Part shown: positions 1 through 64,000 of the stretch, one piece after another
Layout of the letters: the number at the start of each line of letters is the position of its first letter
Numbering within the stretch: the stretch's first letter is position 1
Origin: Desulfobacterales bacterium
Lineage (GTDB): Bacteria; Desulfobacterota; Desulfobacteria; Desulfobacterales; SURF-7
Direction: 5' to 3'
NCBI GenBank assembly: GCA_041740615.1
Contig: JBGSLR010000026.1
Span: forward strand, 5,165 to 69,164
DNA length: 64,000 nt
The notes under the pieces: model-generated
Database searches by the model: none
Told to the model about the DNA's origin: nothing
The model's input: only the letters and a program-made list of their open reading frames with translations
Translations under genes and position numbers: made by a program

Positions 1-97
1 TATCGGCGACAAAGTCCTGATTACGGAATCAAGACCGTTGAGCAAGACCAAACGCTGGCGTGTCAGCAAAATCGTGGAAAAAGCTGTTTCAATATAA
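1..97 (+). CDS. rpsQ: 30S ribosomal protein S17, C-terminal fragment (5' end outside the window)
   Basis: Frame 2 reads ...[30 protein letters not shown], the conserved S17 C-terminus. It lies immediately upstream of rplN, as in the canonical S10/spc cluster. Confidence 0.7.
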
Positions 98-109
98 GGA
101 AACGAGAAG

Positions 110-478
110 ATGATTCAGGCAGAGACAAGATTAACGGTTGCGGACAACTCGGGTGCCAAGGAAGTTTACTGCATCAAGGTGTTGGGTGGATCGCGAAGGC
201 GTTACGCCAGGGTCGGCGATATTATTGTCGTATCGGTTAAGGAAGCGATTCCGAATGCCAAAGTAAAGAAGGGCGAGGTGTTGAAAGCGGTCGTTGTTCG
301 CACCAAGAAGGAACTCCGCCGGAACGACGGATCCTTTATTCGATTCGACGACAACTCCGCAGTGCTGCTCAATGCCAGCATGGAACCCATCGGTACCCGT
401 ATTTTTGGACCGGTCGCAAGAGAATTGCGCGCCAAGAAATACATGAAAATTATTTCGTTGGCCCCGGAAGTTTTGTAG
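110..478 (+). CDS. rplN: 50S ribosomal protein L14
   Basis: 122-aa ORF with the characteristic [22 protein letters not shown] start. The RBS GGAAACGAGAAG lies upstream. Confidence 0.95.
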
Positions 479-506
479 CATTCATGGGTCTGGGGAGAAT
501 TGGTAA

Positions 507-836
507 ATGATAAAAGACAAATGTCACATCAGAAAAAACGATAAAGTAAAGATTATCACCGGAAAAGACAGCGGAAAGATCGGTAAGGTTTTGAAGGTGA
601 ACCGAAAAAAGAATCGGTTGTTGATTGAAAATATCAACATGATCAAGAAGCACTCGAAACCGGACATGCGGAATCGTCAGGGAGGAATCATTGAAACCGA
701 AGCACCCATTCAATGGTCTAACGTGATGGTGATGTGCAACAAATGTGTTAAACCGACGCGTGTCAAGTTTCAGGTGCTCGATGATGGCAAGAAAGTGCGC
801 AAATGCGGAAAATGTAGTGAGATAATAGATGCTTAA
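507..836 (+). CDS. rplX: 50S ribosomal protein L24 (KOW domain) with an unusual C-terminal CxxC...CxxC cluster
   Basis: The KOW motif ([19 protein letters not shown]) is present and the gene sits in the L14-L24-L5 order. The C-terminus reads CNKC...(18)...CGKC. Confidence 0.9.
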
Positions 837-889
837 ATCGGATGCATCCGATTCAAATTCAAGATCAGGATCGCGCTCCGGAGGATAAG

Positions 890-1429
890 ATGTCACAGCT
901 AAAAACGTATTATGAAGAAACAGTCGTTCCCAGTCTGATGAAAACCTTTGCATATAAAAACATTATGCAGGTGCCGAAACTGGAAAAAATCGTTTTGAAT
1001 ATGGGGCTGGGGGAGGCCATTCATAATATTAAAATAATGGATTCCGCCACCGAGGAAATCAAAATTATTACGGGACAGAAGCCGGTGGTCAGGCGCGCAA
1101 AAAAATCCATTGCAGCCTTCAAATTGCGGGAGGGTATGCCGGTGGGCTGCATGGTGACCCTGCGCAAGAATCGTATGTACGATTTTTTAAACCGCTTGGT
1201 GAATATCGCTTTGCCCCGAGTACGGGATTTCAAAGGAATTTCCGGGAAAGCCTTTGACGGACATGGTAACTATTCACTTGGAATCAATGAGCAAATCATA
1301 TTCCCCGAAATCGAGTATGATAAGATCGATAAAATTAAAGGACTGAACATCACCATCGTCACCAATGCGAAGACCGATGCAGAAGGTAAGGAATTGCTGA
1401 AACAAATGGGAATGCCGTTTCGGAATTAA
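890..1429 (+). CDS. rplE: 50S ribosomal protein L5
   Basis: The ORF 842..1429 was trimmed to the ATG at 890 ([14 protein letters not shown]...), which is preceded by GGAGG at 879-883. The protein has the L5 signature [20 protein letters not shown]. Confidence 0.9.
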
Positions 1430-1480
1430 TGGTGCCGTTCCGTTCGATAGAGACCGGGAACGTTCGCAAGGAGGAAGAAG

Positions 1481-1666
1481 TTGGCTAAACTATCGCTAAA
1501 AATCAGAGCTTCACGAGAACAGAAGTTCGGTGTACGTGCTTATAACAGATGCCCACTTTGTGGTCGTCCGCGTGGGTTCATGAGGAAATTCGGTATTTGT
1601 CGTATTTGTTTTCGAAACCTGGCTTCCAGCGGCAGGCTCCCGGGAGTTATCAAGTCGAGCTGGTAG
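1481..1666 (+). CDS. rpsN: 30S ribosomal protein S14 type Z (zinc-binding, 61 aa)
   Basis: 61 aa with a CPLCGR...CRIC zinc ribbon and a TTG start after GGAGGAAG. It lies between rplE and rpsH. Confidence 0.9.
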
Positions 1667-1734
1667 GCATCAGGCACCACTCAGTGTAAGACGGTAGAAT
1701 ATGTTTATGGAAATAAAGTTAAACGGAGAGAACC

Positions 1735-2133
1735 ATGTCGATTAGCGATCCAATTGCGGACATGCTGACCCGGATACGCAATGCCGGAAAGGCGAAATTC
1801 AGCACTGTTGATATCCCCGGCTCCAGAATTGTCATCGAAATTGCGAGACTTCTGAAAGAGCAGGGATATATCAAGAATTACAAATTCGTTAAGGATAATA
1901 AACAAGGCGTTTTGAAGGTATATCTGAAATACGACGGGCAGAATGAGCATACCATTTGTGGACTGAAACGAGTTAGCAAACCGAGCATCCGCCGCTATGT
2001 CGGTGCGAAGGACATCAAACCCGTATTGAATGGAATTGGAACCGCCATTTTGTCCACATCTAAAGGCGTAATGACCGATAAACAGGCGCGCGAAGCGAAT
2101 GTCGGCGGAGAAGTTCTCTGCCATATCTGGTAG
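1735..2133 (+). CDS. rpsH: 30S ribosomal protein S8
   Basis: 132 aa starting MSISDPIADMLTRIRNA, the canonical S8 N-terminus. Confidence 0.95.
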   Translation: MSISDPIADMLTRIRNAGKAKFSTVDIPGSRIVIEIARLLKEQGYIKNYKFVKDNKQGVLKVYLKYDGQNEHTICGLKRVSKPSIRRYVGAKDIKPVLNGIGTAILSTSKGVMTDKQAREANVGGEVLCHIW

Positions 2134-2172
2134 TAACGGTATTTCTAGGCCTGTTAGAATGAGGAGTAAGCA

Positions 2173-2709
2173 ATGTCTCGAGTAGGCAAAAAACCGGTTG
2201 TGATTCCGGATAAAACCAAAGTGGCATACAAGGACCGTGTAATAACGGTTCAAGGTGAAAAAGGAAAGTTGACGCTGAACATTCACCCGGCCGTCGATCT
2301 GAAAATCGAAAACCAGATCATCGAAGTCGTAATGGGAGTGGAAAGCCGCAAGAACAAAGCGCTTCAAGGACTGACGCGATCCCTGGTGGCCAACATCATC
2401 ACGGGTGTCAGCCAGGGTTTTGAAAGAAAGCTGGAAATCAATGGCATCGGATATCGCGCCGAAGTTCAGGGGCATAATATCCAGTTCAACCTGGGGTACT
2501 CGCATCCCATTGTTTTTCCATTGCCGGAAGGAATTACCGCCGCCATCGATCGTTCCTCTATCAAATTATCTGGAATTGATAAGGAACTTCTTGGAAGAAC
2601 GGCTGCAACAATTCGGGAGCTCAGACCTCCCGAACCCTATAAGGGGAAAGGCGTCAAGTACGCCGAAGAACATATCCAGCGGAAGGCCGGCAAAACCGGA
2701 ACCAAGTAG
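2173..2709 (+). CDS. rplF: 50S ribosomal protein L6
   Basis: 178 aa starting MSRVGKKPV.IP; cluster position. Confidence 0.95.
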   Translation: MSRVGKKPVVIPDKTKVAYKDRVITVQGEKGKLTLNIHPAVDLKIENQIIEVVMGVESRKNKALQGLTRSLVANIITGVSQGFERKLEINGIGYRAEVQGHNIQFNLGYSHPIVFPLPEGITAAIDRSSIKLSGIDKELLGRTAATIRELRPPEPYKGKGVKYAEEHIQRKAGKTGTK

Positions 2710-2771
2710 CAGAGCGACAAACCGCCGGCGGCTTAGCCGATGGATTCCAAGTCAAGTAAGGATGCAGAAAT

Positions 2772-3140
2772 ATGGACTCAGCAATTAAAAGAAGACTGAC
2801 GAGAATAAAGAAAAGACAGCGAGTGAGAAGGAAGATCACCGGAACGGCGGAACGTCCTCGCCTGTGCGTCTTTCGAAGTTCAAAGCACATATACGCGCAG
2901 ATCATTGACGATGTTGCAGGGCACACCCTTGTCGCCGCCTCGACCTGTGAAAAAGATGCGATATCCGGACAAACATTCGAAAACAAAAAAGGCGCCGCCA
3001 GTTTTATCGGAAAACTGGTAGCAGAACGCGCGAAAGAAAAGGGAATCAGCACGATTGTTTTTGACAGGAACGGGTATCTGTACCACGGACGAGTGAAAGC
3101 TGTATCGGATGGCGCTCGTGAGGCCGGTCTGATATTTTAA
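2772..3140 (+). CDS. rplR: 50S ribosomal protein L18
   Basis: 122 aa with the [19 protein letters not shown] motif. Confidence 0.9.
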
Positions 3141-3175
3141 TGGCCAGAATGGCGATTTTTTAAGGAGGAAGACCC

Positions 3176-3673
3176 TTGTTCAAGCAGGAAAAGGATGAAA
3201 GCCAATTAATCGATAAAGTCGTCTATATCAACCGCGTGGCCAAGGTTGTGAAAGGTGGTCGAAGGTTCAGCTTTAGCGCCATCGTGGTCGTCGGTGACGG
3301 CGAAGGTCGGGTAGGATACGGACTCGGAAAGGCCGGCGAAGTACCGGAAGCGATCCGGAAGGGCGTCGAAAATGCCAAAAAAGACATGGTGACCGTGCCG
3401 ATTGTTAACGGTACCATTCCGTATGGGATTATCGGGAAATTCGGTGCGGGAAGGGTCTTGCTGAAACCCGCCGGGCCGGGTACCGGAGTCATCGCTGGCG
3501 GCGCCGTGAGAGCCGTACTGGAGGCCGTGGGAATACAGAATATCCTGACGAAATGTATGGGGACCAGCAATCCTCACAATGTCGTTAAAGCAACGATTGC
3601 CGGGCTTAGCCGGTTGCAGAGCAAGGCTCAGGTGGCTGCTAGACGCGGGATCAATGTTCAAGATCTGTCGTGA
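3176..3673 (+). CDS. rpsE: 30S ribosomal protein S5
   Basis: TTG start after AGGAGG; contains [25 protein letters not shown]. Confidence 0.9.
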
Positions 3674-3686
3674 AGGGAAACAACCG

Positions 3687-3869
3687 ATGTCTTCAACCAT
3701 AAAAGTGAAATTAATTAAAAGCTTAAGCGGTCGGCCCGAGAAGCATATCAAGATATTGAAAGGCCTGGGACTGACGAAAATCAATAAATGCATCGAATTC
3801 CAAGACACGCCGGCCAACAGAGGCATGGTCAACAAAGTGTCTCATCTTGTCAGAGTGGAGGAAAAGTAG
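3687..3869 (+). CDS. rpmD: 50S ribosomal protein L30
   Basis: The ORF 3579..3869 was trimmed to the internal ATG at 3687 ([29 protein letters not shown]). That gives 60 aa, typical for L30. An RBS GAAGGGA lies upstream. Confidence 0.85.
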
Positions 3870-3870
3870 G

Positions 3871-4311
3871 ATGAAGCTTAACGAATTGTCACCAGCACCG
3901 AACTCCTCCAAGAATCGGAAACGCATTGGCAGGGGTGTTGGCTCCGGACACGGCAAAACCGCTTGCCGGGGAAGCAAAGGTCACAACGCGCGATCGGGTG
4001 GCGGTGTGCGACCGGGTTTTGAAGGCGGTCAGATGCCGATCCAGAGAAGACTTCCCAAACGCGGTTTTACCAATATATTCAAGAAGGAATACGCGATAAT
4101 CAATCTCAGCGATTTGGACAGATTCGAAAAAGGCAGCCTTGTCGATGAAGCCGCGCTTGTTCGGGAGGGCCTTGTGAAAGGGAAACGCGTTGGGATCAAA
4201 CTTCTTGGTAATGGTGAAATCAAGCAGGCGTTGACAATACAAGTGCACAAGGCCAGCCGTTCCGCCCAGGAAAAAGTCCTGGCGGCCGGAGGGAAAGTCG
4301 AGGTGATGTAA
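3871..4311 (+). CDS. rplO: 50S ribosomal protein L15
   Basis: Trimmed to [30 protein letters not shown], the canonical L15 start. GGAGGAAAAG sits 8 nt upstream and the rpmD stop overlaps the RBS. Confidence 0.9.
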
Positions 4312-4313
4312 TT

Positions 4314-5612
4314 ATGATCGGCGGCGGATTCCAGAACGTATTTAAAATACCGGAACTCAAAAATAAAATCCTGATTACTTTTGCGCTTCTTGCCGTTTAT
4401 CGCGTCGGGGTTCATGTTCCGACACCGGGCATTGATTCCGCTGCCTTGGCCAGAATATTCGATGCGCACAAGAGCGGCATTCTCGGAATGTTCAACATGT
4501 TTTCCGGTGGGGCGTTAGAGAATCTGTCCGTCTTCGCACTGGGGATCATGCCGTATATCAGCGCGTCCATCATCCTTCAACTCCTGACCGTCGTCATCCC
4601 GCATCTTGAACGCCTTTCAAAAGAAGGCGAGCAGGGGCGCAAGAAGATTACACAATATACGCGCTATGGAACCGTCGTCCTCAGTATTATACAGGGGTTT
4701 GGAATCAGCGTCGGACTGGAGCAAATGGGAGCCGCTCTTCAGCCCGGATGGGGATTCCGTCTGATGACGCTGCTGACGTTGACCGCTGGTACGGCTTTTA
4801 TCATGTGGCTGGGCGAGCAAATCACCGAGCGCGGGATCGGCAATGGCATATCGCTTATAATATTCGCCGGTATTGTCGCCCGCCTGCCCGTCGCCGTCAT
4901 CAACACCTTCCGTCTGCTGTCCACGAATGAGATGGGGATATTCGCGGTGGCCATTCTGCTCGCCTTGATGGTGATCGTCATCGGGATCATCATTTATGTA
5001 GAGCAAGGCCAGCGGAGGATACCGGTACAATATGCCAAACGCGTGGTGGGACGTAAAATGTATGGCGGGCAAAGTACGCATTTGCCGCTGAAAATCAATT
5101 CCGCCGGTGTCATACCGCCGATTTTCGCCTCCTCCATCATGATGTTCCCGGCAACTGTCGCGAATTTTATTAACGTTCCCTATATAAAGGAATTCGCAGC
5201 AGCCATTCGCCCGGGCAACTGGGTTTACGAATTGATGTATATTGCATTTATTTGTTTTTTCTGTTTTTTTTATACCGCGGTTACCTTTAAACCGGATGAT
5301 GTAGCCGACAACATGAAAAAATATGGCGGGTTCATACCGGGCATTCGCCCGGGAAAAAGAACTGCCGACTATATCGATAGGGTGTTGACGCGGATTACGG
5401 TTGGCGGTGCCATTTATATCTCCGCTATCTGCGTGTTGCCATCCATTTTGATTACTAAATTCAACGTACCCTTTTATTTTGGAGGGACGGCGCTCTTGAT
5501 TGTTGTCGGCGTGGCCATCGATACGGTATCCCAAATGGAATCTCATATGCTTACACGCAATTATGAGGGTTTCTTGAAAAAAGGCAGTATCCGCTCGAGA
5601 AGCGGGCGATAA
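4314..5612 (+). CDS. secY: preprotein translocase subunit SecY
   Basis: 432 aa, with about 10 transmembrane segments visible by eye. The conserved position after rplO. The ATG is 2 nt after the rplO stop. Confidence 0.95.
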
Positions 5613-5690
5613 CGGAAATTTTGGGCCAAGCGTTGCATACGGTTGTAACCCTGAGCGGAACCAGATTATAGAAAAGGCGGAGATGAAGGA

Positions 5691-5909
5691 ATGGCGAAGG
5701 AGGAGCCGATTAAAGTGCAAGGTAAAGTCCTCGAAACTTTACCGAATGCAATGTTTAAGGTAGAACTTGAGAACAAACATCAAGTTCTCGCTCATATTTC
5801 CGGAAAGATGCGCATGCATTTCATTAAAATCCTTCCGGGGGACACGGTAACTGTTGAGCTTTCTCCATACGATCTGACGCGTGGTCGAATTACATATCGA
5901 TCCAAATAA
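5691..5909 (+). CDS. infA: translation initiation factor IF-1
   Basis: 72 aa with an S1-like fold: [37 protein letters not shown]. Confidence 0.95.
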
Positions 5910-5985
5910 GCAATCGCGGAAAAGGAACACGCCCGACGGGACTATTCAACGCGAGCCAATTTGTGCTGGTGAGGAGAGCAGGTAA

Positions 5986-6099
5986 ATGAAAGTAAGAGCT
6001 TCAGTCAAAAAAATTTGCAGCAAATGCAAAGTGGTGCGCCGAAAAGGCGTAGTAAGAGTGATTTGCGAAAATAAACGCCATAAACAGCGGCAGGGATAG
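5986..6099 (+). CDS. rpmJ: 50S ribosomal protein L36 (zinc-binding form), absent from the supplied ORF track
   Basis: Hand-translated as [37 protein letters not shown], 37 aa. An RBS GAGGAG lies upstream. It sits between infA and rpsM as expected. Confidence 0.85.
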
Positions 6100-6112
6100 A
6101 GGAGGAACGGCT

Positions 6113-6493
6113 TTGGCTAGAATTGCGGGTGTAGATTTACCGAAGCGTAAACGGATTGAGATCGGTCTGACCTATATTTATGGGATCGGCCTGAGTACTT
6201 CAAAAGATATTCTTGGGAAACTCAACATCGATCCAAATACAAAGACAGACGATTTGTCGGAATCGGAGATCAATGAAATCCGGAAATTGATCACCAATGA
6301 TTACAAGGTAGAGGGTGAACTCCGTACCGACCTTTCAATGAGTATCAAACGCCTTATGGACTTGGGGTGTTATCGCGGTCTTCGCCATCGAAAAGCGCTC
6401 CCCGTGAGAGGACAGCGTACGAAAACCAATGCCCGTACGAGAAAGGGCCCGAGACGGTCCGCCGTTAAGAAAAAAGGCGCAGCAACGAAGTAA
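6113..6493 (+). CDS. rpsM: 30S ribosomal protein S13
   Basis: TTG start after GGAGGA; [10 protein letters not shown]... N-terminus. Confidence 0.95.
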
Positions 6494-6520
6494 CTTTATG
6501 AGGAGATAAGGGCGCAACCA

Positions 6521-6907
6521 ATGCCAAAAAAAACCCGTGTTAAGAAAAAGATAAAAAAAAATATTTCAAATGGTGTCGTTCATATCCAGTCGACCTTCAA
6601 TAACACCATTGTGACGATTACCGATCAAACCGGTAATGTTATTTCTTGGTCGAGCTCCGGCGTGCAAGGATTTAAAGGTTCACGAAAGAGCACGCCATTC
6701 GCGGCGCAGGTAGCTGCAGAAGATGCTGCAAAAAAAGCGATGGAACACGGCATGCGGACGGTCGAAGTTTATGTGAAAGGACCCGGCGCAGGAAGGGAAT
6801 CGGCCCTAAGAGCACTTCAAGCGGTGGGTTTTAATCTTGTCATGATTAAGGATGTAACCCCGATTCCCCATAACGGATGCAGACCGCCGAAAAGACGCAG
6901 AGTATAA
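6521..6907 (+). CDS. rpsK: 30S ribosomal protein S11
   Basis: 128 aa; [16 protein letters not shown] motif. Confidence 0.95.
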
Positions 6908-6964
6908 AATACAACATCAATACGTATCAATAATTAGCCCAATAGTGGTTAAGGGAGGAAAAAC

Positions 6965-7591
6965 TTGGCACGTTATCGCGGCTCAGTCTGCAGACTCTGC
7001 AGACGTGAAAATTTAAAATTGTTTTTAAAAGGGGATCGCTGTTATTCCGATAAATGCGCCTTTGATCGAAGAAGCTACGCTCCAGGTCAGCATGGCCAGC
7101 GAAGAGGAAAATTTTCCGGTTATGGAGTTCAATTACGGGAGAAGCAGAAAGTAAAACGCATTTACGGCTTATCTGAGAAGCAGTTCCACTTGACCTTTGA
7201 AAACGCTGATCGCCAGAAGGGTATTACCGGGAGTAACTTGCTGACATCTCTTGAAAGGCGTCTCGATAACGTTGTTTTCCGTCTCGGTTTTGTCAATTCC
7301 CGCACACAGGGTCGACACTTCGTACGCCATAGTCATTTTTTGGTGAATGGGAAAAAAGTGAATATCCCGTCTTACCTAGTCTCTGCCGGTGATGTGATCG
7401 AAACACGTGAAAAGAGCCGAAATGTACAAAGCATCATTGATTCCTTGAACGCCGTTGTCCGGCGTGGACTCCCGCAATGGTTGGATCTGGACAAGGATCA
7501 TCAGAAGGGATCGGTAAAAGCATTGCCTGTACGCGAGGACATTACCACACCGATTCAGGAACAGCTGATTGTAGAATTGTATTCGAAGTAA
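6965..7591 (+). CDS. rpsD: 30S ribosomal protein S4 (zinc-finger form)
   Basis: TTG start after [32 protein letters not shown], with the S4 C4 cluster. Confidence 0.95.
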
Positions 7592-7698
7592 CGAGATCCC
7601 GGCAGAAGCAACCGCTTGAAGGATCGATTGCCTGAATTCGGTTGATTTATAGATTGTTGAAATGCCGTTACATTTCCTCTGAAAACGGAGAAAAACAT

Positions 7699-8718
7699 AT
7701 GTCATCAAATGAACTCACGTACATGAACTGGCGGGAAATGATCAAGCCCAAAAAGGTGGAAGTCAGTTCCACGCCTGCCTATGGGAAATTCATTTGGGAA
7801 CCACTCGAAAGAGGATTCGGCATCACCATCGGAAATGCATTGAGACGTATCATTCTTTCCTCGCTGCACGGAGCAGCCATTGTTTCTGTAAAAATAGAAT
7901 CCGTCATGCATGAGTTTTCCGTCGTCGAAGGTGTCCTGGAAGATGTATCAGAAATTATTTTAAACTTGAAAGAAGTTCGCCTGCGGGTCAGCGACGCAGA
8001 ACCGAAGACATTGCAAATCAACGCCAAGGGCGAAAAGAGGATTACCGCCGGAGACATCATCAGTCCCGATGGTCGCGTAGAGATTCTGAACCCGGAGCGT
8101 CATATCGCGACACTCTCGGAAACAGCTGAATTGAAAATGACGATGATCGTGAAGATCGGAAAGGGATACTCCCTCGCTGAATCCCATAAGGATCCCGATG
8201 CGCCCATCGGTACCATTCCCATCGACGCGGTTTTTTCCCCCATTAAACGGGTCAACTATGTCGTTGGAAACGCCCGGGTGGGACAACGAACCGATTATGA
8301 CAAACTGACCTTCGAGGTATGGACGGACGGCAGCGTTTTTCCGGAGGACACCGTTTCCTATGCGGCAAAAATTCTGAAGGAACAGATGAATATTTTCATC
8401 AATTTCGACGAAGAAATGGAGCCGACCCAGTCTCGTAAAAAGGACGACGACAAATCAAAACAGTTTAACGAGAATCTGTATCGGAACGTCGATGAACTGG
8501 AGTTATCCGTCCGTAGCGCCAACTGCCTGAAAAATGCTGATATTTTGAAGATTTTTCAGTTGGTTCAAAAGACAGAAGCAGATATGCTGAAGACCAAGAA
8601 TTTTGGAAGAAAATCACTGAACGAAATTAAAGAAGTTTTAAATGAAATGGGCCTTTCTCTGGGGATGAAACTTGATGGGTTTGTACCACCGGATGAAAAT
8701 GAAGAGGAAGGAGAGTAG
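7699..8718 (+). CDS. rpoA: DNA-directed RNA polymerase subunit alpha
   Basis: The ORF 7642..8718 was trimmed to the ATG at 7699, preceded by GGAG. The N-terminal and C-terminal domains have typical RpoA sequence (…NCLKNADILKIFQLVQKTEADMLKTKNFGRKSLNEIKEVL). Confidence 0.9.
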   Translation: MSSNELTYMNWREMIKPKKVEVSSTPAYGKFIWEPLERGFGITIGNALRRIILSSLHGAAIVSVKIESVMHEFSVVEGVLEDVSEIILNLKEVRLRVSDAEPKTLQINAKGEKRITAGDIISPDGRVEILNPERHIATLSETAELKMTMIVKIGKGYSLAESHKDPDAPIGTIPIDAVFSPIKRVNYVVGNARVGQRTDYDKLTFEVWTDGSVFPEDTVSYAAKILKEQMNIFINFDEEMEPTQSRKKDDDKSKQFNENLYRNVDELELSVRSANCLKNADILKIFQLVQKTEADMLKTKNFGRKSLNEIKEVLNEMGLSLGMKLDGFVPPDENEEEGE

Positions 8719-8726
8719 GTAGTCCG

Positions 8727-9227
8727 ATGAGACATAGAAATAGCGGAGTAAAGCTTAGTAGAACAAAAAGCCACCGGGATGCCATGTTCAAGAACATGGT
8801 TACTTCTTTGTTTAAATATGATCGCATTCAAACAACGGATGTAAAAGCCAAAGAGCTGAGACGCTGGGCGGACAAAGTCATCACCCTGGCAAAGCGTGGG
8901 GACTTGCACGCCAGACGGCAGGCGCTCGCCATTATTATGGAAAAAGACGTCGTTCACAAGCTGTTTGAGGAAGCCGCACAACGATTCGGATCGACCGCCG
9001 GCGGTTACACACGGATCGTCAAAATCGGTCGACGACCCGGTGATGCGGCACCGGTTTCCATGATCGAACTGATCGCTGAAAAAGTGGAAAGCAAAAAAGA
9101 AAAAACCGAAAAACCCAAGAAAAAAGCAGCCGCCGCCAAATCGGTTAAAAAATCGGAAAAAGCCGTTAGCGAGTCCGCGCCTGCTAAAATGTCTCCGGCT
9201 GCTGAGGAAGAGCCCAAGACAGAATAG
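8727..9227 (+). CDS. rplQ: 50S ribosomal protein L17 with a Lys/Ala-rich C-terminal tail
   Basis: MRHRNSGVKLSRTKSHR.AM..N.VTSL N-terminus. It is the last gene of the alpha operon. Confidence 0.9.
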   Translation: MRHRNSGVKLSRTKSHRDAMFKNMVTSLFKYDRIQTTDVKAKELRRWADKVITLAKRGDLHARRQALAIIMEKDVVHKLFEEAAQRFGSTAGGYTRIVKIGRRPGDAAPVSMIELIAEKVESKKEKTEKPKKKAAAAKSVKKSEKAVSESAPAKMSPAAEEEPKTE

Positions 9228-9277
9228 GTTTTTTCGATCCACCCAACGAGGCACCAACAAAAATCATGTGATTCAAA

Positions 9278-9309
9278 AGCCCTGGCTAATAACGGCAGGG
9301 CTTTTTATT
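9278..9309 (+). terminator. rho-independent terminator closing the ribosomal-protein / rpoA-rplQ operon
   Basis: The stem GCCCTG (9279-9284) pairs with CAGGGC (9296-9301), and a TTTTTATT tract follows directly. Confidence 0.7.
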
Positions 9310-9462
9310 ATCGTGCCGGCTTCTTTTCCCATTCTTCCTGAACACCGTTGTCCTGGTGCCTTTCAAATCCGCATCGTTTTTTCTTGGCAAACGGCATCAT
9401 AATGAATACCGTATCGCTTGTGTCCCGCTACGAAAGATGCAATCGTACATCGAGGAAAAAAT

Positions 9463-11367
9463 ATGCAATCGATTGTGTATAATTCGGGTTCGACCGTGGC
9501 GTTCGCCCTGGTATTGGGAATTTTGTCCCAATCCATTGCCTTTCATTTGCGGGTTCCCGGAATCGTTGTTCTGCTATTCACCGGGGTTATTTTCGGTCCG
9601 GATGTCATGGGGTTGATTCAGCCCGATGGACTCGGCTCCGCTCTTGGCATTATTACCGGTTTTGCCGTTGCCGTCATCTTGTTCGAAGGCGGGATGAGTT
9701 TGAAATTTCGGAAATTGCGGCGGGAGCAGCAATCCATCCGGCGACTGGTGCTTTTCGGTGGTTGGATTACCATGATGGGCGGCATGCTGGTCGCCCGAGT
9801 GATCATGCAATGGCCCTGGAAGATCTCCCTGCTTTTCGGAACTTTGGTGATGGTAACGGGTCCCACGGTCATCAATCCGCTGTTAAAACGATTGAAAATC
9901 AAACGCAGCGTCGCCACGGTTCTCGAAGCCGAGGGCGTCCTGATCGACGCCATTGGGGCGGTGGTGGCCATCGTTGCTCTGGAGGCCGTTCTCAGTCCCG
10001 CGGACGGCGGCGTGGTCACCTGGGTGCTGCATATCGGCTCCCGATTGGGATTCGGCGCACTCTGCGGGGTCGTTTCCGGCTTTTTTGTGGTCGGCGTCTT
10101 TCAATTGCGTCGCATATTGCCGGAAGGTATCGAAAACGTTTTTACCTTGTGCATCGTTCTGGCGTTATTTCAAGCCGCCAATGCCATGCTGCCGGAAAGC
10201 GGCATCGCTGCGGTCACCGTGGCCGGGATTCTAGTGGGAAATTCCAGAACCCACGCCCTCCAGGATCTGGCGGAGTTCAAGGAAGAACTGACCGTCATGC
10301 TGATCGGCATGCTTTTTGTGCTGCTGTCGGCCGATATCCGATTGAGCCAGGTTCGCCAGTTGGGGTACCCGGGGATTGCCACCGCGGCCGCTCTGATCTT
10401 TCTGGTCCGACCTGTGACCGTATGGGTCAGCACCATTGGGACGAAGATGGCCTGGAAGGAAAAACTGTTCATCGCTTGGATCGGGCCCCGTGGAATCGTG
10501 GCGGCGGCGGTCGCATCCCTGTTTGCCGTTGCTCTGAAAGAAAATAACATTCCGGGTGGTTACGAGCTCCGGGCGCTGGTTTTTCTGGTGATCACCATAA
10601 CGGTCCTGTGCGCCGGTCTGACGGGCGGATGGGTTGCCGGGCTTTTCGGTCTTCGAAGACCCGGCCAAAGCGGCTGGGTGATTTTGGGCGCCAACGAATT
10701 GGCCCGGGCCCTCGCAAAATTGCTCAAGGAGGACGGGCAGGAGATCGTCCTGATCGACAGCAATCCGGATAACTGCCGCGCCGCGGAAGAAGACTGTTCC
10801 CGTGTGATTTTCGGCAACGGCATTCAATCCAGGGGATTGCTGCGGGCGGAGATCGATATCCGTATCGGCGCACTGGCCATTACGCCCAATGAGGAAATCA
10901 ATTTTCTTTTTATACAAAAGGTCAAACAAGAGGCCAGGAACGTCCAGCTATTTTCGGCCTTGAAAATCAACAGCAATACGCTTTCCCCCAAAATGCTGCA
11001 TCAAATCGGCGCCCAGGTCGCCTTTATCAACCCCCAGGATGTGGAACTCTGGTCCACCCGGATTCGAAGAAGCCAGGTCCGCTTGCAGCGCTGGCTTGTG
11101 GCGGGACCTGACGGATCCAATATGGGAAAGAATGACATTCCGTCATGGTTACCAGGCGGCGACGCCCTCCTGTTATGCCTCCATCGTGGGAAGCGGGTTG
11201 CCCCCATCGGAGACCTGGGCCTTCCCAAAACCGGTGATGAAATCTCGCTGCTGGTTCATACCCCCGAGGTGGCATCTATCCAGGCGCGTCTGGAAACGTC
11301 CGGATGGAAGCTGGTCGAGTCAGGAGCGGACAAATCTGTACTGACCTCCCAGTGTTACCTGACATAA
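9463..11367 (+). CDS. NhaP/CPA1-type cation:proton antiporter fused to C-terminal RCK (TrkA-N / TrkA-C) domains
   Basis: The ORF 9418..11367 was trimmed to the ATG at 9463, after GAGG. There are about 12 transmembrane helices, followed by a Rossmann-like GWVILGANELARALAKLL region and a TrkA-C-like tail. Confidence 0.8.
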   Translation: MQSIVYNSGSTVAFALVLGILSQSIAFHLRVPGIVVLLFTGVIFGPDVMGLIQPDGLGSALGIITGFAVAVILFEGGMSLKFRKLRREQQSIRRLVLFGGWITMMGGMLVARVIMQWPWKISLLFGTLVMVTGPTVINPLLKRLKIKRSVATVLEAEGVLIDAIGAVVAIVALEAVLSPADGGVVTWVLHIGSRLGFGALCGVVSGFFVVGVFQLRRILPEGIENVFTLCIVLALFQAANAMLPESGIAAVTVAGILVGNSRTHALQDLAEFKEELTVMLIGMLFVLLSADIRLSQVRQLGYPGIATAAALIFLVRPVTVWVSTIGTKMAWKEKLFIAWIGPRGIVAAAVASLFAVALKENNIPGGYELRALVFLVITITVLCAGLTGGWVAGLFGLRRPGQSGWVILGANELARALAKLLKEDGQEIVLIDSNPDNCRAAEEDCSRVIFGNGIQSRGLLRAEIDIRIGALAITPNEEINFLFIQKVKQEARNVQLFSALKINSNTLSPKMLHQIGAQVAFINPQDVELWSTRIRRSQVRLQRWLVAGPDGSNMGKNDIPSWLPGGDALLLCLHRGKRVAPIGDLGLPKTGDEISLLVHTPEVASIQARLETSGWKLVESGADKSVLTSQCYLT

Positions 11368-11565
11368 TGGCGAATCTCTTCTGTCAGATGCTTACCTACA
11401 CTACATTTTTTGAAACTTATTTCGAAAAATCGGTTTCAATAGAATAACCGGATACCGGAAGGGCGCGACAAATCACGGAAGTCCCGGACAATCCAATTCC
11501 CGGAATTCAAATTGAAATCGTATTGTTATGTGAATCATTGCAGGTAAACATCATGGAGGTTGAAC

Positions 11566-13434
11566 ATGAAACGCAGATCTATACTCAATAGAACAATTCT
11601 GATGCTATTGTTCATCGGGATGATAACCGGTGTCGGCCTTATGGGCTGCACCAGTGAGCAATCAGGTGATTCTCTCGCCAGCGCTGAAAAAGGCGAGTTG
11701 TCCATCGGCTTGACAGACGCCCAGGGCGATTTTGCGACGTATACGGTCGATGTGCTCTCCCTCACCCTCACAAAAGGGGACGGAGCTGTCGTGGAGGCAG
11801 TGCCGGTGTCAACCCGGGTCGACTTTTCCCAATACACGGAGGTAACGGAGTTTGTAACCGCGGCCATGATTCCGGCAGGAACCTATACCCGGGCGACGAT
11901 CACTCTGGATTATCGACAAGCCGATATCCGGGTGGAAAATGGAAGCGGTGACGCCGTGCAGGCCACCGTCATTCAGGACGAAGACGGCAATACCATCACA
12001 ACCCTGCAAGCGTCGGTGCAGTTGGAAAACACCAAGGCCCTGGTCATTGTTCCCGGAATTCCCGCCCATCTGACGCTGGATTTTGACCTGAAGGCCTCCA
12101 ACCATGTGAACCTTGATGATCCCGGGGCGCCCGTTGTTACGGTCGCGCCGACCTTGCAGGCCAGCGTCAATCTGGAAGATTCCAAAATGCAACGGGTCCG
12201 CGGGCCGTTGAAATCGGTGGATACCTCCACGGGGAGTTTTCGGGTCATTCTGCGTCCGTTTTATCATGCGCTTACCGGGAATCATGAACGCTTCGGCACA
12301 CTGAACGTCATTACCGACGAATCCACGGTCTATGACATCGATGGTCTGCCTTATACGGGCGTTGCCGGGCTCAAGGCGCTGGAAGATCTGGGAGAGCTGA
12401 CGGCTGTTGTGGCCATCGGCGAGCTGAAATTCAACCCCTATCGGTTCGAGGCCCGGGAGGTTCAGGCCGGTTTCAGTGTGCCGGGCGGAACAATGGACGC
12501 GGTCATCGGCAATGTCATCCGGCGCAGCGCCGACACCCTGACGTTGAAAGGGGCGACCCTTCACCGCAATGACGGTAGCGTGATCTTTAACGATCATGTA
12601 TCCGTTCGGATTGACAACGATACCGAGGTAAGCCGTCAACTCTCCAGTGAGGTCTTTTCCATTCAGGATGTTTCCGTGGGCCAGCGCGTCGCGGTTTTCG
12701 GAGCCCTCACGAGTGATCAAGTCGACGACCTGCAACTGGACGCCACCCAGGGGTATGTCAAAATGTGGTTGACCACCATTCGGGGGACGGTGCTGGAAAC
12801 CGCTCCCGGCGATGAGGTCGTTCCCTTGGTCATGAAGCTTCAATCCATCGACAACCGCCTGGTGAGCGACTTTGACTTCACCGGTACGGGTGTGGATGAG
12901 AAGCATGATGCGGATTACCGACGCTATGAAGTTAATACCGGCAGCCTGGGCCTCGGAGACCTTGCAACGAACACAACGATCAAGGTGCGCGGTTTTGTGA
13001 ATCGGTTCGGCGAGGCTCCCCCGGATTTCAATGCCTGGAGCATTATCAATGTCGCCGATGTTCGCGCCTTCATGAAGGTCAAATGGCATCCTCCCCAAAA
13101 CCAGGCGTTTGCTTCCATCGATGGAGAAAAACTGGTTCTGAACCTGGAGCAGGCTTCACTCTTTCATCACGTGGGGCGCGGATGCGTGGTTGTCGATCTG
13201 AATTCACTGGGAACATCGCCGACCATTCAACCCGCAGACTCCGATGATGGGCTGTTTCTCATCACCTGGCGGGGCACGATCCAGACCTTTTCGGATTTCA
13301 CTGCATTCAGTAAGACGCTTCAGGAGCATCTTGGCGACAGCAGCCGTACGGTCAACAGCTTGTTCGCATCGGGGGATTTTGAAGACGATACCGCAACCTT
13401 GACCACTGATTTTGTCGATGTGAAACTTCGATAG
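11566..13434 (+). CDS. lipoprotein with an N-terminal DUF4382-like domain (hypothetical)
   Basis: Starts at the ATG at 11566, after GGAGG; the ORF track began at TTG 11560. The signal peptide ends in the lipobox LMGC. After it comes GELSIGLTDAQGDFATYTVDVLSLTL, which resembles the DUF4382 signature. Confidence 0.5.
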   Translation: MKRRSILNRTILMLLFIGMITGVGLMGCTSEQSGDSLASAEKGELSIGLTDAQGDFATYTVDVLSLTLTKGDGAVVEAVPVSTRVDFSQYTEVTEFVTAAMIPAGTYTRATITLDYRQADIRVENGSGDAVQATVIQDEDGNTITTLQASVQLENTKALVIVPGIPAHLTLDFDLKASNHVNLDDPGAPVVTVAPTLQASVNLEDSKMQRVRGPLKSVDTSTGSFRVILRPFYHALTGNHERFGTLNVITDESTVYDIDGLPYTGVAGLKALEDLGELTAVVAIGELKFNPYRFEAREVQAGFSVPGGTMDAVIGNVIRRSADTLTLKGATLHRNDGSVIFNDHVSVRIDNDTEVSRQLSSEVFSIQDVSVGQRVAVFGALTSDQVDDLQLDATQGYVKMWLTTIRGTVLETAPGDEVVPLVMKLQSIDNRLVSDFDFTGTGVDEKHDADYRRYEVNTGSLGLGDLATNTTIKVRGFVNRFGEAPPDFNAWSIINVADVRAFMKVKWHPPQNQAFASIDGEKLVLNLEQASLFHHVGRGCVVVDLNSLGTSPTIQPADSDDGLFLITWRGTIQTFSDFTAFSKTLQEHLGDSSRTVNSLFASGDFEDDTATLTTDFVDVKLR

Positions 13435-13812
13435 AAGTGTCCTGCACGACCCGCTTTCAGCAACAGATACGGGCATTTATCACGCCCGTATCTGTTGCTC
13501 TCGATCCGACCACGCCGCTTTTTTCTCTCCATCCGATCGGTAAGATGGATATGCCAAACGCCGGGCACCCGTTGCCATCAATCGGGGAAACGAAAAATAA
13601 CCAGCTTGCCGTAAGCAGATAGCTGTATTATTTTAATGGGGTTTCGCGTTTATGATGATGCCCGGGTGGGCTATCGCCTATCATCATAATTATTCAATTT
13701 TGTCTTTTTTTTAATGGATTTATTACAAATTTGGCATTATAATAACCATTTTTGTTGCTGACAGCACGATCTAATTATATGGAATTATAGTATTTTATGT
13801 ATTCATGGTAGC

Positions 13813-13828
13813 TGGCATGGCTATTGCT
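13813..13828 (+). promoter_or_regulatory. sigma-54 (-24/-12) promoter upstream of the split glutamate synthase operon
   Basis: TGGCAT-GGCTA-TTGCT matches the TGGCAC-N5-TTGCW consensus, about 100 nt upstream of the 13932 start. An AT-rich region of about 250 nt (13620-13860) lies upstream. Confidence 0.5.
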
Positions 13829-13931
13829 CCATAAATCGCCGCCCGCCCATTACGATGAAAACCCGAAATGCTGGGAAGATCGATTGTCGGTCGGAAAAAA
13901 TGCCGGGTGTTGGGTATGTTAGGAGGGAATC

Positions 13932-15062
13932 ATGTGTCGTTTATTTGCCATTACGAGCGAAGAGCCTTTATCGCCGATGGTTGCCATTGAAGCGCTTGAT
14001 GTGATGCGGGAGGGCCACGACGGCTCCGGAGTCGGGCTGTTCTTGAGAAACCTTGGCGGACCGTTTGAAGAAATGAAAGATGCGCCTATTCTGTCCGGCA
14101 TTTTCACCCACGAGGGGATCAAGCGTCTGGACAACTATATGATGAACCTTGGTTTCATGACCAAATACAAGATATCCTTCAAGTTGCCGAAAACACCCGC
14201 TGCCGGCGTTCCCAAGCGCGATGTCTATCTCGTCAGGGCGTACGAGTATCCGTCTGACTGGGAAGGGCTCGATTTCAAGCAGTTGGGTGAAAAATTGATG
14301 ATGGTGCGGCTTGAGCTGCGGAATATGGGTCTTGAGAAACAGGATATGATTGTTTTTTCCTTCTGGCCGGATGTCATCATGATCAAGGAAATCGGGGACC
14401 CCTTGACCGTGGGGCGATACATGCACTTTGATCGGGAAGACCTGCGGGCGCGTATCATCATGGCCCAAGGTCGGCAGAACACCAATTACGCCATCAATCT
14501 GTATGCCTGCCATCCCTTTTTCGTGGAGGGGTTTTCCACCATGACCAACGGGGAAAATACCGCCTTTGTGCCCATCAGGGAATACCTGATGTCCAGAGGC
14601 TTTCCGGGCTACACCGGGTTTCAGTCCGATTCGGAAGTCTTTACCCATATTCTGCATTATACGATATCAAAACTGGGTCTTCCGCTGGAGGCTTACAAGC
14701 ATATCGTTACGCCACTCCAGGACGATGATTTACAGCGGCATCCGGATGCCCTGGTGCTGAAACAATTGAAACAGAGCTGCCGCCGGTTGATCATCGACGG
14801 GCCCAATTGCGTGATCGGTAGTTTGCCGGACCACACGCTATTCATGTTGCAGGACCGCAAGAAATTGCGTCCCGGCGTCGTGGGCGGTCGGGCGGGCCGG
14901 TATGCATTTTCTTCGGAGATCTGCGGCCTTGACGCCGTGATTCCGGATCGCGACAAAAGCAAAGATTTTCAACCCATGCATCTGGACACCGTTATGGTGG
15001 GTCCGGATTGTCAGGAGGTTTCCATATGCCGTCAGACAGACCGATTACTCCATCTACACTAA
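13932..15062 (+). CDS. glutamate synthase subunit, class-II glutamine amidotransferase (Ntn) domain
   Basis: Starts MCRLFAIT..., with the catalytic Cys at position 2. There is a strong RBS AGGAGGG. It is homologous to the GltB N-terminal domain and to the archaeal-type separate subunit. Confidence 0.8.
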   Translation: MCRLFAITSEEPLSPMVAIEALDVMREGHDGSGVGLFLRNLGGPFEEMKDAPILSGIFTHEGIKRLDNYMMNLGFMTKYKISFKLPKTPAAGVPKRDVYLVRAYEYPSDWEGLDFKQLGEKLMMVRLELRNMGLEKQDMIVFSFWPDVIMIKEIGDPLTVGRYMHFDREDLRARIIMAQGRQNTNYAINLYACHPFFVEGFSTMTNGENTAFVPIREYLMSRGFPGYTGFQSDSEVFTHILHYTISKLGLPLEAYKHIVTPLQDDDLQRHPDALVLKQLKQSCRRLIIDGPNCVIGSLPDHTLFMLQDRKKLRPGVVGGRAGRYAFSSEICGLDAVIPDRDKSKDFQPMHLDTVMVGPDCQEVSICRQTDRLLHLH

Positions 15063-16660
15063 GCGTCAAGGACTTGCCCTGGCAGATTCTGTGGGATAAG
15101 GAAAAATGTACCTTATGCGGCAGCTGTACCGCCGTGTGTCCGGTGAATGCCATAGAGCTGGGGGTTCACCGGAAACGTATCGTCGAGACGGCCCTTGGCA
15201 TCGACAAGGCATCGTCCAGCGTATTCAAGGTGTATCACGGTATTCGTCAGAAGACCGATCCCGCGTATGCCTGTGTCGGCTGCGCCATGTGCAATATGGT
15301 CTGTCCCAACGACGCCATCATTCCCATCAAGAGCGACGAAGCGGATAAATTGATCTATCACATCAACCGTGGCGGACAACCCCGCAGTCGTGGCGGCCGT
15401 CGCAATGTCCCCGGCGGGCTTCTGGATCGCATTAAATTTATCCGGATTTCCATGCTGACCGATCCGGCCCTGGATGCCGGCCGCCATGAATTCGAAATCA
15501 GGACATTGCTGGGACGGGTTTTGTCACCGGAAGAAGGCTTGAAACATATGCGGGAAAACGGTTGGATTCCGCCGGTTCGCGAAATCTACCCCTTGGTGAT
15601 CGGCAGCATGTCTTTCGGCGCCTTATCTCCCCCCATGTGGGAAGGACTTCAGATGGGTGTGGCCTACTTGAATGAAGAGCTGAAGATGCCCGTTCGGATG
15701 TGCACCGGTGAAGGGGGGTGCCCCCCGCGCCTGCTGCGCAGCCGTTTTCTGCAATATGTCATATTGCAGATCGCCAGCGGCTATTTCGGATGGGACGAAA
15801 TCATCCATGCCATCCCGGAAATGAAGGTCGACCCCTGTGCAGTGGAAATCAAATACGGGCAGGGAGCCAAACCGGGTGACGGGGGGCTGTTGATGTGGTA
15901 CAAGGTCAATAAACTGATTGCCGCCATCCGGGGGGTTCCCGAGCGGATCAGTCTGCCGAGTCCTCCCACGCACCAGACCCAGTATTCCATTGAAGAATCC
16001 GTGGCCAAGATGATCCAGTCCATGTATATGGCCTGGGGTTTTCGAGTGCCTGTTTATCCTAAAATTTCAGGATCTTCAACCAGCCTGGCAGTGCTGAACA
16101 ATCTGACGCGCAATGCCTTTGCGGCCGGGCTTGCCATCGACGGCGAGGACGGCGGCACCGGCGCGGCGTACAATGTCTCCATGAACAGCATGGGCCATCC
16201 CATTGCCAGCAGTATCCGGGATTGTTACCTGAATCTTGTGGCTCTTGGAAAGCAGAACGAGATTCCGCTCTTTGCCGGCGGTGGTATCGGAAAGACCGGG
16301 AACCTGGCCGCCAACGCCGCAGCCTTGATCATGCTGGGAGCCAGTGGTGTGCAGATCGGCAAATATATCATGCAGGCCGGAGCCGGTTGCCTCGGATCAG
16401 AAGGCGACCGCTGTAACATCTGCAATATCGGTCTTTGTCCCAAGGGTATCACTTCGCAGGATCCCCGACTTTACAGGCGGCTGAATGCAGAGGATGTGGC
16501 CCAGCGTGTGGTGGATGTCTATCTGAGTTTCGATACGGAGCTGAAAAAAATCATTGCGCCGTTGGGGCGGTCCACCTCCCTGCCGGTGGGCATGTCCGAC
16601 GCCCTGGGAATAGACGATTTCCATATAGCGGAAGCACTGAAAATCAAATACGTGGTGTAA
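15026..16660 (+). CDS. glutamate synthase FMN-binding (central) domain subunit with N-terminal 2x[4Fe-4S] ferredoxin motifs
   Basis: CTLCGSCTAVCPVNAI and CVGCAMCNMVCPNDAI motifs are followed by a GltB FMN/TIM-barrel-like region (GGTGAA..., GASGVQIGK). The start is the ATG at 15026, after AGGAGG. Confidence 0.8.
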   Translation: MPSDRPITPSTLSVKDLPWQILWDKEKCTLCGSCTAVCPVNAIELGVHRKRIVETALGIDKASSSVFKVYHGIRQKTDPAYACVGCAMCNMVCPNDAIIPIKSDEADKLIYHINRGGQPRSRGGRRNVPGGLLDRIKFIRISMLTDPALDAGRHEFEIRTLLGRVLSPEEGLKHMRENGWIPPVREIYPLVIGSMSFGALSPPMWEGLQMGVAYLNEELKMPVRMCTGEGGCPPRLLRSRFLQYVILQIASGYFGWDEIIHAIPEMKVDPCAVEIKYGQGAKPGDGGLLMWYKVNKLIAAIRGVPERISLPSPPTHQTQYSIEESVAKMIQSMYMAWGFRVPVYPKISGSSTSLAVLNNLTRNAFAAGLAIDGEDGGTGAAYNVSMNSMGHPIASSIRDCYLNLVALGKQNEIPLFAGGGIGKTGNLAANAAALIMLGASGVQIGKYIMQAGAGCLGSEGDRCNICNIGLCPKGITSQDPRLYRRLNAEDVAQRVVDVYLSFDTELKKIIAPLGRSTSLPVGMSDALGIDDFHIAEALKIKYVV

Positions 16661-16727
16661 TGATAACGATAAAGGTCGATAGACTGAAGACTGACGGCGG
16701 ACCGCCAACGGTTTTTCGGAGATAGAT

Positions 16728-19055
16728 ATGGGCAACGAATACTACACAATATCGGGAATAGCACAGGGCGATCGACTGGACTCGCGGGTACTGGAAGAAA
16801 AAATGCAGCAGGCGATCGCCGACGGGCACCGGCGTTTTCTCATCCAGGCATATGGTCAGCATGGGTTGGGAGGGCGGCTCTGGAAAGCCGGGGTGGAACC
16901 GGTCTATGTCAAAATAGAGGGTCAGGTCGGGCAACGGGTCGGCTCCTTCGGCTTCCCCAATACGGTGATTGAAATCATGGGGCCGGCTTCCGATGATGTC
17001 GGTTGGCTCAATGCGGGGGCCGAAATCGTCGTCCACGGACATGCCGGAAATGGTTTGGCCAATGCCATGGCCCAGGGAAAAATCTATGTGGCCGGTAACA
17101 TCGGCGCCCGCGGGATGACCATGACCAAGCGCAATCCCCGTTTTGAACCCCCCCAGGTCTGGGTCCTCGGTTCCGTGGGGGATTATTTCGGTGAATTCAT
17201 GGCTGGTGGCGTGACCGTTATCTGCGGTGTAAACGCCCAAAATCCGGACAATGTTCTCGGATATCGTCCGTTGGTCGGCATGGTGGGCGGAAAGGTCTTT
17301 TTCCGCGGCCCCCACAGTGGTTACAGCCAGAGCGACGCCAAGGTGATTCCCATATCGGATGAGGATTGGAACTGGCTGACGGACAACATGCGGCATTTCC
17401 TTGCTCGGATCCATCGCGATGAGTTGATGGAACAGTTGTCGATTCGGGAAGAATGGCAGATGCTCCGGGCCCGCTCACCCCAGGAACGCGGCGTGGTCGA
17501 GCGGCGTTCCATGGCTTCCTTCCGCAAGGACGCCTGGGATGCGGAACTTGGGGCGGGCGGGTTGATTGGTGATCTGGTTTCTCTGGACCGCAGTCCGATA
17601 CCGTTGATTACGACGGGAGACATGCGACGGTTCGTTCCGGTCTGGGAAAACCGAAAATATCTGGCGCCTTGCGAAGCCAGCTGTCCAACGGGAATTCCGA
17701 TCCATGAACGGTGGCGACTGATCCGGGAAGGTCGTTTCGATGAAGCCGTGAATTTGGCCTTGGCCTATACTCCCTTTCCCGCCACCGTATGCGGGTATTT
17801 GTGCCCGAACCCCTGTATGCAGGCCTGCACTCGGCAAATCGCAGGCATGATGCCGGTGGACACCACTCAGATCGGCAAGGCGAGCATCAAGGCCGGATTG
17901 CCGGAAATGTCGGCGTTGAGCGGAAAGCGCGTTGCCGTCATCGGTGGTGGGCCGGCAGGAATTTCCATTGCCTGGCAGCTGCGCCGTAAAGGGCATGAAG
18001 CCGTCATTTATGATATGTCGCCCATATTGGGCGGCAAGATTTCCGCACTGATTCCGGAAAGTCGGATTCCCGGGGATGTGCTCGCAGCGGAACTCGATCG
18101 AATCCGCAACGTAATTCCCCATGTCAATCTGCAACAGCGGCTGACGCGTGCGGAAACCGAGCGCCTCAAGCAGGATTTCGACTATTTGGTGCTGGCCGCC
18201 GGCGCCCAGAAAGCGCGTGTATTGCCCGTGCCCGGCAAGGAAAAGATGGTTACGGCCCAGAATTTCCTGACGGCCGCCAAAGCGAATAAAATCAACCCCG
18301 GCAAGCGCATCGTCATCATCGGCGCCGGCAACGTCGGGTGTGATGTCGCCACCGAAGCCCACCGATTGGGCGCCGAGGATTTGCTGCTCATCGATGTGCA
18401 GGCCCCGGCATCCTTCGGCAAGGAGCGCAAGGAGGCCGAAGCTGTCGGCGCTGTTTTCCGCTGGCCGTGCTACACAAAAGAAATCCGTGACGAAGGGGTC
18501 CTCCTGGATACCGGGGAGATGCTCCCGGCGGATATGGTGGTGATCTCCATCGGGGATGTCCCGGAGCTTGATTTTTTACCGGAAAGTGTGGCCACGGAAC
18601 GGGGATATATCAAGGTGGATGATCGCTTTCAAACCTCGGATCCAAAGATCTTTGCCGTGGGGGATATGGTCAGACCGGGTTTGTTAACGGAGGCCGTGGG
18701 TGCCGGAAGGAAGGCCGCCGCCGCCATTGCCGATCTCCTGGAGGGGCGTGAGACCGACGCGGACACGTGCGGCATCATCGACCACCAACGGGTCTCCCTG
18801 GAGTATTTCGATCCTCGGATAACGGATTTCGATAGCCCCGAGCGATGCGGTTCTCAGTGTGCCTCGTGCGGCAATTGCCGGGATTGCGGTATCTGTGTCA
18901 GCATCTGTCCCCAGGGCGCCATTCGAAGGTTGGAAAAGAGCGGGAAAGAATATGTCTATGAAGTGGATGGCGATAAATGCATCGGCTGTGGATTCTGTGC
19001 CGGCGCCTGCCCCTGCGGTGTCTGGGGCATGACGGCCAATTCGCCCATCGGGTAG
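16728..19055 (+). CDS. glutamate synthase GXGXG (C-terminal GltB) domain fused to a GltD-like NAD(P)H-dependent FAD oxidoreductase and a C-terminal 4Fe-4S ferredoxin
   Basis: The N-terminal 250 aa have the GXGXG repeat architecture. Then come RVAVIGGGPAGISIAWQL and IVIIGAGNVGCDVA dinucleotide folds, and a C-terminal CIGCGFCAGACPCG motif. Confidence 0.8.
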   Translation: MGNEYYTISGIAQGDRLDSRVLEEKMQQAIADGHRRFLIQAYGQHGLGGRLWKAGVEPVYVKIEGQVGQRVGSFGFPNTVIEIMGPASDDVGWLNAGAEIVVHGHAGNGLANAMAQGKIYVAGNIGARGMTMTKRNPRFEPPQVWVLGSVGDYFGEFMAGGVTVICGVNAQNPDNVLGYRPLVGMVGGKVFFRGPHSGYSQSDAKVIPISDEDWNWLTDNMRHFLARIHRDELMEQLSIREEWQMLRARSPQERGVVERRSMASFRKDAWDAELGAGGLIGDLVSLDRSPIPLITTGDMRRFVPVWENRKYLAPCEASCPTGIPIHERWRLIREGRFDEAVNLALAYTPFPATVCGYLCPNPCMQACTRQIAGMMPVDTTQIGKASIKAGLPEMSALSGKRVAVIGGGPAGISIAWQLRRKGHEAVIYDMSPILGGKISALIPESRIPGDVLAAELDRIRNVIPHVNLQQRLTRAETERLKQDFDYLVLAAGAQKARVLPVPGKEKMVTAQNFLTAAKANKINPGKRIVIIGAGNVGCDVATEAHRLGAEDLLLIDVQAPASFGKERKEAEAVGAVFRWPCYTKEIRDEGVLLDTGEMLPADMVVISIGDVPELDFLPESVATERGYIKVDDRFQTSDPKIFAVGDMVRPGLLTEAVGAGRKAAAAIADLLEGRETDADTCGIIDHQRVSLEYFDPRITDFDSPERCGSQCASCGNCRDCGICVSICPQGAIRRLEKSGKEYVYEVDGDKCIGCGFCAGACPCGVWGMTANSPIG

Positions 19056-19211
19056 GCGGGGATTTATATTGATTTCTAAACCAAATGTGCTAATGGAAAC
19101 ATGCCGTTTCAGGGTGTACGAGGGGTGCGGTCGGTTTATCGCGGGAGACTGAATACGCTTCGGTCTTCGACTTTCAGTCGACCCACCTGATTCATTATGA
19201 ACAGGGAATAT

Positions 19212-20357
19212 ATGAAAGCACTTTTAGCGTTGGAAGACGGCAGGACTTTCCCCTGTCGCAGCTTTACGGGAGCGGGAGAGACCACCGGCGAGGTGGTGTT
19301 CAACACCTCCATGAGCGGGTATCAGGAAGTATTGACCGATCCCTCCTATCGGGGTCAGATGGTGACCATGACCTATCCGTTGATCGGTAATTACGGGGTC
19401 AATCCGCAGGACGTGGAGTCGGACGGCATTCAAGTGGAGGCTTTCCTGGTACGGGAATATCAGGAGGGGCTAAGCAACTACCGCGCGACCGGGACGCTTG
19501 CGGATTATTTGAAAGAACAGAACGTGATGGGCGTCGATGATTTCGACACCCGCGCTCTTACGCTTCATATCCGGAATGTCGGTGCCATGCGGGCGGCTGT
19601 CTCCACTCTCGATCTCGACCCTCTTTCCCTTTCGGCCAAGGCTCGTTCCATCCCTCGTATGGCCGGTCTGGATCTGGTGCACAAGGTGACCACGCCGAAA
19701 CCGTATTTCTGGGAGGGGGAGAAAGTCCGCTTTGATCCGGACGATATCCGGTTGGACCGGCATATCTGGGGAAAGCGGGGAACCCGTTTCTCCGTGGTTG
19801 CCTTCGATTTCGGCATCAAGTACAATATCCTACGGAATCTGGAGGAGGCTGGATGTGAAATTCTCGTCGTTCCGGCCACGACGCCGCCGGAAACCGTCAA
19901 GGCCCTTGAACCGGACGGTATCTTCCTTTCCAATGGTCCGGGGGATCCGGAACCGGTAACCTACGCCATCGACACCATCCGCAACCTGATCGGTTTTCGT
20001 CCCATTTTCGGTATCTGTCTCGGCAATCAGCTTCTGGGGCTGGCCTTGGGCGGCAGGACGTTTAAACTGAAATTCGGTCACCGGGGCGCGAATCAGCCGG
20101 TGAAAAACCTGCTCACCGGGCGGGTGGAAATCACTTCCCAAAACCACGGCTTTGCGGTTGATACGGACAGCATGGTCGGGAAGGATATCGAGGTTACCCA
20201 TATCAACTTGAACGACAACACTTTTGAAGGGTTCCGACATCGCAAGCATCCGCTGTTCGCCGTGCAATACCATCCCGAGGCCTCCCCCGGTCCCCATGAC
20301 GCCGGATACCTGTTTGCCGAATTTGTCGCCATGATGAAACAACATCGTTCCCGATGA
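19212..20357 (+). CDS. carA: carbamoyl-phosphate synthase small (glutaminase) subunit
   Basis: [10 protein letters not shown]... N-terminus. The C-terminal class-I glutamine amidotransferase has GICLGNQ and the H..E triad. Trimmed from 19197. Confidence 0.9.
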
Positions 20358-20398
20358 GTGATCATCCGGAATCGGTCATTACCATATGAGTTGACGAT

Positions 20399-23300
20399 AT
20401 GCCGAAACGTACAGACATAAAGAAGATCATGATTATCGGCGCCGGGCCGATTATTATCAGCCAAGCCTGCGAATTCGACTATTCCGGCACCCAGGCCTGC
20501 AAGGCGTTGAAAGAAGAGGGCTACCAAGTCGTTCTGATCAACAGCAATCCGGCCACGATCATGACCGACCCGGAAATGGCCGATGCCACTTATATCGAAC
20601 CCATCACTGCCCAGGTGGTGGCCCAGATTATCGAAAAAGAGCGTCCCGACGCACTGCTGCCGACGTTGGGCGGCCAGACGGGTTTGAATACGGCTGTGGA
20701 GGTGGCCCGGATGGGGATTCTGGATCTTTTTGGAGTGGAATTGATCGGTGCCTCCATCGAGTCGATCCAGAAAGCCGAAGATCGGGAACGTTTCCGCCAC
20801 GCCATGGAAAAAATCGGCCTGCGCATCCCTAAAAGCGGCTTCGCCAAGGACATGGATGCAGTCAAGACCATTTCCGAAGACATCGGATTCCCGATTATCG
20901 TTCGCCCCAGTTTCACATTGGGAGGGACCGGCGGCGGCGTTGCCTATAACCCGGACGATCTCGAATTGTTGGCCAAATCCGGTTTGGACGCCAGCCTCAT
21001 CGGACAGGTGATGCTGGAGGAATCCGTGCTAGGGTGGAAAGAATATGAACTGGAAGTCATGCGGGATCACAACGACAACGTCGTGATTGTCTGCTCCATC
21101 GAGAACATGGACCCCATGGGAATTCATACGGGTGACAGCATTACCGTGGCGCCGGCCCAGACATTGACCGATCGGGAATATCAGAAGATGCGGGATGCGT
21201 CCATTGCCATCATGCGGGAAATTGGAGTGGATACGGGTGGCTCCAATGTTCAGTTCGCCATCAATCCCCGCGATGGAGAGATGATCGTGGTGGAAATGAA
21301 TCCGCGGGTTTCGCGAAGCAGCGCCCTGGCCTCCAAAGCGACCGGCTTTCCCATCGCCAAGATTGCCGCCAAGTTGGCGGTAGGCTATACGCTGGATGAA
21401 ATTCCAAACGATATCACCGGCGAAACCCTGGCGGCCTTTGAACCGACCCTGGATTATTGCGTGGTCAAAATCCCACGCTGGGCCTTTGAAAAATTTCCGG
21501 AGACCGCCGATTATCTGACCACTGCCATGAAATCGGTTGGTGAAACCATGGCCATCGGCCGGACGTTCAAGGAAGCGTTTCAGAAAGGCATTCGTTCGTT
21601 GGAAATCGGCCGTCATGGTCTGGGCGCCGACGGCAAAGACCTGATCGATCCGCATACGGCCTCCAAGACGGAAATCGAGCAGAAACTGACCACCCCCAAT
21701 TCCATGCGCTATTTTTATTTACGGGATGCGTTGCTGAGCGGCAGATCCATCGAAGAAATTCACGAGATGACCCGCATCGATCCCTGGTTTTTATTCCAGA
21801 TTCGGCAGATCGTCGATCTCGAGAAGGAAATGAGAGCCCACGGCGGGGAGCGGTTGCCCGTTGAGCTGTTGCGCAAGGCCAAGTCCTTCGGTTTTTCCGA
21901 TATTCAACTGGCGCATATCACCGGCGTGGATGATGAGACCATCCGGGCTCAACGTTATTCGGCCGGCATACGGCCGGTCTATAAACTGGTGGATACCTGT
22001 GCGGCTGAATTCCGCGCCGCCACGCCCTATTTTTACTCGACCTACGAAACCGAGAACGAGGCCCGGGTGACGGACCGCAAGAAGGTGATGATTCTGGGCG
22101 GCGGACCCAACCGCATCGGGCAGGGCATCGAATTCGACTACTGCTGCGTCCATGCCTCCTTCGCTCTACGGGAGGAAGGGATCGAAAGCATCATGGTCAA
22201 CAGCAATCCGGAAACGGTCAGCACGGACTACGACACCTCGGACAAGCTGTATTTCGAGCCCCTGACCAAGGAAGATGTTCTCCATATCATCGAAACGGAA
22301 AAACCAATGGGAGTCATCGTTCAGTTCGGTGGACAGACCCCGCTGAATCTATCGGTTTCATTGCATCAGGCCGGTGTCCCCATCCTTGGAACACAACCGG
22401 AGAGCATCGACCGGGCCGAAGATCGGCGGTTGTTTCAGGCCATGCTGCAAAAGCTTGGACTGAAGCAGCCCGCCAATGGAACCGCCGTGGATATATCCGA
22501 AGCAACCGTCATCGCCGAAGAAATCGGATATCCCGTCATCGTTCGTCCTTCCTATGTGCTTGGGGGCCGGGCAATGAAAATCGTCTATCAGAGAACCGAG
22601 TTGGAGAACTTCACCCGTCTGGCCATCGATGCCTCGCCGGGGCATCCGGTATTGATCGATAAGTTTCTGGAGGATGCCGTTGAGCTGGATGTGGACGCCA
22701 TTTCCGACGGCAAGATGACGATCATCGGCGGGATCATGGAGCATATCGAAGAAGCCGGAATCCATTCCGGGGATTCTGCATGCGTGTTGCCTCCCGTTCA
22801 TGTGGCGGCGGAAATGCTGTCCGAAATCGCATGGGCCACCAAAGCCATGGCCGCCGAACTGAAAGTGATCGGCCTGATGAATGTCCAGTATGCCATCAAG
22901 GACAACCAGCTGTTCGTGATCGAAGTCAACCCCAGGGCGTCGAGAACCGTACCTTTCGTCAGCAAAGCCACGGGCGTTCCCCTGGCCAAACTGGCCACCA
23001 AGGTGATGATCGGGAAAACTCTGCAGGAACTCGGATTCACCCAGGAGGTCATTCCGTCATATGTGTCCGTCAAGGAAGCCGTACTGCCCTTTGATCGCTT
23101 CCCGGGTGTGGATACGCTGTTGGGGCCGGAAATGAAATCCACCGGCGAAGTCATGGGCGTGGGGGAGGATTTCGGTTCGGCATTCGCCAAGGCGCAACTG
23201 GGCGCCCGTCAGATTCTACCCACAGGGGGCACCGTGTTCATCAGTGTCAAAAACGAGGACAAGGCGCCCATCTTGAAGGTGGCGGAGCAGTTTCGGGATA

Positions 23301-23620
23301 TGGGTTTCCGCATCATGGCCACCCGCGGGACCTCCCGCTATCTGGAGGAGCACGGTATCGAAAATGTACGGATCAACAAGGTTTCCATCGGCCGGCCCCA
23401 TGCGGTGGACGCCATCAAAAACCGTGAAATTCAATTGATCATCAATACCGGGTCCGGAGACGAGCCACGCCAGGACGGATATCTGATCCGTCGAGCGGCC
23501 CTGAAATATTTCATTCCCTACGCTACGACGGTGGCGGGCGCACGGGCCGTGTGCGAAGGCATCGCCGCGCTGAAAAACAAGAAATTGTCCGTAAAAACCA
23601 TACAGGAATATCATGCTTAG
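20399..23620 (+). CDS. carB: carbamoyl-phosphate synthase large subunit
   Basis: 1073 aa with duplicated ATP-grasp halves and a C-terminal MGS-like domain. Confidence 0.95.
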
Positions 23621-25037
23621 AAAGACTGTTCGTCAGAGACCGCGGGAAGCCTGCGGTATTTTCGGGATTTTCGATCATCCGGAAGCCGCCAAACTCACCT
23701 ATTTCGGACTATACGCCCTCCAGCATCGGGGGCAGGAGAGCGCAGGCATCACCGTCGCCCGTGACAAACGTATTACGGCCCACAAAGGGATGGGGCTGGT
23801 AGCGGATGTGTTCGACATGAATCATCTGGAACAGCTTCAGGGCGGCAGCGCTATCGGCCATGTACGGTATTCCACCACCGGCAGCTCGACTCTCTTGAAT
23901 GCGCAACCTTTTGTGGTCCATCATCGAGGAAAGTCCTACGCCGTCGCCCATAACGGTAACCTGGTCAACGCCCATATCCTCAAGGAAGAGCTGGAAGAAG
24001 AAGGCTCCATTTTTCAGACCACCATGGATAGCGAGGTGGCCCTCCATTTGTTCGTCAAGAACCTGAAATACGGAGGGCTGGAGGAAGCCCTCAAACGGAC
24101 GGTCCTGCGGCTTAAGGGCGCCTATTCGTTTGTGGTGTTGACCGGGAAGGGTGAGATCATCGGCATCAAGGATCCGAACGGTTTCCGTCCCCTGTGTCTC
24201 GGCAGACTGAACGGCAATTATATTCTGGCATCGGAGTCCTGCGCCCTTGATCTACTGCAGGCCGAATTTATCCGCGAATTGGATCCGGGCGAAATCGTTA
24301 TCATCTCCCAAGAGGGTGTCCGCAGCATCAACCCCCATCCGGCTGTCAAACGCGCTTTCTGTATTTTTGAATATATATATTTCGCCCGACCCGACAGCAC
24401 CTTTTTTGATAAAAATGTCTATATGGTGCGCAAGGACCATGGACGTCGCCTGGCCATGGAAGCCCCTGTGGATGCGGATTTGGTGATGCCGTTTCCGGAT
24501 TCCGGCAATTATGCGGCCCTGGGTTACAGCGAGGCCTCCGGTATACCGTTTGAAATCGGCATGATCCGAAACCACTACGTGGGACGGACCTTTATTCAGC
24601 CCACCCAAAGCATGCGAGATTTCAGCGTGCGGATCAAGTTGAATCCGGTCAAGAAACTACTGGTCGGCAAGGACATCATCATCATCGAGGACTCGATCAT
24701 TCGCGGCACCACCGCCAAGACACGGGTCAAGGCGTTGCGGGAGCTGGGCGTCAAGCGGGTGCATATGCGGATCGCATGCCCTCCCCATCGCTTCCCCTGT
24801 CATTACGGCATCGATTTTTCCACCAAGGGGGAACTGATCGCCGCCACCAAAACCGTTCCCGAGCTGCGGGATTACCTCGGGCTGGACAGCCTGCATTATC
24901 TTACCCTGGAAGGGTTGCTGGAATCCACAGGAACCGATGATCCGGAAAACAATTTCTGTAAAGCCTGTTTTGACGGATGCTACGCCGTGGATTTCGACGG
25001 CACGCTTTCGAAGGATTGCCTGGAAAAAACCTGCTGA
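23613..25037 (+). CDS. purF: amidophosphoribosyltransferase
   Basis: The propeptide precedes the catalytic CGIFGIF. The PRTase motif [13 protein letters not shown] and a 4Fe-4S Cys set are present. It overlaps carB by 8 nt. Confidence 0.9.
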
Positions 25038-25052
25038 CCGAACCGGCATCCG

Positions 25053-25466
25053 TTACGGAGTGCCGCTTGTTTTGGGCGATTTGCGATAGGCCGTGCCGAC
25101 AAAAGCGGCCACGCGTCCGCCGTTTTCATCCGAGACATCGACGGCATAGGTGGCGAGCTTCCGGTTCAGGGACAATTCCGTTGCTTCGGCGATCAGGGTC
25201 CCTTCCCGTACGGCCTTGAAATAGGAGATATGGATGTTCACCGCCATGGCGTCTATCCCGTGGGAATTGGCGGCGGCGGCAAAAACCAGATCGGCCAGGG
25301 TGAAAATGACGCCCCCATGGGCGGTTCCCAAGCCGTTTCGGTGATGCTCGGCAAGGGTCAGTTCGGCGCGTGCATAGCCGGCCGCAACCGCCGTCAGACG
25401 GATGCCCACATGGTCTGCAAAACGATCCTGATCAACGACTGTTTTGATCTGCTTCATTGGTTGCAT
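25053..25466 (-). CDS. PaaI/YbgC-type hotdog-fold thioesterase
   Basis: 137 aa with NGLGTAHGGVIFTLADLVFAAAAN, the hotdog thioesterase signature. Confidence 0.7.
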   Translation of the reverse strand: MQPMKQIKTVVDQDRFADHVGIRLTAVAAGYARAELTLAEHHRNGLGTAHGGVIFTLADLVFAAAANSHGIDAMAVNIHISYFKAVREGTLIAEATELSLNRKLATYAVDVSDENGGRVAAFVGTAYRKSPKTSGTP

Positions 25467-25493
25467 GCGAATCAGGAGAATGGCGGTAAGTGA

Positions 25494-25703
25494 TCAAAAA
25501 CCACCGTTCATTCGAAGGCCCAGAAAAATTCGAAGGGCGATTAAACAGCCAATGCAAACGATGATAATTACACCGGGCGTCGTGCGCCAGGCATGATGGC
25601 CGGGCAGCCCTTGGCGTTGAAGCCGTCTGCGTTCCTGGTCGAACCAGTGACCCAAGATCAGGGCCGCCAGCAGGACGGCCAGAAATTTTGAGTAATACAA
25701 CAT
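25494..25703 (-). CDS. small two-transmembrane membrane protein (DUF2065-like, hypothetical)
   Basis: 69 aa with two hydrophobic helices. It lies just downstream of the thioesterase. Confidence 0.4.
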   Translation of the reverse strand: MLYYSKFLAVLLAALILGHWFDQERRRLQRQGLPGHHAWRTTPGVIIIVCIGCLIALRIFLGLRMNGGF

Positions 25704-25958
25704 ACCGATGACGCTGCTTTCTTGTTCAATGGAGGTGACAACCCATATCCGGTCATCTCCTAAATTCTTTTCTCAAGTCCTATCATAAATCGGCCGATAA
25801 TAACATCATCAAATCAGAATAGCGTTGTCGATTTTTCGTCAGAGCGTCTCCTGTTCGGAACCACTTCGTTTTTGGGGGAGTGGACAAAACACCTCCCGTT
25901 GCGTCAGGACGCCGTTGGTCCCATTAACCCGTCTGCATCCATGGAAGGAGGCATTCCC

Positions 25959-27368
25959 ATGTTGAACCATATCCACCAATCCCCTGTTCCATCTTCATCT
26001 GCCCAGTATCCGGAAAACAGCACGACCTTGGATCGCGGCATCCAGCAGCCCGATCGATTTTTCGCGGCAGGAGACGCTGTTTCATTGAATCCGCCGGATC
26101 CAAGTGCCGGGCTGCGGCATTTCATCAACCGGATTGAAGGGGCTCTGGGTCGAATGTTGGATCTGCGATCCATGGATGACGCCGGTCCCTATAAACCGGC
26201 GACGACACCGGCATCCCTCGCCGGTCGCTTTTTACGCGCAATTGAATCCCATCTCTTCGGCGCCGGTCAGGACAGACTTTCTGCGCCATCGGCTTTGCCC
26301 GTGTCCATGGAGAATTCGTCCGCAGCCCCTGATTCTCAAAATGAACCAGTGGCTGTCCCTTTGCCGGACACCGTCGAAACAGCGCCCGCAATCGAAGCGA
26401 CCGATTCGCCCATCCAACAGACGGATAGCGATCTTTCTCCTGCACTTCCCCAGAGCGTAGGGATGGATCATGTGGCGGAAGGGGTGGATCAAGGCTATTT
26501 GCAGACGCTCGCCGATTTTTCCGGAACGGACTATTCCCAAACGATAATGGAAGCGGTGGATCAGGCCCATGGGTTGATCAAACAGGGAATTGAGGACATC
26601 AAGGCACGGTCCAACGGTGTCGAAACCGGCAATTATTCCTACAAGGCCGCGGCGTTCGATGAAACCCGCAATATAAGTCTTACGATTCTGACCCGCGATG
26701 GGGATAAGGTGACCATCGATATCCATCAGGCCCGCGGAGCCGGTGGGAGCCAACTGGAAATGACCGGTTCGGACGGTACTTCCAAAAGCGCAGAACAGTA
26801 CAGCTACAGCGATGGACGTCTCGCCTTCAGCATCAATGGGAATCTGGATGCGGACGAAGTCACCGCCATCAGAGAACTGATCGACAATGTCGCCGGACTG
26901 GCGAAAACATTTTATTCCTCCGATTTTGAAAAAGCCCTCGGTCAGGCATCCGCCATCGGTTTTGATTCGACGGAGTTATCCGGTTTCGCCCTGGACATGG
27001 ACTACCGGCAAACGCAATACACCGCCTCGGCCGAACAATATTCCGGCGGCGGCAGGAAGCATCGTCAGGGATGGGGATCGAATGTCATCCCGGGGGATAT
27101 CGCCGACCGATTGCGACACGGAATGGATCGCACCCATCGGCTGATGAAGACTCCGGCCCTTGGCCGCCTCGAAAACCCCCGGCGGTTGATCCGTGATCTG
27201 TTCGAGGCGCTCGGGAAGCAGTTTGAAACGGCATCCGGGAATTCTTCGTCAAATCCGGGGTCGCTTGCCGGGCAATTCAAGAATGAAGTTATCGCGGATC
27301 TTTTTTCCGCCATTTCTTCCGGCACCGAATCGCCAGAAATGCTACAGAATGTCGATGCCTATGTCTGA
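25959..27368 (+). CDS. hypothetical protein (469 aa, Ser/Pro/Asp-rich N-terminal half; no recognisable domain)
   Basis: The long ORF 25872..27368 was trimmed to the ATG at 25959, preceded by GGAAGGAGG. No signal peptide and no known motif were seen. Confidence 0.5.
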   Translation: MLNHIHQSPVPSSSAQYPENSTTLDRGIQQPDRFFAAGDAVSLNPPDPSAGLRHFINRIEGALGRMLDLRSMDDAGPYKPATTPASLAGRFLRAIESHLFGAGQDRLSAPSALPVSMENSSAAPDSQNEPVAVPLPDTVETAPAIEATDSPIQQTDSDLSPALPQSVGMDHVAEGVDQGYLQTLADFSGTDYSQTIMEAVDQAHGLIKQGIEDIKARSNGVETGNYSYKAAAFDETRNISLTILTRDGDKVTIDIHQARGAGGSQLEMTGSDGTSKSAEQYSYSDGRLAFSINGNLDADEVTAIRELIDNVAGLAKTFYSSDFEKALGQASAIGFDSTELSGFALDMDYRQTQYTASAEQYSGGGRKHRQGWGSNVIPGDIADRLRHGMDRTHRLMKTPALGRLENPRRLIRDLFEALGKQFETASGNSSSNPGSLAGQFKNEVIADLFSAISSGTESPEMLQNVDAYV

Positions 27369-27417
27369 CGGCGTTTTCCCGTCGACTGCATCGCTTTGTT
27401 CCCGCCCATAAAAGCCC

Positions 27418-27446
27418 TTGACATTACCGGCGGCTACCACTATTTT
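27418..27446 (+). promoter_or_regulatory. sigma-70-like promoter for the DUF134-Mrp/NBP35 pair
   Basis: TTGACA (27418-23), a 17-nt spacer, then TATTTT (27441-46). The RBS AAAGGAG lies 6 nt before the ATG at 27481. Confidence 0.4.
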
Positions 27447-27480
27447 CGCGTTATGAGTATTTACCCATAAAGGAGAAAAT

Positions 27481-27909
27481 ATGGTACGCCCCCAGAAGGA
27501 CCGGATTGTCACATTCAATCCCAATGTCAGCTATTTCAAACCCCGCGGCATTCCCATGATCGATCTCGAGGAGGTCGCCCTGACCGTGGATGAACGCGAA
27601 GCCATCCGGCTCGCCGATCTCCAGGGGCTGGCCCACGAAGAGGCCGGTCGACAGATGGGGGTATCCAGGGCCACTTTCGGACGGATCGTCAACCGGGCGC
27701 GCCGGATTATTGCCGATGCGCTGATCAACGGCAAAGCCATCAATGTCCAGGGGGGCAACTATCGGATTGGGGACACCAAACGTATTTTCGTGTGTCAGCA
27801 TTGCGACAACCAGTGGGAAGAAGCGCAGGGCAGCGGTCATCCAGGTTGTTGCCCGGCTTGTCATGACGAAAACATTTATCGTCTCCCGCAAATGGAAGCC
27901 GGGGGATGA
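27481..27909 (+). CDS. DUF134 (UPF0251) family predicted DNA-binding protein with a C-terminal Cys-rich (CxxC...CC..C) extension
   Basis: FKPRGIP...LTVDEREAIRLADLQGL.HEEAGRQMGVSRATFGRIV..AR.IIADAL is the DUF134 signature. The C-terminal tail reads CQHCDN...HPGCCPACHDE. Confidence 0.7.
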   Translation: MVRPQKDRIVTFNPNVSYFKPRGIPMIDLEEVALTVDEREAIRLADLQGLAHEEAGRQMGVSRATFGRIVNRARRIIADALINGKAINVQGGNYRIGDTKRIFVCQHCDNQWEEAQGSGHPGCCPACHDENIYRLPQMEAGG

Positions 27910-27974
27910 ACTGGAAAAAAACCGGTGTCGATCACAGCGGTTTTTTTGATTTACGCATTAGAAAGGAAGAGAAC

Positions 27975-28811
27975 ATGAAGCAAGATGGTATCAGTATCGC
28001 GAGCAGTCCGGCGCAGGCCAAACCGGATCCGGACGCGCCGGTCAAGGAGTCGCTTGGAAAAATAAAAAACAAGTTCATTGTCATGAGCGGCAAAGGCGGT
28101 GTCGGAAAAACCAGTGTAACGGTCAATTTGGCGATGGCGCTGGCCAAAAAGGGCTTCCGGGTCGGCATCATGGATGTGGATATTCATGGTCCGGATATTC
28201 CCCGTATGCTCGGGTTGTCGGGTATGCTGGATGTGGATCAGAATCAGAAATTGGTTCCGTTGCAGTATTCGGACAAATTGGCTGCGATTTCCATTGAAAG
28301 CCTGAGCGTGAACAAGGATGACGCCATTATTTGGCGGGGTCCGGTCAAGCACTCGGCCATTCGTCAATTCATCGGCGATGTGGCCTGGGGGAATCTCGAT
28401 TTTTTATTGATCGACGCCCCCCCCGGAACCGGCGATGAACCCCTTACCGTCGCCCAGATCATCAAGGATGCCCAGGCCGTCATCGTCACGACGCCCCAGG
28501 AAGTCTCCCTGGCGGATGTCCGCAAGTCCATCAATTTTTGTCGGGTTGTCAAGATGGGCATTTTCGGACTCATCGAAAACATGAGCGGGCTGCATTGTCC
28601 CCATTGCAACCAGTTGATCGATATATTCGGTTCCGGCGGTGGAGAGCGAACTGCTCTTGAAACCGGCATTTCCTTTCTGGGGCGGGTTCCTTTTGACACC
28701 GAAATGGTCGTTTGCGGCGATGCCGGCGTTTCCTATCAGGAAAAATATGCGGACTCACCGGTTACCAAAGCCTTTGACGCCATTGCGGAAAAAATGGGCA
28801 AACTGGTTTGA
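27975..28811 (+). CDS. apbC: Mrp/NBP35 (ApbC) family Fe-S cluster carrier ATPase
   Basis: Deviant Walker A GKGGVGKTSVTVNLA, a CPHC motif and a ParA/MinD fold. The start was moved to the ATG at 27975, which has an RBS GAAAGGAAGAG. Confidence 0.85.
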   Translation: MKQDGISIASSPAQAKPDPDAPVKESLGKIKNKFIVMSGKGGVGKTSVTVNLAMALAKKGFRVGIMDVDIHGPDIPRMLGLSGMLDVDQNQKLVPLQYSDKLAAISIESLSVNKDDAIIWRGPVKHSAIRQFIGDVAWGNLDFLLIDAPPGTGDEPLTVAQIIKDAQAVIVTTPQEVSLADVRKSINFCRVVKMGIFGLIENMSGLHCPHCNQLIDIFGSGGGERTALETGISFLGRVPFDTEMVVCGDAGVSYQEKYADSPVTKAFDAIAEKMGKLV

Positions 28812-28892
28812 CGTGCGATCCGGAAGCAGGTTGAAACCACCTTGGTCCCACAAGGGGTCAGGGTGGTATTGCCGTTTATTATCATCTTATTA

Positions 28893-29031
28893 CAAGCCAT
28901 CTCAAAAAAAAATTTGAATCAAGATCGAGGCGGATTCAAGTTTCAAACCGGAGGCGTACGCTTGTATATCGAGGATTTGAAAACCGAACCCAACCAAGAG
29001 ATTGGGGCAAAAGACTTTTTTGAGATGGCTT
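28893..29031. repeat. long-range 17-bp inverted repeat enclosing about 105 nt, with inner small hairpins, in the AT-rich intergenic region upstream of pspA
   Basis: CAAGCCATCTCAAAAAA (28893-28909) is the reverse complement of TTTTTTGAGATGGCTTG (29015-29031). The inner part contains TTGAATC...GATTCAA and GTTTCAAACC / TTTGAAAACC. Confidence 0.55.
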
Positions 29032-29226
29032 GCAGTATCCTTGTCGGGAACTGGATCCATTTTACAACAAATCGAATGGTTCTTGTCGAATCGATGCCAA
29101 GGTTTTCCGCGTGTATTTTCGCAGCGTTAAAAGACGAAAATATGCGATGTGTATTCGATACAACAAACCGAAGCAAATTTTTCTAAAAAAGACATGCGAT
29201 TCCCCTGAGGCATATCCCCAAAAATC

Positions 29227-29261
29227 TTGACACCCTATTACCGTTCGCATATCCTTCGTTT
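29227..29261 (+). promoter_or_regulatory. candidate sigma-70 promoter for the pspA-like gene
   Basis: TTGACA (29227-32), a 17-nt spacer, then TATCCT. It lies about 50 nt before the ATG at 29314. Confidence 0.3.
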
Positions 29262-29313
29262 ATTAAGCGGTGTCTTCCTGATCCATATGGGCTCATCGAT
29301 GGGGGATACGAAA

Positions 29314-30105
29314 ATGGGACGGTTCGACGACTTTCTGCGAAAGCTGAACAATTTCCTGACGGATGCGGAAGAACAGCCTGAATCCAAGATCGGACCGGGT
29401 ATTCAGGAGTTGGCGGTCAGCCGGATTCAGGCGCTGCAAAATCGCTGGGAAATCCTGGAAGCCCAGGTCGGCTTGGCTGTTCAATCGCGGCATGATTTAC
29501 AGAAGCAGGTGACGGAAGCCAAAGCAGTGGAAGCAATCGGCAAGCAGGCATTGATCGCCGGCAATACCCGGAAGGCTCAAGCGGCCATGGCGCGGTATGC
29601 GGATATGCAGCAGACAATTCAGCAGATAGCGTCTCGGGCCAGGAAGGCGGATGAACAGGCCGCCGCAGCTATCACCGCTTTTTCAACGGAAGCCCGGGCG
29701 GCCCAACAGCTGGCCACAGAGGCCCGCGCCTTGGCGCAGCTTGAAAGTGTGATTGAGCTGCAGAAAAAGCATCAGGCCTTGACCATCACTCAGTCGACGA
29801 CGGTGGATGAATTCGAGGTTGCCCGGGAAGCTCTTTTGCTGAAGGCATCGGTGCAGGCAGCCGTCATGAGTCTGCAGGAAGACCAGGACACGTTGCGTGC
29901 GGAATTGACCGCCATAGGAAAAAGAGATGAAATGCTGGCCGTCGGTGAAAGGTGGCAGCGGGAAATCGAGGAGGTTGGAATGGAACGAAACAAGGCCCCG
30001 CGGTTTTCCATTTCGGCGGAGGATCCGGCCCGGCAAGCCATTACCTTCCTGGAGCAACCGCCTTTTAAAGGGATGATAGCGGATGGATCTCAGCGGAATC
30101 GATAG
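29314..30105 (+). CDS. pspA: PspA/IM30 (phage-shock protein A-like) coiled-coil protein
   Basis: The ORF was trimmed to MGRFDDFLRKLNNFL, which resembles the PspA N-terminal amphipathic helix. The rest is a long heptad-rich Ala/Gln/Glu coiled coil. RBS GGGGGA. Confidence 0.55.
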   Translation: MGRFDDFLRKLNNFLTDAEEQPESKIGPGIQELAVSRIQALQNRWEILEAQVGLAVQSRHDLQKQVTEAKAVEAIGKQALIAGNTRKAQAAMARYADMQQTIQQIASRARKADEQAAAAITAFSTEARAAQQLATEARALAQLESVIELQKKHQALTITQSTTVDEFEVAREALLLKASVQAAVMSLQEDQDTLRAELTAIGKRDEMLAVGERWQREIEEVGMERNKAPRFSISAEDPARQAITFLEQPPFKGMIADGSQRNR

Positions 30106-30139
30106 TCCTCGCCCTGAATGATTGGATTTTTAACTATTG

Positions 30140-30259
30140 TCCATCCATAAATGGTATCTTTCGGCCAAGGTCTTTGTTCTCGCTGTTTTGAAATCCTCGA
30201 CGTAGCGATGCGACGCCTCGGTTTTCAAACTGGACCAAAATCTACCATTTGTGGATGGA
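30140..30259. repeat. 15-bp inverted repeat with one mismatch, enclosing about 90 nt with nested inner palindromes, between pspA and yqiJ
   Basis: TCCATCCATAAATGG (30140-54) against CCATTTGTGGATGGA (30245-59). The inner part contains TTTTGAAATCC / GGTTTTCAAAC and a central CGACGTAGCGATGCGACG. Confidence 0.5.
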
Positions 30260-30303
30260 CACTAACAACCAACAATCGATCCACTCGAGAAAGAGAATAG
30301 GAT

Positions 30304-30948
30304 ATGGCGGAACTGTTGCAGTGGTGGAATCTCCTGTTTGTTTTGCCGTTTGTCGGTGCGCTGTTCTATATTTTGTTGCTTTGCAGCGGTGCAATCGCTG
30401 CGGACCATGATCTGGGTTTTACCGTCGAGGGGGATGCAGATCATGGAATCGATCACGAAACCGGAATCGAACATATCCATGACCTGAACCCCGGTCTGTT
30501 GTCCAGCATTGTAAACCTGCTCGGGATCGGCAAGGTCCCTCTTTCCATCATTCTTATCTCTTTCTGTTGTATATGGGGGTTTACCGGGTTCGCCGCCAAC
30601 ACTTTGCTCAATCCGATTCTGCCCCCGTTTTTATTTGTTTGGGTGTCCCTGTTCATTGCCCTCACGGCCGCCGTGGTCTTTACCAGAAGTCTTGCGAATT
30701 TAATAGCAAGGGTTATGCCGGCGACGGAGACCTATGCCATTTCGCCTGCGCAGCTGGTGGGTAAATGGGCCGAAGCGACGACGCGCATTGATGAAACGTT
30801 CGGCCAGGCCATCGTCCACGACGACACGGGCGTGATCCATACGGTACAATGCCTGGTGAAAAGCGGAGAGCCGTCGATTCCAAGCGGCAGTCAAGTTATT
30901 TTGATGTTTTTCGACAAAAAGCGGAGTGTATTTTTTGTGACCGCATAA
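30304..30948 (+). CDS. yqiJ: YqiJ/NfeD-like inner-membrane protein (OB-fold C-terminus), partner of the flotillin
   Basis: 214 aa: an N-terminal transmembrane helix, an acidic His/Asp-rich loop, two further transmembrane segments and a C-terminal beta-rich tail. It lies immediately upstream of an SPFH gene, as in E. coli yqiJK. Confidence 0.55.
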   Translation: MAELLQWWNLLFVLPFVGALFYILLLCSGAIAADHDLGFTVEGDADHGIDHETGIEHIHDLNPGLLSSIVNLLGIGKVPLSIILISFCCIWGFTGFAANTLLNPILPPFLFVWVSLFIALTAAVVFTRSLANLIARVMPATETYAISPAQLVGKWAEATTRIDETFGQAIVHDDTGVIHTVQCLVKSGEPSIPSGSQVILMFFDKKRSVFFVTA

Positions 30949-31012
30949 GATTCCGTAGCGGATCCAAATGAATTTTATCTCCATGCCCCATACCATGAGA
31001 AAGGATTGCCCC

Positions 31013-33034
31013 ATGTCAGACCTAAAAATGAAAAGCGGAAGCGGCGCCGGGTTCGGCATCATGATGATACTGTTTGCCCTTGCGTTCATTGTGACGCCTT
31101 TTATGCTGGATGCCGTGGGAGGAATCAGCCGATTACTTCTGGTGGGTTTCGGCGTATTTCTGCTTCTGATCGGTGGGATTGTGTTGATCATCACCCGACT
31201 GTATGTGAAGACCGCCGCGGACGAAGCCTTTGTTCGTACCGGTATGGGCGGGCAAAAGGTGATCATCGACGGCGGCGCCATTGTCATTCCGGTGGTGCAT
31301 AAGGTCGTCCCGGTTTCCCTGGCCACCATGCGTCTGGATGTGGAGCGCAGGGACCAGGATGCCCTGATCACCGGGGATAAACTGCGGGCCGATATCAAGG
31401 CCGAGTTCTACATCAAGGTTCAGAAGGATCGGGAAGCGGTGGTGAACGCCGCCACTTCGCTGGGGGAACGATCGGTCAATGCGGTGACCGTAAAAGAACT
31501 CGTCAATGAAAAACTGATCTCGGCCTTGCGAACCGTGGCGGCGACCAAATCGTTGGAAGACCTCAACGCCAAGCGCGATGAATTTGCCGAGGCCGTTCAA
31601 AAAATCGTATCCACCGATCTCCGGCACAATGGATTGACCCTGGAAAGTGTTACCGTATCCCAGCTCGACCAGACGCCCCCGGACAAGATGAAGGCGGAAT
31701 CCAATATCTTTGATGCCCAGGGAACCAGACAGATTGCGGAAATTACCCAGCAGATGCGCGCCGAAACCAACGCCTTGGAACGCGAGGCCGACAAAGCCAT
31801 CAAAAAGCAGGACGTCGAGAAGGACAAGTTCGTTTACGAACAGGAAATCGCGCGCGCTTCCGCCGAGGCAAGGCAGAACAGCGAAATCGAAAAAGCCCGT
31901 TCGGAGGCCAAGCAAAAGGCGGAAACCTTCCGGGCCGAGCAGGAAGAGCTGACGAGCGTTCGCGAAGTAAAGCGCGATCAGGCGGTGGCCGTCGCCAATG
32001 TCGAACGGGAAGAAAAAGTCCAAGTGGCTGATGTGGAGCGCGAACGCGCGAAACAGGTTGCCGACATTGAGCGTCAGAAAGCCATCGCCAAGGCAGCGGA
32101 AGAACGTGCCAAAGCCGAGGCCGCGCAGAAGGCCGCTGAAGCGGAACGGGAAGCCGCAAATCAGCGGGTTCAGACCGTGGCCGTGACTGAGGAAGCGAAA
32201 CGAACGGCCGAGAAGGCCTATATCGACAAGGCCCGTCAGATTGATCAGGAAGCCTATCAAACCGAGCGCCAGGCAGAGGCCAAGCGTAAGGCGGCGGAAA
32301 TGGATGCGGAAGCGCGCAAACTGAAAGCCTCGGCCGAGATGGAGGCGCTGAAAGCCGAAGCGACGGGCGAGCAGGCCAAACAAATGGTGCCGGTGAATGT
32401 TGAAAAAGAAAAAGTCGCCGTGGAACAGAAACGCGTCAACGAAGTCCTTCAACCGGAACTCAAAGCCAAAGCCGAATTTAAAGAAATATCCGTCCAGCTG
32501 GAAGTCAAGTTGAAAGAGATTGAAGTCGGCGGGGAAGTCCAGAAGGCGTTCGCCGCTGCCATGGGACGCGCGTTAAGCGACGCAAAAATGAATATCTTCG
32601 GGGACCCCGTCACATTGGGAAAAATGATGGGGATGTTCATGAAGGGACAGGCGGCCGCCACCCTGATTGAAGGATTCAGCGAATCGGTCGACCCCAGATT
32701 GCTCAAGACGACGGGGCAACTGCTGGCCGGCGTAAAAGAGACACTGCTGCGGATATTTACCGGCGCATTCGGTCAAAATCCACCCAAGGAAGACATTGCG
32801 GCCGCCATTGAAAAGATAACCCGGGAACCGTCCATTATCGCTCAGTTGAAGGAGAAATTGCTTCAGGGGTTCAGCGATACGGACCTGGCCGATTTCCTGA
32901 AAAGAGCGCTGGGAGGCGATATCGATATCAAGACCGCAATGGCCTTGATGGATACTCTCCGGCGGAATCCGGAGGTTGTGGACCAACTGAATGCGCTTTT
33001 TGAAAAAATGGCGGCACAGGATCAAGCGGTTTAG
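31013..33034 (+). CDS. yqiK: flotillin-like SPFH-domain protein (YqiK family) with a long Glu/Ala/Lys coiled-coil
   Basis: An N-terminal transmembrane helix, an SPFH/band-7 domain (VIIDGGAIVIPVVHKV...), then about 250 aa of EA-rich repeats. The start was trimmed to the ATG at 31013 (RBS GAAAGGA). Confidence 0.8.
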   Translation: MSDLKMKSGSGAGFGIMMILFALAFIVTPFMLDAVGGISRLLLVGFGVFLLLIGGIVLIITRLYVKTAADEAFVRTGMGGQKVIIDGGAIVIPVVHKVVPVSLATMRLDVERRDQDALITGDKLRADIKAEFYIKVQKDREAVVNAATSLGERSVNAVTVKELVNEKLISALRTVAATKSLEDLNAKRDEFAEAVQKIVSTDLRHNGLTLESVTVSQLDQTPPDKMKAESNIFDAQGTRQIAEITQQMRAETNALEREADKAIKKQDVEKDKFVYEQEIARASAEARQNSEIEKARSEAKQKAETFRAEQEELTSVREVKRDQAVAVANVEREEKVQVADVERERAKQVADIERQKAIAKAAEERAKAEAAQKAAEAEREAANQRVQTVAVTEEAKRTAEKAYIDKARQIDQEAYQTERQAEAKRKAAEMDAEARKLKASAEMEALKAEATGEQAKQMVPVNVEKEKVAVEQKRVNEVLQPELKAKAEFKEISVQLEVKLKEIEVGGEVQKAFAAAMGRALSDAKMNIFGDPVTLGKMMGMFMKGQAAATLIEGFSESVDPRLLKTTGQLLAGVKETLLRIFTGAFGQNPPKEDIAAAIEKITREPSIIAQLKEKLLQGFSDTDLADFLKRALGGDIDIKTAMALMDTLRRNPEVVDQLNALFEKMAAQDQAV

Positions 33035-33040
33035 TTTCGA

Positions 33041-33832
33041 TCAGGCCACTCTGTTTTTCCATTCACCGGAGCAAAGCAGTGCGTGCATCAAGGTCTGGTT
33101 TTCGAACTCCAGGTATTCCTTCAGGTCCTTGAGGGAGTAGTTCAGCAGTTTCTTGATGCCGCGCAGGGAGATTGCCGGGCGACGGAGAAAATTCCGGGCC
33201 GTTTCCTTCGCGGCAGGTAGGAGTTCGCCCTCACTGACAACGCGATGGACAAGCCCGAGTTCCAATGCTTTTTGTGCGGGAATTTCCGACTCTGACAGCA
33301 AGATCTCATAGGCCTTGCTCAGGCCCACGATTCGCGGCAAGAAGAAAGCGCCTCCTCCTTTGGGTAAAAGCCCAAGATTGAGACAGGGATTCTGAAATAC
33401 GGCATTGTCGGCGATGATGCGATAATCGCACGCCAGGCTGATGTTGAGGAAAGAAGAGATAATCCGCCCGCTGTTGCAGTGAATCACGATTTTTTCCATG
33501 GATACCAACGCCAGAATCAGTTGGTTGATGACGTTGAACATCCGGTGGACAGCGTTAATGCCCATACTGGAAGCCAGAACCTGTTCGTAGAATTCAAAAT
33601 ATTCCTCACAGCCTTTCTTTTCAGGCGAGCCCACCAGGATGACGGCTTTCACCTGATCGCTTTCGGATACACGGGCGAGATAGCCGATGATCAGATCGCG
33701 GGCGCTTAAATCGGATGTGCGCAGAAGAAAATGATCGTGGAATTGGATAACGACCAGATCGTCTATCTTGTCAGCGGAAAAAGTGTTGCATTCCAGTTCG
33801 AAGCCCGTATTTTTTTTCAGCTTTGTGACCAT
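33041..33832 (-). CDS. enoyl-CoA hydratase/isomerase (crotonase) family protein
   Basis: 263 aa with a crotonase fold (…ALVSMEKIVIHCNSGRIISSFLNISLACDYRIIADNAVF…). Confidence 0.8.
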   Translation of the reverse strand: MVTKLKKNTGFELECNTFSADKIDDLVVIQFHDHFLLRTSDLSARDLIIGYLARVSESDQVKAVILVGSPEKKGCEEYFEFYEQVLASSMGINAVHRMFNVINQLILALVSMEKIVIHCNSGRIISSFLNISLACDYRIIADNAVFQNPCLNLGLLPKGGGAFFLPRIVGLSKAYEILLSESEIPAQKALELGLVHRVVSEGELLPAAKETARNFLRRPAISLRGIKKLLNYSLKDLKEYLEFENQTLMHALLCSGEWKNRVA

Positions 33833-33899
33833 ATGCGTTTCCTTTTGTCTTTTTTTGTTCGCCGCTTCCCGGGGAAGGTGATACGGCAGTCGGGAGATT

Positions 33900-34175
33900 C
33901 TAATTCATCTGCAAGAAGGTCGATTTGGATCCGACGACACGACAATGAACGGGAAAGCTCAGCTCCGCCCGCAGGCGTTTGTGGAAGACCTCCACACCGA
34001 AAGGAAAGAGATACCTGAGGTCGCTGGTGTCGATGAAGACGGCATCGGAATGTTCGCAGTTCTCGGCGATAAGGCTGATCAGCTGCAATGCCATGGATCC
34101 GTCGAAATCGCCGTTCAACTGAAACCGAATTTGTTGTCCATCCTTATGCAAACGGATTTTTGAATTGGCCGCCAT
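33900..34175 (-). CDS. small STAS-like protein (possible anti-sigma-factor antagonist), hypothetical
   Basis: 91 aa. The pattern FQLNGDFDGSMALQLISLI....DAVFIDTSDLRYLFPFGVEVF is reminiscent of a STAS/SpoIIAA fold. This is a weak call. Confidence 0.3.
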   Translation of the reverse strand: MAANSKIRLHKDGQQIRFQLNGDFDGSMALQLISLIAENCEHSDAVFIDTSDLRYLFPFGVEVFHKRLRAELSFPVHCRVVGSKSTFLQMN

Positions 34176-34431
34176 GGTTTCTCCTCCGTTACGGTCTGGG
34201 TGATATTACCCGACACATACCAGACTATATCAAGGAATATGCCAAACTTTTCCATAATGTATTTTCGGTAACTTTTTGATATATAAGATATTAAAAATGA
34301 TATCGACTCGGTTCGACCAAGACTGGATGGGCTTCGCCGTCGGATTTTTTGACAACCCGACAAGGCATCTGTAAAAAAAGGCAACCGTAACCCGGGGGCG
34401 GTGGATGATTTGAAAATGATAGTGGTGGAAT

Positions 34432-35340
34432 TTAATGGATGGCGGAGGTTGTGTTGCTATGGGTGATGATCCTGCGCATCACCATGTTTTTACCGTTCTG
34501 TTTGGCGGAATACATGAGGGCGTCGGCTGAAGCGAGCATGTCATGGATGCTTACCTGAATGTCTTCGTAGGTGGCGACACCGATGCTGGCCGTGGCGGCC
34601 CAGTTGTGTTGCTTCATCAGGGCCAACAACTTGCGTTGTAGTTTTACCCCCAATTGGAAGGCGTCGTCGCTGTTGGTGCGGGAAAGTAAAATCACGAATT
34701 CGTCGCCGCCGAAGCGGGCGACGATATCGATGATGCGGATATTGGTCCGGATGGTTCCGGCAACGAGACGCAGCAGTTTGTCCCCTTCCCGATGCCCGTG
34801 CTGGTCGTTGATGTTTTTAAAATTATCCACGTCGAGGGAAAGGATGGAAACCGGATGGCCGAATCGTCTGGCATGATGGATTTCGCTTTCGGCAAATTCA
34901 AAAAATGCCAGTCGGTTCGAGATCCCGGTCAGGGGGTCGGTTCTGGCGAGTTGTTTCTGAACCGTGAGTAATTTTTTCATTTTGGAGATGAGAAGGACAA
35001 TGAACAAAAAGACCAGCAACCGAAAACTTTCGTTCAAATACGGCACGTAGGGATGTGAAAAGGATTCGGCCATGGACAGATCCGCCGCCAGCCAGGATAG
35101 GGCGCTGGCAATGGATATAAAAACCCCGCCCAAGAGGCCGACCTGCCAAGCCGACAAGACGATGGGAAAAAGATAAAAGGCGGACAGGGCGTACTCGGGT
35201 CCGGTAATATGACGAAGATAACCGATCATGACCGTCAGCAGCAGTGCGGCCGTGAAGATAAACCCTTTTTGCAAGCGGACCCGGAAGGGTGTCGGCGGCT
35301 TGGTCCGATGTTGCGTAAAGATGGTCATGATCGCTCGCAT
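34432..35340 (-). CDS. membrane-anchored GGDEF diguanylate cyclase
   Basis: The N-terminal half has 4-5 transmembrane helices. The C-terminal GGDEF domain has RFGGDEF and an intact I-site region. Confidence 0.8.
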   Translation of the reverse strand: MRAIMTIFTQHRTKPPTPFRVRLQKGFIFTAALLLTVMIGYLRHITGPEYALSAFYLFPIVLSAWQVGLLGGVFISIASALSWLAADLSMAESFSHPYVPYLNESFRLLVFLFIVLLISKMKKLLTVQKQLARTDPLTGISNRLAFFEFAESEIHHARRFGHPVSILSLDVDNFKNINDQHGHREGDKLLRLVAGTIRTNIRIIDIVARFGGDEFVILLSRTNSDDAFQLGVKLQRKLLALMKQHNWAATASIGVATYEDIQVSIHDMLASADALMYSAKQNGKNMVMRRIITHSNTTSAIH

Positions 35341-35341
35341 G

Positions 35342-36292
35342 TCAGTTTACGATCCAGACGGCACGGTTCACCGCCAGGTTCAGAACCTTCTGGCCGACCC
35401 GGCCCAGAAAAAATTCTTTGACAACGGAAGTGCCTCTTCGGCCGAGGACGATGCTGCCGTGTCCTTCCTGATCCATTTCATTCACCAGACATTGGGATCG
35501 CCTTTCGACATCCAGGATCACTTTGCTGCTTACTTTGAATGGCGGCCAGCCAGCTTCGATCAGTTGCCGCTCGGCCTGGCGGAGAATGGGCCGGATTCCT
35601 TCCTGATTGATTTTTTGCCATTTGAGTTCATGGGCGTCTGAAAAAATTTCATCTTGTTTTTGTGGGAGGCGGGCACGCATTTGTTTCAGCTTCAGGGATC
35701 GGATTACATGGCAGAGGATGACGTGGAGATTTGGATTGTGGAGGACGCCGGCGACGAATTCAATCGCATGTTTTGCGCCGTCGGAACGGTCCACGCCGAT
35801 GAGAAGTTTGTCCGTAGACGGCTCTGCGCCGATAATGGCAACGGGAAGATGATCGCACAGATGAATCAGTTTTGTGGTCACGCTGCCGAGGGAAATGTCG
35901 TTTACATCGTGGGTTTCCGAACGTCCGATCAACAGCGCCGCATATCCCTTTTTTGACTCGTCCACGATATCCCGCGCGATGCCTCTTTGACGCGGCTGAT
36001 GGATAGCGGTGATGGATGAAGGCGAGAAGCCTTTCCGCAGCAGCGTGATCCTGGCGGTTTCGAAGAAGTCCTCGGCGGCGATTTCTTCATGGGAATGCCA
36101 ATCGTCAAGGGGTAACAGATCGGTTCCCGGCTGGGGGTCTTTTTCCAGATCAAACAGACTGTCCGGGACAGGTGGGTTCACTCGGAACAGCACGACCTCG
36201 GCATCATCGGGAGGAATGACTTTGCTGAAATAGCGGATGACTCCAAGGGACCGGTCAAATCGATCCACAGCCAGTAAAAATTTCTTTTTCAT
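35342..36292 (-). CDS. tandem universal stress protein (UspA x2)
   Basis: 316 aa with two Usp-like halves (…IVLGRRGTSVVKEFFLGRVGQKVLNLA…). It ends 1 nt before the GGDEF gene. Confidence 0.75.
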   Translation of the reverse strand: MKKKFLLAVDRFDRSLGVIRYFSKVIPPDDAEVVLFRVNPPVPDSLFDLEKDPQPGTDLLPLDDWHSHEEIAAEDFFETARITLLRKGFSPSSITAIHQPRQRGIARDIVDESKKGYAALLIGRSETHDVNDISLGSVTTKLIHLCDHLPVAIIGAEPSTDKLLIGVDRSDGAKHAIEFVAGVLHNPNLHVILCHVIRSLKLKQMRARLPQKQDEIFSDAHELKWQKINQEGIRPILRQAERQLIEAGWPPFKVSSKVILDVERRSQCLVNEMDQEGHGSIVLGRRGTSVVKEFFLGRVGQKVLNLAVNRAVWIVN

Positions 36293-36373
36293 GGTGAACC
36301 TCCAAAATGACAGTTCAAAGCGCCAAAGCTCAACGTTGGGCGGAATCCGTTTCCGTGACGCCGTCCGGGTTTG

Positions 36374-37312
36374 CTACCATTTTCGATCGGCTACTCGATG
36401 GGGGTTGACCAGTAAAACCGGCACCGGCGCCGCCTTGGCCACCCGCTCGGCGATGGAGCCGAACATGATTTTATCCAGTCCTTTTCGACCATGAGTTCCC
36501 ATGACAATGAGGTCCATGTTTTTTGATCGCGCATAGTCCAGGATGCGTTCCGATATATCGCCGATCAGCACACTGGTTCGGGTATTCGGGAAAGCCTCAA
36601 AGTAGGCTTGTTTGAATTCTTCCAGTTTCCGTTTGGCGCCTATGCGCAATTCCTCTTCGAATGTAAAAATCGAATGATCCGGCACATAAAGGGTATTGAA
36701 ATAGGTGACCGTTCGCATGACGCGCAGCAATTCCATTTCAGCCCCGAATGCCGTGGCCATGGCTTGGGCAAAGGGAACGATGGCGGGTGAAATGGCGGAC
36801 AGGTCCACCGGAAACAGGATTTTTCGGAACGGTTCCTCGGGAAGCTCCGCGCCGCGGGCGGATTCCATGCGATAGGGGTTGACCAGCAAAACGGGCACCG
36901 GGGAGGTCTTTAACAGGCGTTCCGCCACGGAGCCGAAGAAAACCTTTTCCAAGCCCTTTCGTCCGTGGGTCCCCAAAATCATCAGATCGATGTCCTCATT
37001 GGGCATGTAGCGGAGAATTTCATCGGCGATATCCCCCGTGAGAACCGTCATTTTAACCTGGGGCCAGGATGAAAGATACTCTCCGGCGAACTCCGTCAGG
37101 CGTTTTTGGGCGCCCTCCATCACCGCCTTGTGGAAATTGGTGATCATGGTGTCGGCGACGTACATCTCTGAAAAATGATCGAACATTCTGGCAACGAATA
37201 CCAGGTGGATTCTCGCGGAGAACTTTCGGGCCATGGCCAGCGCATAGGGCGCCAGTTTGGCGGAGGTTTCGGACAAATCGACCGGGAAAATCATTTGTTT
37301 GAAAAATGGCAT
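36374..37312 (-). CDS. tandem universal stress protein (UspA x2)
   Basis: 312 aa with two copies of the G.HG..G......GSV ATP-binding Usp motif (LILGTHGRKGLEKVFFGSVAERL and IVMGTHGRKGLDKIMFGSIAERV). Confidence 0.8.
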   Translation of the reverse strand: MPFFKQMIFPVDLSETSAKLAPYALAMARKFSARIHLVFVARMFDHFSEMYVADTMITNFHKAVMEGAQKRLTEFAGEYLSSWPQVKMTVLTGDIADEILRYMPNEDIDLMILGTHGRKGLEKVFFGSVAERLLKTSPVPVLLVNPYRMESARGAELPEEPFRKILFPVDLSAISPAIVPFAQAMATAFGAEMELLRVMRTVTYFNTLYVPDHSIFTFEEELRIGAKRKLEEFKQAYFEAFPNTRTSVLIGDISERILDYARSKNMDLIVMGTHGRKGLDKIMFGSIAERVAKAAPVPVLLVNPHRVADRKW

Positions 37313-37326
37313 ACCACACCTCCATG

Positions 37327-38241
37327 TTAAGGGTTGGTTTCTTCCCGCAACAATCGTTCCATCTCAAAGAACAGATCCTGCTCCCGGATGACACCGATGG
37401 CTTTCCCGTTTTCCATCACCAGAAGTCGTCTGAGATTGCTTTTGATCATCATATAGGCCGCCTCCATGAGGTTGGCGTCCGCGTCAATGACAAGCGGAGC
37501 AGGCGACATGATTTCGCGCACCTGCTTGCCCCCCATCTGAACGACTTCGCGTGAAAACATGCCGGTCCAGAACATGGGGGAAAACTCCATGCTGTCGGCC
37601 GTTGAGGGCTTGGGAGCCGAGAGATATCCCGGCATAATGGCTTCCATGAGATCGGCGATGGTCAGGATACCGACCACATTTTTTCGATCGTCCATCACGA
37701 GTACGGAGCGATGTCCGGTTTCCATGAGGCGACTGGTGGACAATCTCGAAAAGAAGGAGGCTCTCATTTTGGCGATGGCTTCCCGGACATTGCCGGTTTC
37801 GGGAATCGTGGTGTAATCCGCAAAAGGCACCATGACGTTCTTGACCACATGTTCCTCTTTGTCATTGGGCGCCTCGCGGAAGTGGCAGGCGTCTTCGATT
37901 CGATCGGCCAGCAATTCAATATCGCAGGGCTTGGCCAGGTAGTCGAAGGCGCCGGCGATGTAGGCCTCTTCCGCCGATGGAAGGGCGCCATGACCCGTGA
38001 GCATGATGACGGGAAGTTTCGGTTTGCGGTTCTTGATTTCCTTCAGGGCCGTATGTCCGTCCATTCCGGGCATTTTGATATCCAGAATGACGACATCCGG
38101 ATTCAGCGCCAGTTTTTCGATCGCTTCTTTTCCGTCCGCGGCCAGAATGGTTTCGAATCCCTTGCGGTTCAAGATTTTCTGGGTTGTTTCCCGGAATTTG
38201 ATCTCGTCATCCACCATGAGTACCTTGATTGTCTTATGCAT
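37327..38241 (-). CDS. response regulator: receiver domain fused to a CBS-domain pair
   Basis: Trimmed to MHKTIKVLMVDDE, with an RBS GGAG. A receiver domain (D..K..PGMDG, LTGHG) is followed by two CBS motifs. Confidence 0.8.
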   Translation of the reverse strand: MHKTIKVLMVDDEIKFRETTQKILNRKGFETILAADGKEAIEKLALNPDVVILDIKMPGMDGHTALKEIKNRKPKLPVIMLTGHGALPSAEEAYIAGAFDYLAKPCDIELLADRIEDACHFREAPNDKEEHVVKNVMVPFADYTTIPETGNVREAIAKMRASFFSRLSTSRLMETGHRSVLVMDDRKNVVGILTIADLMEAIMPGYLSAPKPSTADSMEFSPMFWTGMFSREVVQMGGKQVREIMSPAPLVIDADANLMEAAYMMIKSNLRRLLVMENGKAIGVIREQDLFFEMERLLREETNP

Positions 38242-38328
38242 ATGGTTTTTTCTCCTTTTGGTTGTAGTATCTTCGAATACGGTCGCCGATAGGACGCCGG
38301 TCTTCGTCACATCGCAATCATGACGGTT

Positions 38329-38850
38329 TCAGGCCTGCATCAGCGGCAGCAGGGAACGAAACAGGACCGTCATGACCGTTATGGATCCGATAATGATCCA
38401 AATGGTACCGGTAAGCTTCAATCCACATCCCCTGGTGAGCCCGATGCCGATGAGACACCAGCGCCATGGCTCGGACACGATGAGCAGATGGGGAATCCAG
38501 GCCGCGATCAGGCAGGCGCCGGATGCATAGGCATAGACGCTGAAGAGTTGCCGGTAGCGCACCTTTTTTCCCATGCTGACCACCATCACCAGGTAGCCGA
38601 TAAAAGATAAAATAATCACCATGCCGACGGCATTGCCGAGCAGGATGGCGCCGGTAACCATTGGTGTCTGGCAACGCTGAAACACCAATGAGGCTGCCGT
38701 GAACAGAAGGGCCGAAATCACCAGGAAACCCATCGACGCCCGGGGGTACAACTGATGACGCCGGGTTTCGAAAAATTTCCCCGGGGCGCCGACAAGCTGG
38801 AAAAAGGTCCGGCCGTGGGATGCAAGTGATAGGGCATTGGTCGTTTCCAT
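38329..38850 (-). CDS. Yip1-like multi-pass membrane protein (hypothetical)
   Basis: 173 aa with 4-5 hydrophobic helices. Confidence 0.4.
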   Translation of the reverse strand: METTNALSLASHGRTFFQLVGAPGKFFETRRHQLYPRASMGFLVISALLFTAASLVFQRCQTPMVTGAILLGNAVGMVIILSFIGYLVMVVSMGKKVRYRQLFSVYAYASGACLIAAWIPHLLIVSEPWRWCLIGIGLTRGCGLKLTGTIWIIIGSITVMTVLFRSLLPLMQA

Positions 38851-38863
38851 GGTGTCCTTCTCC

Positions 38864-39025
38864 TTACAAAAGTCCGATTTTTACCAGCAGGCTCCAAAGC
38901 AGCATGATCAAGGTGCCGCCGAAAAAAATTCGACGTTCGACCTGGTTGGTGAAGTATAGGCGGCCGTTCCGGTAGCAGCAGTGTTTGGACCCGGTATGTT
39001 TTTCCTGGGTTGGTGTTGTGTCCAT
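38864..39025 (-). CDS. small membrane protein (53 aa, hypothetical), absent from the ORF track
   Basis: Hand-translated as MDTTPTQEKHTGSKHCCYRNGRLYFTNQVERRIFFGGTLIMLLWSLLVKIGLL*. GGAGG lies 6 nt upstream. It sits between the transporter and the Yip1-like gene. Confidence 0.3.
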   Translation of the reverse strand: MDTTPTQEKHTGSKHCCYRNGRLYFTNQVERRIFFGGTLIMLLWSLLVKIGLL

Positions 39026-39095
39026 TTTTTCCTCCATATTATTCCTCGGGGCGCGTTACGTCAAATCACATGGAACCGGCTTCGGCCGGTTCACG

Positions 39096-40955
39096 CTAAA
39101 AGCCCGGCAAACCGCTGAACCCGATGAAAGACCAATACAGCCCGGCCATCAGCAACAGCATGATGTTGGCGATAAACCAGAGTGGGATTCCGATTCGGAG
39201 AAAATCCTTGGGCTCCAGATACCCGCTGGCGTATACAATGGCGTTGGGCGGCGTGCCGATGATCAGGCAATACGCAAAGGATGAGGCGATGGCCGTGGAA
39301 ATGGCCATGAACGGGAGGAAGGCGGTTCCCGGATGAGCCAGACCGGCCATGTTGAGGGTAACGGGACCCACGGCGGCGGCGGCCGGACCATCCGCCATCA
39401 AATTCGTAACAACGGCGGTCAGGCAGTTGGAAACAGCCAGCAGTGGAAGTCCGGCATTGATTCCCAACGGGCTGAGTAAATCCATGGCGCTTCTGGCGAT
39501 CCAGTAGGCGGCCCCGGTGGTGTCCAGGACACGCCCGAAGATGATGGCGCCGGCATAAAGCCAGACAACCCCCCAGTCGACTTTTTCCTGATAGTCCCGC
39601 CAGTTGACCACGCCGGCCAGGATATAGGCCACAGCGCCGGCGATGGCGATCACGCCGATGCCCAGTCGAACGGGGAACAGGCCGCTGTCGTAAATCGATT
39701 TTTCCGTAAACCATCCGGTGATCATGACCAGGAAGATGCCCAGGGCCCAGATCTGTTTCTTGTTCCAACCACCCATTTTGCTGATTTCCGTCTCCAGATG
39801 GGCCATGGCCGGCGCCAAGGATCGGATGCTGGGTTTGAAGCGCCAGTTGAGCAACAGCCAGGTCACCGGAATCATGACGACCAGGAACGGCATGCCGTAG
39901 ACCATCCATTGATAATAGCCGATATCCATACCGAACATATCGTTCAGATAGGTCATCATGATGACGTTTCGGGCGCCGCCGGAAGGAGCGCCGGGACCGC
40001 CGATATTACAGGCCATGGCGATGCCGATCATCAATATTTTCCCCAGTTCGGGATCCTCGGGGATTTCACGGGTCAGGCTGTTTTGATACAGCAGCATGCC
40101 GATGGGCAGAAACATGGCCGCCAATGCATGGTCGGAAATGAAGGCGGCCAGAGGAGTGATGACGATGAAAAAGATCAGGGTGATCCATTTGACGTTGGGA
40201 ACGGCGAGTTTTTTGAACATCATCAGGCACACGCGCTTGTCCACTCCGGTTTTCACCAGAGCCGCCGCGAACATGAGGCTGCCCATGATGAACCAGCAGG
40301 CGTCACTCCAATAGAGCCCGGCCACTTCTTCCCGTCCGACTACCCCGGTAAACACCAGAATCAGGCCCACGCAGAAGGCCACACCGGGAAGCGGGATGCA
40401 TTCGGTGAGAAAACAACCCACCACGAATACGGTCATGGCGATGGCCACCTGAATGTGCCAGGCTCCTTTTTCCGCGGCTTTTTTTTCGGCTTCGGGTAAT
40501 TGCTCGAACTTCAAATCGTCCTTGCGCAGTTTCAGAACGGTTTTCATCAGGTCGGTATAGGCCTCATCCGAGACTTGGGTTTCCATATGCTGGTAGGCCT
40601 GCTCAAAATTCTTTTTGACCGCCGGAATGCCTTCCTTGCCGCACCATTTCATATCGCGGGACAGGTAGCGCTTTTTGGACAGCGCTCCCATTTGCAGGTT
40701 GCGTTCCATGATCTTGGCCGTCAGGAGTTGCCACTGTTCGGCGGCGGCGCTTTCCTTCTGAAACAAGGTGGTCGTTATGGCGTTGATGACCGCCTGGGGG
40801 CCGACCTTGTATTCGGTGCCCACATCTTTCATGCTGTCGGGGGTGGGGATCATAAGGATTAGAAAAAAGAGCGCGACCGGAATACTGAAAATTTTCCAGT
40901 CCACATATTTATCGTAGCCCGTGGCTTTCTTGGTTTTTGCTATCGGATGGGTCAT
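39096..40955 (-). CDS. DASS/CitMHS-type (SLC13-like) anion transporter with an N-terminal soluble region of about 170 aa
   Basis: Trimmed to the ATG at 40955 (MTHPIAK), which has AGGAGG 7 nt upstream. There are two permease repeats, with hairpin motifs similar to those of the transporters at 46.8 and 50.5 kb. Confidence 0.75.
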   Translation of the reverse strand: MTHPIAKTKKATGYDKYVDWKIFSIPVALFFLILMIPTPDSMKDVGTEYKVGPQAVINAITTTLFQKESAAAEQWQLLTAKIMERNLQMGALSKKRYLSRDMKWCGKEGIPAVKKNFEQAYQHMETQVSDEAYTDLMKTVLKLRKDDLKFEQLPEAEKKAAEKGAWHIQVAIAMTVFVVGCFLTECIPLPGVAFCVGLILVFTGVVGREEVAGLYWSDACWFIMGSLMFAAALVKTGVDKRVCLMMFKKLAVPNVKWITLIFFIVITPLAAFISDHALAAMFLPIGMLLYQNSLTREIPEDPELGKILMIGIAMACNIGGPGAPSGGARNVIMMTYLNDMFGMDIGYYQWMVYGMPFLVVMIPVTWLLLNWRFKPSIRSLAPAMAHLETEISKMGGWNKKQIWALGIFLVMITGWFTEKSIYDSGLFPVRLGIGVIAIAGAVAYILAGVVNWRDYQEKVDWGVVWLYAGAIIFGRVLDTTGAAYWIARSAMDLLSPLGINAGLPLLAVSNCLTAVVTNLMADGPAAAAVGPVTLNMAGLAHPGTAFLPFMAISTAIASSFAYCLIIGTPPNAIVYASGYLEPKDFLRIGIPLWFIANIMLLLMAGLYWSFIGFSGLPGF

Positions 40956-41117
40956 ATTCTCCTCCTGACGGCTGGTATTCATTGATTCAGGTCAACCGGC
41001 ATTCAAGGCGAGCCGAAAATCGGCAAAACAAAAGTGTCGACGCAGACGGCGCGATCCGCGTTTGAATGCGAATGGGAACGTATCACAACAAAACGGTCAC
41101 TCGTCGATCCGGTGAGA

Positions 41118-41576
41118 TTATTCTTCTCCGGTCGAATCCCGCAGAATCTCCCGGGGGGTCTTCATGAACTTTTTGGACTGCGCCAAGCGGATTTTTTCCT
41201 CCAGACGCATCCGTTTTTCATAGGCTTCTTCCGCCTTCCGTATCAGTTCTTGGATGTCTGCCGGTTTGGTCAGGTAGTCGGTTGCACCGGATTTCAATCC
41301 ATCGATGGCGGATTCCACGGTGGCGTGGCCGGTCAGCATGATGACTTCCACGAGGGGAAACTGGCTTTTGATTTCCTTCAACACCGTATTCCCGCTTTTC
41401 CCAGGCATCTTGACATCGAGGATGACCACATGAACCAGTTGGCTGTTCAGCTGATTCATGGCTTCATCACCGTTGGTGGCCGTAATGACGTGATAGCCTT
41501 TCTTTTCCAGTAATTTTTGCGTTGTCGCGAGGAATCGCTCTTCATCATCGACAAGCATCAGTTTCATCTTGCTCAT
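41118..41576 (-). CDS. single-domain CheY-like response regulator with a C-terminal charged helix
   Basis: LMLVDDEERF..., D54-like LDVKMPG, LTGHA..., and a tail EEAYEKRMRLEEKIRLAQ. It is a paralog of the receiver at 52653..53084. Confidence 0.85.
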   Translation of the reverse strand: MSKMKLMLVDDEERFLATTQKLLEKKGYHVITATNGDEAMNQLNSQLVHVVILDVKMPGKSGNTVLKEIKSQFPLVEVIMLTGHATVESAIDGLKSGATDYLTKPADIQELIRKAEEAYEKRMRLEEKIRLAQSKKFMKTPREILRDSTGEE

Positions 41577-41665
41577 TCCTTCGTTCTCCGTGGTTGAGTG
41601 TTTATAAAGTCTTTGGAATGTTTCGGCGCCGATTCCAAGTTATCTTCTTCTGCCCGTAGTAGGGA

Positions 41666-41680
41666 GCAACCTTCATGCCA
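41666..41680 (-). promoter_or_regulatory. sigma-54 promoter in the histidine kinase / response regulator intergenic region
   Basis: The minus strand reads TGGCAT-GAAGG-TTGCT, about 78 nt before the response regulator ATG at 41576. Confidence 0.5.
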
Positions 41681-41816
41681 AGCCGGGACGTGTCATCATC
41701 ATTGGATAGTATGATAAATTTATAGGTATTTCCGGCGGGGTCCGATGTGATCGGCACCGCCGAGACAGGTTGCCTGTCGAGATTTTTTACAGGATGAAAA
41801 AAAACTAACGATCATG

Positions 41817-43532
41817 TCATTTCTCTTTTTGAGGCGGGAGCGTAATTGTAAATGTCGTTCCGGCGTCTTCCTTGCTGGCGGCCGACAAACTACCCCCCAT
41901 GCCCTGGATGATACCATAGCAAACGGATAAACCCAGGCCCGTCCCTTTGCCCACCGGTTTGGTGGTAAAGAAGGGCGCGAATATTTTTTCAATGTTTTCC
42001 GGACGGATACCGATACCCGAATCCGTGACCGATATTTCGACTTTATGTTCTTTGTTTTGTCCTGCATGGATCGCCAGGGAGCCGCCTTCCGGGTGATTTT
42101 TTTCAATTATGGCATCCATGGCGTTGTTATACAGATTCAGGAGTACTTGCTGTAATTGGCCCGGGTCGGCATACACCCGTGGGGTGTTTTCATGGATATC
42201 CTGGGTGATGCGGATTCCGCTGACAGAGGCTTTTTTTTCGATCATGGCGGTTATTTCCGGAATGAATTCCTGTAACACAATGGTTTGCGGGGCGGGCTCA
42301 CCCTGGCGTCCGAATTTGAGGATCGCCTGGGTGATTTTGGCGCAACGGTTGATTTGCAGCTGGATCTGGTTCAATGAGTCCAGCAGGGTCGAGAGATCCT
42401 CTGAGTCCTTGAGACCTCCGACCTGCCTCATTTCAGCCAGAACCATGTCGATCAGCGCCTTTTCGCTTTTCATGATCTGGAGGGGATTATTGATTTCATG
42501 GGCGAATCCGGCCGCCATTTCACCCAGCTCCGCCAACCGGCTGGCGCCGATCAATTGTTGTTCCAGGAGACCCTTGACGTCCTCCATTTTTTCCATACGC
42601 CGAATGATCCGGCCGGTGACATAAAATCCAAGGGGGATGATGAGCATGCCGCTGACGGCTGAAATCAACAGGCTCAGAAACGATGCCACCCGCAGGGATT
42701 TAAATGCATCCGATTTTTCCTTGCGGACCACTAGAAGCCAATCGTTGGATTTCAACCAGGTGGTTGCGTACAGATATTCATCTCCTTGGCGGTCCTTTTG
42801 AATGAAGGTTTCGATTCCGGAATGAAAGCCCGGGTTTTTTTCATGTTCCGGATCGAGGGTCATGAGGTTTCCCCCGGATCTGCGTTCGGTTTGAAAATAT
42901 CCTTCTTTATTCAGAATATAGGCTTCTCCGGTCTTGCCGATACGAACCCGTTCCACGAAATCCGTGAAAATATGACTATCGATGGTCGACCGCAACACCC
43001 ATTTTTGTTTTCCGTCATTTTTCAGGACGGCGATGATGAAATGGGGTTCCTTTCGATATCCAAGGAAAACATCGCTGATATACCAACCCTCTTTCATCAC
43101 TTCTTTGAACCACGTGGCGTCGCTGTAAACTTTCCCACCGAGCTGGTGCGGTCCCCAGTAGGCGACGTGGACCCCGTTTTCATCGAAAAGGCCGATGTCG
43201 GCAAAGGCCGGGGATTTGCGCTGCAAATCAACGATAACCTGATAGAGTTGATCCGGCTGTCGCAGTTTTTCCACCGGATAGGCGTTCAGCACCCAGGCAA
43301 GATCGGTTTTACGCTCGTCCAGGAAAAACTCGATCATCTGGCGATGGTCTTCCACGATTCGCTTCATGCTTTCAATGGTCTTATTTTCGATGGAGGAGTA
43401 GAAAAAATATCCGCCGCTGACCATAACAAGCAAAAACGGGAAAAAGGGAATCACAATCATGCTGACCAGCAACATGCGTCGTAACGGACGGTAGGGATCG
43501 CTCGCACGATTGATTTCGGTTTGATCGGCCAT
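41817..43532 (-). CDS. sensor histidine kinase with a periplasmic Cache/PDC-type domain (HisKA + HATPase_c)
   Basis: TM1, an extracytoplasmic domain of about 250 aa (…[12 protein letters not shown]…), then TM2. It has an H-box (AHEINNPLQ) and N/G1/G2 boxes. Confidence 0.85.
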
Positions 43533-43562
43533 AATGCTGCTCCTTCCGGTTGTGTTGTGATT

Positions 43563-45056
43563 TCAGTCGGATGGTTCCGAGCTGTTATCCTTATGCCCGG
43601 TGGTGCCTTTCCATCGGGATGTTCGATTTTCGTGAATCTCATATATCGTTCCGCCGACACCGTCCGGCACTTCTTCTATCTTCCAGTATGTATCGCGGAC
43701 AGCCTTCAACGGCTCCACGATTTTGGAGAAGGCGATTTTCATCTCGTCGAGACAAGCGACCATTTCCTGCTTGTCGATCACGCCGGAATCCAGAAATTCC
43801 CGTAGCTGAGAAATATTGAGGGACATGACCATCAACGGTGTGTTGATTTGATCGCTCAACCCGCCGGCCATCTTTTTGACGGATTCCAGTTTCTGCATCT
43901 CCAATGTCTGGGTGACATTATGGACGATGCCGTGATAGGAAAAAATGCGCCCCGTCATATCCCTTTCGGCGACGACGGTAATCACCACATCGATTCGTTT
44001 CCCATCGCCAATCCGCCATTTGGCCACCTGCTGGGTGCATCCCCTAGCCGTCTCGCAGTTTTTCAGGAGCAGATCTCTTTGTTTCGGATTGACATAAAAA
44101 TCCAGGATCTTCTTTTTTCGGAAGCCTTCCTCCAAGCCGAGCAATTTGACGCCGGCGGGATTGAGATCCAAAAAGTTACCTTCGTAATCAACCCGGTAGA
44201 TCATGTCCGTACTGTTGTGGATGATACTTGCCAGTTTCGTCCTTTCCGCTCCCAGTTCAAATTCACGCTTTTTCTGTTCGGTGGTGTCCACGATGGTATG
44301 ATCGATCCGGCGGGGCATGCCGTGACCTCGTTCCACGAACAGGACATTCCCGGTATCCCGAACCCATTTGGGCGTTTTGTCCTTGCCGATCACGATGTAT
44401 TCCATGCTTTCGTTTTCAAGAACATCCGGAAATGCCATGTAAAATGCGGTCACTCGTTCCAGATATTCCGGATGGACGAAGTCGAACCAATGCCTTCTGC
44501 CGCTTTTGATATCCTTCACCGAACAGCCGATCATGGCCTCCACATGGCGATTGACCGACAAGATGTCTCTGCAATCATAGGGAGCAAATGAGAGAAGAAC
44601 GCTTTCCGTATCGTCCAGAAGGCTTTTCATGCGACGGTTTTCACGTTGAAGCGTTTGAAAACGTTCCAGATGCACGGTGATATCCGTTATGCAGCAGCAG
44701 AGACCCCGGGATTTCGAACAGACCCCTTGGAGGTGGATGGGCATGGTCTTCATCACCACATCCCGGCCGGCGTTTTTACTCCTGTGAATGCGAAAAACCA
44801 CCTCGTCTCCCGTTGTCTCCTGGATCTTTTGGAGATAGGATGCGATCCGGGGGCGGTCCAGGTCGGCAATGAGATCCAGAAACAAATGACCGATCATTTC
44901 TCCCCGGTTTTTTCCGGCGATATCACACAGTGCTCCATTGGCGTAAATGACCATGCCCTCCGAGAGTATGGCGATCCCTTGGCTGATGCTCGACAAAACC
45001 TGTCGATACGGTACGGGATTGGTTTCGGCGACACACGTTTCAGAGGGTTTATTCAT
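43563..45056 (-). CDS. PAS-PAS protein ending in a degenerate DHp-like helix pair (no phospho-acceptor His, no ATPase domain)
   Basis: At least two PAS folds. The C-terminal GLSDQINTPLMVMSLNISQL aligns to the H-box [10 protein letters not shown] with His replaced by Asp, and the protein then ends. The start was moved to the ATG at 45056, because a sigma-54 promoter lies inside the longer ORF. Confidence 0.6.
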   Translation of the reverse strand: MNKPSETCVAETNPVPYRQVLSSISQGIAILSEGMVIYANGALCDIAGKNRGEMIGHLFLDLIADLDRPRIASYLQKIQETTGDEVVFRIHRSKNAGRDVVMKTMPIHLQGVCSKSRGLCCCITDITVHLERFQTLQRENRRMKSLLDDTESVLLSFAPYDCRDILSVNRHVEAMIGCSVKDIKSGRRHWFDFVHPEYLERVTAFYMAFPDVLENESMEYIVIGKDKTPKWVRDTGNVLFVERGHGMPRRIDHTIVDTTEQKKREFELGAERTKLASIIHNSTDMIYRVDYEGNFLDLNPAGVKLLGLEEGFRKKKILDFYVNPKQRDLLLKNCETARGCTQQVAKWRIGDGKRIDVVITVVAERDMTGRIFSYHGIVHNVTQTLEMQKLESVKKMAGGLSDQINTPLMVMSLNISQLREFLDSGVIDKQEMVACLDEMKIAFSKIVEPLKAVRDTYWKIEEVPDGVGGTIYEIHENRTSRWKGTTGHKDNSSEPSD

Positions 45057-45165
45057 CGCTTTTCGCTTGCGCTTCCTTTCATGGATTGTATCCGCTGCCA
45101 CCGGAATCGATGCGTCCCTCAACCGTTGTGGAAGCTCGGATTCTCGGTATTGAACTATTCGAAAA

Positions 45166-45180
45166 GCAACCCCTGTGCCA
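45166..45180 (-). promoter_or_regulatory. sigma-54 promoter (perfect TGGCAC-N5-TTGC) for the PAS / Cache-kinase / response-regulator operon
   Basis: The minus strand reads TGGCAC-AGGGG-TTGCT. Confidence 0.55.
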
Positions 45181-45244
45181 ATATGATTCACCGGCCCAAA
45201 TCAGTTGCGTTAGAGGTGTTGATTTATAAGATCCTGTAGATCAA

Positions 45245-45260
45245 AAGGCATGATATTTGC
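45245..45260 (+). promoter_or_regulatory. sigma-54 promoter for the divergent tandem-Usp gene
   Basis: AGGCAT-GATAT-TTGCT, about 80 nt upstream of the ATG at 45352. Confidence 0.4.
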
Positions 45261-45351
45261 TGTGCATAGGGGGAGAAAGGGTCGAAGTCGAGACGCATTG
45301 ATCCGCCATGTTTTTATTTCGATGCAGTGAAAACCGAATGAGGGGGAATTT

Positions 45352-46284
45352 ATGAAAAAACAGGGAAGCATATTGGTGGCCATCGACGGTTCCATGCAAT
45401 CCATTCATGCGGCAAAGTACATCAGCAGAATCTGCTCGTTGAAAAAACCTCGCATCGTGTTGATGCATGTTGGAAGGCCTGTGCCGGAGGCCTTCCTCGA
45501 CTTGCGCTCCACACCGGGGTTCGGCCGTCAGGTCATCAAGGCCAGCGCTTGGAACATCCAGCAGAAAAAAAATATTCAGGATTGCATGGCCAAAATTCAG
45601 GAGATTTTTTACAGGGACGGATACCCGAAAGGAAATATTGAGGTAAAGATTCAAAAACAACGCCTGGGGATTGCGAGGGATATTATACAGGAAGCCCAAA
45701 ACGACTATAACGCGGTTGTCGTGGGGCGCAGCGGCATCAGCAAGTTGAAGGATGTGTTGCTCGGGAGCATCGCCTATAAACTCGCGGATCAGATCCAACA
45801 AATTCCCATCGTGGTTGTCGGGGGCAATCCGTCGCCTGAAAAGGTACTGATCGCCTTTGACGGCTCAAAAGACGCATACCGCGGGGTGGACTGCGTGCGA
45901 AAGTTGATGGTTCAAGAGGAGCGGGAAGTGCTTCTGTGTCACGTCATCCGATCTCTGAATATCTATCTGGACGCCAATACGTTTTTCAATGAGGAGCAAG
46001 AAGACATGTGGCTGGCGAGCCGGCGTGAAGAAGTGGAAAAGGAATTCGTCAAAGCCGAGGCGCGTCTTCAAAAAGGCGGTTTCACGCCTGAACGGCTTTC
46101 TCATATCACCCTGGAGAACGAAGCATCGCGCGCCATCGCCATTCAGGACATCGCTCGTGAAAAAGGATACGGTTCCATTGTGTTGGGCCGCCGCGGGCTG
46201 ACGAGTGTGGAGGAGTTTTTGATGGGTCGCGTGAGCCGGAAAGTGCTGCACCTGGCGAAGAAACAGGCCGTATGGATCGTATGA
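45352..46284 (+). CDS. tandem universal stress protein (UspA x2)
   Basis: 310 aa with two Usp halves (VVGRSGISKLKDVLLGSIAYKL and IVLGRRGLTSVEEFLMGRVSRKV). Confidence 0.8.
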   Translation: MKKQGSILVAIDGSMQSIHAAKYISRICSLKKPRIVLMHVGRPVPEAFLDLRSTPGFGRQVIKASAWNIQQKKNIQDCMAKIQEIFYRDGYPKGNIEVKIQKQRLGIARDIIQEAQNDYNAVVVGRSGISKLKDVLLGSIAYKLADQIQQIPIVVVGGNPSPEKVLIAFDGSKDAYRGVDCVRKLMVQEEREVLLCHVIRSLNIYLDANTFFNEEQEDMWLASRREEVEKEFVKAEARLQKGGFTPERLSHITLENEASRAIAIQDIAREKGYGSIVLGRRGLTSVEEFLMGRVSRKVLHLAKKQAVWIV

Positions 46285-46305
46285 TCCGGCTTCTGTGAGG
46301 AGAAA

Positions 46306-46332
46306 GGCGGCCCATCGGTTATGATGGGCCGC
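46306..46332. terminator. hairpin between the convergent usp and response-regulator genes (candidate bidirectional terminator)
   Basis: GGCGGCCCATC, loop GGTTAT, then GATGGGCCGC. There is no strong U-tract. Confidence 0.35.
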
Positions 46333-46341
46333 TTCCATCCA

Positions 46342-46782
46342 TTAGATATTGCCGCCTCTTCTCAGCAACAGTTTGGCTTCCGCCTGGCGGATGCGCTCGT
46401 CCTGCTCATCCTTGCGTTTTCTGGCGGCCTCCAGTTTCGTGGACAGGTCCGAAAAGTCGGCCGGCTTCAGCAGATAATCAAAGGCGCCCAATTTCATGCC
46501 CTGAACCGCCGTCTCGGTGCTGCCGTGACCGGTGAGCAGGATGACTTCCACCAGTGGGAACCGCTTCTTGATTTCCTTCAGGGTGTCGATGCCGTCCATG
46601 CCCGGCATCTTGATATCCAGGATGACAACATCCACCGGCTGTTTCGACAGCAAATCCAGGCACCCCTTTCCACTGTCGGCGATTGAAACCTGTTCGCCGC
46701 TTTCCGTGAGTCGCAGGGAAAGCAATTCGGCAAAATCCTGTTCATCGTCGACGAGCAATACGCGTGTCGGTATTCTGATCAT
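46342..46782 (-). CDS. single-domain CheY-like response regulator (copy A)
   Basis: Only the 3' 441 nt of the ORF 46342..47256 is used: MIRIPTRVLLVDDE... About 85 % identical to the receiver at 48925..49365. Confidence 0.85.
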   Translation of the reverse strand: MIRIPTRVLLVDDEQDFAELLSLRLTESGEQVSIADSGKGCLDLLSKQPVDVVILDIKMPGMDGIDTLKEIKKRFPLVEVILLTGHGSTETAVQGMKLGAFDYLLKPADFSDLSTKLEAARKRKDEQDERIRQAEAKLLLRRGGNI

Positions 46783-46805
46783 TTTATCTTCTCCTTCCCT
46801 CATAT

Positions 46806-48383
46806 TTAAACCAGTCCCAGAATTTTCCACCACACGCCGGCCACGACGACCAGAATGGTGAGCAATATCGGTGTGGCCACCAGTCCCGCCTTGGTAAGAT
46901 CCGAGGCCTTGAAATACCGATAGCTGTAAGCAATGGCGTTGGGAGGACAGCCGATCACCAAAATCATGGCGAAGGACGTGGCCATGCCGAGGCACAGGGC
47001 CAGAATGGTGGGATTGACCCCTTCCAGTTGGGCCATGGGGATGACGATGGGCAGAATCAGAGCCGCCGCTGCCACATTGGCCATGACATTGGTTACCAGG
47101 GCCCCGAAAACGCCCACGCCTACGAACAGGACCAGCCATCCGCCACCCTTGATCAGCGGGAAAAAGAGGTTGGCGAAGTAATCCGCGGCGCCGGTGGAGC
47201 CCATGGCCAGGCCCATGGCCAGGCCGCCGCCGAAGATGAACAGGGCGGTGCCCCATTCCAGGTTCTCATTGATATCCTCCCATTTCAAAACGCCGAACAG
47301 CACTAACGCAGCAACCCCCAGCATACCGGTAACGGAGTAATCCAGTCCGTGAATTCCCTTGGTCAACCAGAACAGGAACGAGATGCCCGTGATGACCAGG
47401 GTTTTGATTTCCAGGTTTGTCCAGGGACCGATGCTTTCCTCGAACAGGGGCAGCTTTTTGGAAGTATCCGGTCGATAGAGCATATAGACGACGCTGATCG
47501 CCGCCGGCATGGTCAATAGGGCGGCCGGCAGGGCGTATTTGGTCCAGTTGAAAAAATCCAGCTCCATGCCGGTGTATTCCTTGAGGAAAGCGGCCGACAC
47601 CATGCAACGTCCGCCGCCGATCAGGGTTCCCATGCCGCCGCAGGAGCAGGCAAAGGCAAGGGACAACAACATGAAGCGGGCTGTGTTGGTATGGGGTTCG
47701 ATACCGGAGGCGCGCATGAGGGGCAGCATGATGGCGATGCCGATGGCGCAGGCGGCGGCATCGTGCATGACCGTGGAAGCGAGGCCGAGCCCCAGACAAA
47801 GAATAAAGGTGAAACGAGTAACGCTGGAGCCGGCCTTCTTTACGATAAAGTAGCCCAGTCGTTTGGTCATGCCGGCCTTGTCCAGGGAGATGGCGAAGAT
47901 CAGGCAGCACATGATGAAGACCACTACCGGGTGCATATACGCCGCCCAGACATCCTTGACGTCTCCAATGCCGAAGCCCACCAGTGAAACGCCGATGCAG
48001 ATGGCTGTAATTTCGAGGGGAATGGGCTCCACCACAAACAGGAAGATCAACACTGCCAGGATGGCGAGGAACCGTTTTGCCTTGGGAGGAAGACCGTCGA
48101 CATATCCGATGGTTGTCTTTTCCAGGCGGAGTGTTTTGGCCCGATCCGTCAGAAATTGGGCAGCGTCTTCGGGCTGGCCCGGGGTTTTGATTTCAAGGAA
48201 ATATTGATTTTCGGTTTTTTTGTCGGTCTCGAAAAGTTGAAACTGTGCTTTTACATCCTCTAACAGCCGTCGATCGTTATCGCCGTTGATTTTAAACCGG
48301 GTTCCCTCCGGACGCGGCAACAACATGACAACAAGTCCAAGCAAAATGCCCACCCCAAGCTTGAATCCGTTTGATTTCCACAT
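46806..48383 (-). CDS. DASS/CitMHS-type anion transporter (copy A)
   Basis: 525 aa. About 90 % nucleotide identity to 50549..52126 over long stretches. GGAGGA lies 9 nt upstream. Confidence 0.8.
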   Translation of the reverse strand: MWKSNGFKLGVGILLGLVVMLLPRPEGTRFKINGDNDRRLLEDVKAQFQLFETDKKTENQYFLEIKTPGQPEDAAQFLTDRAKTLRLEKTTIGYVDGLPPKAKRFLAILAVLIFLFVVEPIPLEITAICIGVSLVGFGIGDVKDVWAAYMHPVVVFIMCCLIFAISLDKAGMTKRLGYFIVKKAGSSVTRFTFILCLGLGLASTVMHDAAACAIGIAIMLPLMRASGIEPHTNTARFMLLSLAFACSCGGMGTLIGGGRCMVSAAFLKEYTGMELDFFNWTKYALPAALLTMPAAISVVYMLYRPDTSKKLPLFEESIGPWTNLEIKTLVITGISFLFWLTKGIHGLDYSVTGMLGVAALVLFGVLKWEDINENLEWGTALFIFGGGLAMGLAMGSTGAADYFANLFFPLIKGGGWLVLFVGVGVFGALVTNVMANVAAAALILPIVIPMAQLEGVNPTILALCLGMATSFAMILVIGCPPNAIAYSYRYFKASDLTKAGLVATPILLTILVVVAGVWWKILGLV

Positions 48384-48425
48384 ATGATGGTTTCCTCCAC
48401 TCTAGATTGTTTGGTTCGATATTCA

Positions 48426-48557
48426 TAGAAGTGGTTTCAAAGCCTTCAATCGGCCATGGCCGGGAAAGGTGCTCACGCGCGGACAATCCGCTGGTGTGTT
48501 GAGCGCCCGTCCCGGTAAACCGATGGGAATCGAGGGGAGGTTTTGAAACCACTTCTA
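48426..48557 (-). promoter_or_regulatory. structured 5' leader: a 16-bp perfect inverted repeat enclosing a GC-rich 100-nt core (candidate riboswitch, attenuator or ncRNA)
   Basis: TAGAAGTGGTTTCAAA (48426-41) is the reverse complement of TTTGAAACCACTTCTA (48542-57). The core contains the self-complementary GGCCATGGCC. It lies between a sigma-54 promoter and the transporter start codon. Confidence 0.5.
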
Positions 48558-48587
48558 AACAAACTGATTGCGTACGGCTCCAATCGA

Positions 48588-48602
48588 GCAACCTCCATGC
48601 CA
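48588..48602 (-). promoter_or_regulatory. sigma-54 promoter for transporter copy A and the response regulator
   Basis: The minus strand reads TGGCAT-GGAGG-TTGCT. Confidence 0.5.
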
Positions 48603-48924
48603 ACTATTTATTCCATATGTTGTCACCTAACATGGAGCAATCAGAACAAAAGCAAACAGAGACGTGGATGACTGTAAAAAAAAGAAATGGCCCCCTGTCA
48701 GAACTTTTTACAGGTTGTAAAAAACATATTCTGCTGATGGAAGAAACTGGGGGTATACGGAAGCTGCATTGGACAGAGATCGAATACGGACATATTTTTA
48801 CCACGAAGGACACAAAGAAATGTTCTTACGTTCCGGCACGGCAGAAATAACTTTGTGTTCTTCGTGATCAACGAAGCGAGTGGTGGTATACGCATCGCCA
48901 AAGGTTTTTTATCATTCGTTGGTA

Positions 48925-49365
48925 CTAAACATCTCCACTTCTTCGCATCAGCAGTTTGGCTTCGGCTTTTCGGATGCGTTCTTCCTGTTCATCCTTGCGC
49001 AGTCTTGCGGCTTCGAGTTTTGTCGACAAATCCGAAAAGTCCGCCGGTTTCAGGAGGTAATCAAAGGCGCCGAGCTTCATTCCCTGAACCGCCGTCTCGG
49101 TGCTGCCGTGCCCGGTGAGCAGAATGACTTCAACCAGCGGGAACTGCTTTTTGATTTCTTTCAGGGTGTCGATGCCGTCCATGCCCGGCATCTTGATATC
49201 CAGGAGGACCACATCCACCAGCTTTTCTGTCAGCCGGTCCAGGCATTCCTTTCCGCTGTGGGCGGTCAATACCTGCTCGCCGCTATCCGTGAGCCGCAGG
49301 GACATGATTTCAACAAAATCCGTTTCGTCATCGACGAGCAAAACGCGTGTGGGTATTCTGATCAT
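48925..49365 (-). CDS. single-domain CheY-like response regulator (copy B)
   Basis: 146 aa. Paralog of 46342..46782. Confidence 0.85.
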   Translation of the reverse strand: MIRIPTRVLLVDDETDFVEIMSLRLTDSGEQVLTAHSGKECLDRLTEKLVDVVLLDIKMPGMDGIDTLKEIKKQFPLVEVILLTGHGSTETAVQGMKLGAFDYLLKPADFSDLSTKLEAARLRKDEQEERIRKAEAKLLMRRSGDV

Positions 49366-49413
49366 ATCGTATTCTCCTTACCTTTCTGGTACAGAAATTC
49401 GTTCCATCGTAAC

Positions 49414-50544
49414 TCATCCATCTCGCCGGTTGGGGATGCTCACCGAAAAGCAGGCTCCTTTTCCGATGCCGCTTTCCAGCCGAATGTTTCCCTGCAGGCG
49501 TTGCACAATGCCCCGCACGATAAAAAGGCCGAGGCCCGTCCCCTTTCCCGGGGGCTTGGTGGTGAAAAAGGGTTCGAATATTTTTTCCTGATGTTCTTTG
49601 GGGATGCCGCCGCCGGTATCCGAGATCCGAAACAGAATTTGTTGTCCTTCTTCCTGGACCTGTACGGTGACAACGGCGTTTTCTTCACTGGCATGGACGG
49701 CGTTGGTCAACAGGTTGAGGAGCACCTGTCTCAATTGAAACGGATCGCTCCAGAAGATTTTCAGATGATCGGGAAGGTTGGTGGCGATCCGGATGTGTTT
49801 GACGGCCGTCTCCTTTTCCACCAGTCGGATGATATCCGCAATGAATTCGGAAAGGTCGATTTCCGACAGGGAAAGGGGTGTTTCCCGAACCACCCCCAAA
49901 AGCTGGTGGGTGATCCGGCGTGCCCGGTCCACGGCCGTTTCAATTTTTTCAAGGGCTTTTTCAATGTCGGCTTTGCGTTCGATTCCGCCTTCCCTGCTTT
50001 TACCGAGGATCTGGCGCATCCAACCCGCTGCTTCGTTGATGATCGCAAGGGGGTTGTTGATTTCATGGGCAATACCGGCCGCGAGGGTTCCCAGGGATGC
50101 CAGACGCTTGTTGGCGATGATCTGACGTTCCATGGCTTCCCGCAGTTCCGCTTCCCGCAGTTTATCCTTTTCCCGTTGGATCTTGTCATGCGCCTGGATG
50201 ATCTTGCTTTCCAGATGATCGATCTCGACGGGCTTGGTCAGATAGTCGAAAGCGCCGGCCTTGATGCCGTCGACACCGTCCTGGGGGGATGCATGACCGG
50301 TCAGGAGGATGGTCTCGATCTTCGGAAAACGCTCCCGAATGCGTCCCAGTAGATCGAGACCGCTCATCCCCGGCATTTTGACATCCGACACCACGACATC
50401 CACGGGCTGTTTTTCCAGGATGTCCAGGCCGGCGGCGCCGCTGGTGGCCAGGAGCGCCTCCATACCTCTCTTTTTCAGTCGTTTGGCGATGGCCTCGATA
50501 AAATAGAGTTCATCGTCCACGAGCAGCAGGCGAATGGGTTCCAC
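49414..50544 (-). CDS. hybrid histidine kinase: N-terminal receiver followed by HisKA + HATPase_c, with no sensor domain
   Basis: Receiver (LLVDDE..DVKMPG..LTGHA), H-box [11 protein letters not shown] and G boxes. It starts 4 nt after the stop of transporter B. Confidence 0.85.
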   Translation of the reverse strand: MEPIRLLLVDDELYFIEAIAKRLKKRGMEALLATSGAAGLDILEKQPVDVVVSDVKMPGMSGLDLLGRIRERFPKIETILLTGHASPQDGVDGIKAGAFDYLTKPVEIDHLESKIIQAHDKIQREKDKLREAELREAMERQIIANKRLASLGTLAAGIAHEINNPLAIINEAAGWMRQILGKSREGGIERKADIEKALEKIETAVDRARRITHQLLGVVRETPLSLSEIDLSEFIADIIRLVEKETAVKHIRIATNLPDHLKIFWSDPFQLRQVLLNLLTNAVHASEENAVVTVQVQEEGQQILFRISDTGGGIPKEHQEKIFEPFFTTKPPGKGTGLGLFIVRGIVQRLQGNIRLESGIGKGACFSVSIPNRRDG

Positions 50545-50548
50545 GTTT

Positions 50549-52126
50549 TTACACCAGTCCTAATATTTTCCACCATATTCCGGCGACGGCCACGAGAATT
50601 GTCAGCAATATCGGTGTCGCAACCAAACCGGCTTTTGTCAAGTCCGAAGCTTTGAAATACCGATAACTATAGGCGATTGCGTTGGGCGGGCAGCCGATCA
50701 CCAGCAGCATGGCAAAGGAGGTGGCCATTCCCAGACACAGGGCCAGAATGGTGGGATTGACCCCTTCCAGTTGGGCCATGGGGATGACGATGGGCAGAAT
50801 CAAGGCCGCCGCGGCCACGTTGGCCATGACATTGGTCACTAGTGCGCCGAAGACGCCCACGCCCACGAACAGGACCAGCCAGCCGCCGCCTTTGATCAGC
50901 GGGAAAAAGAGGTTGGCGAAATAACCCGCCGCCCCGGTGGAGCCCATGGCCAGTCCCAAGGCCAGCCCCCCTCCGAAGATAAACAAGGCCGTGCCCCATT
51001 CCAGGTTTTCGTTGATGTCCTCCCATTTCAAGACGCCGAACAATACCAATGCGGCGACTCCCAGCATGCCGGGCACGGAATAGTCCAGGCCGTGAATTCC
51101 CTTGGTCAACCAGAACAGGAAAGTGATGCCGGTGATGACCATGGTTTTGATTTCCACTGACGTCCAGGGACCGATGCTTTCATCGAATTCAGGTAATTTT
51201 ATAGCGGGATCCGGCCGGAAGAGAAGATATACCACGCCCACGGCCGCCGGCATGGTCAACAGGGCGGCCGGCATGGCGTATTTGGACCAGCTGAAAAAAT
51301 CCAGTTCCATACCCGTGAATTCCTTTAAAAAAGCAGCTGACACCATGCAGCGGCCGCCGCCGATGAGGGTGCCCATGCCCCCGCAGGAACAGGCGAAAGC
51401 AAGGGAGAGCAGCATGAAACGGGCCGTATTGGTGTTGGGTTCGATGCCGGAGGCGCGCATGAGGGGCAGCATGATGGCGATGCCGATGGCGCAGGCGGCG
51501 GCGTCGTGCATCACCATGGAGCCCGTTCCCAGACCCAGGGCCAGAACAAATGTGAAACGGGTGACATTGGTGCCGGCCTTACGGACGATAAAGTATCCCA
51601 GTCGTTTGGTCATGCCGGCCTTGTCCAGGGAGATGGCGAAGATCAGGCAGCACATGATGAAGACCACCACCGGATGCATATAAGCCGCCCAGACATCCTT
51701 GACGTCGCCGATGCCGAAGCCCACCAGGGCAACACCGATGCAGATGGCTGTAATTTCAAGGGGGATGGGCTCCACCACGAACAGGACGACCAGCACGGCC
51801 AGGATGGCCAGAAACCGTTTGGCCTTTGGCGGCAGTCCATCCACATAGCCGACGGTTACCTGCTCCAACCCCAGGGATTTCGCCCGATCCTGTAGAAACC
51901 GGGCGTTATTATCCGGTTGGTCCGGGATTTTGATTTCAAGAGTATAGCCGGTCTCGGACTTTTTTTCAGAGGCGGCAAGTTGGAACTGCGCGCCAACATC
52001 CGCCAAGAGCAGGCGTCCCGGATCTCCGCTGATGGTGAATTGGGTCCCTTCCGGACGCGGCAGCAGCATGATGACAACGCCCAGCAGAATCGCTACACCA
52101 AGTTTAAAACCTTTTGATTGCAACAT
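50549..52126 (-). CDS. DASS/CitMHS-type anion transporter (copy B)
   Basis: Trimmed to MLQSKGFKLGV (ATG at 52126), with an RBS AAGGAG. At 525 aa it is the same length as copy A. Confidence 0.8.
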   Translation of the reverse strand: MLQSKGFKLGVAILLGVVIMLLPRPEGTQFTISGDPGRLLLADVGAQFQLAASEKKSETGYTLEIKIPDQPDNNARFLQDRAKSLGLEQVTVGYVDGLPPKAKRFLAILAVLVVLFVVEPIPLEITAICIGVALVGFGIGDVKDVWAAYMHPVVVFIMCCLIFAISLDKAGMTKRLGYFIVRKAGTNVTRFTFVLALGLGTGSMVMHDAAACAIGIAIMLPLMRASGIEPNTNTARFMLLSLAFACSCGGMGTLIGGGRCMVSAAFLKEFTGMELDFFSWSKYAMPAALLTMPAAVGVVYLLFRPDPAIKLPEFDESIGPWTSVEIKTMVITGITFLFWLTKGIHGLDYSVPGMLGVAALVLFGVLKWEDINENLEWGTALFIFGGGLALGLAMGSTGAAGYFANLFFPLIKGGGWLVLFVGVGVFGALVTNVMANVAAAALILPIVIPMAQLEGVNPTILALCLGMATSFAMLLVIGCPPNAIAYSYRYFKASDLTKAGLVATPILLTILVAVAGIWWKILGLV

Positions 52127-52233
52127 CTTATAATCTCCTTTTCCACGGACGACAGGCCTTCCGCAGCGCAAACGGGTACCCTTTCGGGCGGAACAGCATT
52201 CGCCGGCATTACATCCGATTGCCGGATTCCGTG

Positions 52234-52641
52234 TTAATCATTGCGCTGTCGCGCCTGATATGCCTTTTTAATTTTCGTCAACAGTTCTTCCAGTTCACAG
52301 GGCTTGGTCAGGTAGTCAAAGGCGCCGCAACTCATCCCTTCCTTCGCTGCGGCGGCGGATCCATGACCGGTGAGCATGATCACTTCCATGAGCGGGTCCA
52401 TTTTCTTGAAGATGCGCAGGACATCGAGGCCGTTCATGTCCTCCATTTTCAGGTCGAGAACCGCCACGTCGAAATCCTGGTGCCGCATGGTCTGGATGGC
52501 TTCGGTGCCGCCATAGGCTTTCACCACCTGAAATCCCCTCTTGGTGAGGCGGTTGGCCAGCACATTGGCGTAGCCCTCCTCATCATCCACCAAAAGGATT
52601 CGAGCCGCCCCTTGAACCGGCGTTTTGCTTTGAGCTGTCAT
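52234..52641 (-). CDS. single-domain response regulator receiver
   Basis: ILLVDDE, LDLKMEDMNG, LTGHG. Confidence 0.85.
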   Translation of the reverse strand: MTAQSKTPVQGAARILLVDDEEGYANVLANRLTKRGFQVVKAYGGTEAIQTMRHQDFDVAVLDLKMEDMNGLDVLRIFKKMDPLMEVIMLTGHGSAAAAKEGMSCGAFDYLTKPCELEELLTKIKKAYQARQRND

Positions 52642-52652
52642 GGTCCAGGCCC

Positions 52653-53084
52653 TTATGCCATCCGTTGGGTGATTTCTTTCATTCGCGCCTCGATGATTTT
52701 GATTTCGTGCTTTCGTTTTTTATCCGCGGCTTCCGTCACCTTGGACAGCAGGATATCCATATCGCAGGGCTTCATGAGATAATCAAAGGCGCCCAGCTTC
52801 ATCCCTTCGATGGCGGATTCGACGGTGGCGTGACCGGTCAGCATGATGACTTCCAGCAACGGATGTCGCCTCTTGATTTCCATCAGGGTTTCGATGCCGT
52901 CCATGCCCGGCATCTTGACGTCCAGAATGATGACCTCGATGGTGTTATTTTTGTCCAGCAACGCCAGAGCGTCATTCCCGTTCAGGGAGGTTTCGACTTC
53001 CAGCTCCCGTTTGGTGAGACGTTTTTGCATGGCCGCCACGAATGGCGCCTCATCATCCACCAGTAAAACCGTTGCAAGTTTCAT
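52653..53084 (-). CDS. single-domain CheY-like response regulator with a C-terminal charged helix
   Basis: Paralog of 41118..41576. Confidence 0.85.
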   Translation of the reverse strand: MKLATVLLVDDEAPFVAAMQKRLTKRELEVETSLNGNDALALLDKNNTIEVIILDVKMPGMDGIETLMEIKRRHPLLEVIMLTGHATVESAIEGMKLGAFDYLMKPCDMDILLSKVTEAADKKRKHEIKIIEARMKEITQRMA

Positions 53085-53143
53085 GTACGCTTTCTCCTTT
53101 CTTATAGAAATGATCCAAACGATATTTCAAAAAGCCTTTCCGG

Positions 53144-54907
53144 TCATTCCAGCGACAAGGTCGCCTCCTCGGTTTTTACCGATGGCGCGGTCGCTGGGCG
53201 TTCACTCTGGGCCATATTGGCGATGGGCAATTTGATCCGGAAGCGTGTGCCGATGCCGACAGCGCTGTTGACCGTGATGTCGCCCCCCATTTTCTGGACA
53301 ATGCCGAAGCAGATGGACAACCCCAGACCGGTTCCCTTTCCCACCGGTTTGGTGGTGAAAAACGGGTCGAAAATTCTGGGCAGTATGGATTCCGGGATTC
53401 CCGGTCCGTTGTCGGCGATATCGATAAAGACCTGATCCTGGGATTGCTTGCTGGTGATATCGATGATGCCGCCCTTTTTTTCCATGACGTAGAGGGCGTT
53501 GTTGATCAGATTCAGCAATACCTGCTGCATTTCGGAAGGAGAAATGTTCATCCGCGGGATGTCCTGTTGCAGGTGGGTCCGGATATCCACACTGTTGTAT
53601 TTGGCCATTTGGGAACTGAGCGCCACGATTTCGACGATCAGGTCGTTGATTTGAACATCCTTGGTCTGGCTGTCGGTCTTGCGGGCGAAACTGAGCAGTT
53701 TATGGGTGATGTCCTTGCAGCGTTTTCCCTGGGTATGAATCTGCTTGAGGGATTTTTTAAATTCCGCAAGGTTATTGGTTTCCCGGAGATCTTCTTCTTC
53801 CAACAGATCGCCGATCCAGCCGGCTTCCTCCACCATGATGGCCACCGGATTATTGATTTCATGAGCGATGCCGGCGGCCAGCTCTCCCAGGGACGCCAAT
53901 TTTCCCGTTTCCACCACTTGCTGTTGCATCATCTCATTCTTCTTGTCGGCTGAACGGATGATGCGCACAATCCGCCGGGAAAGGATCAAGGCCATGAATA
54001 GAATGGCGCAGGCGCCCAACAGGAAGATGACGGCGGCGATTTTTTCCGTGCGGTCGAGATCGGAGAAGGCATCGGCGGCATCCTGTTGGAAAACCAGCAG
54101 CCAATCGTTGTTTTTCAGAAAAGCGGTGACGTATATGTGTCTTCGACCTTCTTCTTCCGCATTCCGGAACATGTGAATTTCTTTTTCATCCTGATTGGAA
54201 GCTTTCAACAGGTATTCGATTTTCGGAGGGGTGACATCGAAGGAAGGTTTGGTTTGGAGCTGGCCGTCTTTGTTGATCAGAAAGGCAATTCCGGTGCGAC
54301 CGACCCGCAGATTTTCCACCAGGGAATTGAAGGCCGTGAAATCGATGGTGGCCCTCAGAATCCAATACCTTCCCCCATAGGTATGCCGGACCGCAATGAT
54401 AAAATGAGGGTGGCCGCGCAGGCCCAGAAAAACATCACTGATGTAATAGCTGCTTTTAATCGCTTCATGAAACCAGTCCGCATCCGCATAACGCGCCTGG
54501 GACAGGTTGAAGGGGCCGGCATAGGCCATTTGAATCCCCTCGTCATTGATGAGACCCAAATCCGTGAAGACGAGACCGTATTCCCGTTTCAGCAGATTCA
54601 ACTTTTCCTGGAGAAAGGGTTCATTGATCAACTCTTCCAGGCTGCGGTTGGCCGAAAGAAATCGTAAATTGCTCAAGCGTTCCTTCAGAAAGGCATCGAT
54701 GTTCTGTTTGTGCTTCATCACGACTTCCACCAGATGATCATCGGTCTTTTCGATGTAGGAGTCCCGAAACTGATACAGCAGGGTAACGATGACCAGAATC
54801 ATGGGACTGAACGATACGATCATGATGGTCAGAATGATTTTGCGGGTGAGACTCTGGTAGAAATTGGCGTCCGAATGGCTGGTGGCGTAATTCATATGCG
54901 GATTCAT
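53144..54907 (-). CDS. sensor histidine kinase with a periplasmic Cache/PDC-type domain (paralog of 41817..43532)
   Basis: Same architecture. The H-box is AHEINNPVAI, and GLRGHPHFIIAV lies in the sensor domain. Confidence 0.85.
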   Translation of the reverse strand: MNPHMNYATSHSDANFYQSLTRKIILTIMIVSFSPMILVIVTLLYQFRDSYIEKTDDHLVEVVMKHKQNIDAFLKERLSNLRFLSANRSLEELINEPFLQEKLNLLKREYGLVFTDLGLINDEGIQMAYAGPFNLSQARYADADWFHEAIKSSYYISDVFLGLRGHPHFIIAVRHTYGGRYWILRATIDFTAFNSLVENLRVGRTGIAFLINKDGQLQTKPSFDVTPPKIEYLLKASNQDEKEIHMFRNAEEEGRRHIYVTAFLKNNDWLLVFQQDAADAFSDLDRTEKIAAVIFLLGACAILFMALILSRRIVRIIRSADKKNEMMQQQVVETGKLASLGELAAGIAHEINNPVAIMVEEAGWIGDLLEEEDLRETNNLAEFKKSLKQIHTQGKRCKDITHKLLSFARKTDSQTKDVQINDLIVEIVALSSQMAKYNSVDIRTHLQQDIPRMNISPSEMQQVLLNLINNALYVMEKKGGIIDITSKQSQDQVFIDIADNGPGIPESILPRIFDPFFTTKPVGKGTGLGLSICFGIVQKMGGDITVNSAVGIGTRFRIKLPIANMAQSERPATAPSVKTEEATLSLE

Positions 54908-55329
54908 CCCTGATCAAGTTCGGCGCTGCGCCGGGGCATCGTCTTCTGACGGTTGTCCCGGCGGTCGAATATCCTGGCAACGGCTTTTTTGACATTCTCA
55001 ATGCTGTTTCCGGATTTTTCGATGATGTCGTTTATGGCGACGCCTTCCAGGCCATTGGCGCTATCCGCCCCATGGGCATGCAGCACAAGGGGCAACGTCG
55101 GAATGCGTTCTTTCAGTCTTCGCAATGGAGCAAGGGTTCCATTGTCCGGCAAATCCGGATCCATGATCAGCAGGTCCGGGGATTCCGCCTTAAACGCCAG
55201 CTCGACAACCTCCTGGGCGGTTTTGGCCAGATGAATGCGGTAGCCGGCGGAGGCCAGTTCCCTTTTCAGCAGTTCCCGGACATGGGGATTCCGATCGGCG
55301 ATCAATATGGTGAATGTTTTTATTGTCAT
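54904..55329 (-). CDS. atypical receiver-domain protein
   Basis: ILIADRN...LLIMDPDLPD...LVLHAH has a receiver-like topology with a divergent active site. It overlaps the kinase gene by 4 nt. Confidence 0.65.
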   Translation of the reverse strand: MTIKTFTILIADRNPHVRELLKRELASAGYRIHLAKTAQEVVELAFKAESPDLLIMDPDLPDNGTLAPLRRLKERIPTLPLVLHAHGADSANGLEGVAINDIIEKSGNSIENVKKAVARIFDRRDNRQKTMPRRSAELDQG

Positions 55330-55444
55330 AGATGCTCTTGGTATTTTCTATGATGCGGGCGGCATCATCATGGAGAATCTCTCCGTTGCCTGATCGCTTA
55401 TTGGGTCGGGGGATATGATCCCCCTTCCGAAGGTTTCATCGCGA

Positions 55445-56248
55445 TCAGCGAATGGGTTTCATGCCTTTTTGCTTGATGACGTCTCTCCCTTTCGGCGTCA
55501 ATGCAAACTGAATGAATTTTTGGACCGCACCGGTAGGGGTCCCTTTGGTGACGAAAGAATAAATCTGATAATACGGATAACGTATGTCCTCGGGTGCGTG
55601 ACCGTTGATTTTCAAGGCCTTGACTTTCGCATGGTCTTTGGTGGTGCCGTAACCGATGAAAGAAATCATGGCCGGAGAGCGTTCCACCGCATTCAGTACG
55701 CCGGTCGATCGGTAGGCGGTGAAATCATACAGCAGCTCGCGTTGGGACATCACCTGTCGATCGAAATTCTTGTAGGCGCCGGTTTTTTCCCCCGGAATCA
55801 TTACGACGATGTTTTCATCCCGCCCCCCCAACTCTTTCCAGTTGATGATGGTTTTGTTGAATATCCCCTTTAGTTGCTCATCGGTAATATCACCCACCGG
55901 ACAGTCGACATTGACGATCACGGCCAGGGGATCGCGGCAGAATGGTATTTGCACATAGCCATATTCCCGGTGACGGTAGGAAAGATGTTCTGTGGTGCTG
56001 GCAATATCACTGAAATCACTAAGCAATCGTCGAACGGCAGCATTGGATGAGGAAACGGTTTTTTCCACGACCACACCGGTCTCCTTGGTGAACGATGCAA
56101 TAAAATCGTTGCCGAACACTTCATGCACTTGCGCCGAGCAGCTATATCGAATGGTTTCCTGAGCCGCCGCCGTGAAGATGGGAAGCAGGATGCAGAAAAT
56201 ACAGATAACGATCCGGCTATACAATCGAGTGAGCGTATTTTTTTTCAT
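55445..56248 (-). CDS. solitary PstS-like (PBP-fold) periplasmic binding protein, first gene of the long operon
   Basis: A signal peptide, and LKGIFNKTIINWKELGG, which is typical of phosphate/anion-binding PBPs. Confidence 0.65.
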   Translation of the reverse strand: MKKNTLTRLYSRIVICIFCILLPIFTAAAQETIRYSCSAQVHEVFGNDFIASFTKETGVVVEKTVSSSNAAVRRLLSDFSDIASTTEHLSYRHREYGYVQIPFCRDPLAVIVNVDCPVGDITDEQLKGIFNKTIINWKELGGRDENIVVMIPGEKTGAYKNFDRQVMSQRELLYDFTAYRSTGVLNAVERSPAMISFIGYGTTKDHAKVKALKINGHAPEDIRYPYYQIYSFVTKGTPTGAVQKFIQFALTPKGRDVIKQKGMKPIR

Positions 56249-56335
56249 GGTTCTTCTCCTGACGGAACGATTTTGTACGAGTTTTGCTTGCTATGCAGGT
56301 TAGCATGGCCGGCAATCGATTTTACATGAATATTG

Positions 56336-56350
56336 GCAATGAACATGCCA
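56336..56350 (-). promoter_or_regulatory. sigma-54 promoter for the binding-protein / response-regulator / kinase / transporter operon
   Basis: The minus strand reads TGGCAT-GTTCA-TTGCC. The sequence is a near-palindrome, and the minus-strand reading is the better match. Confidence 0.5.
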
Positions 56351-56446
56351 GGGTGTCGGTGGAACACAGTTTTTGGATAACTATCTGTTATGATGTTATT
56401 TTTATATTATATAGCTCGCCGAATTTATCCACCGTCCGGTTTCGAA

Positions 56447-56496
56447 TGTCGGTTTTTTTTACGGACATCCGTTGGGGGTGTCGGCTTTTTTTACAG
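56447..56496. repeat. two direct repeats TGTCGG-Y-T7/8-AC-RG, 32 nt apart; candidate activator (UAS) sites
   Basis: TGTCGGTTTTTTTTACGG (56447-64) and TGTCGGCTTTTTTTACAG (56479-96). A third TGTCGG lies at 56354. They sit about 100-150 nt upstream of the minus-strand sigma-54 promoter. Confidence 0.4.
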
Positions 56497-56610
56497 TGGA
56501 CAACAGCGCGCCGGCTCAATACAATGGAATGTGGATTTTTTGTCATCATTACCATGCATCCGAAATCGTTATTGCGGTGTTTTCGGATCAACCATGAAAG
56601 AAAAAAGCCC

Positions 56611-58080
56611 ATGTTTCAAAAAGTAAGCCTCCGGTTGCGACTGTTTTTATTGATAACGGCGCTGGCGTTGCTGAATCTTCTCGGTTCCCTGGGAACGGTC
56701 TGGTATACGTATCGAACGCAGAGCCTTTATGCGGCTGTACTGGATCAGGACGTGTCCGCGCTGACGGCCGCGCAGAAAATGGAAACCGAGTTGATCATGC
56801 AGAAAGGGTTGACCAGCTATTTTTTCCTGACCAACGACGAAAAATGGCTTGCACAACTGCTTGAGCGGACGCGGAATTTTAAACATTGGCTGACCGTTGC
56901 GCGGGAGATGAACAACATCGAGGAAGCCAGGGGGATCCTGAATGAAATCGAATCCCGCTTCATCCAGTATGGATTCGATCGGGATAATGTGATTGCGCTG
57001 TATAAGGGAGGTAAACGAAAAGAAGGGGAAAATCTGCACTGGAAGGTCCGTGACCAGTTTTTCGCCATTTTTGATCTGGCTGAAAAATTCAAGACGGCCC
57101 ATGAACGTCAGATTGCGGATCTGCAGAGAAAATTTCGGCGATCCAGCTCGAAAATGGCGGTATTCGCCTGGGCCGCCATCCCATGCGTACTGATTATCAG
57201 TATCCTGCTCACCGCCATCATTTTACGGCAGATCTTGAGTCCCATCCGCCGACTGGCCATGGGAAAGGAAGGCCCGAAAAGACCCATCGGCGACGAAGTC
57301 CAAGCGGTGAAAAACCGCCTGGACGATCTGGTGGAGAATATCGGGCAAACCCAGGCGAAACTGATGGAAAGTCAGGCCCATCTTATTCAGTCAGAAAAAC
57401 TTGCCATGGTGGGGAAGCTCGCGGCCGGTGTGGCGCACAGCGTCCGGAATCCATTGACTTCCGTTAAAATGAGACTGTTCACATTGGAACGCAGCCTGCA
57501 GCTGACGCCGCCCCAGAAAGAGGACCTGGATGTCATTTCCGAGGAAATCCGGCATATCGATACCATCCTCAGAAATTTTCTTGAGTATTCGCGGCCGCCC
57601 AAACTGAAAATGCACACGGCCAGTCCTTCCGATGTAGTGGATATGACCTTGCAACTGTTGCGGCATCGTTTCGATTCCTACCGCACGGAAGTCCAGGTAA
57701 TAAGAACCGGGAGATTGCCCGAGATACCCATCGATACGGATCAATTGAAAGAAGTGCTGGTCAATCTGATGGTGAATGCCTGTGAGGCCATGGGGGAAGG
57801 CGGGACAATTCAGATCCAGGAAGAAACCGGCCTGCGGGAGAATATAGGAGAAGTTGCGCTGATTGAAGTCCATGACAATGGCCCGGGAATACCGGCGGCG
57901 CTTGTGGATAAGATTTTTCAGCCTTTTTTCAGCTCCAAGGAGGAAGGTTCGGGACTGGGACTCAGCATCGCAAGGCGGATAATTGAAGAGCACGGCGGCG
58001 AAATCAACGCGAAGCCCGATGAAGGCATCGGGGCCACCTTTGTCATCTCGCTGCCCCTGAAGGAGGAGATCCATGGCTAA
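56611..58080 (+). CDS. sensor histidine kinase (two transmembrane segments, helical periplasmic sensor, HisKA + HATPase_c), partner of the sigma-54 activator
   Basis: Trimmed to MFQKVSLRLRLFLL. H-box AHSVRNPL, and G boxes DNGPGIP and GSGLGL. Confidence 0.85.
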   Translation: MFQKVSLRLRLFLLITALALLNLLGSLGTVWYTYRTQSLYAAVLDQDVSALTAAQKMETELIMQKGLTSYFFLTNDEKWLAQLLERTRNFKHWLTVAREMNNIEEARGILNEIESRFIQYGFDRDNVIALYKGGKRKEGENLHWKVRDQFFAIFDLAEKFKTAHERQIADLQRKFRRSSSKMAVFAWAAIPCVLIISILLTAIILRQILSPIRRLAMGKEGPKRPIGDEVQAVKNRLDDLVENIGQTQAKLMESQAHLIQSEKLAMVGKLAAGVAHSVRNPLTSVKMRLFTLERSLQLTPPQKEDLDVISEEIRHIDTILRNFLEYSRPPKLKMHTASPSDVVDMTLQLLRHRFDSYRTEVQVIRTGRLPEIPIDTDQLKEVLVNLMVNACEAMGEGGTIQIQEETGLRENIGEVALIEVHDNGPGIPAALVDKIFQPFFSSKEEGSGLGLSIARRIIEEHGGEINAKPDEGIGATFVISLPLKEEIHG

Positions 58081-59521
58081 AATTCTGATTGTCGATGACG
58101 ACCCCCAACTGCGGCAGAGTTTCCAGAAGATCCTGTCAAGCGAAGGGCATACCCTGTTGACGGCCAATTCCGGGGAAGCCGGCATCGCCGTGGTCAAGGA
58201 GAACCAGCCGGACTTGGTGGTCATGGACGTGCGCATGCCGGGCATGAGCGGCCTGGAGGCCTTTGAAATGATGCATCAGCTCCATCCCAAGATGCCGGTC
58301 ATCATCATGACAGCTTACGGCACCACGGAAACCGCCATCGAGGCCACCAAAATGGGCGCATTTGATTACGTGCTCAAACCGTTCGAAATCCCGGACATTC
58401 TTGATCTCATCGAAAGAGCCCTTCAGGCCGGGCGTTTCATGCGGTCCCAGGTCACGGTAAACGCCCCGGCCAAATCCGTGATCCAGGATGCCATCGTAGG
58501 CCAGAGCGCTCCCATGCAGGAGGTGTACAAAGCCATCGGCCGCGCCGCTCCCACCGACGCCACGATTCTCATCCGCGGGGAATCCGGAACCGGCAAAGAA
58601 CTGGTGGCCCGTGCGATCTATCAGCACAGCCTGAGAGCCGACCAGCCGTTTCTGGTGATCAACTGTGTGGCGATACCCGAAACACTGTTGGAAAGTGAAT
58701 TGTTCGGTTATGAAAAAGGCGCCTTTACCGGCGCGGTGAACAGGCGGGTGGGCAAAATCGAGCAGGCCAACAACGGCACGGTTTTTCTGGATGAGATCGG
58801 CGACATGCCCTATAATATCCAAGCCAAGATTCTTCGCTTGCTGCAGGAGAAAAGTATTGAACGATTGGGAGGCCGGCAACCGATTCCCGTGGATGTCCGC
58901 ATCATCGCCGCCACCAATCGCGATCTGGAGGCGGCCGTTACGGAAGGGCGGTTCCGGGAAGATTTGTATTACCGCCTGAAAGTCGTCAGTCTGAATCTGC
59001 CGCCCTTGAGAGAACGACCGGAGGATCTGCCGTTGCTGATCGATTATTTCCTGCAGAAATTCAGTCGGGAGATGAATGTCACCGATCCCGGCAGATCGGA
59101 TGCCGCCTTGCACGCCTTGCGTCGGCATGCATGGCCGGGAAATGTTCGGGAACTGGCCAATACCATCCAGAAAGCGCTGATTTTCAGCCAGGGGGCGCCG
59201 TTTACAGAGGACGATATCATCCGTTCGATGGATGCCCATCACGGGCACCGGAAAGCATCCCGGGCCTCCGCTGCGGAAGGGTTTGAGTCCGGGTTGAGAG
59301 AGTGGGTGCACCAGATGCTCGTGTCAGCGGGCGAGGAAAACCTGTTCGACAGCATTATGGACTATTTCGGCGGTATCGTCACCCGTGAGGCCCTGAATAT
59401 CACCGAGGGAAATCGCACCCAGGCGGCAAAAATACTAGGGCTTTCCCGGCCGACCCTGTTGGCCCGCATTGAACGCTATGGCTTGAAAATCCAGACCGGT
59501 GTGAAGGGACCGGATGAGTGA
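58073..59521 (+). CDS. sigma-54-dependent Fis-family response regulator (NtrC/AtoC-like enhancer-binding protein)
   Basis: Receiver, AAA+ (GESGTGKE, GAFTGA, ESELFGYEKGAFTG) and a C-terminal HTH. It overlaps the kinase gene by 8 nt. Confidence 0.9.
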   Translation: MAKILIVDDDPQLRQSFQKILSSEGHTLLTANSGEAGIAVVKENQPDLVVMDVRMPGMSGLEAFEMMHQLHPKMPVIIMTAYGTTETAIEATKMGAFDYVLKPFEIPDILDLIERALQAGRFMRSQVTVNAPAKSVIQDAIVGQSAPMQEVYKAIGRAAPTDATILIRGESGTGKELVARAIYQHSLRADQPFLVINCVAIPETLLESELFGYEKGAFTGAVNRRVGKIEQANNGTVFLDEIGDMPYNIQAKILRLLQEKSIERLGGRQPIPVDVRIIAATNRDLEAAVTEGRFREDLYYRLKVVSLNLPPLRERPEDLPLLIDYFLQKFSREMNVTDPGRSDAALHALRRHAWPGNVRELANTIQKALIFSQGAPFTEDDIIRSMDAHHGHRKASRASAAEGFESGLREWVHQMLVSAGEENLFDSIMDYFGGIVTREALNITEGNRTQAAKILGLSRPTLLARIERYGLKIQTGVKGPDE

Positions 59522-59531
59522 CGTCGAATTT

Positions 59532-60635
59532 TCACCGCGCCATCAGGATATCTTCCAGGGCATTGACCAGCAAATCGCACTCCGCATCCGTGCCGATGGT
59601 GATGCGTAAATACTGTTCGATCCGGTCTTGGCGGAAATGGCGGACGATAATGGCCTTTTCCCTCAGAAGGCGGCTTATCTCTTCGGCATTCCGCTTTGGA
59701 TGCCGTGTAAAGACAAAATTGGCCTTGGACGGCAATACGTCGAATTGAAGGCGGTCGAGATCTTCCACCAGCTTATTTCGGGTTCGGATGATGCGCTGTC
59801 GGGTATTTTCAAAATATTCCCGGTCTTCCATCGCCGCCACCGCTCCCCGCAATGCCGGACGATCCAGCGGATAGGAATTGAAGCTGTTTTTGACACGCTC
59901 CAGGCCTTCGATCAGGTTTTCCCGGCCGAGCGCGAAACCGACCCGGAGGCCGGCCAATGACCGCGATTTGGATAAGGTCTGGACAACCAAGAGGTTCGGA
60001 TAGCGGTTGACCAACGAAACGGCGGTTTCTCCCCCAAAGTCGATATAGGCTTCATCGACGACCACAACGGATTCCGTATTTTGTTGTACCAGTTTTTCGA
60101 TGGCGCCGAGGGGCAAGGCGATTCCCGTCGGTGCGTTGGGGTTGGGGAAAACAATACCGCCGTTGGGACGCAGGAAGTCCTGGATGTTGATTTCAAAGCT
60201 CTCCGTAAGGGGCACGGTCTTGAAATCAATCCGGTACAATCGGCAATAAACCGGATAGAAACTATAGGATATATCCGGGAACAACAGCGGCTGTTCATGT
60301 TTCAGGAGTGCCTGAAAGGCATGGGCCAGCACTTCATCGGAACCGTTTCCCACGAATACCTGTTGCGGCGTCAGCCCATAATGGTCCGCGATGGTTTTTT
60401 TCAGTTCGTCCCCGTTGGGATCCGGATATAGCCGCAAGGTATCGGCGACTTCGGCTTTCATGGCCGCAAGTACCTTGGGCGAAGGTCCATAGGGGTTCTC
60501 ATTGGTGTTGAGCTTGATCAGATTGGTGATTTTGGGCTGTTCACCCGGCACATAGGGTTGTAGGTCGGCGACGACGTCGCTCCAGTAGCGGCTCATGACA
60601 GTTTCCCGATCAAAGGTAATAAATATGGGGAACAT
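59532..60635 (-). CDS. hisC: histidinol-phosphate aminotransferase
   Basis: [12 protein letters not shown], and PLP-binding [15 protein letters not shown]. Confidence 0.9.
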
Positions 60636-60838
60636 TGCCGGTTTGTGACATCATGGCGACTGTTCGTAACCGAGGTTGATGGATGAACCGGCGATGCTCA
60701 CAAATCAATTCCATTTCGTGAACGTATGGATCCTTTACAAGCAAGCGTGGGCCTTGTCAAGGTTGCCGGATGCCGGAAAATGCAGCCGGCGAACCGGGTG
60801 GGAGCAGGTCGGCAATCCGTCACCAAAAAAATAAGGCA

Positions 60839-60867
60839 TTGTAAAAACAAAAAGATAACAGTATAAT
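60839..60867 (+). promoter_or_regulatory. sigma-70-like promoter for the ompA-family gene
   Basis: TTGTAA, a 17-nt spacer, then TATAAT (60862-67). Confidence 0.4.
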
Positions 60868-60938
60868 ACAGTACACTTTCTTTAAAATTGCCGGATTGTT
60901 GCAAGAAACGATTCGAACCATTCACCCCAATTCGGATA

Positions 60939-61721
60939 ATGACCCACATGCACATCAGAACCGTTTATCCCATCCTGATGATCAGTCTTTTCCTGCTGTT
61001 TCCGGCGATGGCGTTCCCCATGGATTTCTATGAATTCAATGACTACCTGGGGCTATGCCCCGTTTCCAAGACCCTGACCCAGATTTCCGATCGGGGTAGC
61101 TATCTGGCGACCGTGCAGGATTCCGATAAATTCGCCAAGATCTGCCCGCGGATCGAAAATGGGAAACGCGTCCTGATGCACAAATTGGATCCGGATCATT
61201 GGCTGATTCGCATCGATGCGAGCGAAATCCAATTTCGTTTCGAAGATCTCGGCTATGCGCCGACAAGGGGGGGGCGCTTCCGGCTGACCAAACTATGCGA
61301 CACATGCCCGAGTCGTCCCGCTCGATCCCCAGCGGCAGCCACAGCAGATGATGCCGGCCGAGGGAGCGCCGGTGCTCCCGGATCCGGGGAAGAACCGCAG
61401 AAATACGTCATTTTCGACTTTGACAAGGATATCGTCAAACCACCTTATTTTTATGTCATCAATGAAATCATCAAGGATCTGAAGGCCGACCCATCGGCGA
61501 AAGTGACCATAAACGGCCATACCTGCAGCATCGGCCCCAAGAAGTACAACCTGACGCTTTCGCAAAAACGCGCATTGGCGGTGAAGCGTTACATGATCCA
61601 AAAAGGGATAGCCGCCAATCGGATCGTAACGCAGGGTTTCGGATACGACAAACCCTTTGCCGGCAACGGGACCGCTGATGGACGCTCCCAGAATCGCCGG
61701 GTTGAGTTTATGCTTCGATGA
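60939..61721 (+). CDS. OmpA-family (OmpA_C peptidoglycan-binding) protein
   Basis: A signal peptide, and a C-terminal NGHTCSIGPKKYNLTLSQKRALAVKRYM...GFGYDKP..........NRRVEF. The start is uncertain (60888, 60939 or 60948). Confidence 0.8.
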   Translation: MTHMHIRTVYPILMISLFLLFPAMAFPMDFYEFNDYLGLCPVSKTLTQISDRGSYLATVQDSDKFAKICPRIENGKRVLMHKLDPDHWLIRIDASEIQFRFEDLGYAPTRGGRFRLTKLCDTCPSRPARSPAAATADDAGRGSAGAPGSGEEPQKYVIFDFDKDIVKPPYFYVINEIIKDLKADPSAKVTINGHTCSIGPKKYNLTLSQKRALAVKRYMIQKGIAANRIVTQGFGYDKPFAGNGTADGRSQNRRVEFMLR

Positions 61722-61743
61722 ATCCCAAATCGATTAAAATCAT

Positions 61744-62142
61744 TCATGATGGGAACCGCGGCAGTATCATTGGATCCACAATATGCAGGTGCATACGCTC
61801 GTCCCCTTGGATCAGGTCCTCGAACGATTGCTGCAGTTCCTGACATGCCATGGGGTCGGTCCGGGGAATAACCAGTCGGAAACGATTGAATCCGCGGCGA
61901 TCACGGACCTGCCTGCCGGTCCATGCCAACCGCGACAGGTGGGCCGGAATGTCATGGCCCGGATCGGCGGCGCATACGGCGATGAGAAGCCGTCCGCCGA
62001 TTTCCAAGAGATAGTCAACGGGCAGCCCTGCAAAGGCGTCCATATTCTTTACAACCCGGATATCGGAAAACACTTCCTCCGGACAGCCGCATCCGAGTAT
62101 GTCCCGCACAAAGGGTTCGATGATGTCTCGAAGCTTTTTCAT
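61744..62142 (-). CDS. hypothetical protein
   Basis: 132-aa ORF with no recognisable motif. Confidence 0.4.
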   Translation of the reverse strand: MKKLRDIIEPFVRDILGCGCPEEVFSDIRVVKNMDAFAGLPVDYLLEIGGRLLIAVCAADPGHDIPAHLSRLAWTGRQVRDRRGFNRFRLVIPRTDPMACQELQQSFEDLIQGDERMHLHIVDPMILPRFPS

Positions 62143-62504
62143 TACGGCTTTTTGACGATGGAAATGAGCGTCGTTTTGACCATTCTGCCAGTTACCAGGT
62201 CCATCCAGGGATTCTGGATCGTCACGTCGGCCTGGTCGCTTTTGAACATGGCGCCTTTGTCGGTGGTTCCCCTCATGGATCTAAGTCCGGACTGTTTGCT
62301 GTAGAATGCCGTCACGTCCACGACGCTGTCGGTGGTTTGAAAGCATGCCGCTTCGATCCCCATGGCGTTCTTCAGTTTTCTGGACGTCGCCGCGTCATCC
62401 TTGGCGTTTGGATAGACAGGGACTCCGAAGCGCTCCTCAGCCATTGTCGAAGCGACACCGATAAACCCCAAAATGGATATGGCGAGCAGTAATTTTTTAA
62501 CCAT
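62142..62504 (-). CDS. hypothetical secreted protein
   Basis: Trimmed to MVKKLLLAISILGFIGVASTMA, a signal peptide. Confidence 0.45.
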   Translation of the reverse strand: MVKKLLLAISILGFIGVASTMAEERFGVPVYPNAKDDAATSRKLKNAMGIEAACFQTTDSVVDVTAFYSKQSGLRSMRGTTDKGAMFKSDQADVTIQNPWMDLVTGRMVKTTLISIVKKP

Positions 62505-62544
62505 GGAACCACTCCTTTTTGTGATGTTCGTACCGGACAAACGA

Positions 62545-63504
62545 CTAATACAACTCTTCCGCCTGCCGGCGAATGTCCTCGGGTATCACGATGCCGATTT
62601 TTTCCGCCTGTGTTGCGTTTACATAGATGGAAGGGTTTTTCAGGTAGCGGACCGGCAATGTTCCCGGACTCTTTCCTTCCTTCAAAACCGATAGGACCAT
62701 TGGTAGAAGACATTCGTCCACCATTCGGAAATAATCGCTGGCGTATGCGGCAATCGCTCCACCGGCGACTCCGTTTTTGTGAACCGAAAATATCGGAATT
62801 TTTTGATTGGTGCAGATATCCAGAATCTGATTGACATTGTCGTACACGGTATCGCTGGATGTCAGTATAATTCCGTCCACTTTTTGGGCGAGCAACTTCC
62901 GGACGATGCCCGGCATTTCCGAAGGGGTGGTCATCAACGCGATTTTGTATTCCATTCCTAGTTGATTGGCGGCATATCGGAATTCGCCGACTTCCGCTCT
63001 CCGGCTTTTGGACTGCTTGTCGAAGAGCAAGCCGATTTTTTTCAAGCGGCCGCCCATAATGCGCTGGAACAGTTCCAACTGACGGACCGCCGGTACATAA
63101 TAGGTCACGCCGCTCATATTGCGGCCCGGCTTGTTGAGATTGCGGATGCCGTACAGCTTTGGATTGTTGACATTGGTAAACAACAAGGGGGTGTTATGAA
63201 CCTGATGAAATGCGGGCGCCATGGAATCGGAAGTGATGGTGATGATCAGATCATACCGTTGGGATTCCAGTTTCGTTAAAACGGTGATGGCTTTTTGTTC
63301 ATTCTCTTCACCGGAAAACTGATAAACCTCAAGAGAAGGCAATCCGGCGCCTTGCAATTTTTTTTCGATATAGGTTGCCACGGTGATCTCGCCCGCCGGA
63401 CGGATATCATAATCGAAAATCGCCACCCGATAGGTTTTTGAATAGGCTGGTAGGCTCTGGAGCAGGATCAGCAGCAATACCAGAACGCGTATTTTGAGAA
63501 TCAT
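62545..63504 (-). CDS. ABC transporter substrate-binding protein (uncharacterised COG2984-like periplasmic component)
   Basis: Trimmed to MILKIRVLVLLLILLQSLPAYSK, a signal peptide. The fold resembles a periplasmic substrate-binding protein of the uncharacterised ABC-type family (COG2984-like). Confidence 0.65.
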   Translation of the reverse strand: MILKIRVLVLLLILLQSLPAYSKTYRVAIFDYDIRPAGEITVATYIEKKLQGAGLPSLEVYQFSGEENEQKAITVLTKLESQRYDLIITITSDSMAPAFHQVHNTPLLFTNVNNPKLYGIRNLNKPGRNMSGVTYYVPAVRQLELFQRIMGGRLKKIGLLFDKQSKSRRAEVGEFRYAANQLGMEYKIALMTTPSEMPGIVRKLLAQKVDGIILTSSDTVYDNVNQILDICTNQKIPIFSVHKNGVAGGAIAAYASDYFRMVDECLLPMVLSVLKEGKSPGTLPVRYLKNPSIYVNATQAEKIGIVIPEDIRRQAEELY

Positions 63505-63674
63505 CGACGGTTCACCGATTCGCACGTTACAGCTCATTGAGGTGGCCTGAAATCGATAACAGGAGTGACGAATGCAATAGCTGTCCGTAACATACAACGA
63601 TTGAAGGAAATTGTCGAGTCGTATCTTGCTCGGCGGGCGTCCGGCAAACGCCGGAAACGGCGAATCGGAACCCA

Positions 63675-63703
63675 TTGACAGGAATCTGCGTTCCTGTATA
63701 ATC
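63675..63703 (+). promoter_or_regulatory. perfect-consensus sigma-70 promoter
   Basis: TTGACA (63675-80), a 17-nt spacer, then TATAAT (63698-703). It is followed by an RBS CAGGAGA and the ATG at 63747. Confidence 0.55.
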
Positions 63704-63746
63704 GGCCGGTTTTTTGTTGTTCGCAACCAATCAGGAGATAACCGGA

Positions 63747-64000
63747 AATGATTCAAAAGCTTTGTGTTTGCGTCATGATCGTCGGCCTATGGCTTCCGTC
63801 ATCGGCCCTTTCTCAGACACCCCAGGAACTTCGCGCCGGGATCGGATACGCGTATCAATCGGTAGGGGATGGGAAGTTGGGAATCGAGTATGCACTGACG
63901 ATTTTCCATGATGAGGAAAGAATCGAAGATGTCGCTGCGAGCCTGAGTCGCGCCGCCAAGGTCAAGGACCTGATTGTGGACAATTCGTTGCGCTTCAGCT
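63747..64000 (+). CDS. hypothetical secreted protein, 5' part (runs off the window)
   Basis: MIQKLCVCVMIVGLWLPSSALSQ is a signal peptide. The frame is open to the end of the window. Confidence 0.4.

Follow-up and report, generated by a model that had tools for sequence, protein, structure and literature searches.

The stretch at 39096-59521 of the window (the whole 64,000-nucleotide piece of Desulfobacterales DNA under analysis) is a further copy of a DASS cluster already known from marine sulfate reducers. We consider it reasonably probable that this cluster holds the DASS-type, probable Na+/sulfate symporter genes of completely oxidising sulfate reducers and that it constitutes a sulfate-limitation regulon under an NtrC-type activator, in which dCache kinases and output-less receivers form a second, probably non-transcriptional, layer. 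Gene order, recurring promoters, a common upstream site and the kept receiver residues support a sigma-54 island under common regulation and speak against a chance association of its genes. What is new are the sigma-54 promoters common to the cluster operons and the conserved site located 5' of them at constant spacing, which make the control of the cluster testable.

Gene content and conservation

Pfam searches bore out the gene content of the initial annotation (three DASS carriers, two dCache kinases, a hybrid kinase, a histidine kinase with an NtrC-like activator, a PstS-like protein and a His-less PAS/DHp protein; Table 1), and six stand-alone receivers, instead of the seven counted earlier, lie within 39096-59521. 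The island genes are all encoded on the (-) strand except Usp2, HK4 and the activator. The tandem Usp gene (45352-46284, +) was missing from the earlier gene list.

Table 1. Features of the island and its left flank (window coordinates)
Feature	Position	Strand	Description	Basis
REC-CBS	37327-38310	-	receiver + CBS pair, conserved module B	Pfam Response_reg + CBS
Yip1	38329-38850	-	Yip1-domain membrane protein, module B	Pfam Yip1
Small ORF	38864-39037	-	57 aa, C-terminal hydrophobic helix, between DASSL and Yip1	translation
DASSL	39096-40982	-	long DASS-family carrier, 628 aa	Pfam Na_sulph_symp + CitMHS
REC1	41118-41576	-	stand-alone receiver, 152 aa, charged C-terminal helix	Pfam Response_reg only
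Promoter	41665-41680	-	TGGCATGAAGGTTGCT, for REC1-DASSL	exact match
Upstream site	41775-41801	-	TTTTTCA-TCC-TGTAAAAAATCTCGACA	111 bp start-to-start from -24 of 41665-41680 promoter
CacheHK1	41817-43532	-	periplasmic dCache_1 sensor histidine kinase	Pfam dCache_1, HisKA, HATPase_c
Three-PAS protein	43563-45056	-	DHp-like helix, without ATPase domain	PAS families, partial sub-threshold HisKA (Pfam)
Promoter	45165-45180	-	TGGCACAGGGGTTGCT, for PAS protein + CacheHK1	exact match
Sigma-54-like promoter	45246-45261	+	AGGCATGATATTTGCT, for Usp2	one mismatch
Usp2	45352-46284	+	tandem universal stress protein	Pfam Usp, two stretches
REC2	46342-46782	-	stand-alone receiver	Pfam
DASSa	46806-48383	-	DASS carrier, 525 aa	Pfam
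Promoter	48587-48602	-	TGGCATGGAGGTTGCT, for DASSa-REC2, ~190 nt 5' of start codon	exact match
Upstream site	48696-48722	-	TTTTACA-ACC-TGTAAAAAGTTCTGACA	110 bp from -24 of 48587-48602 promoter
REC3	48925-49365	-	stand-alone receiver	Pfam
Hybrid kinase	49414-50544	-	REC-HisKA-HATPase, cytoplasmic, without sensor domain	Pfam
DASSb	50549-52126	-	DASS carrier, 525 aa	Pfam
REC4	52234-52641	-	stand-alone receiver	Pfam
REC5	52653-53084	-	stand-alone receiver, charged C-terminal helix	Pfam
CacheHK2	53144-54907	-	periplasmic dCache_1 sensor histidine kinase	Pfam dCache_1-HisKA-HATPase
REC6w	54904-55329	-	degenerate receiver	Pfam 44.7 bits + alignment
PBP	55445-56248	-	orphan PstS-family periplasmic binding protein	Pfam PBP_like_2
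Promoter	56335-56350	-	TGGCATGTTCATTGCC, for eight-gene operon PBP to REC3	one mismatch
Upstream sites	56447-56495	-	two direct copies, CGTAAAAAAAACCGACA + TGTAAAAAAAGCCGACA	113 and 145 bp from -24 element
HK4	56611-58080	+	membrane kinase	Pfam HisKA + HATPase_c
Activator	58073-59521	+	NtrC-type sigma-54 activator, REC-Sigma54_activat (AAA+)-HTH_8	Pfam

Dozens of genomes from the Desulfobacterales and Desulfatiglandales keep the gene order. Among the 43 related loci with enough flanking sequence for synteny counts, the hybrid kinase lies directly 3' of a DASS orthologue in 35 and is followed by a REC3-type receiver in 31, while a CacheHK2 orthologue is found within 1.5 kb 5' of the DASS gene in 30. 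The activator orthologue occurs in 21 of the 43 (HK4 and activator stand together in 21 loci) and is missing from the +/-10 kb flanks of roughly half the loci. In Desulfobacula toluolica (order dCacheHK-REC-REC-DASS-REC/HK-REC-HK-activator) the locus carries the gene numbering TOL2_C19410 to C19470 of supplement file 3 of PMC11887813; these genes are syntenic with the window core and their proteins share 51-73% identity with it.

The initial annotation did not recognise the island as a described system. The same cluster type is in fact on record from Desulfosarcina variabilis 3be13 and further Desulfobacteraceae, and from 26 sulfate reducers altogether, as a DASS-type sulfate transporter gene cluster (PMC11887813; Sci Adv 2025, Fig. 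5C/D, figs S21-S23). It was described there with numerous two-component systems alongside Usp, CBS and REC-CBS proteins, and a role in sulfate sensing was proposed for it; the DASS subgroup was described by Marietou 2018 (PMC5840216).

DASS carriers and their probable substrate

DASSa and DASSb are 87% identical to each other and 28% identical to DASSL, which exceeds the TIGR00785 cut-off (224.7 against 198.6 bits). Orthologues of DASSL were recovered from four related loci (71-77% identity) and those of DASSa across Desulfobacterales and Desulfatiglandales (69-74%). Every one of the close DASS homologues comes from sulfate-reducer lineages, and many are named 'sodium-dependent dicarboxylate transporter 2/3/5' by JGI.

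The best solved-structure match of the window carriers is VcINDY (E = 5e-38), a succinate carrier in which two SNT motifs bind dicarboxylate and Na+. The DASS fold aligns with VcINDY and human NaS1 (SLC13A1) from residue 107 to 520, PPNA region included, and the window carrier differs from both by a ~95-aa N-terminal extension (one TM helix and a small domain). At the hairpin tips, HDA and ANV replace both SNT motifs in the alignment and are invariant among the DASS orthologues, while NaS1 has SNP at the place aligned with the second motif.

The 526-aa D. toluolica orthologue TOL2_C19410 belongs to DASS group Cii together with HRM2_38300 (Marietou 2018, PMC5840216), and both HRM2_38230 and HRM2_38300 of Desulfobacterium autotrophicum were highly expressed below 100 uM sulfate (Tarpgaard 2017, as relayed in PMC5840216). 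Shared subgroup membership, rather than sequence, suggests that the window carriers are orthologous to HRM2_38300, and the expression and proteomic data of relatives point to sulfate as their putative substrate. The most abundant DASS proteins of the cluster are constitutively formed (PMC11887813); these appear to be of another type (Ci, 490 aa), absent from the window.

Sulfate is a predicted substrate for these carriers, and we grant a minor yet real chance to another inorganic oxyanion (thiosulfate, sulfite, phosphate, molybdate/tungstate or selenate) being carried and sensed by an island of unchanged architecture and sigma-54 control. The DASS family also transports inorganic anions, phosphate included (PMC5840216), the accessory binding protein is PstS-like, and the two carrier types are so divergent that they may differ in substrate. 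However, the phosphate-ligand positions of PstS are not retained, the sole physiological data, as summarised in PMC5840216, link the subgroup to sulfate concentration, and the cluster is one of sulfate reducers.

The initial annotation drew an analogy with the C4-dicarboxylate system DctB/DctD. An island governing di- or tricarboxylate uptake (succinate, fumarate, malate, citrate, tartrate) in the manner of DctB/DctD or CitA/CitB, with INDY-type carboxylate carriers, would agree with the VcINDY match, the JGI names, the sigma-54 activator and the dCache kinases, since dicarboxylates are ligands sensed by such kinases (e.g., DctB). We nevertheless find it improbable: both SNT motifs are replaced, the close homologues are confined to sulfate-reducer lineages, the binding protein belongs to the oxyanion (PstS) fold family and not to the DctP or TctC type, and sequence comparison relates the dCache domain to no solved structure, not even to DctB. 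As the expression of same-subgroup DASS genes tracks sulfate concentration, with induction at low sulfate (in the account of PMC5840216), the dicarboxylate analogy probably points to the wrong substrate.

Sigma-54 promoters and a conserved upstream site

Exact matches to the promoter pattern TGGCAY-N5-TTGCW number four in the window, against 0.18 expected. At least five sigma-54 promoters of a single form had been proposed; of the five listed, three are exact, while the remaining two (45246 and 56335) carry one mismatch with GG and GC kept, and each of the five precedes a correctly oriented start codon by 75-195 nt. Their counterparts recur in the related loci: a promoter at the position equivalent to 41665-41680 in one locus, promoters of this type before the CacheHK1 orthologue in five, the AGGCAT...CTTGCT variant before Usp orthologues in four, DASS-proximal promoters in four, and the 56335 type 5' of a PBP, REC6w or CacheHK2 orthologue in more than 20. 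Overall, the related loci hold 129 sigma-54 sites (~66 expected), half of them a short way 5' of a cluster gene of matching orientation.

An upstream site (consensus TTTTACA-N3-TGTAAAAAAA-N-CTGACA, 108-115 bp 5' of the -24 element) is common to three of the five window promoters; its extended consensus contains a 7-3-7 palindrome, and its four exact window matches all fall inside the island. The 80 related loci contain 58 such sites (~0.1 expected), 33 of which have a sigma-54 site 105-118 bp away, where Markov-resampled sequence gave none. The two copies at 56447-56495 sit in the divergent region common to the PBP operon and the HK4/activator operon, which adjoins both copies and has a sigma-70-like site on its side (56497-56525). 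Neither the promoter at 45165-45180 (-) nor that at 45246-45261 (+) has the upstream site, which may mean that a different activator serves them; the Usp2 orthologues of two related loci have both the site and a sigma-54 promoter. For this cluster, the main text and term-searched supplementary files of PMC11887813 mention no sigma-54 promoter, activator or upstream site.

The predicted site is probably bound by the island's own NtrC-type activator, the sole island protein with a DNA-binding domain according to Pfam. GESGTGKE and GAFTGA were read directly in its sequence, its gene overlaps that of HK4 by 8 nt, and its HTH is near-invariant in 26 orthologues while the paralogous activators of the same loci differ. 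In NCBIfam the activator is most similar to NtrC and AtoC and the kinases are most similar to AtoS, both equivalog comparisons remaining below the cut-off (500 against 558.6 and 489 against 714). No rpoN is present in the 64-kb window.

A different wiring of the same parts, with another factor at the upstream site or with dCache kinases feeding the activator and HK4 as a side branch, appears quite improbable. Cross-talk is plausible, as the four kinases have one H-box type (AHEINNPL or AHSVRNPL) and their receivers belong to the NtrC type, and both the loci without a nearby activator and the two window promoters without the site would suit it; yet the HK4 and activator genes overlap and travel together, the activator gene adjoins the site in the window, conservation of its HTH parallels that of the site, and the island encodes no second DNA-binding protein. 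Neighbouring genes without common regulation, their promoter-like sites being due to chance, are highly improbable in spite of the two mismatched promoters, given gene order conserved across orders of Desulfobacterota, the excess of exact promoter matches and the fixed site-promoter spacing; the initial proposal of one regulon rather than an arbitrary juxtaposition gains from synteny, orthologous promoters and the shared upstream site.

Signalling proteins and proposed circuit

CacheHK1 (H-box AHEINNPL) and CacheHK2 are 37% identical. The three-PAS protein has an Asp in place of the His in its H-box (GGLSDQINTPL) and no orthologue in any of the 80 related loci. HK4 has two TM helices on either side of a ~150-aa helical periplasmic domain, which matches 4HB_MCP_1 weakly (the D. 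toluolica orthologue is recorded with this domain). The PstS-like protein scores 96 bits against TIGR02136 (cut-off 206.6), lacks the Arg and SGT phosphate ligands of PstS, and has no pstCAB genes nearby.

The catalytic residues of the receivers, Asp/Lys triad included, are kept in five of the six (equivalents of D12/D13, D57, T87 and K109 in the alignment). REC6w, conserved as the first gene 3' of the promoter in many related loci, retains D57 and K109 but has Arg for D13, His for T87 and ADRN instead of DDE. REC2, followed by a terminator-like hairpin (46307-46332), is 84% identical to REC3, and REC5 shows its best NCBIfam similarity to the NtrC receiver domain.

In the sulfate-limitation regulon that we favour, HK4, perhaps assisted by the orphan PstS-like protein, would phosphorylate the activator, the trigger most likely being external sulfate scarcity. 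The activator would bind the predicted upstream site (centre ~130-140 bp 5' of the start point) and open the sigma-54 promoters of three operons: PBP-REC3 (with DASSb), DASSa-REC2, and REC1-DASSL with the following genes. Their products (two dCache kinases, the sensor-less hybrid and six output-less receivers) would set up the second layer, for which operon adjacency makes likely pairs of CacheHK2 with REC5, REC4 and the receiver of the hybrid kinase, of the hybrid kinase with REC3 and REC2, and of CacheHK1 with REC1. As receivers without an output domain are unable to bind DNA, they probably act through contacts with other proteins, perhaps by gating the neighbouring carriers or else by draining or modulating the phosphoryl flow that reaches the activator. 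A multi-step phosphorelay, as put forward in the initial annotation, may or may not be part of this circuit.

Comparison with known systems

The Desulfosarcina variabilis-type cluster resembles the island in its DASS genes, cache-type kinases, response regulators, Usp, CBS and REC-CBS proteins and in its taxonomic range. Its regulators are termed 'WalR type' (PMC11887813), whereas those of the window are 135-152-aa receivers without DNA-binding domain; furthermore, the window has an extra tandem DASS-REC unit, the His-less PAS/DHp gene and three group-Cii-like carriers, with no 490-aa Ci-type carrier. HRM2_38230-HRM2_38300 of D. autotrophicum likewise has three DASS genes a few genes apart, all members of group Cii like TOL2_19410. 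Sulfate below 100 uM induces two of these genes, in keeping with an inducible sigma-54 design, and the account given by PMC5840216 holds no promoter or regulator analysis for them.

The rhizobial DctB/DctD-DctA system couples a periplasmic double-PAS/Cache kinase to a sigma-54 activator of the NtrC family, which has upstream sites, and controls an anion carrier. The island shares the Cache kinase, the activator family and the anion-carrier control; however, its carriers are DASS and not DAACS, the sensor of its activator-paired kinase is a helical bundle and not a Cache domain, its Cache kinases likely pair with output-less receivers, and its substrate is probably inorganic. With NtrB/NtrC at glnAp2 and AtoS/AtoC it has in common the activator domain order, GAFTGA, the Fis-type HTH and an upstream site ~110-150 bp from the promoter, while site sequence and targets are different.

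The proposed logic (oxyanion limitation leading to high-affinity uptake, with a PstS-fold protein in the circuit) also recalls PhoR/PhoB and PstS, an analogy drawn by PMC11887813 as well. The window differs in having neither a PhoB-type winged-helix regulator nor PstCAB, in not retaining the phosphate ligands, and in its sigma-54 promoters, as opposed to sigma-70 with a Pho box.

Left flank of the island

The 57-aa ORF, without a match in the Pfam search, has a counterpart at the equivalent position in three related loci (tblastn). Yip1 lies directly 3' of the long DASS carrier in five loci, and REC-CBS comes after both in three (56-60% identity). The conserved cluster extends to the left of 39096, over the small ORF, Yip1, REC-CBS and possibly the Usp genes at 35342-37312.

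Affiliation and conservation of the cluster

The signalling island of the window (39096-59521) is the sulfate-transporter cluster already present in the literature, a conserved sigma-54-wired unit and not an unknown dicarboxylate system, to which the window adds one more member. A 30.5-kb 'DASS-type sulfate transporter' cluster was reported from Desulfosarcina variabilis (Sci Adv 2025, PMC11887813), with numerous two-component systems and Usp, CBS and REC-CBS proteins; the same study counts 26 sulfate reducers with related clusters and proposes that kinases sense external sulfate. The Desulfobacula toluolica Tol2 locus (L001; order dCacheHK-REC-REC-DASS-REC/HK-REC-HK-activator) has its core order in common with the window (at 51-73% identity), which places the island within this Desulfobacteraceae cluster. 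The supplement of PMC11887813 gives TOL2_C19430 as a response regulator, C19460 as a CBS protein and C19470 as a sodium/sulfate symporter, and since these locus tags fit the L001 order exactly, the 526-aa orthologue of the window carriers is TOL2_C19410. The published cluster, together with this synteny and locus-tag agreement, supersedes the view of the initial annotation that the system was undescribed.

A protein search with the 525-aa carrier recovered hundreds of homologues that are 71-74% identical to it, and those that carry a name come from Desulfobacteraceae, Desulfobacula, Desulfococcaceae or Thermodesulfobacteriota (the Tol2 homologue is on record as 'Sodium/sulfate symporter'). From one genome per species 321 loci were gathered, and the best 80 of the 321 were annotated by BLAST against the window proteins and compared; DASS identity to related loci nowhere exceeded 74% in this one-genome-per-species scan. 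The conserved gene orders comprise module A ([PBP]-[degenerate REC]-dCacheHK-REC-REC-DASS-hybrid HK-REC), module B (dCacheHK-REC-long DASS-Yip1-REC/CBS) and module C (HK-activator), all three of which are found in the window. In 35 of the 43 loci that extend at least 4 kb to either side, the gene immediately downstream of the carrier encodes the hybrid kinase, and in 31 a receiver comes next; 30 have a dCache kinase orthologue upstream of the carrier, and 21 contain an activator orthologue (at least 55% identity). The gene order is thus kept in most of the 43 loci and predicted sigma-54 sites occupy orthologous positions in related loci, which bears out the earlier proposal of a co-regulated unit.

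The PAS/DHp gene has no counterpart in the best 80 of the 321 loci. A DASS-receiver mini-unit resembling the window's extra copy occurs in one other genome (L066), where the lone pair has its own sigma-54 promoter ~310 nt upstream (9667-9682; 10001 onward); it sits on another contig than the full cassette of the same genome (L027) and mirrors the DASSa-REC2 pair of the window.

Gene content

The gene map was built from ORF listing, translation and Pfam scans. The gene content first proposed was right, with two corrections: six stand-alone receivers (not seven) lie within the island's coordinates, and a Usp gene had been missed. The PAS protein had been read as a His-less PAS/DHp protein, and its H-box (GGLSDQINTPL) indeed carries Asp at the position of the His in the four kinases, with no ATPase domain present. 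The REC3 and DASSa genes are separated by a 540-bp gap.

The Usp genes at the left edge of the island are directly adjoined by a gene for a membrane GGDEF diguanylate cyclase (34432-35340, minus strand). Between DASSL and Yip1 lies a 57-aa ORF (38864-39037, minus strand) with a hydrophobic C-terminal helix, whose position is kept in L056, L069 and L070; Pfam at relaxed thresholds gave no family for this ORF or for the N-terminal extensions of the DASS carriers.

Genes and predicted regulatory sites of the island, with site-promoter arrangements in related loci (L numbers)
Feature	Position	Strand	Basis
PstS-like binding protein (PBP)	55445-56248	-	Pfam
Degenerate stand-alone receiver REC6w	54904-55329	-	Pfam Response_reg
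dCache_1 histidine kinase CacheHK2	53144-54907	-	Pfam
Stand-alone receiver REC5	52653-53084	-	Pfam
Stand-alone receiver REC4	52234-52641	-	Pfam
DASS carrier DASSb	50549-52126	-	Pfam
Receiver-HisKA-HATPase hybrid kinase, without sensor domain	49414-50544	-	Pfam
Receiver REC3	48925-49365	-	Pfam
DASS carrier DASSa, 87% identical to DASSb	46806-48383	-	Pfam
Receiver REC2, 84% identical to REC3	46342-46782	-	Pfam
Tandem Usp gene Usp2	45352-46284	+	Pfam
Three-PAS protein	43563-45056	-	Pfam
dCache kinase CacheHK1, 37% identical to CacheHK2	41817-43532	-	Pfam
Receiver REC1	41118-41576	-	Pfam
Long DASS carrier DASSL, 28% identical to DASSa/DASSb	39096-40982	-	Pfam
Membrane kinase HK4, divergent from PstS-like gene	56611-58080	+	Pfam
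REC-AAA+-HTH_8 sigma-54 activator, 8-nt overlap with HK4 gene	58073-59521	+	Pfam
Yip1, module B, left of the initially annotated start	38329-38850		
REC-CBS, module B, left of the initially annotated start	37327-38310		
Further Usp genes	35342-37312		
Predicted sigma-54 promoter, exact	41665-41680	-	
Predicted sigma-54 promoter, exact	45165-45180	-	
Predicted sigma-54 promoter, exact	48587-48602	-	
Predicted sigma-54 promoter, one mismatch, GG and GC retained, before Usp2	45246-45261	+	
Predicted sigma-54 promoter, one mismatch, GG and GC retained, before PstS-like gene	56335-56350	-	
Inverted site copies and promoter, Desulfobacula type	L001 (D. toluolica) 7141-7190 and 7246-7261		
Similar inverted site copies	L004, L012, L028, L030, L042, L049, L053, L074		
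Site and sigma-54 promoter before ~830-aa Pat- or AcsA-like gene	L018 3228-3357; L021 3824-3952; L050 3424-3553; L057 3933-4062		

Carriers and substrate

Membership of the carriers in the DASS family (TC 2.A.47) is given by TIGR00785, against whose cut-off of 198.6 DASSa scores 236.6 bits and DASSL 224.7 bits; they also match Pfam Na_sulph_symp and CitMHS. The SNT hairpin-tip motifs, which bind Na+ and carboxylate in INDY-type members, are not those of the window carriers: in the VcINDY alignment HDA stands opposite the first motif and ANV opposite the second, and both are invariant across 14 orthologues.

The substrate is probably sulfate, as supported by expression and proteomics in relatives (PMC5840216, PMC11887813). 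TOL2_19410 and HRM2_38300 belong to DASS group Cii (PMC5840216), and the same paper, with reference to Tarpgaard 2017, reports high expression of HRM2_38230 and HRM2_38300 at less than 100 uM sulfate and expression of the Ci-type HRM2_40290 at high sulfate.

The likeness to DctB/DctD drawn in the initial annotation implied dicarboxylate uptake, and did not survive: in DctB/DctD a Cache kinase and the sigma-54 activator form a direct pair that controls a dicarboxylate carrier, whereas in the window the activator's neighbour HK4 lacks a Cache domain, the Cache kinases are followed by output-less receivers and the carrier motifs are not of the carboxylate type. A phosphate ligand for the PstS-like protein was likewise rejected, its score being 96.3 bits against the PstS (TIGR02136) cut-off of 206.6. 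The Arg and Ser-Gly-Thr positions, which are the phosphate ligands of E. coli PstS, are lost. Aligned to 4gd5, GSTS is replaced by CSAQ, ASRD by TTEH and R-EDG-SGT by P-GEK-TGA. Given the lost ligands, the low score and the missing PstCAB partner, a role as sensory accessory for a different oxyanion is more likely for this protein than phosphate binding.

Each of the three carriers begins with an extension not found in VcINDY (residues 1-105 in DASSa and DASSb, 1-170 in DASSL), consisting of one TM helix and a soluble domain; in the 525-aa carriers this N-terminal extension includes an invariant PRPEGT motif. The AlphaFold model of DASSa, built on a 14-sequence alignment, has a mean pLDDT of only 60, hence structural inference was confined to the secondary structure of this extension, for which the low-confidence model suggests a beta-alpha-beta-beta-alpha-beta unit.

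Sigma-54 promoters and transcription units

Where 0.18 exact matches to the form TGGCAY-N5-TTGCW would be expected in the 64-kb window, there are four, and three of the four lie within the island on the coding strand. The five same-form promoters of the initial annotation are therefore three exact and two near matches. Reading the remaining short intergenic gaps gave no further GG-N10-GC candidates, and the 64-kb window contains no rpoN. Likely transcription units run from PBP to REC3 (eight genes), from DASSa to REC2 (ended by a strong hairpin at 46307-46332), from the PAS gene to CacheHK1, and from REC1 through DASSL to the genes beyond, with Usp2 likely transcribed on its own.

A phased upstream site and its candidate activator

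The window holds a second motif, YGTAAAAA-N5-GACA, in four exact copies. All are on the coding strand within the island, at start-to-start distances of 110, 111, 113 and 145 bp ahead of the -24 elements of three promoters. The 80 related loci contain 58 exact copies (~0.1 in Markov-resampled sequence), of which 33 have a sigma-54 site 105-118 bp downstream, as against none by chance; an N6 spacing gave a chance match only, N5 being the correct spacing. The consensus of 62 aligned sites, tTTTACA-N3-TGTAAAAAAA-N-CTGACA, is a 7-3-7 palindrome followed by an additional CTGACA.

The PAS and Usp2 promoters lack the site in both orientations and may respond to another activator; Usp orthologues in other genomes do carry it. 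Elsewhere, the genes behind site-promoter pairs include the degenerate-receiver operon, the second dCache kinase or its receiver and both carrier types, as well as genes for Usp, a CBS protein, a cNMP-binding protein and a ~830-aa CoA-binding/acetyltransferase (Pat-like). The pairs before the acetyltransferase, CBS and cNMP-binding genes point to a regulon wider than the carriers. In L040 and L073 the site and promoter precede CBS and cNMP-binding genes. Loci of the Desulfobacula type have the site in two inverted copies and a promoter whose -12 element reads TTGAT instead of TTGC; this promoter was for that reason missed by the promoter filter.

The activator is the only island protein with a DNA-binding domain. 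Its Pfam domains (Response_reg, Sigma54_activat at 246.6 bits, AAA_lid_14 and HTH_8), together with GESGTGKE and GAFTGA, are those of NtrC-class enhancer-binding proteins; with scores of 500.4 against 558.6 for NtrC proper (TIGR01818) and 488.6 against 714 for AtoC (NF008469), it falls in the class and is neither of the two. Its 26 orthologues have a near-invariant helix-turn-helix (T.GNRS.AA.LL..SRPTL), in which the paralogous activators of the same loci differ, and its gene abuts the pair of site copies at 56447-56495. The HK4/activator operon is preceded by TGGACA-17-TACAAT (56497-56525, plus strand; 10/12), the best sigma-70-like match in the region, and since it abuts the upstream site, autoregulation of the operon is possible.

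Neither the main text of PMC11887813 nor term searches of its supplementary files tied a sigma-54 promoter, an activator or an upstream site to the cluster, and the D. vulgaris sigma-54 regulome (Kazakov 2015) does not cover DASS or sulfate carriers. The promoter-enhancer architecture is a useful detail and possibly an unpublished one.

Receivers, kinases and proposed wiring

In alignment with CheY, five of the six stand-alone receivers retain the acidic pair, phospho-acceptor Asp, Thr and Lys, and these residues are also present in the receiver domains of the hybrid kinase, activator and flanking REC-CBS protein, so the receivers first annotated withstood the residue check with REC6w as the degenerate one. 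REC6w has Arg and His at two catalytic positions, and this form is kept in its orthologues (e.g., L018 from ~7209, L039 from ~6753), which read ADRN for DDE and His for the conserved Thr and retain Asp and Lys; in many genomes the gene that comes first behind the upstream site and promoter encodes a member of this subfamily.

The cluster's response regulators were named 'WalR type' in PMC11887813. A winged-helix domain (Trans_reg_C) is absent from the 135-152 aa receivers, in which Pfam finds Response_reg only, and the regulators adjoining the cache kinases are receiver-only in the window and the D. toluolica locus alike; a WalR/OmpR-type identity does not fit them.

The dCache periplasmic domain has no sequence relative among solved structures, hence no ligand can be inferred. 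In HK4, two TM helices flank a helical periplasmic domain (recorded as 4HB_MCP_1 in the Tol2 orthologue). Because the island has no Hpt domain and its DHp-like protein no His, a classical His-Asp-His-Asp relay is not evident.

The best-supported model starts with a layer for which the sequence evidence is good: HK4 would phosphorylate the activator, which would bind the phased upstream site and activate the three carrier operons by opening their sigma-54 promoters; scarcity of sulfate is the most plausible trigger. In a second layer, gene adjacency suggests the likely pairings, in which REC1 would be the partner of CacheHK1, REC2 and REC3 those of the hybrid kinase, and REC4, REC5 and the hybrid kinase's own receiver those of CacheHK2. 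Since these receivers lack an output domain and always adjoin a carrier, they may gate the carriers or serve as phosphate sinks or modulators.

In a stronger version, which we regard as rather unlikely, the receivers bind the adjacent carriers in a phosphorylation-dependent manner; the dCache kinases would in this way gate sulfate import on a scale of seconds, and carrier abundance would be set by the activator via the rigidly phased enhancer. This version draws on the constant position of output-less receivers beside a DASS carrier and on the co-duplication of one receiver type with its carrier. If true, it would represent a two-component system with secondary-transporter activity as its output.

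Dissimilatory sulfate reduction in the Desulfobacteraceae begins with sulfate uptake, and the family is credited with a large share of marine-sediment carbon oxidation (PMC11887813). To the speculative published model our analysis brings a concrete wiring (an enhancer-like site that is conserved and keeps a fixed distance of 108-115 bp from sigma-54 promoters, a candidate activator with its kinase, and a regulon) and thus definable binding-site, promoter and phosphotransfer tests.

Leader structures and a neighbouring promoter

The DASSa leader (~190 nt, 48384-48576, minus strand) can form a long hairpin (arms 48426-48452 and 48531-48557; -69.8 kcal/mol, z = -4.7 against shuffles), the arm sequence of which recurs neither elsewhere in the window nor in any of the 81 loci. 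An Rfam scan of 34000-61000 at E <= 1 gave no match, so the leader corresponds to no known riboswitch. Just 3' of the REC3 stop and upstream of the DASSa enhancer-like site, a 21-nt inverted repeat (48797-48817 and 48851-48871) may be the terminator of the eight-gene operon. The fourth exact promoter match, TGGCATGGCTATTGCT (13813-13828, plus strand), lies ~100 nt upstream of a glutamate-synthase-like operon (13932-19055; Glu_synthase, GXGXG, Pyr_redox_2) and is probably a separate sigma-54 promoter of nitrogen assimilation.

Follow-up and report, generated by a model that had tools for sequence, protein, structure and literature searches.

Two-component signalling is usually drawn with bifunctional kinases, which phosphorylate and dephosphorylate their own response regulators. 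In a 64,000-nucleotide stretch of DNA from a Desulfobacterales bacterium (hereafter, the window), we analysed a PAS gene whose product resembles several described systems and differs from each of them. DivL of Caulobacter crescentus (PMC4211667; PDB 4q20) is likewise a multi-PAS protein of the soluble type with a residue other than His at the acceptor site of its DHp, and this DHp serves as a response-regulator binding surface, not for phosphotransfer. However, DivL carries Tyr instead of Asp at this site, retains a CA-like domain, is membrane-anchored, and is alphaproteobacterial; no specific sequence relationship between DivL and the PAS protein was detectable beyond the generic DHp.

The catalytic roles of the residues around the acceptor site have been assigned in HisKA kinases. 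Kinase activity alone depends on the acidic residue at His+1, and phosphatase activity alone on the Thr or Asn at His+4 of the E/DxxT/N motif (PMC3510030); the PAS protein has Thr406 at the latter position. Mutation of the phospho-acceptor His is stated to end phosphotransfer and to spare phosphatase activity (PMC7005713). Furthermore, the isolated DHp of HK853, CA-less like the PAS protein, can bind BeF3-RR468 and dephosphorylate the phosphorylated receiver; T264 and H260 keep the catalytic water in place (PMC5727384). Such isolated DHp phosphatases are engineered fragments of bifunctional kinases in which the His is present, whereas the PAS family lacks both CA domain and His in its natural, conserved state. 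Its acceptor position is occupied by Asp, its +1 residue is basic or neutral, and it carries a beta-hairpin in addition.

Other comparable proteins are RetS, RocA, FasB/FasC, and ChrS_CA-fs, which are catalytically incompetent or dispensable kinase-like proteins that contact a bona fide kinase. RetS breaks the DHp dimer of GacS (PMC8498467), FasB and FasC heterodimerise (PMC12675982) and are co-encoded in the same manner as the PAS gene and the downstream dCache kinase gene, the CA-less ChrS pairs with HrrS as a heterodimer (PMC9491836), and CovS is bound by RocA (PMC7028121). In contrast to the PAS protein, they have a genetically fixed partner and still carry the His, a CA-like domain, or both. 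NifL, the PAS-PAS-H domain-GHKL anti-activator of the sigma-54 activator NifA, shares with the PAS protein a cytoplasmic multi-PAS design, a non-phosphorylating H domain, and a tie to sigma-54 regulation; the nucleotide-binding GHKL output of NifL is missing here, however, and no NifA-like partner is adjacent to the PAS gene. The nearest sequence relatives of the C-terminus are the 'GGIAHEINTPL' PAS-HisKA kinases (P0074, P0075, P0077; solved relative LvrB, 8vc9), which have the same order of PAS, signalling helix, and alpha1/alpha2 and share the motif xGGxx[H/D]xINTPL. These kinases possess His-Glu and a full HATPase_c, whereas the PAS family possesses Asp-Lys/Gln and a terminal 19-aa beta-hairpin.

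The PAS gene lies on the minus strand. The open reading frame 43563..45191 was present as called and its long form comprises 542 aa, but a preliminary description of this DNA had placed the true start at the ATG at 45056 and a perfect sigma-54 promoter within the long form. The Met encoded by ATG 45056 is the position at which the alignment of 26 orthologues starts. In the closest relative (L005, 78% identity), no in-frame ATG, GTG, or TTG occurs 5' of the start before a stop codon, and three further orthologues have an in-frame stop 2-6 codons 5' of the aligned start. The orthologue alignments and the upstream stops thus agree with the proposed start, and ATG 45056 is the best-supported start judging from these sequence comparisons, with TTG 45122 as the other candidate. 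With the start moved to this codon, the PAS/pseudo-DHp coding sequence spans 43563..45056 (497 aa and the stop codon), and the publicly annotated protein (519 aa) is probably too long, as is the long form.

The sigma-54 (-24/-12) promoter TGGCACaggggTTGCT was located at 45165..45180 on the minus strand, inside the long form. Its TGGCAC-N5-TTGCT was the sole exact sigma-54 match in the window, with 0.04 expected, and the element has the -24 GG and the -12 GC at canonical spacing, in the right orientation, and 5' of a gene, as a sigma-54 promoter should. An exact element, TGGCACgagggTTGCT, was also observed in the closest relative at -122 from the ATG, compared with -124 for the window gene. The promoter described previously is therefore both exact and conserved in the closest relative, and transcription is expected to start near 45154, approximately 98 nt 5' of ATG 45056. 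When the regions 5' of 23 orthologous genes were surveyed, an exact sigma-54 element was found in the closest relative only, and a possible one with two mismatches in Desulfosarcina ovata. The sigma-54 control is therefore lineage-specific. A gene for an NtrC-type activator is present in the window at 58073..59521. The palindrome CCTGT-N11-ACAGG, which is common to two other sigma-54 promoters, was absent 5' of the promoter at 45165..45180, and no enhancer site shared with other sigma-54 promoters was found there. An Rfam scan of 41500..45400, including the leader of approximately 98 nt, gave no match at E <= 1.

The PAS protein is a cytoplasmic three-PAS sensor having a DHp-like C-terminus with Asp in place of His and no ATPase domain. 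From the N-terminus, it consists of three PAS domains, a signalling helix, a DHp-like helical hairpin, a conserved C-terminal beta-hairpin, and a variable tail. The PAS folds expected from the letters alone were recovered as three regions by Pfam. PAS domain 1 (aa ~17-126; 44679..45008, minus strand) was assigned with PAS_8, PAS_9, and PAS_4 and with the AlphaFold model, and contains a Cys pair, C120/C121, in invariant columns. C178, H189, and H253 are also invariant, and these five residues are candidate ligands for a possible heme, flavin, or Fe-S cofactor. PAS domain 2 (aa ~156-258; 44283..44591, minus strand) was assigned with PAS_3 and the AlphaFold model, in which its N-terminal cap has low confidence. 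PAS domain 3 (aa ~282-381; 43914..44213, minus strand) was assigned with Pfam PAS at an E-value of 2.8e-17, TIGR00229, and AlphaFold. This generic PAS model TIGR00229 alone passed in NCBIfam; the kinase equivalogs EspA, AtoS, NblS, and WalK were far under their cut-offs, and their sub-cut-off matches span the part from PAS to alpha1. No named family for the C-terminus was found in Pfam or NCBIfam.

In the AlphaFold model, the C-terminus forms an unbroken helix at 382-424 (alpha1), a loop, a helix at 429-457 (alpha2), and a beta-hairpin at 458-476. The signalling helix and DHp-like hairpin (aa 382-457) correspond to 43686..43913 on the minus strand. A likeness of the last 60 aa or so to a DHp had been proposed; the likeness was borne out, but its placement was not, since the real extent is aa 382-457 of 497. 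Pfam HisKA matched aa 439-466 of the long form with 20.9 bits (E 3.7e-4), short of its cut-off of 26.9. The adjacent true kinase likewise reached only 21.1 bits for HisKA, and the low score accordingly reflects the subfamily, not absence of the domain. When the C-terminus of the family was aligned by hhalign with six real DHp+CA regions, an E-value of 3.9e-5 was obtained with the Asp paired with the His. The C-terminal profile was also searched against 1.84 billion representative proteins, and apart from family members, all proteins retrieved were bona fide 'GGIAHEINTPL'-type kinases. These align across profile positions about 8-80, that is, over both helices, so that the DHp hairpin is homologous to HisKA by hhalign, profile search, and AlphaFold. 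Foldseek of the C-terminal model against the PDB gave the DHp domains of the kinases LvrB, HK853, VC2136, and DivL as the best matches, none of them at E <= 1e-3. The C-terminal profile against PDB sequences matched LvrB and DesK at E 0.18-0.35 only, below designed helical repeat proteins, which is not significant alone.

The replacement of the phospho-acceptor His by Asp, as read originally from this single sequence, was evident from the profile alignment, in which the Asp column of the family is His in 41/41 true kinases. Within the family, the column of Asp402 is Asp in 53/53 C-termini, and the phosphorylatable His that Spo0B or HPt-type phosphotransferases carry on a helical bundle is absent, this same position being Asp. 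Absence of the catalytic ATPase domain was also correctly noted at the outset: no HATPase_c (N, G1, F, and G2 boxes) was matched by Pfam, none is present in the precomputed domains of any orthologue, and the protein ends 95 aa past Asp402. Taken together, the sequence comparisons confirmed that the C-terminus is homologous to a DHp, has Asp for His, and lacks a catalytic domain. At the position of the CA domain of kinases, there is the 19-aa beta-hairpin WKIEEVPDGVGGTIYEIHE (aa 458-476; 43629..43685, minus strand), with AlphaFold strands at 458-464 and 470-476. Its columns, W.IEEV.DG.GGTIYEI, are nearly invariant and as conserved as the H-box, and the hairpin is common to a sister clade and missing from true kinases. 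An origin of this tail as a CA remnant (G1 box or last hairpin) was considered and found unsupported (hhalign E 0.41, probability 0.1%).

The family comprises approximately 57 clusters at 40-78% identity, mostly from Desulfobacterales, with uniform length and architecture. Its degenerate H-box GGLSDQINTPLM (aa 398-409; 43830..43865, minus strand; Asp402 codon at 43851-43853) is the most conserved 12-mer in the whole protein. Asp0, Ile+2, Asn+3, Thr+4, Pro+5, Leu+6, and Met+7 are invariant or nearly so. At His+4, the position of Thr406, 36 of 37 sequences have Thr and one has Ser, in agreement with the Thr/Asn of transmitter phosphatases (E/DxxT/N). The residue at His+1 is Lys, Arg, or Gln, and the acidic residue is thus lost. 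The sister clade has ADDLASPL, with Asp at position 0, Asp at +1, and Ser at +4, and would be gated by CBS/PAS. A polar stripe of Asp0-Thr+4-Thr+8-Asn+12 runs along one face of alpha1, and constraint is highest at the exposed H-box residues Asp, Asn, and Thr, not in the hydrophobic core alone. This distribution is more in keeping with a surface that faces a receiver than with one that serves dimerisation only. The dN/dS against the closest relative was 0.10 for the whole gene, 0.05 for the DHp, and 0.03 for the beta-hairpin, indicating that the domain is under purifying selection. As in pseudokinases of the DivL/RocA type, a kinase-like architecture without the catalytic residues is conserved under selection; a degenerate CA-like domain is not kept, however, and only the beta-hairpin follows alpha2. 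Every member is labelled in the databases just as 'PAS domain S-box protein'.

A sensor kinase with dCache_1, HisKA, and HATPase_c domains by Pfam is encoded downstream at 41817..43532 on the minus strand, as the Cache kinase of the preliminary description. Its start lies 30 nt past the stop codon of the PAS gene, no terminator-like site was found between the two, and they probably form an operon. Co-transcription, which had also been proposed, is plausible in this lineage, but the adjacency of the dCache kinase did not extend beyond the closest relative. At about 22 other distinct loci, the gene is found in unrelated surroundings, and neither a kinase nor a regulator is conserved beside it. 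Six loci (L011, L012, L013, L017, L022, and L023) have two-component genes within 6 kb in differing architecture and orientation, which we treated as background in genomes rich in such genes.

We favour the reading that the protein is a PAS-gated, receiver-directed pseudo-transmitter, probably a dedicated phosphatase, and assign it a probability of roughly 0.35. It is favoured because the His and the acidic +1 residue are gone and the Thr/Ser at +4 is kept. The target is probably a response regulator rather than the neighbouring kinase, since family members are usually encoded alone; the orphan status of most orthologues fits a trans-encoded partner over a cognate neighbouring kinase. Our inferences on dimerisation, docking to a receiver, catalysis, and the substrate are as follows. 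The three cytoplasmic PAS domains would drive a homodimeric DHp-like four-helix bundle via the continuous signalling helix. The bundle would neither autophosphorylate, lacking the CA domain, nor accept phosphate, having Asp for His. The receiver-facing face of alpha1 would be retained (by the title of PDB 4jau, the specificity of HK853-RR468 was rewired through mutations at +8, +11, and +15), and the bundle would dock onto a response regulator at its receiver domain. Asp402 and Thr406 are separated by a single turn of the helix and may then hold a hydrolytic water, which would make the protein a PAS-gated dedicated phosphatase. In the window genome, it would be co-produced with the dCache kinase from the sigma-54 promoter and would tune the phosphorylation of the regulator charged by this kinase, extracellular input acting on the kinase and intracellular input on the phosphatase. 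The single-domain response regulator at 41118..41576 on the minus strand (receiver only; Pfam Response_reg E 1.2e-28) is a candidate substrate in this lineage. Further receivers are encoded in the window at 46342..46800, 48925..49365, and 54904..55329, and as the REC of 49414..50544.

Several points count against the phosphatase. In the HK853 DHp, H260A weakens phosphatase activity (PMC5727384). EnvZ and HK853 are stimulated as phosphatases by their CA domain and bound nucleotide (PMC7005713), and this family has no CA domain. No candidate receiver is conserved beside the gene. Moreover, the same conservation pattern would be expected of a non-catalytic binder of a phosphorylated receiver. The conserved receiver-facing surface would serve equally if the Asp pseudo-DHp bound a response regulator, probably phosphorylated, without catalysis, in the manner of DivL, in which Tyr replaces His behind several PAS domains and which senses phospho-DivK and controls CckA (PMC4211667). 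DivL (4q20) was among the Foldseek DHp matches, and an acidic residue at the His position could touch the receiver Mg2+ or Lys without turnover. We nevertheless consider such a reader unlikely, because DivL keeps a CA-like domain that the PAS family has not, and Thr/Ser at the phosphatase-specific His+4 (PMC3510030) is more simply explained by catalysis. As a reader, the protein would either sequester the regulator or relay its phosphorylation state backwards via the PAS domains, for example to the dCache kinase in this lineage. An output outside two-component signalling, with the DHp hairpin as an inherited dimer scaffold and the beta-hairpin or PAS domains binding another target, would account for a beta-hairpin that matches the H-box in conservation, is without an equivalent in true kinases, and shows the lowest dN/dS, and for members that are mostly orphans amid metabolic genes. 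NifL, which binds NifA, offers a parallel, and the NifL-NifA complex (9qq6) was among the fold matches of the full-length protein. Such an output leaves the H-box and the phosphatase-type Thr unexplained as the most conserved part, and NifL acts via the GHKL domain that is missing here; we hold it to be improbable.

The preliminary description had proposed that the pseudo-DHp could heterodimerise with or titrate the dCache kinase. On this model, half-dead dimers would inhibit or modulate the kinase according to the PAS inputs. The 30-nt gap without a terminator, the conservation of the gene pair and the sigma-54 promoter in the 78% relative, and the precedents of RetS, FasB/FasC, ChrS, and RocA described above speak for this proposal. 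Adjacency to the kinase is nevertheless limited to one shallow lineage, and the exposed H-box Asp, Asn, and Thr need not be invariant for dimerisation. In addition, the DHp of the dCache kinase, at aa ~320-420, is the least similar to the pseudo-DHp among the four kinases of the window, with 8.8 bits for the pseudo-DHp profile compared with 17.1 bits for the REC-kinase at 49414, and hhalign aligned only alpha1 with it, at 25% identity. Paralogous DHp domains are normally insulated against heterodimerisation, which also counts against it. Pairing with the Cache kinase was therefore not upheld as the mechanism of the family, given the neighbourhoods without a conserved kinase and the lowest DHp score, and appears unlikely overall, though heterodimers may form in this particular lineage. 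Finally, the missing His and CA domain and the HisKA match under the Pfam threshold would also be seen in a truncated histidine kinase undergoing decay, or in an annotation artefact. One length and architecture throughout the clusters, the invariant Asp, the sister clade of like design, and the low dN/dS make this highly improbable, and conservation and dN/dS effectively refute the pseudogene reading.

The most constrained residues of this family are former active-site residues. If the favoured reading of a receiver-directed pseudo-transmitter is true, evolution can turn the half of a transmitter that dephosphorylates or reads the receiver into an independent protein with its own regulation. 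Tentatively, the family may represent a previously undescribed, natural stand-alone DHp class with an invariant Asp and a beta-hairpin, acting as dedicated phosphatases or phospho-readers and occurring as orphans across Desulfobacterales. The Asp/Thr pair in that class would have arisen as a new solution to catalysis, in convergence with the acid-plus-amide pairs of CheZ and of HisKA_3 kinases. The family would also add a class of auxiliary regulators hidden by current annotation, and make it possible to ask, in a clean natural system, which residues of the H-box are sufficient for phosphatase chemistry.

For the window genome, this reading suggests that an island under sigma-54 control, with genes for dCache kinases, single-domain receivers, DASS transporters, and stress proteins, merges an intracellular signal through PAS with extracellular signals through Cache. 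A second sigma-54-type promoter with one mismatch, at 41665..41680 on the minus strand, precedes the single-domain receiver and a DASS transporter. The palindrome CCTGT-N11-ACAGG is present approximately 95 nt 5' of this second promoter.

The ORF at 43563..45191 on the minus strand, from which the preliminary description started, is real, and three PAS regions were recognized in it by Pfam. An exact sigma-54 consensus (TGGCACaggggTTGCT) was found within this long ORF at 45165..45180(-). It was the sole exact match in the window, where 0.04 would be expected; one-mismatch copies at 41665..41680 and 48587..48602 each precede another minus-strand operon. Just past the receiver gene at 46342-46800, a strong 10-bp G+C-rich hairpin (GCGGCCCATC...GATGGGCCGC) was located at 46307..46332(-). 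This hairpin, whose trailing T-run is weak, is probably the terminator of the upstream DASS-receiver operon; accordingly, the sigma-54 promoter opens a new transcription unit. As transcription would start near 45154, the GTG at 45191 cannot be encoded on that transcript. When 26 orthologues (40-78% identity) were aligned, the alignment started at the Met of the ATG at 45056. In L005, the locus of the closest relative (78% identical), the promoter TGGCACgagggTTGCT is placed 122 nt upstream of the ATG, compared with 124 nt in the window, and no in-frame ATG, GTG, or TTG occurs between the ATG and the upstream stop codon; three further orthologues have a stop 2-6 codons ahead of the ATG. The promoter inside the long ORF, the orthologue alignment, and the L005 frame together support the reassignment of the start to 45056 (497 aa), which had been proposed before. 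The public gene call (P0001, 519 aa) begins at a TTG at 45122, which is compatible with the promoter, but the orthologue comparison favours the ATG. The Shine-Dalgarno-like AAGGAAG is unusually far from this ATG (15 nt; 17 nt in L005). The promoter itself is confined to the lineage of the window and its closest relative, except that D. ovata may carry a site with two mismatches.

Subsequently, the C-terminus was examined. Pfam gave a HisKA match just past the third PAS (E 3.7e-4, 20.9 bits; cut-off 26.9) and no HATPase_c in the protein. The true kinase encoded next to it scored just 21.1 bits for its own HisKA, so the weak score is a trait of this kinase subfamily on the Pfam model. When a C-terminal family profile of 37 sequences was compared by hhalign with six true DHp+CA regions, an E of 3.9e-5 was obtained, with Asp402 aligned on the His. 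Furthermore, when 1.84 billion representative proteins were searched exhaustively by HMMER with the family C-terminal profile, the family came first, then a sister clade (P0069-P0072), and then exclusively true kinases with the motif 'MAGGIAHEINTPL'. The kinase alignments spanned profile positions ~8-80, thereby taking in the signalling helix as well as the two helices of the DHp, and the H-box column held His in 41/41 kinases and Asp in the family and sister clade. AlphaFold, run on the family alignment, predicted PAS3, a continuous helix (382-424) including Asp402, a loop, a second helix (429-457), and a beta-hairpin (458-464/470-476). Taken together, the sequence profiles, with which the predicted fold is consistent, confirm the C-terminus as a DHp homologue. 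The DHp likeness, the Asp in place of the phospho-acceptor His, and the lack of an ATPase domain were thus correctly recognized at the outset, whereas the assignment of the last 60 aa to the DHp was wrong in extent: beyond the DHp lie first a 19-aa hairpin that is conserved (W.IEEV.DG.GGTIYEI) and then a tail that varies. Descent of this hairpin from a CA domain could not be demonstrated.

The architecture is common to ~57 clusters of 460-500 aa, none with HATPase_c, from Desulfosarcina, Desulfococcus, Desulfatitalea, Desulfatiglandaceae, Desulfobacula, and similar sources. LSD.I[NA][TS]PLM was present in all 53 distinct C-termini, and GGLSDQINTPLM was the most conserved 12-mer in the entire protein. 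Against the closest relative, dN/dS was 0.10 overall, 0.05 in the signalling helix and DHp, and 0.03 in the hairpin, figures that are qualitative as dS is near saturation. A broken kinase was rejected on the shared architecture, the conserved H-box, and the low dN/dS. In the sister clade (loci L027 and L029), the H-box is 'GCFADDLASPL', where Asp occupies both the His position and +1; the insert between alpha1 and alpha2 is longer, and the terminal hairpin is the same (YW.L.KV.DG.GG.IYER). CBS domains precede the PAS domains in one member, and one has a Na+/H+ exchanger gene next downstream. Neither Pfam nor NCBIfam holds a model for the family C-terminus, NCBIfam giving a generic PAS model only. 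In one representative protein of 230 aa (P0067), a QueC-like N-terminus precedes the final ~70 residues of the family, which comprise the end of alpha1, alpha2, and the hairpin; this protein is probably a misassembly or gene-fusion artefact. Separately, the final strand of PAS1 contains an invariant Cys-Cys pair (C120/C121, codons 44691-44696), and PAS2 has invariant C178, H189, and H253; these residues hint at a redox-active or metal/heme-type cofactor.

The gene at 41817..43532 encodes a dCache_1-HisKA-HATPase_c kinase (Pfam). Its start is 30 nt from the PAS gene stop codon and is preceded by a ribosome-binding site (GGAAGGAG), with no terminator-like site in the gap. Heterodimerization with this kinase, as suggested in the preliminary description, is possible in this lineage and has precedents in RetS-GacS (PMC8498467), FasB-FasC (PMC12675982), the CA-less ChrS with HrrS (PMC9491836), and RocA-CovS (PMC7028121). 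However, as a function of the family it is not upheld, since the kinase gene is not a conserved neighbour: the pairing is retained in the closest relative only, and six further orthologues inspected individually, as well as species-representative loci, have unrelated neighbourhoods, some with two-component genes within 6 kb that share no architecture. In addition, the DHp of the neighbouring kinase is the least similar of the window's four to the pseudo-DHp profile (8.8 bits vs 17.1, 11.9, and 10.2), and it is exposed residues of the former active site that are most tightly constrained.

Alpha1 carries a conserved polar stripe (Asp0, Asn+3, Thr+4, Thr+8 in 31/37, and Asn+12 in 36/37) as well as a hydrophobic one (+2, +6, +9, and +13). 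CheZ and HisKA_3 kinases have acid-plus-amide pairs, to which the Asp and Thr, separated by a single helical turn, may be likened. Of two H-box residues of HisKA kinases, the acidic one at His+1 is required for kinase activity only and the Thr/Asn at His+4 for phosphatase activity only (PMC3510030); His mutants, as PMC7005713 states, lose phosphotransfer and keep phosphatase activity. The HK853 DHp alone was reported to bind and dephosphorylate BeF3-RR468, with T264 and H260 holding water (PMC5727384), and HK853-RR468 specificity was rewired by changes at +8, +11, and +15 (title of PDB entry 4jau). The family has lost the kinase-specific His, acidic +1, and CA domain and has retained the phosphatase-specific Thr, which favours a PAS-gated, receiver-directed pseudo-transmitter. 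Within this model, we give a probability of roughly one in three to a dedicated phosphatase and a lower one to a non-catalytic, DivL-like reader of a phosphorylated receiver (PMC4211667). Against the model, the HK853 DHp is a weaker phosphatase when it carries H260A, CA domain plus nucleotide boost phosphatase activity in EnvZ and HK853 (PMC7005713), and the gene has no conserved candidate receiver as neighbour. The protein belongs with histidine pseudokinases or transmitter-phosphatase-like modules; here as throughout, its function is inferred. In the simplest circuit for this genome, an external ligand would cause the dCache kinase to phosphorylate a receiver (candidate 41118..41576), and an internal signal would cause the co-expressed PAS protein to remove or read its phosphate, the pair itself being induced via sigma-54.

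The window holds a large signalling island, which includes two dCache kinases, a REC-kinase, four single-domain receivers, three DASS-type transporters, universal stress proteins, a REC-CBS protein, and a kinase with an NtrC-type sigma-54 activator (56284..59521). On the minus strand, a DASS/CitMHS-type transporter stands beside a single-domain receiver three times (39096-41576, 46342-48383, and 48925-52171) in varying gene order; in the third copy, a REC-HisKA-HATPase_c kinase gene lies between them. The three modules and two dCache kinases suggest paralogous transport-control circuits. CCTGT-N11-ACAGG palindromes at 41773-41793 and 48694-48714 are each ~95-110 nt upstream of a one-mismatch sigma-54 promoter (41665-41680(-) and 48587-48602(-), respectively), with none upstream of the PAS/dCache-kinase promoter; zero would be expected in shuffled sequence. 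The two resemble common enhancer sites of a single activator, for which the NtrC-type protein at 58073-59521(+) is a candidate. Another one-mismatch sigma-54-type element (TGGCATggctaTTGCT) lies at 13813-13828(+), ~100 nt upstream of the ORF at 13932-15062(+).

Follow-up and report, generated by a model that had tools for sequence, protein, structure and literature searches.

The 64-kb stretch of Desulfobacterales DNA analysed in this study (the window) carries two copies of a transporter gene and of a receiver gene within a DASS/two-component gene cluster. We consider it probable (about 0.78) that they stem from an old, lineage-specific tandem duplication, after which one copy lost its hybrid kinase, underwent gene conversion with the other and came to form a sigma-54 unit of its own. 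The tandem duplication of transporter and receiver proposed in the initial annotation, with both copies on one strand, was borne out by a search of 5.8 billion proteins and a comparison with 42 related Desulfobacterales loci, in which the two transporters (TA and TB) and the two receivers (RA and RB) were each other's closest relatives.

Results

The transporter genes TA (46806..48383, minus strand; the derived copy) and TB (50549..52126, minus strand; the copy at the ancestral position) each encode 525 amino acids, as annotated, and were aligned without indels. Both matched DASS-family anion symporter profiles (PF00939 at 176 bits for TA and 163 bits for TB, cut-off 27; Na_sulph_symp and CitMHS for TB); moreover, TA scored 236.6 bits with TIGR00785 (cut-off 198.6), and VcINDY chains aligned with TA residues 107-520 (E = 5e-38). 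TB is oriented like the dCache kinase and REC genes that lie upstream of it. The nucleotide identity of about 90% noted previously was found only in some stretches, with 60-nt windows reaching 87-98% at gene positions 301-540 and 87-97% at 1201-1380 and with exact runs measuring 71, 67 and 56 nt, whereas the opening 300 nt showed merely 62-73% in such windows. Overall identity was 81.9% in nucleotides and 86.9% in amino acids, the former lying above the 60% below which the initial annotation would have regarded the genes as old paralogs only. The similarity begins 13 nt 5' of each ATG and takes in the ribosome-binding sites.

The receiver genes RA (46342..46782, minus strand; the derived copy) and RB (48925..49365, minus strand; the ancestral copy) each encode a single-domain protein of 146 amino acids, in which Response_reg (PF00072) spans residues 8-117 and no output domain was found; RB has a C-terminal helical tail. 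The residues D12, D13, D56, T84 and K106 are present in both, and on these sequence features RA and RB are CheY-like single-domain response regulators. They share 83.0% of nucleotides and 84.4% of amino acids, in keeping with the earlier estimate of about 85% in protein, and their similarity begins 18 nt 5' of each ATG and ends at the stop codons. The differences cluster in alpha1-alpha2, where 14 of the 23 fall within residues 15-49; at position 18, RA has A, and RB and 33 orthologs have V.

A hybrid kinase of 376 amino acids (49414..50544, minus strand; Pfam domains REC-HisKA-HATPase_c, with His160 in AHEINNP) lies between TB and RB and is present only in copy B, and in copy A the two genes are separated by a spacer of 23 nt (46783..46805, minus strand); comparison of the copies thus upheld the annotation on both points. 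The final 18 nt of this spacer are homologous to the ribosome-binding-site region 5' of RB. RA was also considered as a chimera of the kinase's REC domain and RB, and this origin was rejected, since RA is RB-like over its whole length, its identity in 60-nt windows being 78-92% with RB as against 35-73% with the REC domain of the kinase. The RB-like character of every window, together with the RB-type ribosome-binding-site region, argues that copy A lost the kinase and that its receiver is not a recombinant. Short direct repeats, for which the initial annotation had suggested checking the kinase junctions, did not exceed chance around the kinase in copy B, as the longest common word was 6 nt and was equalled by 69% of shuffles.

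The gene order in related loci decided which arrangement came first. In 29 of the 42 loci, Desulfobacula toluolica Tol2 among them, the order is dCache-kinase, REC, REC, DASS transporter (T), hybrid kinase (HK) and REC receiver (R), with hybrid-kinase orthologs of 380-430 amino acids between transporter and receiver. The initial annotation had allowed either a kinase deletion from copy A or an insertion into copy B; on this distribution the former was retained and the latter set aside, so that the order of copy B is resolved as ancestral and copy A as having lost the hybrid kinase. A T-R order was seen in few loci, namely L015, L040 and L042, with L019 and L028 as T-R-HK, and the T-R loci are nested within clades of canonical loci. 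The L015 module sits at an unlinked site and has an exact sigma-54 promoter of its own, and the metagenome-assembled genome (MAG) that contains it also has a canonical operon (L010); likewise, L042 occurs in a MAG carrying the canonical L030, and L019 has the order T-R-HK-T-R'. Similar kinase-less transporter-receiver spin-offs have thus arisen in other lineages, more than once.

TA and TB are mutual best matches at 87% identity, the next-best matches reaching 73-75%, and no sequence from outside the window exceeded 75% identity to the transporter among the 5.8 billion proteins searched. In neighbor-joining trees, TA and TB were joined with 100% bootstrap support, both over the whole protein and for residues 1-100 and 101-475 separately, but with only 61% for residues 476-525; RA and RB were sisters with 98%. 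Every TA/TB segment was closer to its counterpart than to any outgroup. These sister pairs, together with nearest outside homologs at no more than 75%, indicate that the duplication is lineage-specific. Gene conversion alone can, in principle, yield such sister pairing, and the duplication could be older than the trees suggest.

The mean dS was 0.79 for the transporters and 0.66 for the receivers, and these similar values suggest that the two genes were duplicated together. Synonymous change between TA and TB ranged from 0.14 to 0.63 per block, forming a mosaic of low blocks and blocks at saturation (about 0.53-0.60, as estimated against 36 outgroups); the N-terminal 100 codons were saturated, and several blocks were as synonymously diverged as the gene is from its orthologs in other genera. 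This heterogeneity (chi2 = 42.9) was exceeded in none of 20,000 permutations, and the longest run of unchanged codons was 21 (p = 0.004). Seven ortholog pairs of similar divergence gave chi2 values of 2.7-17.5 (p 0.047-0.97). The tandem pair of L019 gave 36.5, exceeded in none of 3,000 permutations. The mosaic indicates gene conversion between TA and TB, and the 87-98% stretches are best read as later conversion tracts and not as a sign of youth. The duplication itself, judged by synonymous divergence, is old; the description of it as recent does not agree with the dS values, the saturated blocks, or the lack of flank homology and junction repeats. Because no homology was detectable in the non-coding flanks of the two copies, a tandem duplication in situ is supported by adjacency and not by junctions.

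Both copies appear to be functional, as indicated by dN/dS values of 0.10 (TA/TB) and 0.14 (RA/RB), and the catalytic residues are intact in each. Unique changes numbered 11 and 14 in the two copies, consistent with symmetric rates, and neofunctionalisation visible as a rate asymmetry between them was rejected on this count.

Copy A is, on its predicted signals, a separate bicistronic unit comprising an enhancer-like palindrome, a sigma-54 promoter, a structured leader, TA-RA and a terminator. The predicted promoter TGGCATGGAGGTTGCT (48587..48602, minus strand; -24 GG and -12 GC) exactly matches the consensus TGGCAC-N5-TTGCW with its conserved GG and GC, is intergenic, and faces TA from 203 nt 5' of the ATG; such exact matches number four in the 64-kb window, where 0.18 would be expected on the basis of shuffles. 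The palindrome CCTGTAAAAAGTTCTGACAGG (48694..48714; CCTGT-N11-ACAGG), a candidate site for an enhancer-binding protein, is located about 100 nt 5' of the -24 element. It occurs only twice in the window, and the second occurrence (41773-41793) is equally far upstream of another exact sigma-54 site at about 41.7 kb; a search of 630 kb from the 42 related loci found none. A gene for an NtrC-type enhancer-binding protein is present in the cluster (58073-59521). Sigma-54 promoters were found in the relatives as well, at the first gene of the ancestral operon.

The 5' leader of TA, of about 190 nt, contains a long hairpin (48426..48557, minus strand) with 27-nt arms that are 85% complementary, and the segment 48381-48575 folds at -69.9 kcal/mol (z = -5.06), a stability attained by none of 200 shuffles; the separate promoter and structured leader that the initial annotation assigned to copy A were both recovered. 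A search of 45000-56000, covering the leader and the intergenic region, against Rfam gave no credible match at E <= 1. Neither the L015 leader nor that of the REC gene at 41.6 kb was unusually structured, and the hairpin is therefore not a feature that they share; no leader homologous to that of TA was found. Downstream, the TA-RA unit is closed by an intrinsic-terminator-like hairpin (46307..46332, minus strand) with a 10-bp stem including eight G-C pairs. Directly downstream of RB lies an inverted repeat with 21-nt arms (48797..48871, minus strand), which lacks a T-tract, is not called a canonical terminator, and possibly marks the transcript end of operon B. The 541-nt intergenic region has no counterpart in the window except for the -24/-12 core and the palindrome. 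A search of this region and of the sequence downstream of RA for remnants of REC2, the kinase and other cluster genes yielded only noise (all at E > 0.05). A genuine Usp gene on the other strand was the sole exception in that search.

Discussion

The present data are best explained by the following course of events. The ancestral operon would have comprised a dCache sensor kinase, two REC proteins, the DASS transporter, the REC-HisKA-HATPase kinase and the receiver. In the lineage to which this genome belongs, a tandem duplication would have placed a second copy of the distal part (T, hybrid kinase and R) immediately downstream. The downstream copy would then have dropped the hybrid kinase cleanly, leaving T, a 23-nt spacer with an R-type ribosome-binding site, and R. 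Conversion would later have homogenised internal tracts of T, leaving the unconverted parts at or near synonymous saturation, and both copies would have stayed under purifying selection. As for regulation, TA-RA may be switched on by an activator of the NtrC type, for which the protein encoded in the cluster is the simplest candidate, and the second REC-DASS unit at 39-41.6 kb, which has the same palindrome and promoter, may respond alongside it. RA would be phosphorylated in trans by a kinase remaining in the cluster, and the net outcome would be added, separately inducible uptake capacity tied to the same signalling network.

Several other histories were weighed. Copy A might belong to an old T-R pair orthologous to the modules of L015 and L042 and kept similar to its neighbour by repeated gene conversion, which we regard as unlikely. 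Conversion demonstrably operates on the TA/TB pair and on the L019 copies, at least three other genomes have T-R modules, each like its genome-mate, and support for TA+TB falls at residues 476-525; but most related genomes gave a single T locus, so that many losses would be needed, and the N-terminal 100 codons, which were not recently converted, still make TA and TB sisters in protein (66% identity against at most 53%). Furthermore, the intergenic region, leader and promoter of L015 bear, by inspection, no evident homology to those of copy A.

Somewhat less likely again is that a T-R cassette came by horizontal transfer from a fairly close but unsampled relative, with insertion downstream of the resident operon. 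Such a donor would have to be reconciled with the 75% ceiling on outside identity, with the alike G+C of the copies (0.55-0.60), with conversion tracts that imply long co-residence, and with the coincidence of an adjacent, co-oriented insertion beside the closest homolog; in its favour are the lack of any surviving junction homology, the intergenic region with no counterpart beyond the promoter and palindrome motifs, and L015 as a demonstration that these modules can occupy unlinked sites. It is very improbable that T-R was the ancestral order and that copy B gained the hybrid kinase by insertion, because the 29 T-HK-R loci span several families with orthologous kinases 47-58% identical, and the one point in its support, the T-R or T-R-HK order in a handful of loci, comes from positions inside canonical clades. 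The old tandem duplication followed by kinase loss therefore remains the preferred reading.

A gene cluster of DASS, two-component and CBS proteins has been described for Desulfobacteraceae, including one of 30.5 kb in Desulfosarcina variabilis (PMC11887813). In gene content, the region at about 34-59.5 kb of the window matches this published sulfate-uptake/two-component cluster, having three DASS genes, dCache sensor kinases, many REC, REC-CBS and Usp proteins and an NtrC-type regulator. The D. toluolica gene is 73% identical to T and syntenic; by gene order it is TOL2_19410, which lies six genes before a second DASS gene (26-27% identical) that matches TOL2_19470 (PMC5840216). TOL2_19410 was grouped with HRM2_38300 in DASS group Cii, and HRM2_38300 is reported to be induced at low sulfate (PMC5840216). 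Sulfate is thus a putative substrate, inferred for the orthologs in the literature from expression data (PMC5840216, PMC11887813). Unlike the published cluster, the present one has an extra kinase-less T-R unit with its own predicted sigma-54 promoter, and in contrast to all 42 related loci its operon is headed by a PstS-like binding-protein gene. No description of a duplication or of a conserved T-R pairing appears in PMC11887813 or PMC5840216.

By sequence, TA and TB are members of the DASS family, with a binding chemistry that differs from that of VcINDY. TA resembles VcINDY and the SLC13 proteins in scoring above the TIGR00785 cut-off and in a core predicted to be helical in an AF2 model; the model is of moderate confidence (pLDDT 68.6) and was used only for the secondary structure of the N-terminal domain, where it predicts an extra helix and a small alpha/beta domain, some 70 residues long, neither of which is present in VcINDY. 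In VcINDY, two Ser-Asn-Thr motifs at the hairpin tips bind substrate and Na+. These canonical motifs were absent from the aligned positions of TA, where the first is replaced by HDA (H207-D208-A209) and the second by ANV (A435-N436-V437), both invariant in 57 homologs. The hairpin-tip motifs differ, and therefore substrate and ion coupling are not transferable from VcINDY by homology.

Two-component paralogs can become insulated after duplication when the alpha-1 helix of the receiver changes, and the concentration of RA/RB differences in alpha1-alpha2 is reminiscent of this; here, in contrast, only one copy retains a kinase in the cognate position. The DHp helix of the hybrid kinase fits the ortholog consensus, and no co-variation between it and receiver alpha-1 was found; the helix carries no matching changes that would speak for insulation. 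Concerted evolution is known from tandem duplicates such as tufA/tufB, to which the mosaic dS pattern of T is comparable.

In amtB-glnK, a transporter gene is paired with the gene of a small signalling protein. A similar pairing is seen here, as R or an R-like receiver follows T, adjacent or past the kinase, in all loci reaching far enough, and T and R have repeatedly been duplicated as a pair; R is a CheY-like receiver and not a PII protein, so the likeness is one of analogy. On this analogy, the DASS protein and its downstream receiver might form an obligate functional pair in which phosphorylated R directly gates T or reads its state, like a transceptor or GlnK-AmtB, an idea that we rate as rather doubtful. 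If true, it would explain why the T-R pair was duplicated and retained jointly in several independent lineages and why the kinase is dispensable in cis, and the surfaces that diverged to keep the two pairs apart would be the alpha/beta domain at the N-terminus of T, which evolves fast, and the alpha1-alpha2 face of R.

In marine sediments, dissimilatory sulfate reduction begins with the uptake of sulfate, a step whose tuning in Desulfobacteraceae has so far been modelled only from gene clusters. The evolutionary event described here is ordinary, being gene-family evolution within a known gene cluster. It suggests that a conserved transporter-kinase-receiver core can bud off a kinase-less T-R unit with separate sigma-54 control and that tandem T copies exchange sequence via gene conversion. 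The locus may thus serve as a natural experiment on the role of the receiver for the transporter and on paralog differences in affinity or regulation.

Results

A lineage-specific tandem duplication inside a known gene cluster was found, which is real and old and has an ordinary mechanism. Gene conversion has patched the duplicates, and one copy lost its hybrid kinase and came under separate sigma-54 control. The genes of this region all lie on the minus strand and are listed here from high to low coordinates. The copy-B operon is headed by a gene for a PstS-like binding protein (55445-56248) and continues with a weak receiver (REC) gene (54904-55329), a dCache-HisKA-HATPase kinase (53144-54907), two REC genes (52653-53084 and 52234-52641, the latter directly before the transporter), the DASS transporter TB (50549-52126), a REC-HisKA-HATPase hybrid kinase (49414-50544) and the receiver RB (48925-49365). 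After an intergenic region of 541 nt follow the copy-A transporter TA (46806-48383), a spacer of 23 nt, the receiver RA (46342-46782) and a strong, terminator-like hairpin (46307-46332). Divergently, on the plus strand, lie the genes for a kinase of 598 aa (56284-58080) and for an NtrC-type activator of sigma-54 (58073-59521). Downstream of TA-RA come Usp, PAS-HisKA, second dCache kinase and REC genes and a third DASS gene (39096-40982, minus strand, 628 aa), past which REC-CBS, Usp and GGDEF genes are found. The PstS-family-like periplasmic binding-protein gene (PBP_like_2) had a counterpart in none of the 42 related Desulfobacterales loci. The minus-strand ORF at 43563-45191, possibly a truncated kinase, has three PAS domains and matches HisKA in part, but no HATPase domain. 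Because its annotated 5' end contains an exact sigma-54 element (45165-45180), translation probably starts further downstream than annotated.

The alignments bore out the duplicated transporter and receiver, with the hybrid kinase in copy B only and the short gap in copy A. TA and TB (both 525 aa) align without indels at 81.9% nucleotide and 86.9% amino acid identity, and RA and RB at 83.0% and 84.4%. Similarity begins 13 nt 5' of each transporter ATG and 18 nt 5' of each receiver ATG, and ends at the receiver stop codons. The roughly 90% nucleotide identity given for the transporters in the initial annotation holds for internal stretches and not overall: the first 300 nt are only 62-73% identical, gene positions 301-540 and 1201-1380 reach 87-98% and 87-97%, and exact identical runs extend to 71, 67 and 56 nt. 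Among 5.8 billion proteins, TA and TB were mutual best hits (87%), and all others were at most 75% identical. Neighbor-joining trees placed TA and TB (bootstrap 100%) and RA and RB (98%) as sisters; the transporter relation was also recovered from residues 1-100 alone and 101-475 alone, and in every segment the TA-TB distance was smaller than that of either to any outgroup.

By the Nei-Gojobori method, dS was 0.79 for TA/TB (dN/dS 0.10) and 0.66 for RA/RB (dN/dS 0.14). As a rough yardstick, such dS values are of the order found between bacterial genera. Moreover, no similarity of the non-coding flanks and no gene remnants survive around the copies, and the description of the duplication as recent was not upheld. 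Relative to the consensus, rates were symmetric (11 unique changes in TA and 14 in TB).

The synonymous-change fraction between TA and TB, taken at codons whose amino acid is conserved in ten blocks along the transporter gene, was lowest at codons 124-170 (0.14) and highest at codons 479-525 (0.63). Comparison of TA or TB with 36 outgroups gave approximately 0.53-0.60 per block (TA's own medians 0.49-0.60), which was used as the practical saturation level; blocks 1, 2, 5 and 10 are saturated between TA and TB, and blocks 3, 4, 6 and 9 are far under saturation. This heterogeneity (chi2 = 42.9) was exceeded in 0 of 20,000 permutations, and the longest run without synonymous change spanned 21 codons (p = 0.004). 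Seven ortholog pairs of similar overall divergence gave chi2 values of 2.7-17.5 (p 0.047-0.97), the tandem pair of the related locus L019 gave 36.5 (exceeded in 0 of 3,000 permutations) and the dispersed pair of L010 and L015 gave 21.5 (p = 0.009). The mosaic is thus a trait of intragenomic paralogs, which indicates gene conversion, and the high-identity stretches noted initially are most likely conversion tracts.

Discussion

The initial annotation had left a choice between deletion of the hybrid kinase from copy A and its insertion into copy B. In the Desulfobacula toluolica Tol2 locus the order is dCache kinase, REC, REC, DASS, hybrid kinase and REC, after which come a kinase gene and a gene for a sigma-54 regulator. 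Besides Tol2, 41 loci from species-representative genomes were mapped using the proteins of the window; transporter, hybrid kinase and receiver with the same preceding genes occur in 29 loci in total, and two further loci break off within the kinase gene. The order of copy B is therefore ancestral and copy A lost the kinase, which decides for deletion and against insertion. The 18 nt preceding RA match the ribosome-binding region preceding RB, so the lost segment comprised the kinase gene together with the greater part of the spacer between kinase and receiver. Direct repeats beyond chance were not found flanking the kinase in copy B. An origin of RA as a recombinant of the kinase REC domain and RB was ruled out, because RA is RB-like in every 60-nt window (78-92% identity, vs 35-73% to the kinase REC domain).

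The proposal that copy A has its own sigma-54 promoter and structured leader agrees with the sequence predictions. An exact element, TGGCATGGAGGTTGCT (48587-48602, minus strand), lies in the intergenic region; exact matches number 4 in the window vs 0.18 expected. The predicted leader of approximately 190 nt folds at -69.9 kcal/mol (z = -5.06) and includes a hairpin of approximately 132 nt with 27-nt arms (48426-48557, minus strand). The leader had no match in Rfam, neither a homolog nor a second copy of the hairpin turned up in the rest of the window or among related loci, and two other leaders, those of L015 and the REC gene at 41.6 kb, showed no unusual stability. A palindrome, CCTGT-N11-ACAGG, lies approximately 100 nt upstream of the TA promoter (48694-48714); its only other occurrence in the 64 kb (41773-41793) is at the same distance from an exact sigma-54 element (41665-41680, minus strand) that precedes the REC gene 41118-41576 and, after it, the third DASS gene. 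The shared palindrome and promoter spacing suggest that TA-RA shares a regulon with this REC-DASS unit, and the NtrC-type activator would drive the TA promoter. Canonical operons of relatives (L012, L017, L018, L025, L026, L027 and L039) have exact sigma-54 promoters ahead of their first gene, and in the window a one-mismatch site (56335-56350) lies 87 nt upstream of the PstS-like gene. Copy A thus kept the class of regulation and gained an entry point of its own. Elsewhere, an exact promoter (13813-13828, plus strand) precedes an ORF without a Pfam match (13932-15062). Glutamate-synthase-like genes (15008-19055) and genes for carbamoyl-phosphate synthase come next, and the promoter with the genes after it is probably part of a nitrogen-assimilation regulon.

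Both receivers keep D12, D13, D56, T84 and K106 and are identical at residues 76-120. Fourteen of their 23 differences fall within residues 15-49 (alpha1 to alpha2), position 18 is A in RA vs V in RB and 33 orthologs, and the DHp helix of the hybrid kinase equals the ortholog consensus. These differences could, but need not, reflect a degree of divergence in the choice of partner.

The transporter passes the DASS model TIGR00785 and aligns with VcINDY over residues 107-520. At the two hairpin tips where VcINDY has SNT motifs, which bind substrate and Na+, the sequence here is HDA and ANV (residues 207-209 and 435-437 of TA, at about 47757-47765 and 47073-47081). HDA and ANV are invariant in 57 homologs of this DASS subgroup, and its binding chemistry may therefore differ from that of characterised DASS proteins. 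In the AF2 model of TA (pLDDT 68.6), the DASS core is predicted to be preceded by an additional helix at the N-terminus and a small alpha/beta domain (residues 29-94). The N-terminal region (residues 1-95; 48099-48383 in TA and 51842-52126 in TB) is the fastest-evolving part, with 66% amino acid identity between TA and TB and at most 53% to the best outgroup. The D. toluolica ortholog would be TOL2_19410 from gene order, since a second DASS gene, which is 26-27% identical and matches TOL2_19470, follows six genes later (PMC5840216). TOL2_19410 was reported in the membrane proteome and placed in DASS group Cii with HRM2_38300 of Desulfobacterium autotrophicum, which is reported to be induced at low sulfate (PMC5840216). 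Furthermore, a 30.5-kb cluster of DASS, two-component and CBS genes has been described as conserved in Desulfobacteraceae, and sulfate sensing by cache kinases has been proposed (PMC11887813); the region 34-59.5 kb of the window fits this description.

Parallel cases were found in related loci. L015 is a stand-alone transporter-receiver pair, and an exact sigma-54 promoter lies 313 nt ahead of it; its MAG also holds a canonical operon (L010) on another contig, with 86% identical transporters and 88% identical receivers. L042, also transporter-receiver, shares a MAG with the canonical L030, and their receivers group together; binning errors are a caveat for both two-contig cases. L019 reads transporter, receiver, hybrid kinase, transporter and a second receiver, its transporters being sisters (85% identical), and L028 reads transporter, receiver, hybrid kinase. 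Between the hybrid kinase and second transporter of L019 (~4030-4130), the 14-nt unit GGCCGGACCCATTA forms a tandem array of approximately 6 copies. One Desulfobacula MAG carries two complete canonical operons (L020 and L039) at distant sites on one 4.77-Mb contig, each followed by a different pair of kinase and enhancer-binding protein (bEBP), and whole-operon duplication thus also occurs in the family. In every locus reaching far enough, this receiver or one like it lies downstream of the transporter, adjacent or past the hybrid kinase. The most interesting lead to come out of these findings is that transporter and receiver are repeatedly inherited together.

What the first reader, a model, noticed from the sequence alone, without database searches (positions are those of the whole stretch)
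48426..48602. Structured leader with a 16-bp perfect inverted repeat, between a sigma-54 promoter and transporter copy A
The minus-strand sigma-54 promoter (TGGCAT-GGAGG-TTGCT, 48588-48602) is followed by a leader of about 190 nt.

In the leader, TAGAAGTGGTTTCAAA and TTTGAAACCACTTCTA are reverse complements, at 48426-48441 and 48542-48557. They bracket a GC-rich core of about 100 nt with internal palindromes (GGCCATGGCC, and CCGGG...CCCGG).

This position and architecture fit a riboswitch, an attenuator or a protein-binding leader controlling the transporter. They would also fit a MITE-like insertion carrying the promoter. I cannot assign it to a known RNA family.
Basis: seen in the sequence. 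Interest (0 to 1): 0.55.

Follow-up and report, generated by a model that had tools for sequence, protein, structure and literature searches.

The report
Mobile hairpin repeat in transporter leader
The hairpin between the sigma-54 promoter and the transporter gene is not a riboswitch: it is one copy of a small non-coding mobile element (a MITE) found in many Desulfobacterales genomes, and its ends are identical to those of a 904-bp IS5-family insertion sequence.

Summary
A 16-bp perfect inverted repeat (48426-48441 / 48542-48557) closes a 132-nt rod-like hairpin. It lies about 30 nt downstream of a good -24/-12 box (48587-48602, minus strand) and 42 nt upstream of the ATG of a DASS transporter gene.

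The riboswitch or attenuator reading is not supported. There is no Rfam match, and the hairpin's core is found nowhere else.

- **Copy number:** the 20-nt terminus TAGAAGTGGTTTCAAARCCT gave at least 120 stretches in 65 species-level genomes, almost all Desulfobacterales MAGs, against about 2 expected by chance. One genome holds at least 12 copies.
- **Placement:** the copies are intergenic, lie next to unrelated genes, and occur in both orientations.
- **Form:** they are mostly 146-149 nt long and end in TA on both sides.
- **Parent element:** the same 20-nt termini flank at least 16 full-length insertion sequences of about 904 bp. These encode an IS5-family transposase and look like the IS427 group.

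A model of the family scores the window copy at 69 bits. It also finds a second, diverged copy at 28891-29034.

One point goes beyond a plain MITE. The canonical core keeps its hairpin through compensatory changes, and it is conserved across subfamilies that have different termini. This is unexplained.

Verdict: an ordinary kind of element, from a family I could not find described.

The parts
48426..48557 (+). The 132-nt MITE copy. The family's forward orientation is on the + strand, so the copy is antisense to the transporter mRNA. It has the family's typical termini but a divergent core.
   Evidence: Family covariance model R1 scores 69.1 bits (E = 8e-15) on + and 41.4 bits on -. Its alignment to canonical copies is, and its folds are.
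48426..48447 (+). Left terminal inverted repeat and outer stem arm (TAGAAGTGGTTTCAAAGCCTTC). The first two bases, TA, are either the element's end or a duplicated target.
   Evidence: The 20-nt terminus is identical or nearly identical to the left end of the ~904-bp IS.
48534..48557 (+). Right terminal inverted repeat and outer stem arm (GGGGAGGTTTTGAAACCACTTCTA). It resembles the IS right end, where AGGTTTTGA encodes the last transposase codons and the stop.
48448..48533 (+). GC-rich core hairpin, specific to this copy. It contains GGCCATGGCC and the arms CCGGGAAAGGTGCTCA / TGAGCGCCCGTCCCGG. It lacks the family's conserved loop motifs.
   Evidence: No similar core exists in 120 related loci, and the arm-to-core junction was not found in the metagenome collection.
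48587..48602 (-). Sigma-54-type -24/-12 box, TGGCATGGAGGTTGCT. It lies outside the element.
   Evidence: A near-identical box lies at 41665-41680 upstream of another response-regulator and DASS-transporter pair.
48384..48425 (-). The rest of the leader, between the element and the start codon. The ribosome-binding site GGAGG is at 48394-48398 and the ATG at 48381-48383.
   Evidence: sequence read directly.
46806..48383 (-). DASS-family anion symporter gene, transporter copy A.
   Evidence: Pfam Na_sulph_symp and CitMHS. Homologues are named DASS family sodium-coupled anion symporter.
28891..29034 (+). Second member of the same repeat superfamily in the window. It has the canonical core motifs but different termini that changed together on both arms (TACAAGCCATCTCAAAAAA ... 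TTTTTTGAGATGGCTTGCA).
   Evidence: R1 scores 76.6 bits, E = 1e-16. It has a 17-bp perfect inverted repeat.

Best explanation
The hairpin is a non-autonomous transposable element (MITE). It belongs to a large family of Desulfobacterales intergenic palindromic repeats whose terminal inverted repeats are those of a ~904-bp IS5-family insertion sequence that looks like the IS427 group.

**Inferred history.** The element inserted at a TA dinucleotide into what was a leader of about 60 nt. That leader ran between a sigma-54 promoter and the ribosome-binding site of the DASS transporter A gene. The reconstructed empty site is ...GATATTCA-TA-AACAAACTG...

**Inferred present state.** Because the element lies downstream of the promoter, it is co-transcribed in antisense orientation, as a long stem-loop from about +20 to +150 of the 5' UTR. 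It is most likely a passenger. Any effect on expression would be the generic one of such repeats: a long duplex that can stabilise a transcript, or be cut by a double-strand-specific RNase, as reported for Correia and ERIC elements. It would not be ligand- or signal-specific control.

**Shown here:** family membership, copy number, boundaries, and termini identical to those of the IS.

**Inferred:** the transposition mechanism, the TA duplication, and co-transcription.
For: - My own estimate of the chance expectation is about 2. The stretches come from 65 genomes, nearly all Desulfobacterales MAGs, with up to 12 per genome.
- **Form.** I found 92 paired elements with a modal length of 146-149 nt, plus 38 solo arms.
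- **Placement.** 79 of 92 elements are intergenic. The co-oriented versus anti-oriented counts are 18 and 20. The neighbouring genes are unrelated housekeeping genes.
- **Boundaries.** The ends are sharp. TA is at both ends in 74 of 91 copies and no longer duplication exists. The flanks show a symmetrical preference, T at -4 and A at +4, which the window copy shares.
- **Amplification.** Copies are 92% identical within a genome and 77% between genomes.
- **Parent IS.** An IS5-family transposase gene ends inside the same terminus in L110. A complete IS lies at L122 887-1788. At least 16 full-length ISs of 871-907 bp carry the same 20-nt termini at both ends, exactly or with 1-2 mismatches. The transposase matches NCBIfam transpos_IS5_3 at 197 bits against a cut-off of 110.
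- **IS group.** Its size, 2-bp repeat and two-ORF layout match the IS427 group as tabulated in PMC3281130.
- **Membership of the window copy.** The family model scores it at 69 bits.
- **No alternative match.** No Rfam family matches the window copy or the canonical copies.
Against: - The window copy shares only its outer 27-28 nt on each side with the family. Its 77-nt core is unique. It is therefore a divergent or composite member, and its own mobility is unproven.
- No empty site was available, so TA as a target duplication cannot be told apart from TA as the last bases of the inverted repeat.
- None of the Desulfobacterales loci I held carries the IS itself. The ISs with identical ends came from other MAGs, such as Vicinamibacterales, and from unlabelled metagenome contigs.
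- The rest of the source genome could not be examined, because look-ups by protein failed.
- Canonical copies show compensatory changes and conserved loop motifs. That is more constraint than a purely selfish passenger needs.
Confidence: 0.85

Rival explanations
1. It is a dedicated cis-regulatory leader RNA (riboswitch, attenuator or protein-binding site) that controls the DASS transporter in response to an anion or a regulator.
For: It sits between a plausible sigma-54 promoter and the start codon. Its fold is very stable.
Against: - No Rfam match.
- The same termini and architecture occur beside unrelated genes, in both orientations, in 65 genomes.
- The transcript would carry the strand that fits the family model less well: 41 against 69 bits, and -74 kcal/mol for the 204-nt leader against -80 for the 132 nt on the + strand.
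- Paralogue B and the related operon in L001 have no such leader.
- The core is a plain rod with no multi-helix junction.
Confidence: 0.03
2. It is a MITE that the host has put to use. The transcribed duplex serves the cell, for example as an mRNA-stabilising 5' stem-loop or an RNase III processing site that sets transporter A expression apart from that of paralogue B.
For: - The element is inside the predicted 5' UTR, 30 nt upstream of the ribosome-binding site.
- Correia and ERIC repeats in transcripts are cleaved by RNase III or alter mRNA levels (review PMC10969869).
- At two orthologous insertion sites in other genomes, the elements are 94% and 99% identical while the flanks are 82-93% identical.
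Against: - There are no expression data.
- Orientation is random across the family.
- The window copy lacks the family's conserved core motifs.
- Two orthologous pairs are too few to show constraint.
Confidence: 0.1
3. It is a REP/REPIN-type element moved by a RAYT (Y1 HUH) transposase through single-stranded DNA, or an integron attC site, rather than an IS5-type MITE.
For: - It is a long imperfect palindrome with compensatory changes and a clear strand asymmetry: 228 G-T wobble pairs against 36 A-C on the forward strand.
- Solo arms occur next to small gene cassettes, such as an antitoxin gene in L102.
Against: - The termini are identical to the inverted repeats of a DDE-type IS5-family element.
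- No recurrent Y1 transposase or integrase appears among the neighbours.
- The ends do not fit the attC core sites RYYYAAC / GTTRRRY (sequence read directly).
- Copies are dispersed, not arranged in arrays.
Confidence: 0.03

Closest known systems
Prokaryotic MITEs that share their ends with an insertion sequence (here the IS5 family, apparently the IS427 group)
   Same: It is under 500 bp and non-coding, has terminal inverted repeats, occurs as multiple dispersed intergenic copies, folds into a stable hairpin, and has the same termini as an autonomous IS. These are the defining features listed in PMC10969869. The IS itself fits the IS427 group by size, by a repeat of about 2 bp, and by two ORFs joined at an A-rich slippery stretch.
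   Different: Similarity to the IS stops after about 22-24 nt at each end, so the element is not a simple internal deletion of the IS. The IS was not seen in the Desulfobacterales loci I held. The canonical core is conserved across subfamilies with different termini.
Correia elements (CREE/NEMIS) of Neisseria
   Same: Both are about 100-155 bp with terminal inverted repeats and a TA at both ends. Both are intergenic, often co-transcribed with neighbouring genes, and form long duplexes. RNase III cleavage of such transcripts is reported.
   Different: There is no sequence similarity and the host phylum differs. I found no IHF site or outward promoter here, and a likely parent IS can be named here.
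ERIC / IRU repeats of enterobacteria
   Same: Both are imperfect palindromes of about 127-150 nt in transcribed intergenic regions. Both are conserved across many species, occur in both orientations, and have longer variants carrying internal insertions.
   Different: ERIC has no known parent IS. The sequences are unrelated.
REPINs (paired REP sequences moved by RAYT transposases)
   Same: Both are long hairpins kept by compensatory changes, and copies are more alike within a genome than between genomes.
   Different: The termini here match a DDE-type IS rather than a RAYT. No Y1 transposase was found nearby.

Membership tests
MITE (prokaryotic miniature inverted-repeat transposable element) | Short (<500 bp) with no coding capacity | tested here: met
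   The window copy is 132 nt and the family mode is 146-149 nt.
MITE (prokaryotic miniature inverted-repeat transposable element) | Terminal inverted repeats | tested here: met
   16 bp are perfect and 27 nt are 85% complementary. The termini are nearly invariant across 49 aligned copies.
MITE (prokaryotic miniature inverted-repeat transposable element) | Many dispersed copies per genome | tested here: met
   At least 120 stretches in 65 genomes, up to 12 per genome, all lower bounds. Two superfamily copies lie in this 64-kb window. The rest of the source genome could not be examined.
MITE (prokaryotic miniature inverted-repeat transposable element) | Target-site duplication flanking the element | tested here: inconclusive
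   TA is at both ends in 74 of 91 copies and no longer duplication exists. TA is its own reverse complement, so without an empty site it cannot be told apart from the end of the inverted repeat.
MITE (prokaryotic miniature inverted-repeat transposable element) | An autonomous element with matching ends that could supply the transposase | tested here: met
   At least 16 ISs of 871-907 bp carry the same 20-nt termini, exactly or with 1-2 mismatches, and an IS5-family transposase.
MITE (prokaryotic miniature inverted-repeat transposable element) | Mobility shown by presence/absence polymorphism or by transposition | not testable with these tools
   No sister genome closer than about 74% protein identity was found. 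Higher identity within than between genomes is only indirect evidence.
IS5 family, IS427-group derivative | Ends identical to those of an IS whose transposase is IS5-family, with IS427-group size and layout | tested here: met
   Pfam DDE_Tnp_1, DDE_Tnp_1_2 and DUF4096. NCBIfam transpos_IS5_3, 197 bits against a cut-off of 110. The IS is about 904 bp with termini of about 20 bp. This compares with 832-865 bp, 13-21 bp repeats and a 2-bp duplication in PMC3281130. The subgroup assignment rests on these features, not on a phylogeny.
IS5 family, IS427-group derivative | The matching IS is present in the genomes that carry the MITEs | tested here: not met
   tblastn with the transposase found it only in L110, a Vicinamibacterales MAG. 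An unrelated IS5-family element with other ends is in L090. Only about 0.7 Mb of Desulfobacterales DNA was held, so absence is not shown.
Riboswitch or other cis-regulatory leader RNA | Match to a curated RNA family | tested here: not met
   Rfam 15 gave no hit at gathering or at E up to 10 other than generic hairpin matches.
Riboswitch or other cis-regulatory leader RNA | Recurrent association with, and fixed orientation towards, one class of regulated gene | tested here: not met
   Neighbouring genes are unrelated. Orientation counts are 18 same, 20 opposite, 16 convergent and 12 divergent. Paralogue B and the L001 operon lack the element.
Riboswitch or other cis-regulatory leader RNA | A conserved core with covariation in the leaders of orthologous genes | tested here: not met
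   The core of the window copy is unique. The covariation seen belongs to the dispersed family, not to transporter leaders.
REP/REPIN (RAYT-associated) | Association with a Y1 (RAYT) transposase gene flanked by the repeats | tested here: not met
   No recurrent transposase-like neighbour appeared among 725 ORFs around the copies. The sample is limited.
Integron attC site | Core sites RYYYAAC ... GTTRRRY at the ends, and tandem cassette arrays | tested here: not met
   The ends read TAGAAGTGG ... CCACTTCTA. Copies are dispersed on many contigs.

The most novel reading that the evidence does not exclude
The canonical ~148-nt element may be more than a selfish MITE. Its core has four motifs (CAAGGCG, AACCGCAGG, CGAGGATT, CAAC) set in helices that covary. 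That core is conserved across subfamilies whose termini differ completely, and wobble pairs strongly favour one strand.

This would fit a structured RNA or single-stranded DNA module under its own selection. It could be a cofactor-binding hairpin needed for transposition, or a module the host uses, that has been paired with the ends of several IS427-type elements.

The window copy at 48426-48557 has lost this core. The copy at 28891-29034 has it.
Probability: 0.15. Interest if true: 0.55.

Novelty: new member of a known kind. Interest (0 to 1): 0.3.

Why it matters
For this locus, it removes a candidate riboswitch. The long leader of transporter A comes from a transposon insertion into an otherwise short sigma-54 leader.

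More widely, it defines a MITE family that I could not find described. No paper in the library holds its terminal sequence, and Rfam has no matching family. The family is abundant across uncultured Desulfobacterales, and a candidate parent IS can be named.

Such repeats break assemblies, mimic structured RNAs in motif screens, and can change mRNA stability. A covariance model for them is therefore useful for masking and annotation.

The core shared by subfamilies with different ends is a small open question about how MITE families evolve.

Tried and rejected
- **Rfam.** I searched the window, the region, and 17 plus 6 canonical loci. Only generic miRNA-like hairpin hits appeared.
- **Source contig.** Look-ups by exact protein to retrieve it failed.
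- **Other copies of the exact repeat in the window.** None was found by pattern search or BLAST. The second copy appeared only with the covariance model.
- **The window-specific core.** It was absent from 120 related loci. Its junction with the arm was absent from the metagenome collection.
- **A flank match to L012.** This 44-nt, 82% match lies inside a coding region there, so I dismissed it as chance.
- **Target duplications of 3-9 bp.** None was found at any of four boundary offsets. Five-base direct repeats flank 3 of 16 full-length ISs. Two of those three are the same insertion site, so I did not take this as the rule.
- **A full-length IS between solo arms.** None was found in the held Desulfobacterales loci. 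The IS in L090 has different ends.
- **A recurrent neighbouring transposase, RAYT or integrase.** None was found.
- **Plasmid collection.** There was no hit for the MITE and only weak partial hits for the IS.
- **Literature.** No paper holds the terminal sequence, and none describes MITEs in Desulfobacter*.
- **Intrinsic terminator or sigma-70 promoter inside the element.** None was predicted.

Full report
**1. The observation**

The sequence is as described. TAGAAGTGGTTTCAAA lies at 48426-48441 and its exact reverse complement at 48542-48557. The repeat extends to 27 nt at 85% complementarity, and a second inner repeat lies at 48460-48475 / 48500-48515.

The 132 nt fold into a single rod-like hairpin:
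- As RNA, the + strand gives -80.4 kcal/mol (z = -9.3).
- The whole 204-nt minus-strand leader gives -74.4 kcal/mol (z = -5.4).
- DNA parameters give the same shape.

Only three places in the 64-kb window have a perfect inverted repeat of 16 bp or more within 300 nt. Thirty shuffles had none.

**2. The setting**

On the minus strand the order of features is:
- a dCache histidine kinase;
- two receiver proteins;
- DASS transporter B (50549-52126);
- a hybrid kinase (49414-50544);
- a receiver protein (48925-49365);
- a 541-nt spacer;
- DASS transporter A (46806-48383), followed by more two-component genes.

A related MAG has the same operon without copy A. A and B are 87% identical. Copy A with its own upstream region therefore looks like a lineage-specific addition.

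TGGCATGGAGGTTGCT (48602-48587) is an exact match to TGGCAY-N5-TTGCW. The window has four exact matches, and each lies upstream of a gene and points the same way as that gene. An NtrC-type sigma-54 activator gene lies at 58073-59521. The promoter reading is therefore reasonable.

The element starts about 19 nt after the expected transcription start. It ends 42 nt before the ATG and 27 nt before the GGAGG ribosome-binding site.

**3. What the hairpin is**

Rfam gives nothing for the window or the region.

*The family.* I scanned one genome per species for the 20-nt terminus TAGAAGTGGTTTCAAARCCT.
My own estimate of the chance expectation is about 2.
- The stretches come from 65 genomes, almost all uncultured Desulfobacterales, with up to 12 per genome as a lower bound.
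- They contain 92 elements with both arms, with a modal length of 146-149 nt and a range of 41-367 nt. There are also 38 solo arms.
- 79 of the 92 are intergenic by crude ORF calls.
- Orientation towards neighbouring genes is random: 18 co-oriented, 20 anti-oriented, 16 between convergent genes and 12 between divergent genes.
- The neighbours are ordinary unrelated genes: kinases, sigma-54 activators, ABC ATPases, peptidases and cytochromes.
- The boundaries are sharp. Conservation stops at TA on both sides, TA is present at both ends in 74 of 91 copies, and no longer duplication exists.
- The flanks show a weak symmetrical preference, T at -4 and A at +4. The window copy shares it: TTCA|TA...TA|AACA.
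- Copies are 92% identical within a genome and 77% between genomes, as expected from lineage-specific bursts.

*The window copy.* It aligns to the family over its outer 27-28 nt on each side. Its 77-nt core differs from the canonical core and was not found elsewhere. A covariance model built from 49 canonical copies still scores it at 69.1 bits on the + strand and 41.4 on the - strand. It is a divergent member, and the mRNA would carry the family's reverse strand.

**4. The parent element**

- In a Vicinamibacterales MAG (L110), the same 20-mer sits at the very end of an IS5-family transposase gene. The last codons and the stop lie inside the repeat...CTG AGG AGG TTT TGA AACCACTTCTA.
- A homologue on a metagenome contig (L122) shows a complete IS at 887-1788. 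It has near-identical inverted repeats and TA on both sides.
- A metagenome scan for the coding right end returned 32 loci. At least 16 of them hold full-length ISs of 871-907 bp, mostly 904-905 bp. Both termini match TAGAAGTGGTTTCAAAACCT, exactly in nine and with 1-2 mismatches in the rest. Their transposases are 50-85% identical to the L110 protein.
- The fused 268-aa protein matches NCBIfam transpos_IS5_3 (197 bits against a cut-off of 110) and Pfam DUF4096, DDE_Tnp_1 and DDE_Tnp_1_2.
- The size, repeat length, two ORFs joined at an A-rich slippery stretch, and a 2-bp duplication are those tabulated for the IS427 group of the IS5 family (PMC3281130).
- Similarity between the IS and the MITE is limited to about 22-24 nt at each end.
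- I did not find this IS in the Desulfobacterales loci I held. Which transposase moves the MITEs there remains open.

**5. Features beyond a plain MITE**

*Compensatory change.* In the canonical copies the hairpin is kept by compensatory changes.
- RNAalifold predicts 52 pairs, 24 of them with double changes.
- 94.4% of cells are paired.
- The covariation score is 0.405, against 0.163 in shuffles and 0.04-0.10 for slid partners.

*Conserved motifs.* The alignment has conserved, asymmetrical motifs: CAAGGCG, A-N-CG-S-AG, GAG-N-ATT and CAAC-R-C.

*Strand asymmetry.* G-T wobble pairs outnumber A-C by 228 to 36 on the forward strand, and by 54 to 25 in the variable helix.

*Shared core, different ends.* The model also finds copies with the same core but quite different termini that changed together on both arms. 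Examples are TAGAACCCATCTCAAAAAT, TAGTGTCCGTCCATAAATG and TAAAAGGCTCATGAAAAATG. One such copy is in this window at 28891-29034, scoring 76.6 bits.

*Orthologous sites.* At two orthologous insertion sites the elements are 94% and 99% identical, while the flanks are 82-93% identical.

These points suggest selection on the fold, or a mechanism that copies one arm onto the other. They also suggest a core that is older than, or independent of, the particular termini. I cannot explain this. It does not affect the verdict on the window copy, which lacks that core.

**6. How it most likely works here**

- *Shown:* the element is a member of the repeat family, with the ends of the IS, and it lies outside the promoter box.
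- *Inferred, insertion:* it inserted at a TA into a leader of about 61 nt. One search shows the reconstructed pre-insertion sequence.
- *Inferred, present state:* it is now transcribed as a long antisense-orientation stem-loop in the 5' UTR.
- *Checked and absent:* no terminator or sigma-70 promoter is predicted inside it, and the ribosome-binding site lies outside the hairpin.

By analogy with Correia and ERIC repeats, such a duplex could be cut by RNase III or could alter mRNA half-life (PMC10969869). That is a generic and untested possibility.

**7. Comparison and novelty**

It is a MITE by every feature I could test, except two. The TA duplication is inconclusive, and direct proof of mobility could not be tested.
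- It works like Correia and ERIC elements but is unrelated to them in sequence.
- It is not a member of any Rfam family.
- It does not fit REP/RAYT or attC definitions.

I found no description of this family. No paper holds the terminal sequence, and none describes MITEs in Desulfobacter*. ISfinder could not be consulted.

I rate it a new member of a known kind. Interest is low to moderate. The value lies mainly in removing a false riboswitch candidate, and in the unexplained conserved core.

Noticed in passing
window 28891-29034 (+): A second copy of the hairpin-repeat superfamily. It has a 17-bp perfect terminal repeat of a different sequence but the canonical core motifs. It lies between a ParA/NUBPL-like gene (27906-28811) and an ORF at 29227-30105.
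   Followed up: partly
L037 2162-2307; L072 5648-5792; L013 3151-3297; L026 4189-4333; L081 3064-3209; L077 6917-7090: These copies were found only by the covariance model. They share the conserved core (CAAGGCG, AACCGCAGG, CGAGGATT, CAAC) but have at least three other kinds of terminal repeat, all starting with T and mostly with TA. A core conserved while the ends differ is the reverse of what a MITE family normally shows.
   Followed up: partly
window 48792-48871: A second inverted repeat (CACGAAGAACACAAAG ... CTTTGTGTCCTTCGTG, about -30 kcal/mol) lies 190-270 nt upstream of the sigma-54 box and just after the receiver gene 48925-49365. It is unique in the window and the loci. It could be the activator's binding site or a terminator without a T-run.
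   Followed up: partly
window 13813-13828 (+), 41665-41680 (-), 45165-45180 (-), 48587-48602 (-): Four exact -24/-12 boxes, each upstream of a gene and pointing the same way as it. The boxes at 41665 and 48587 differ by one base, and both precede DASS-transporter units.
   Followed up: partly
window 39096-40982, 46806-48383, 50549-52126 (all -): Three DASS-family transporter paralogues lie within 13 kb, interleaved with at least eight two-component genes. A related MAG (L001) has only the unit that corresponds to copy B.
   Followed up: partly
window 13459-13499 (+): A 16-bp perfect hairpin with a 9-nt loop lies 25 nt after the end of ORF 11560-13434. It looks like a terminator stem but has no immediate T-run.
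   Followed up: no
L037, L070, L080, L083, L094, L095, L098, L120 and others: Many family copies are enlarged by nested small GC-rich hairpin modules that recur between loci. Examples are TTCCCGCTTGAACGCGGGATTACACGTCTTGATTTTAACAAATTAAGGTGTGCATCAA and CCCCGCTTCATTGAGCGGGG. These suggest further small repeat families that insert into the MITE.
   Followed up: no
L110 615-631, 1173-1190, 1326-1342: The IS in L110 is interrupted by a GxxExxY-type ORF that is bracketed by TAGGAGATTAGGAG-like inverted repeats. This may be another small mobile unit.
   Followed up: no
L019 (Hyphomicrobiales MAG), L088 (Bacteroidales MAG): Canonical MITE copies (116 and 133 bits) occur on contigs binned to non-Desulfobacterales MAGs. 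This could be mis-binning or horizontal spread.
   Followed up: no
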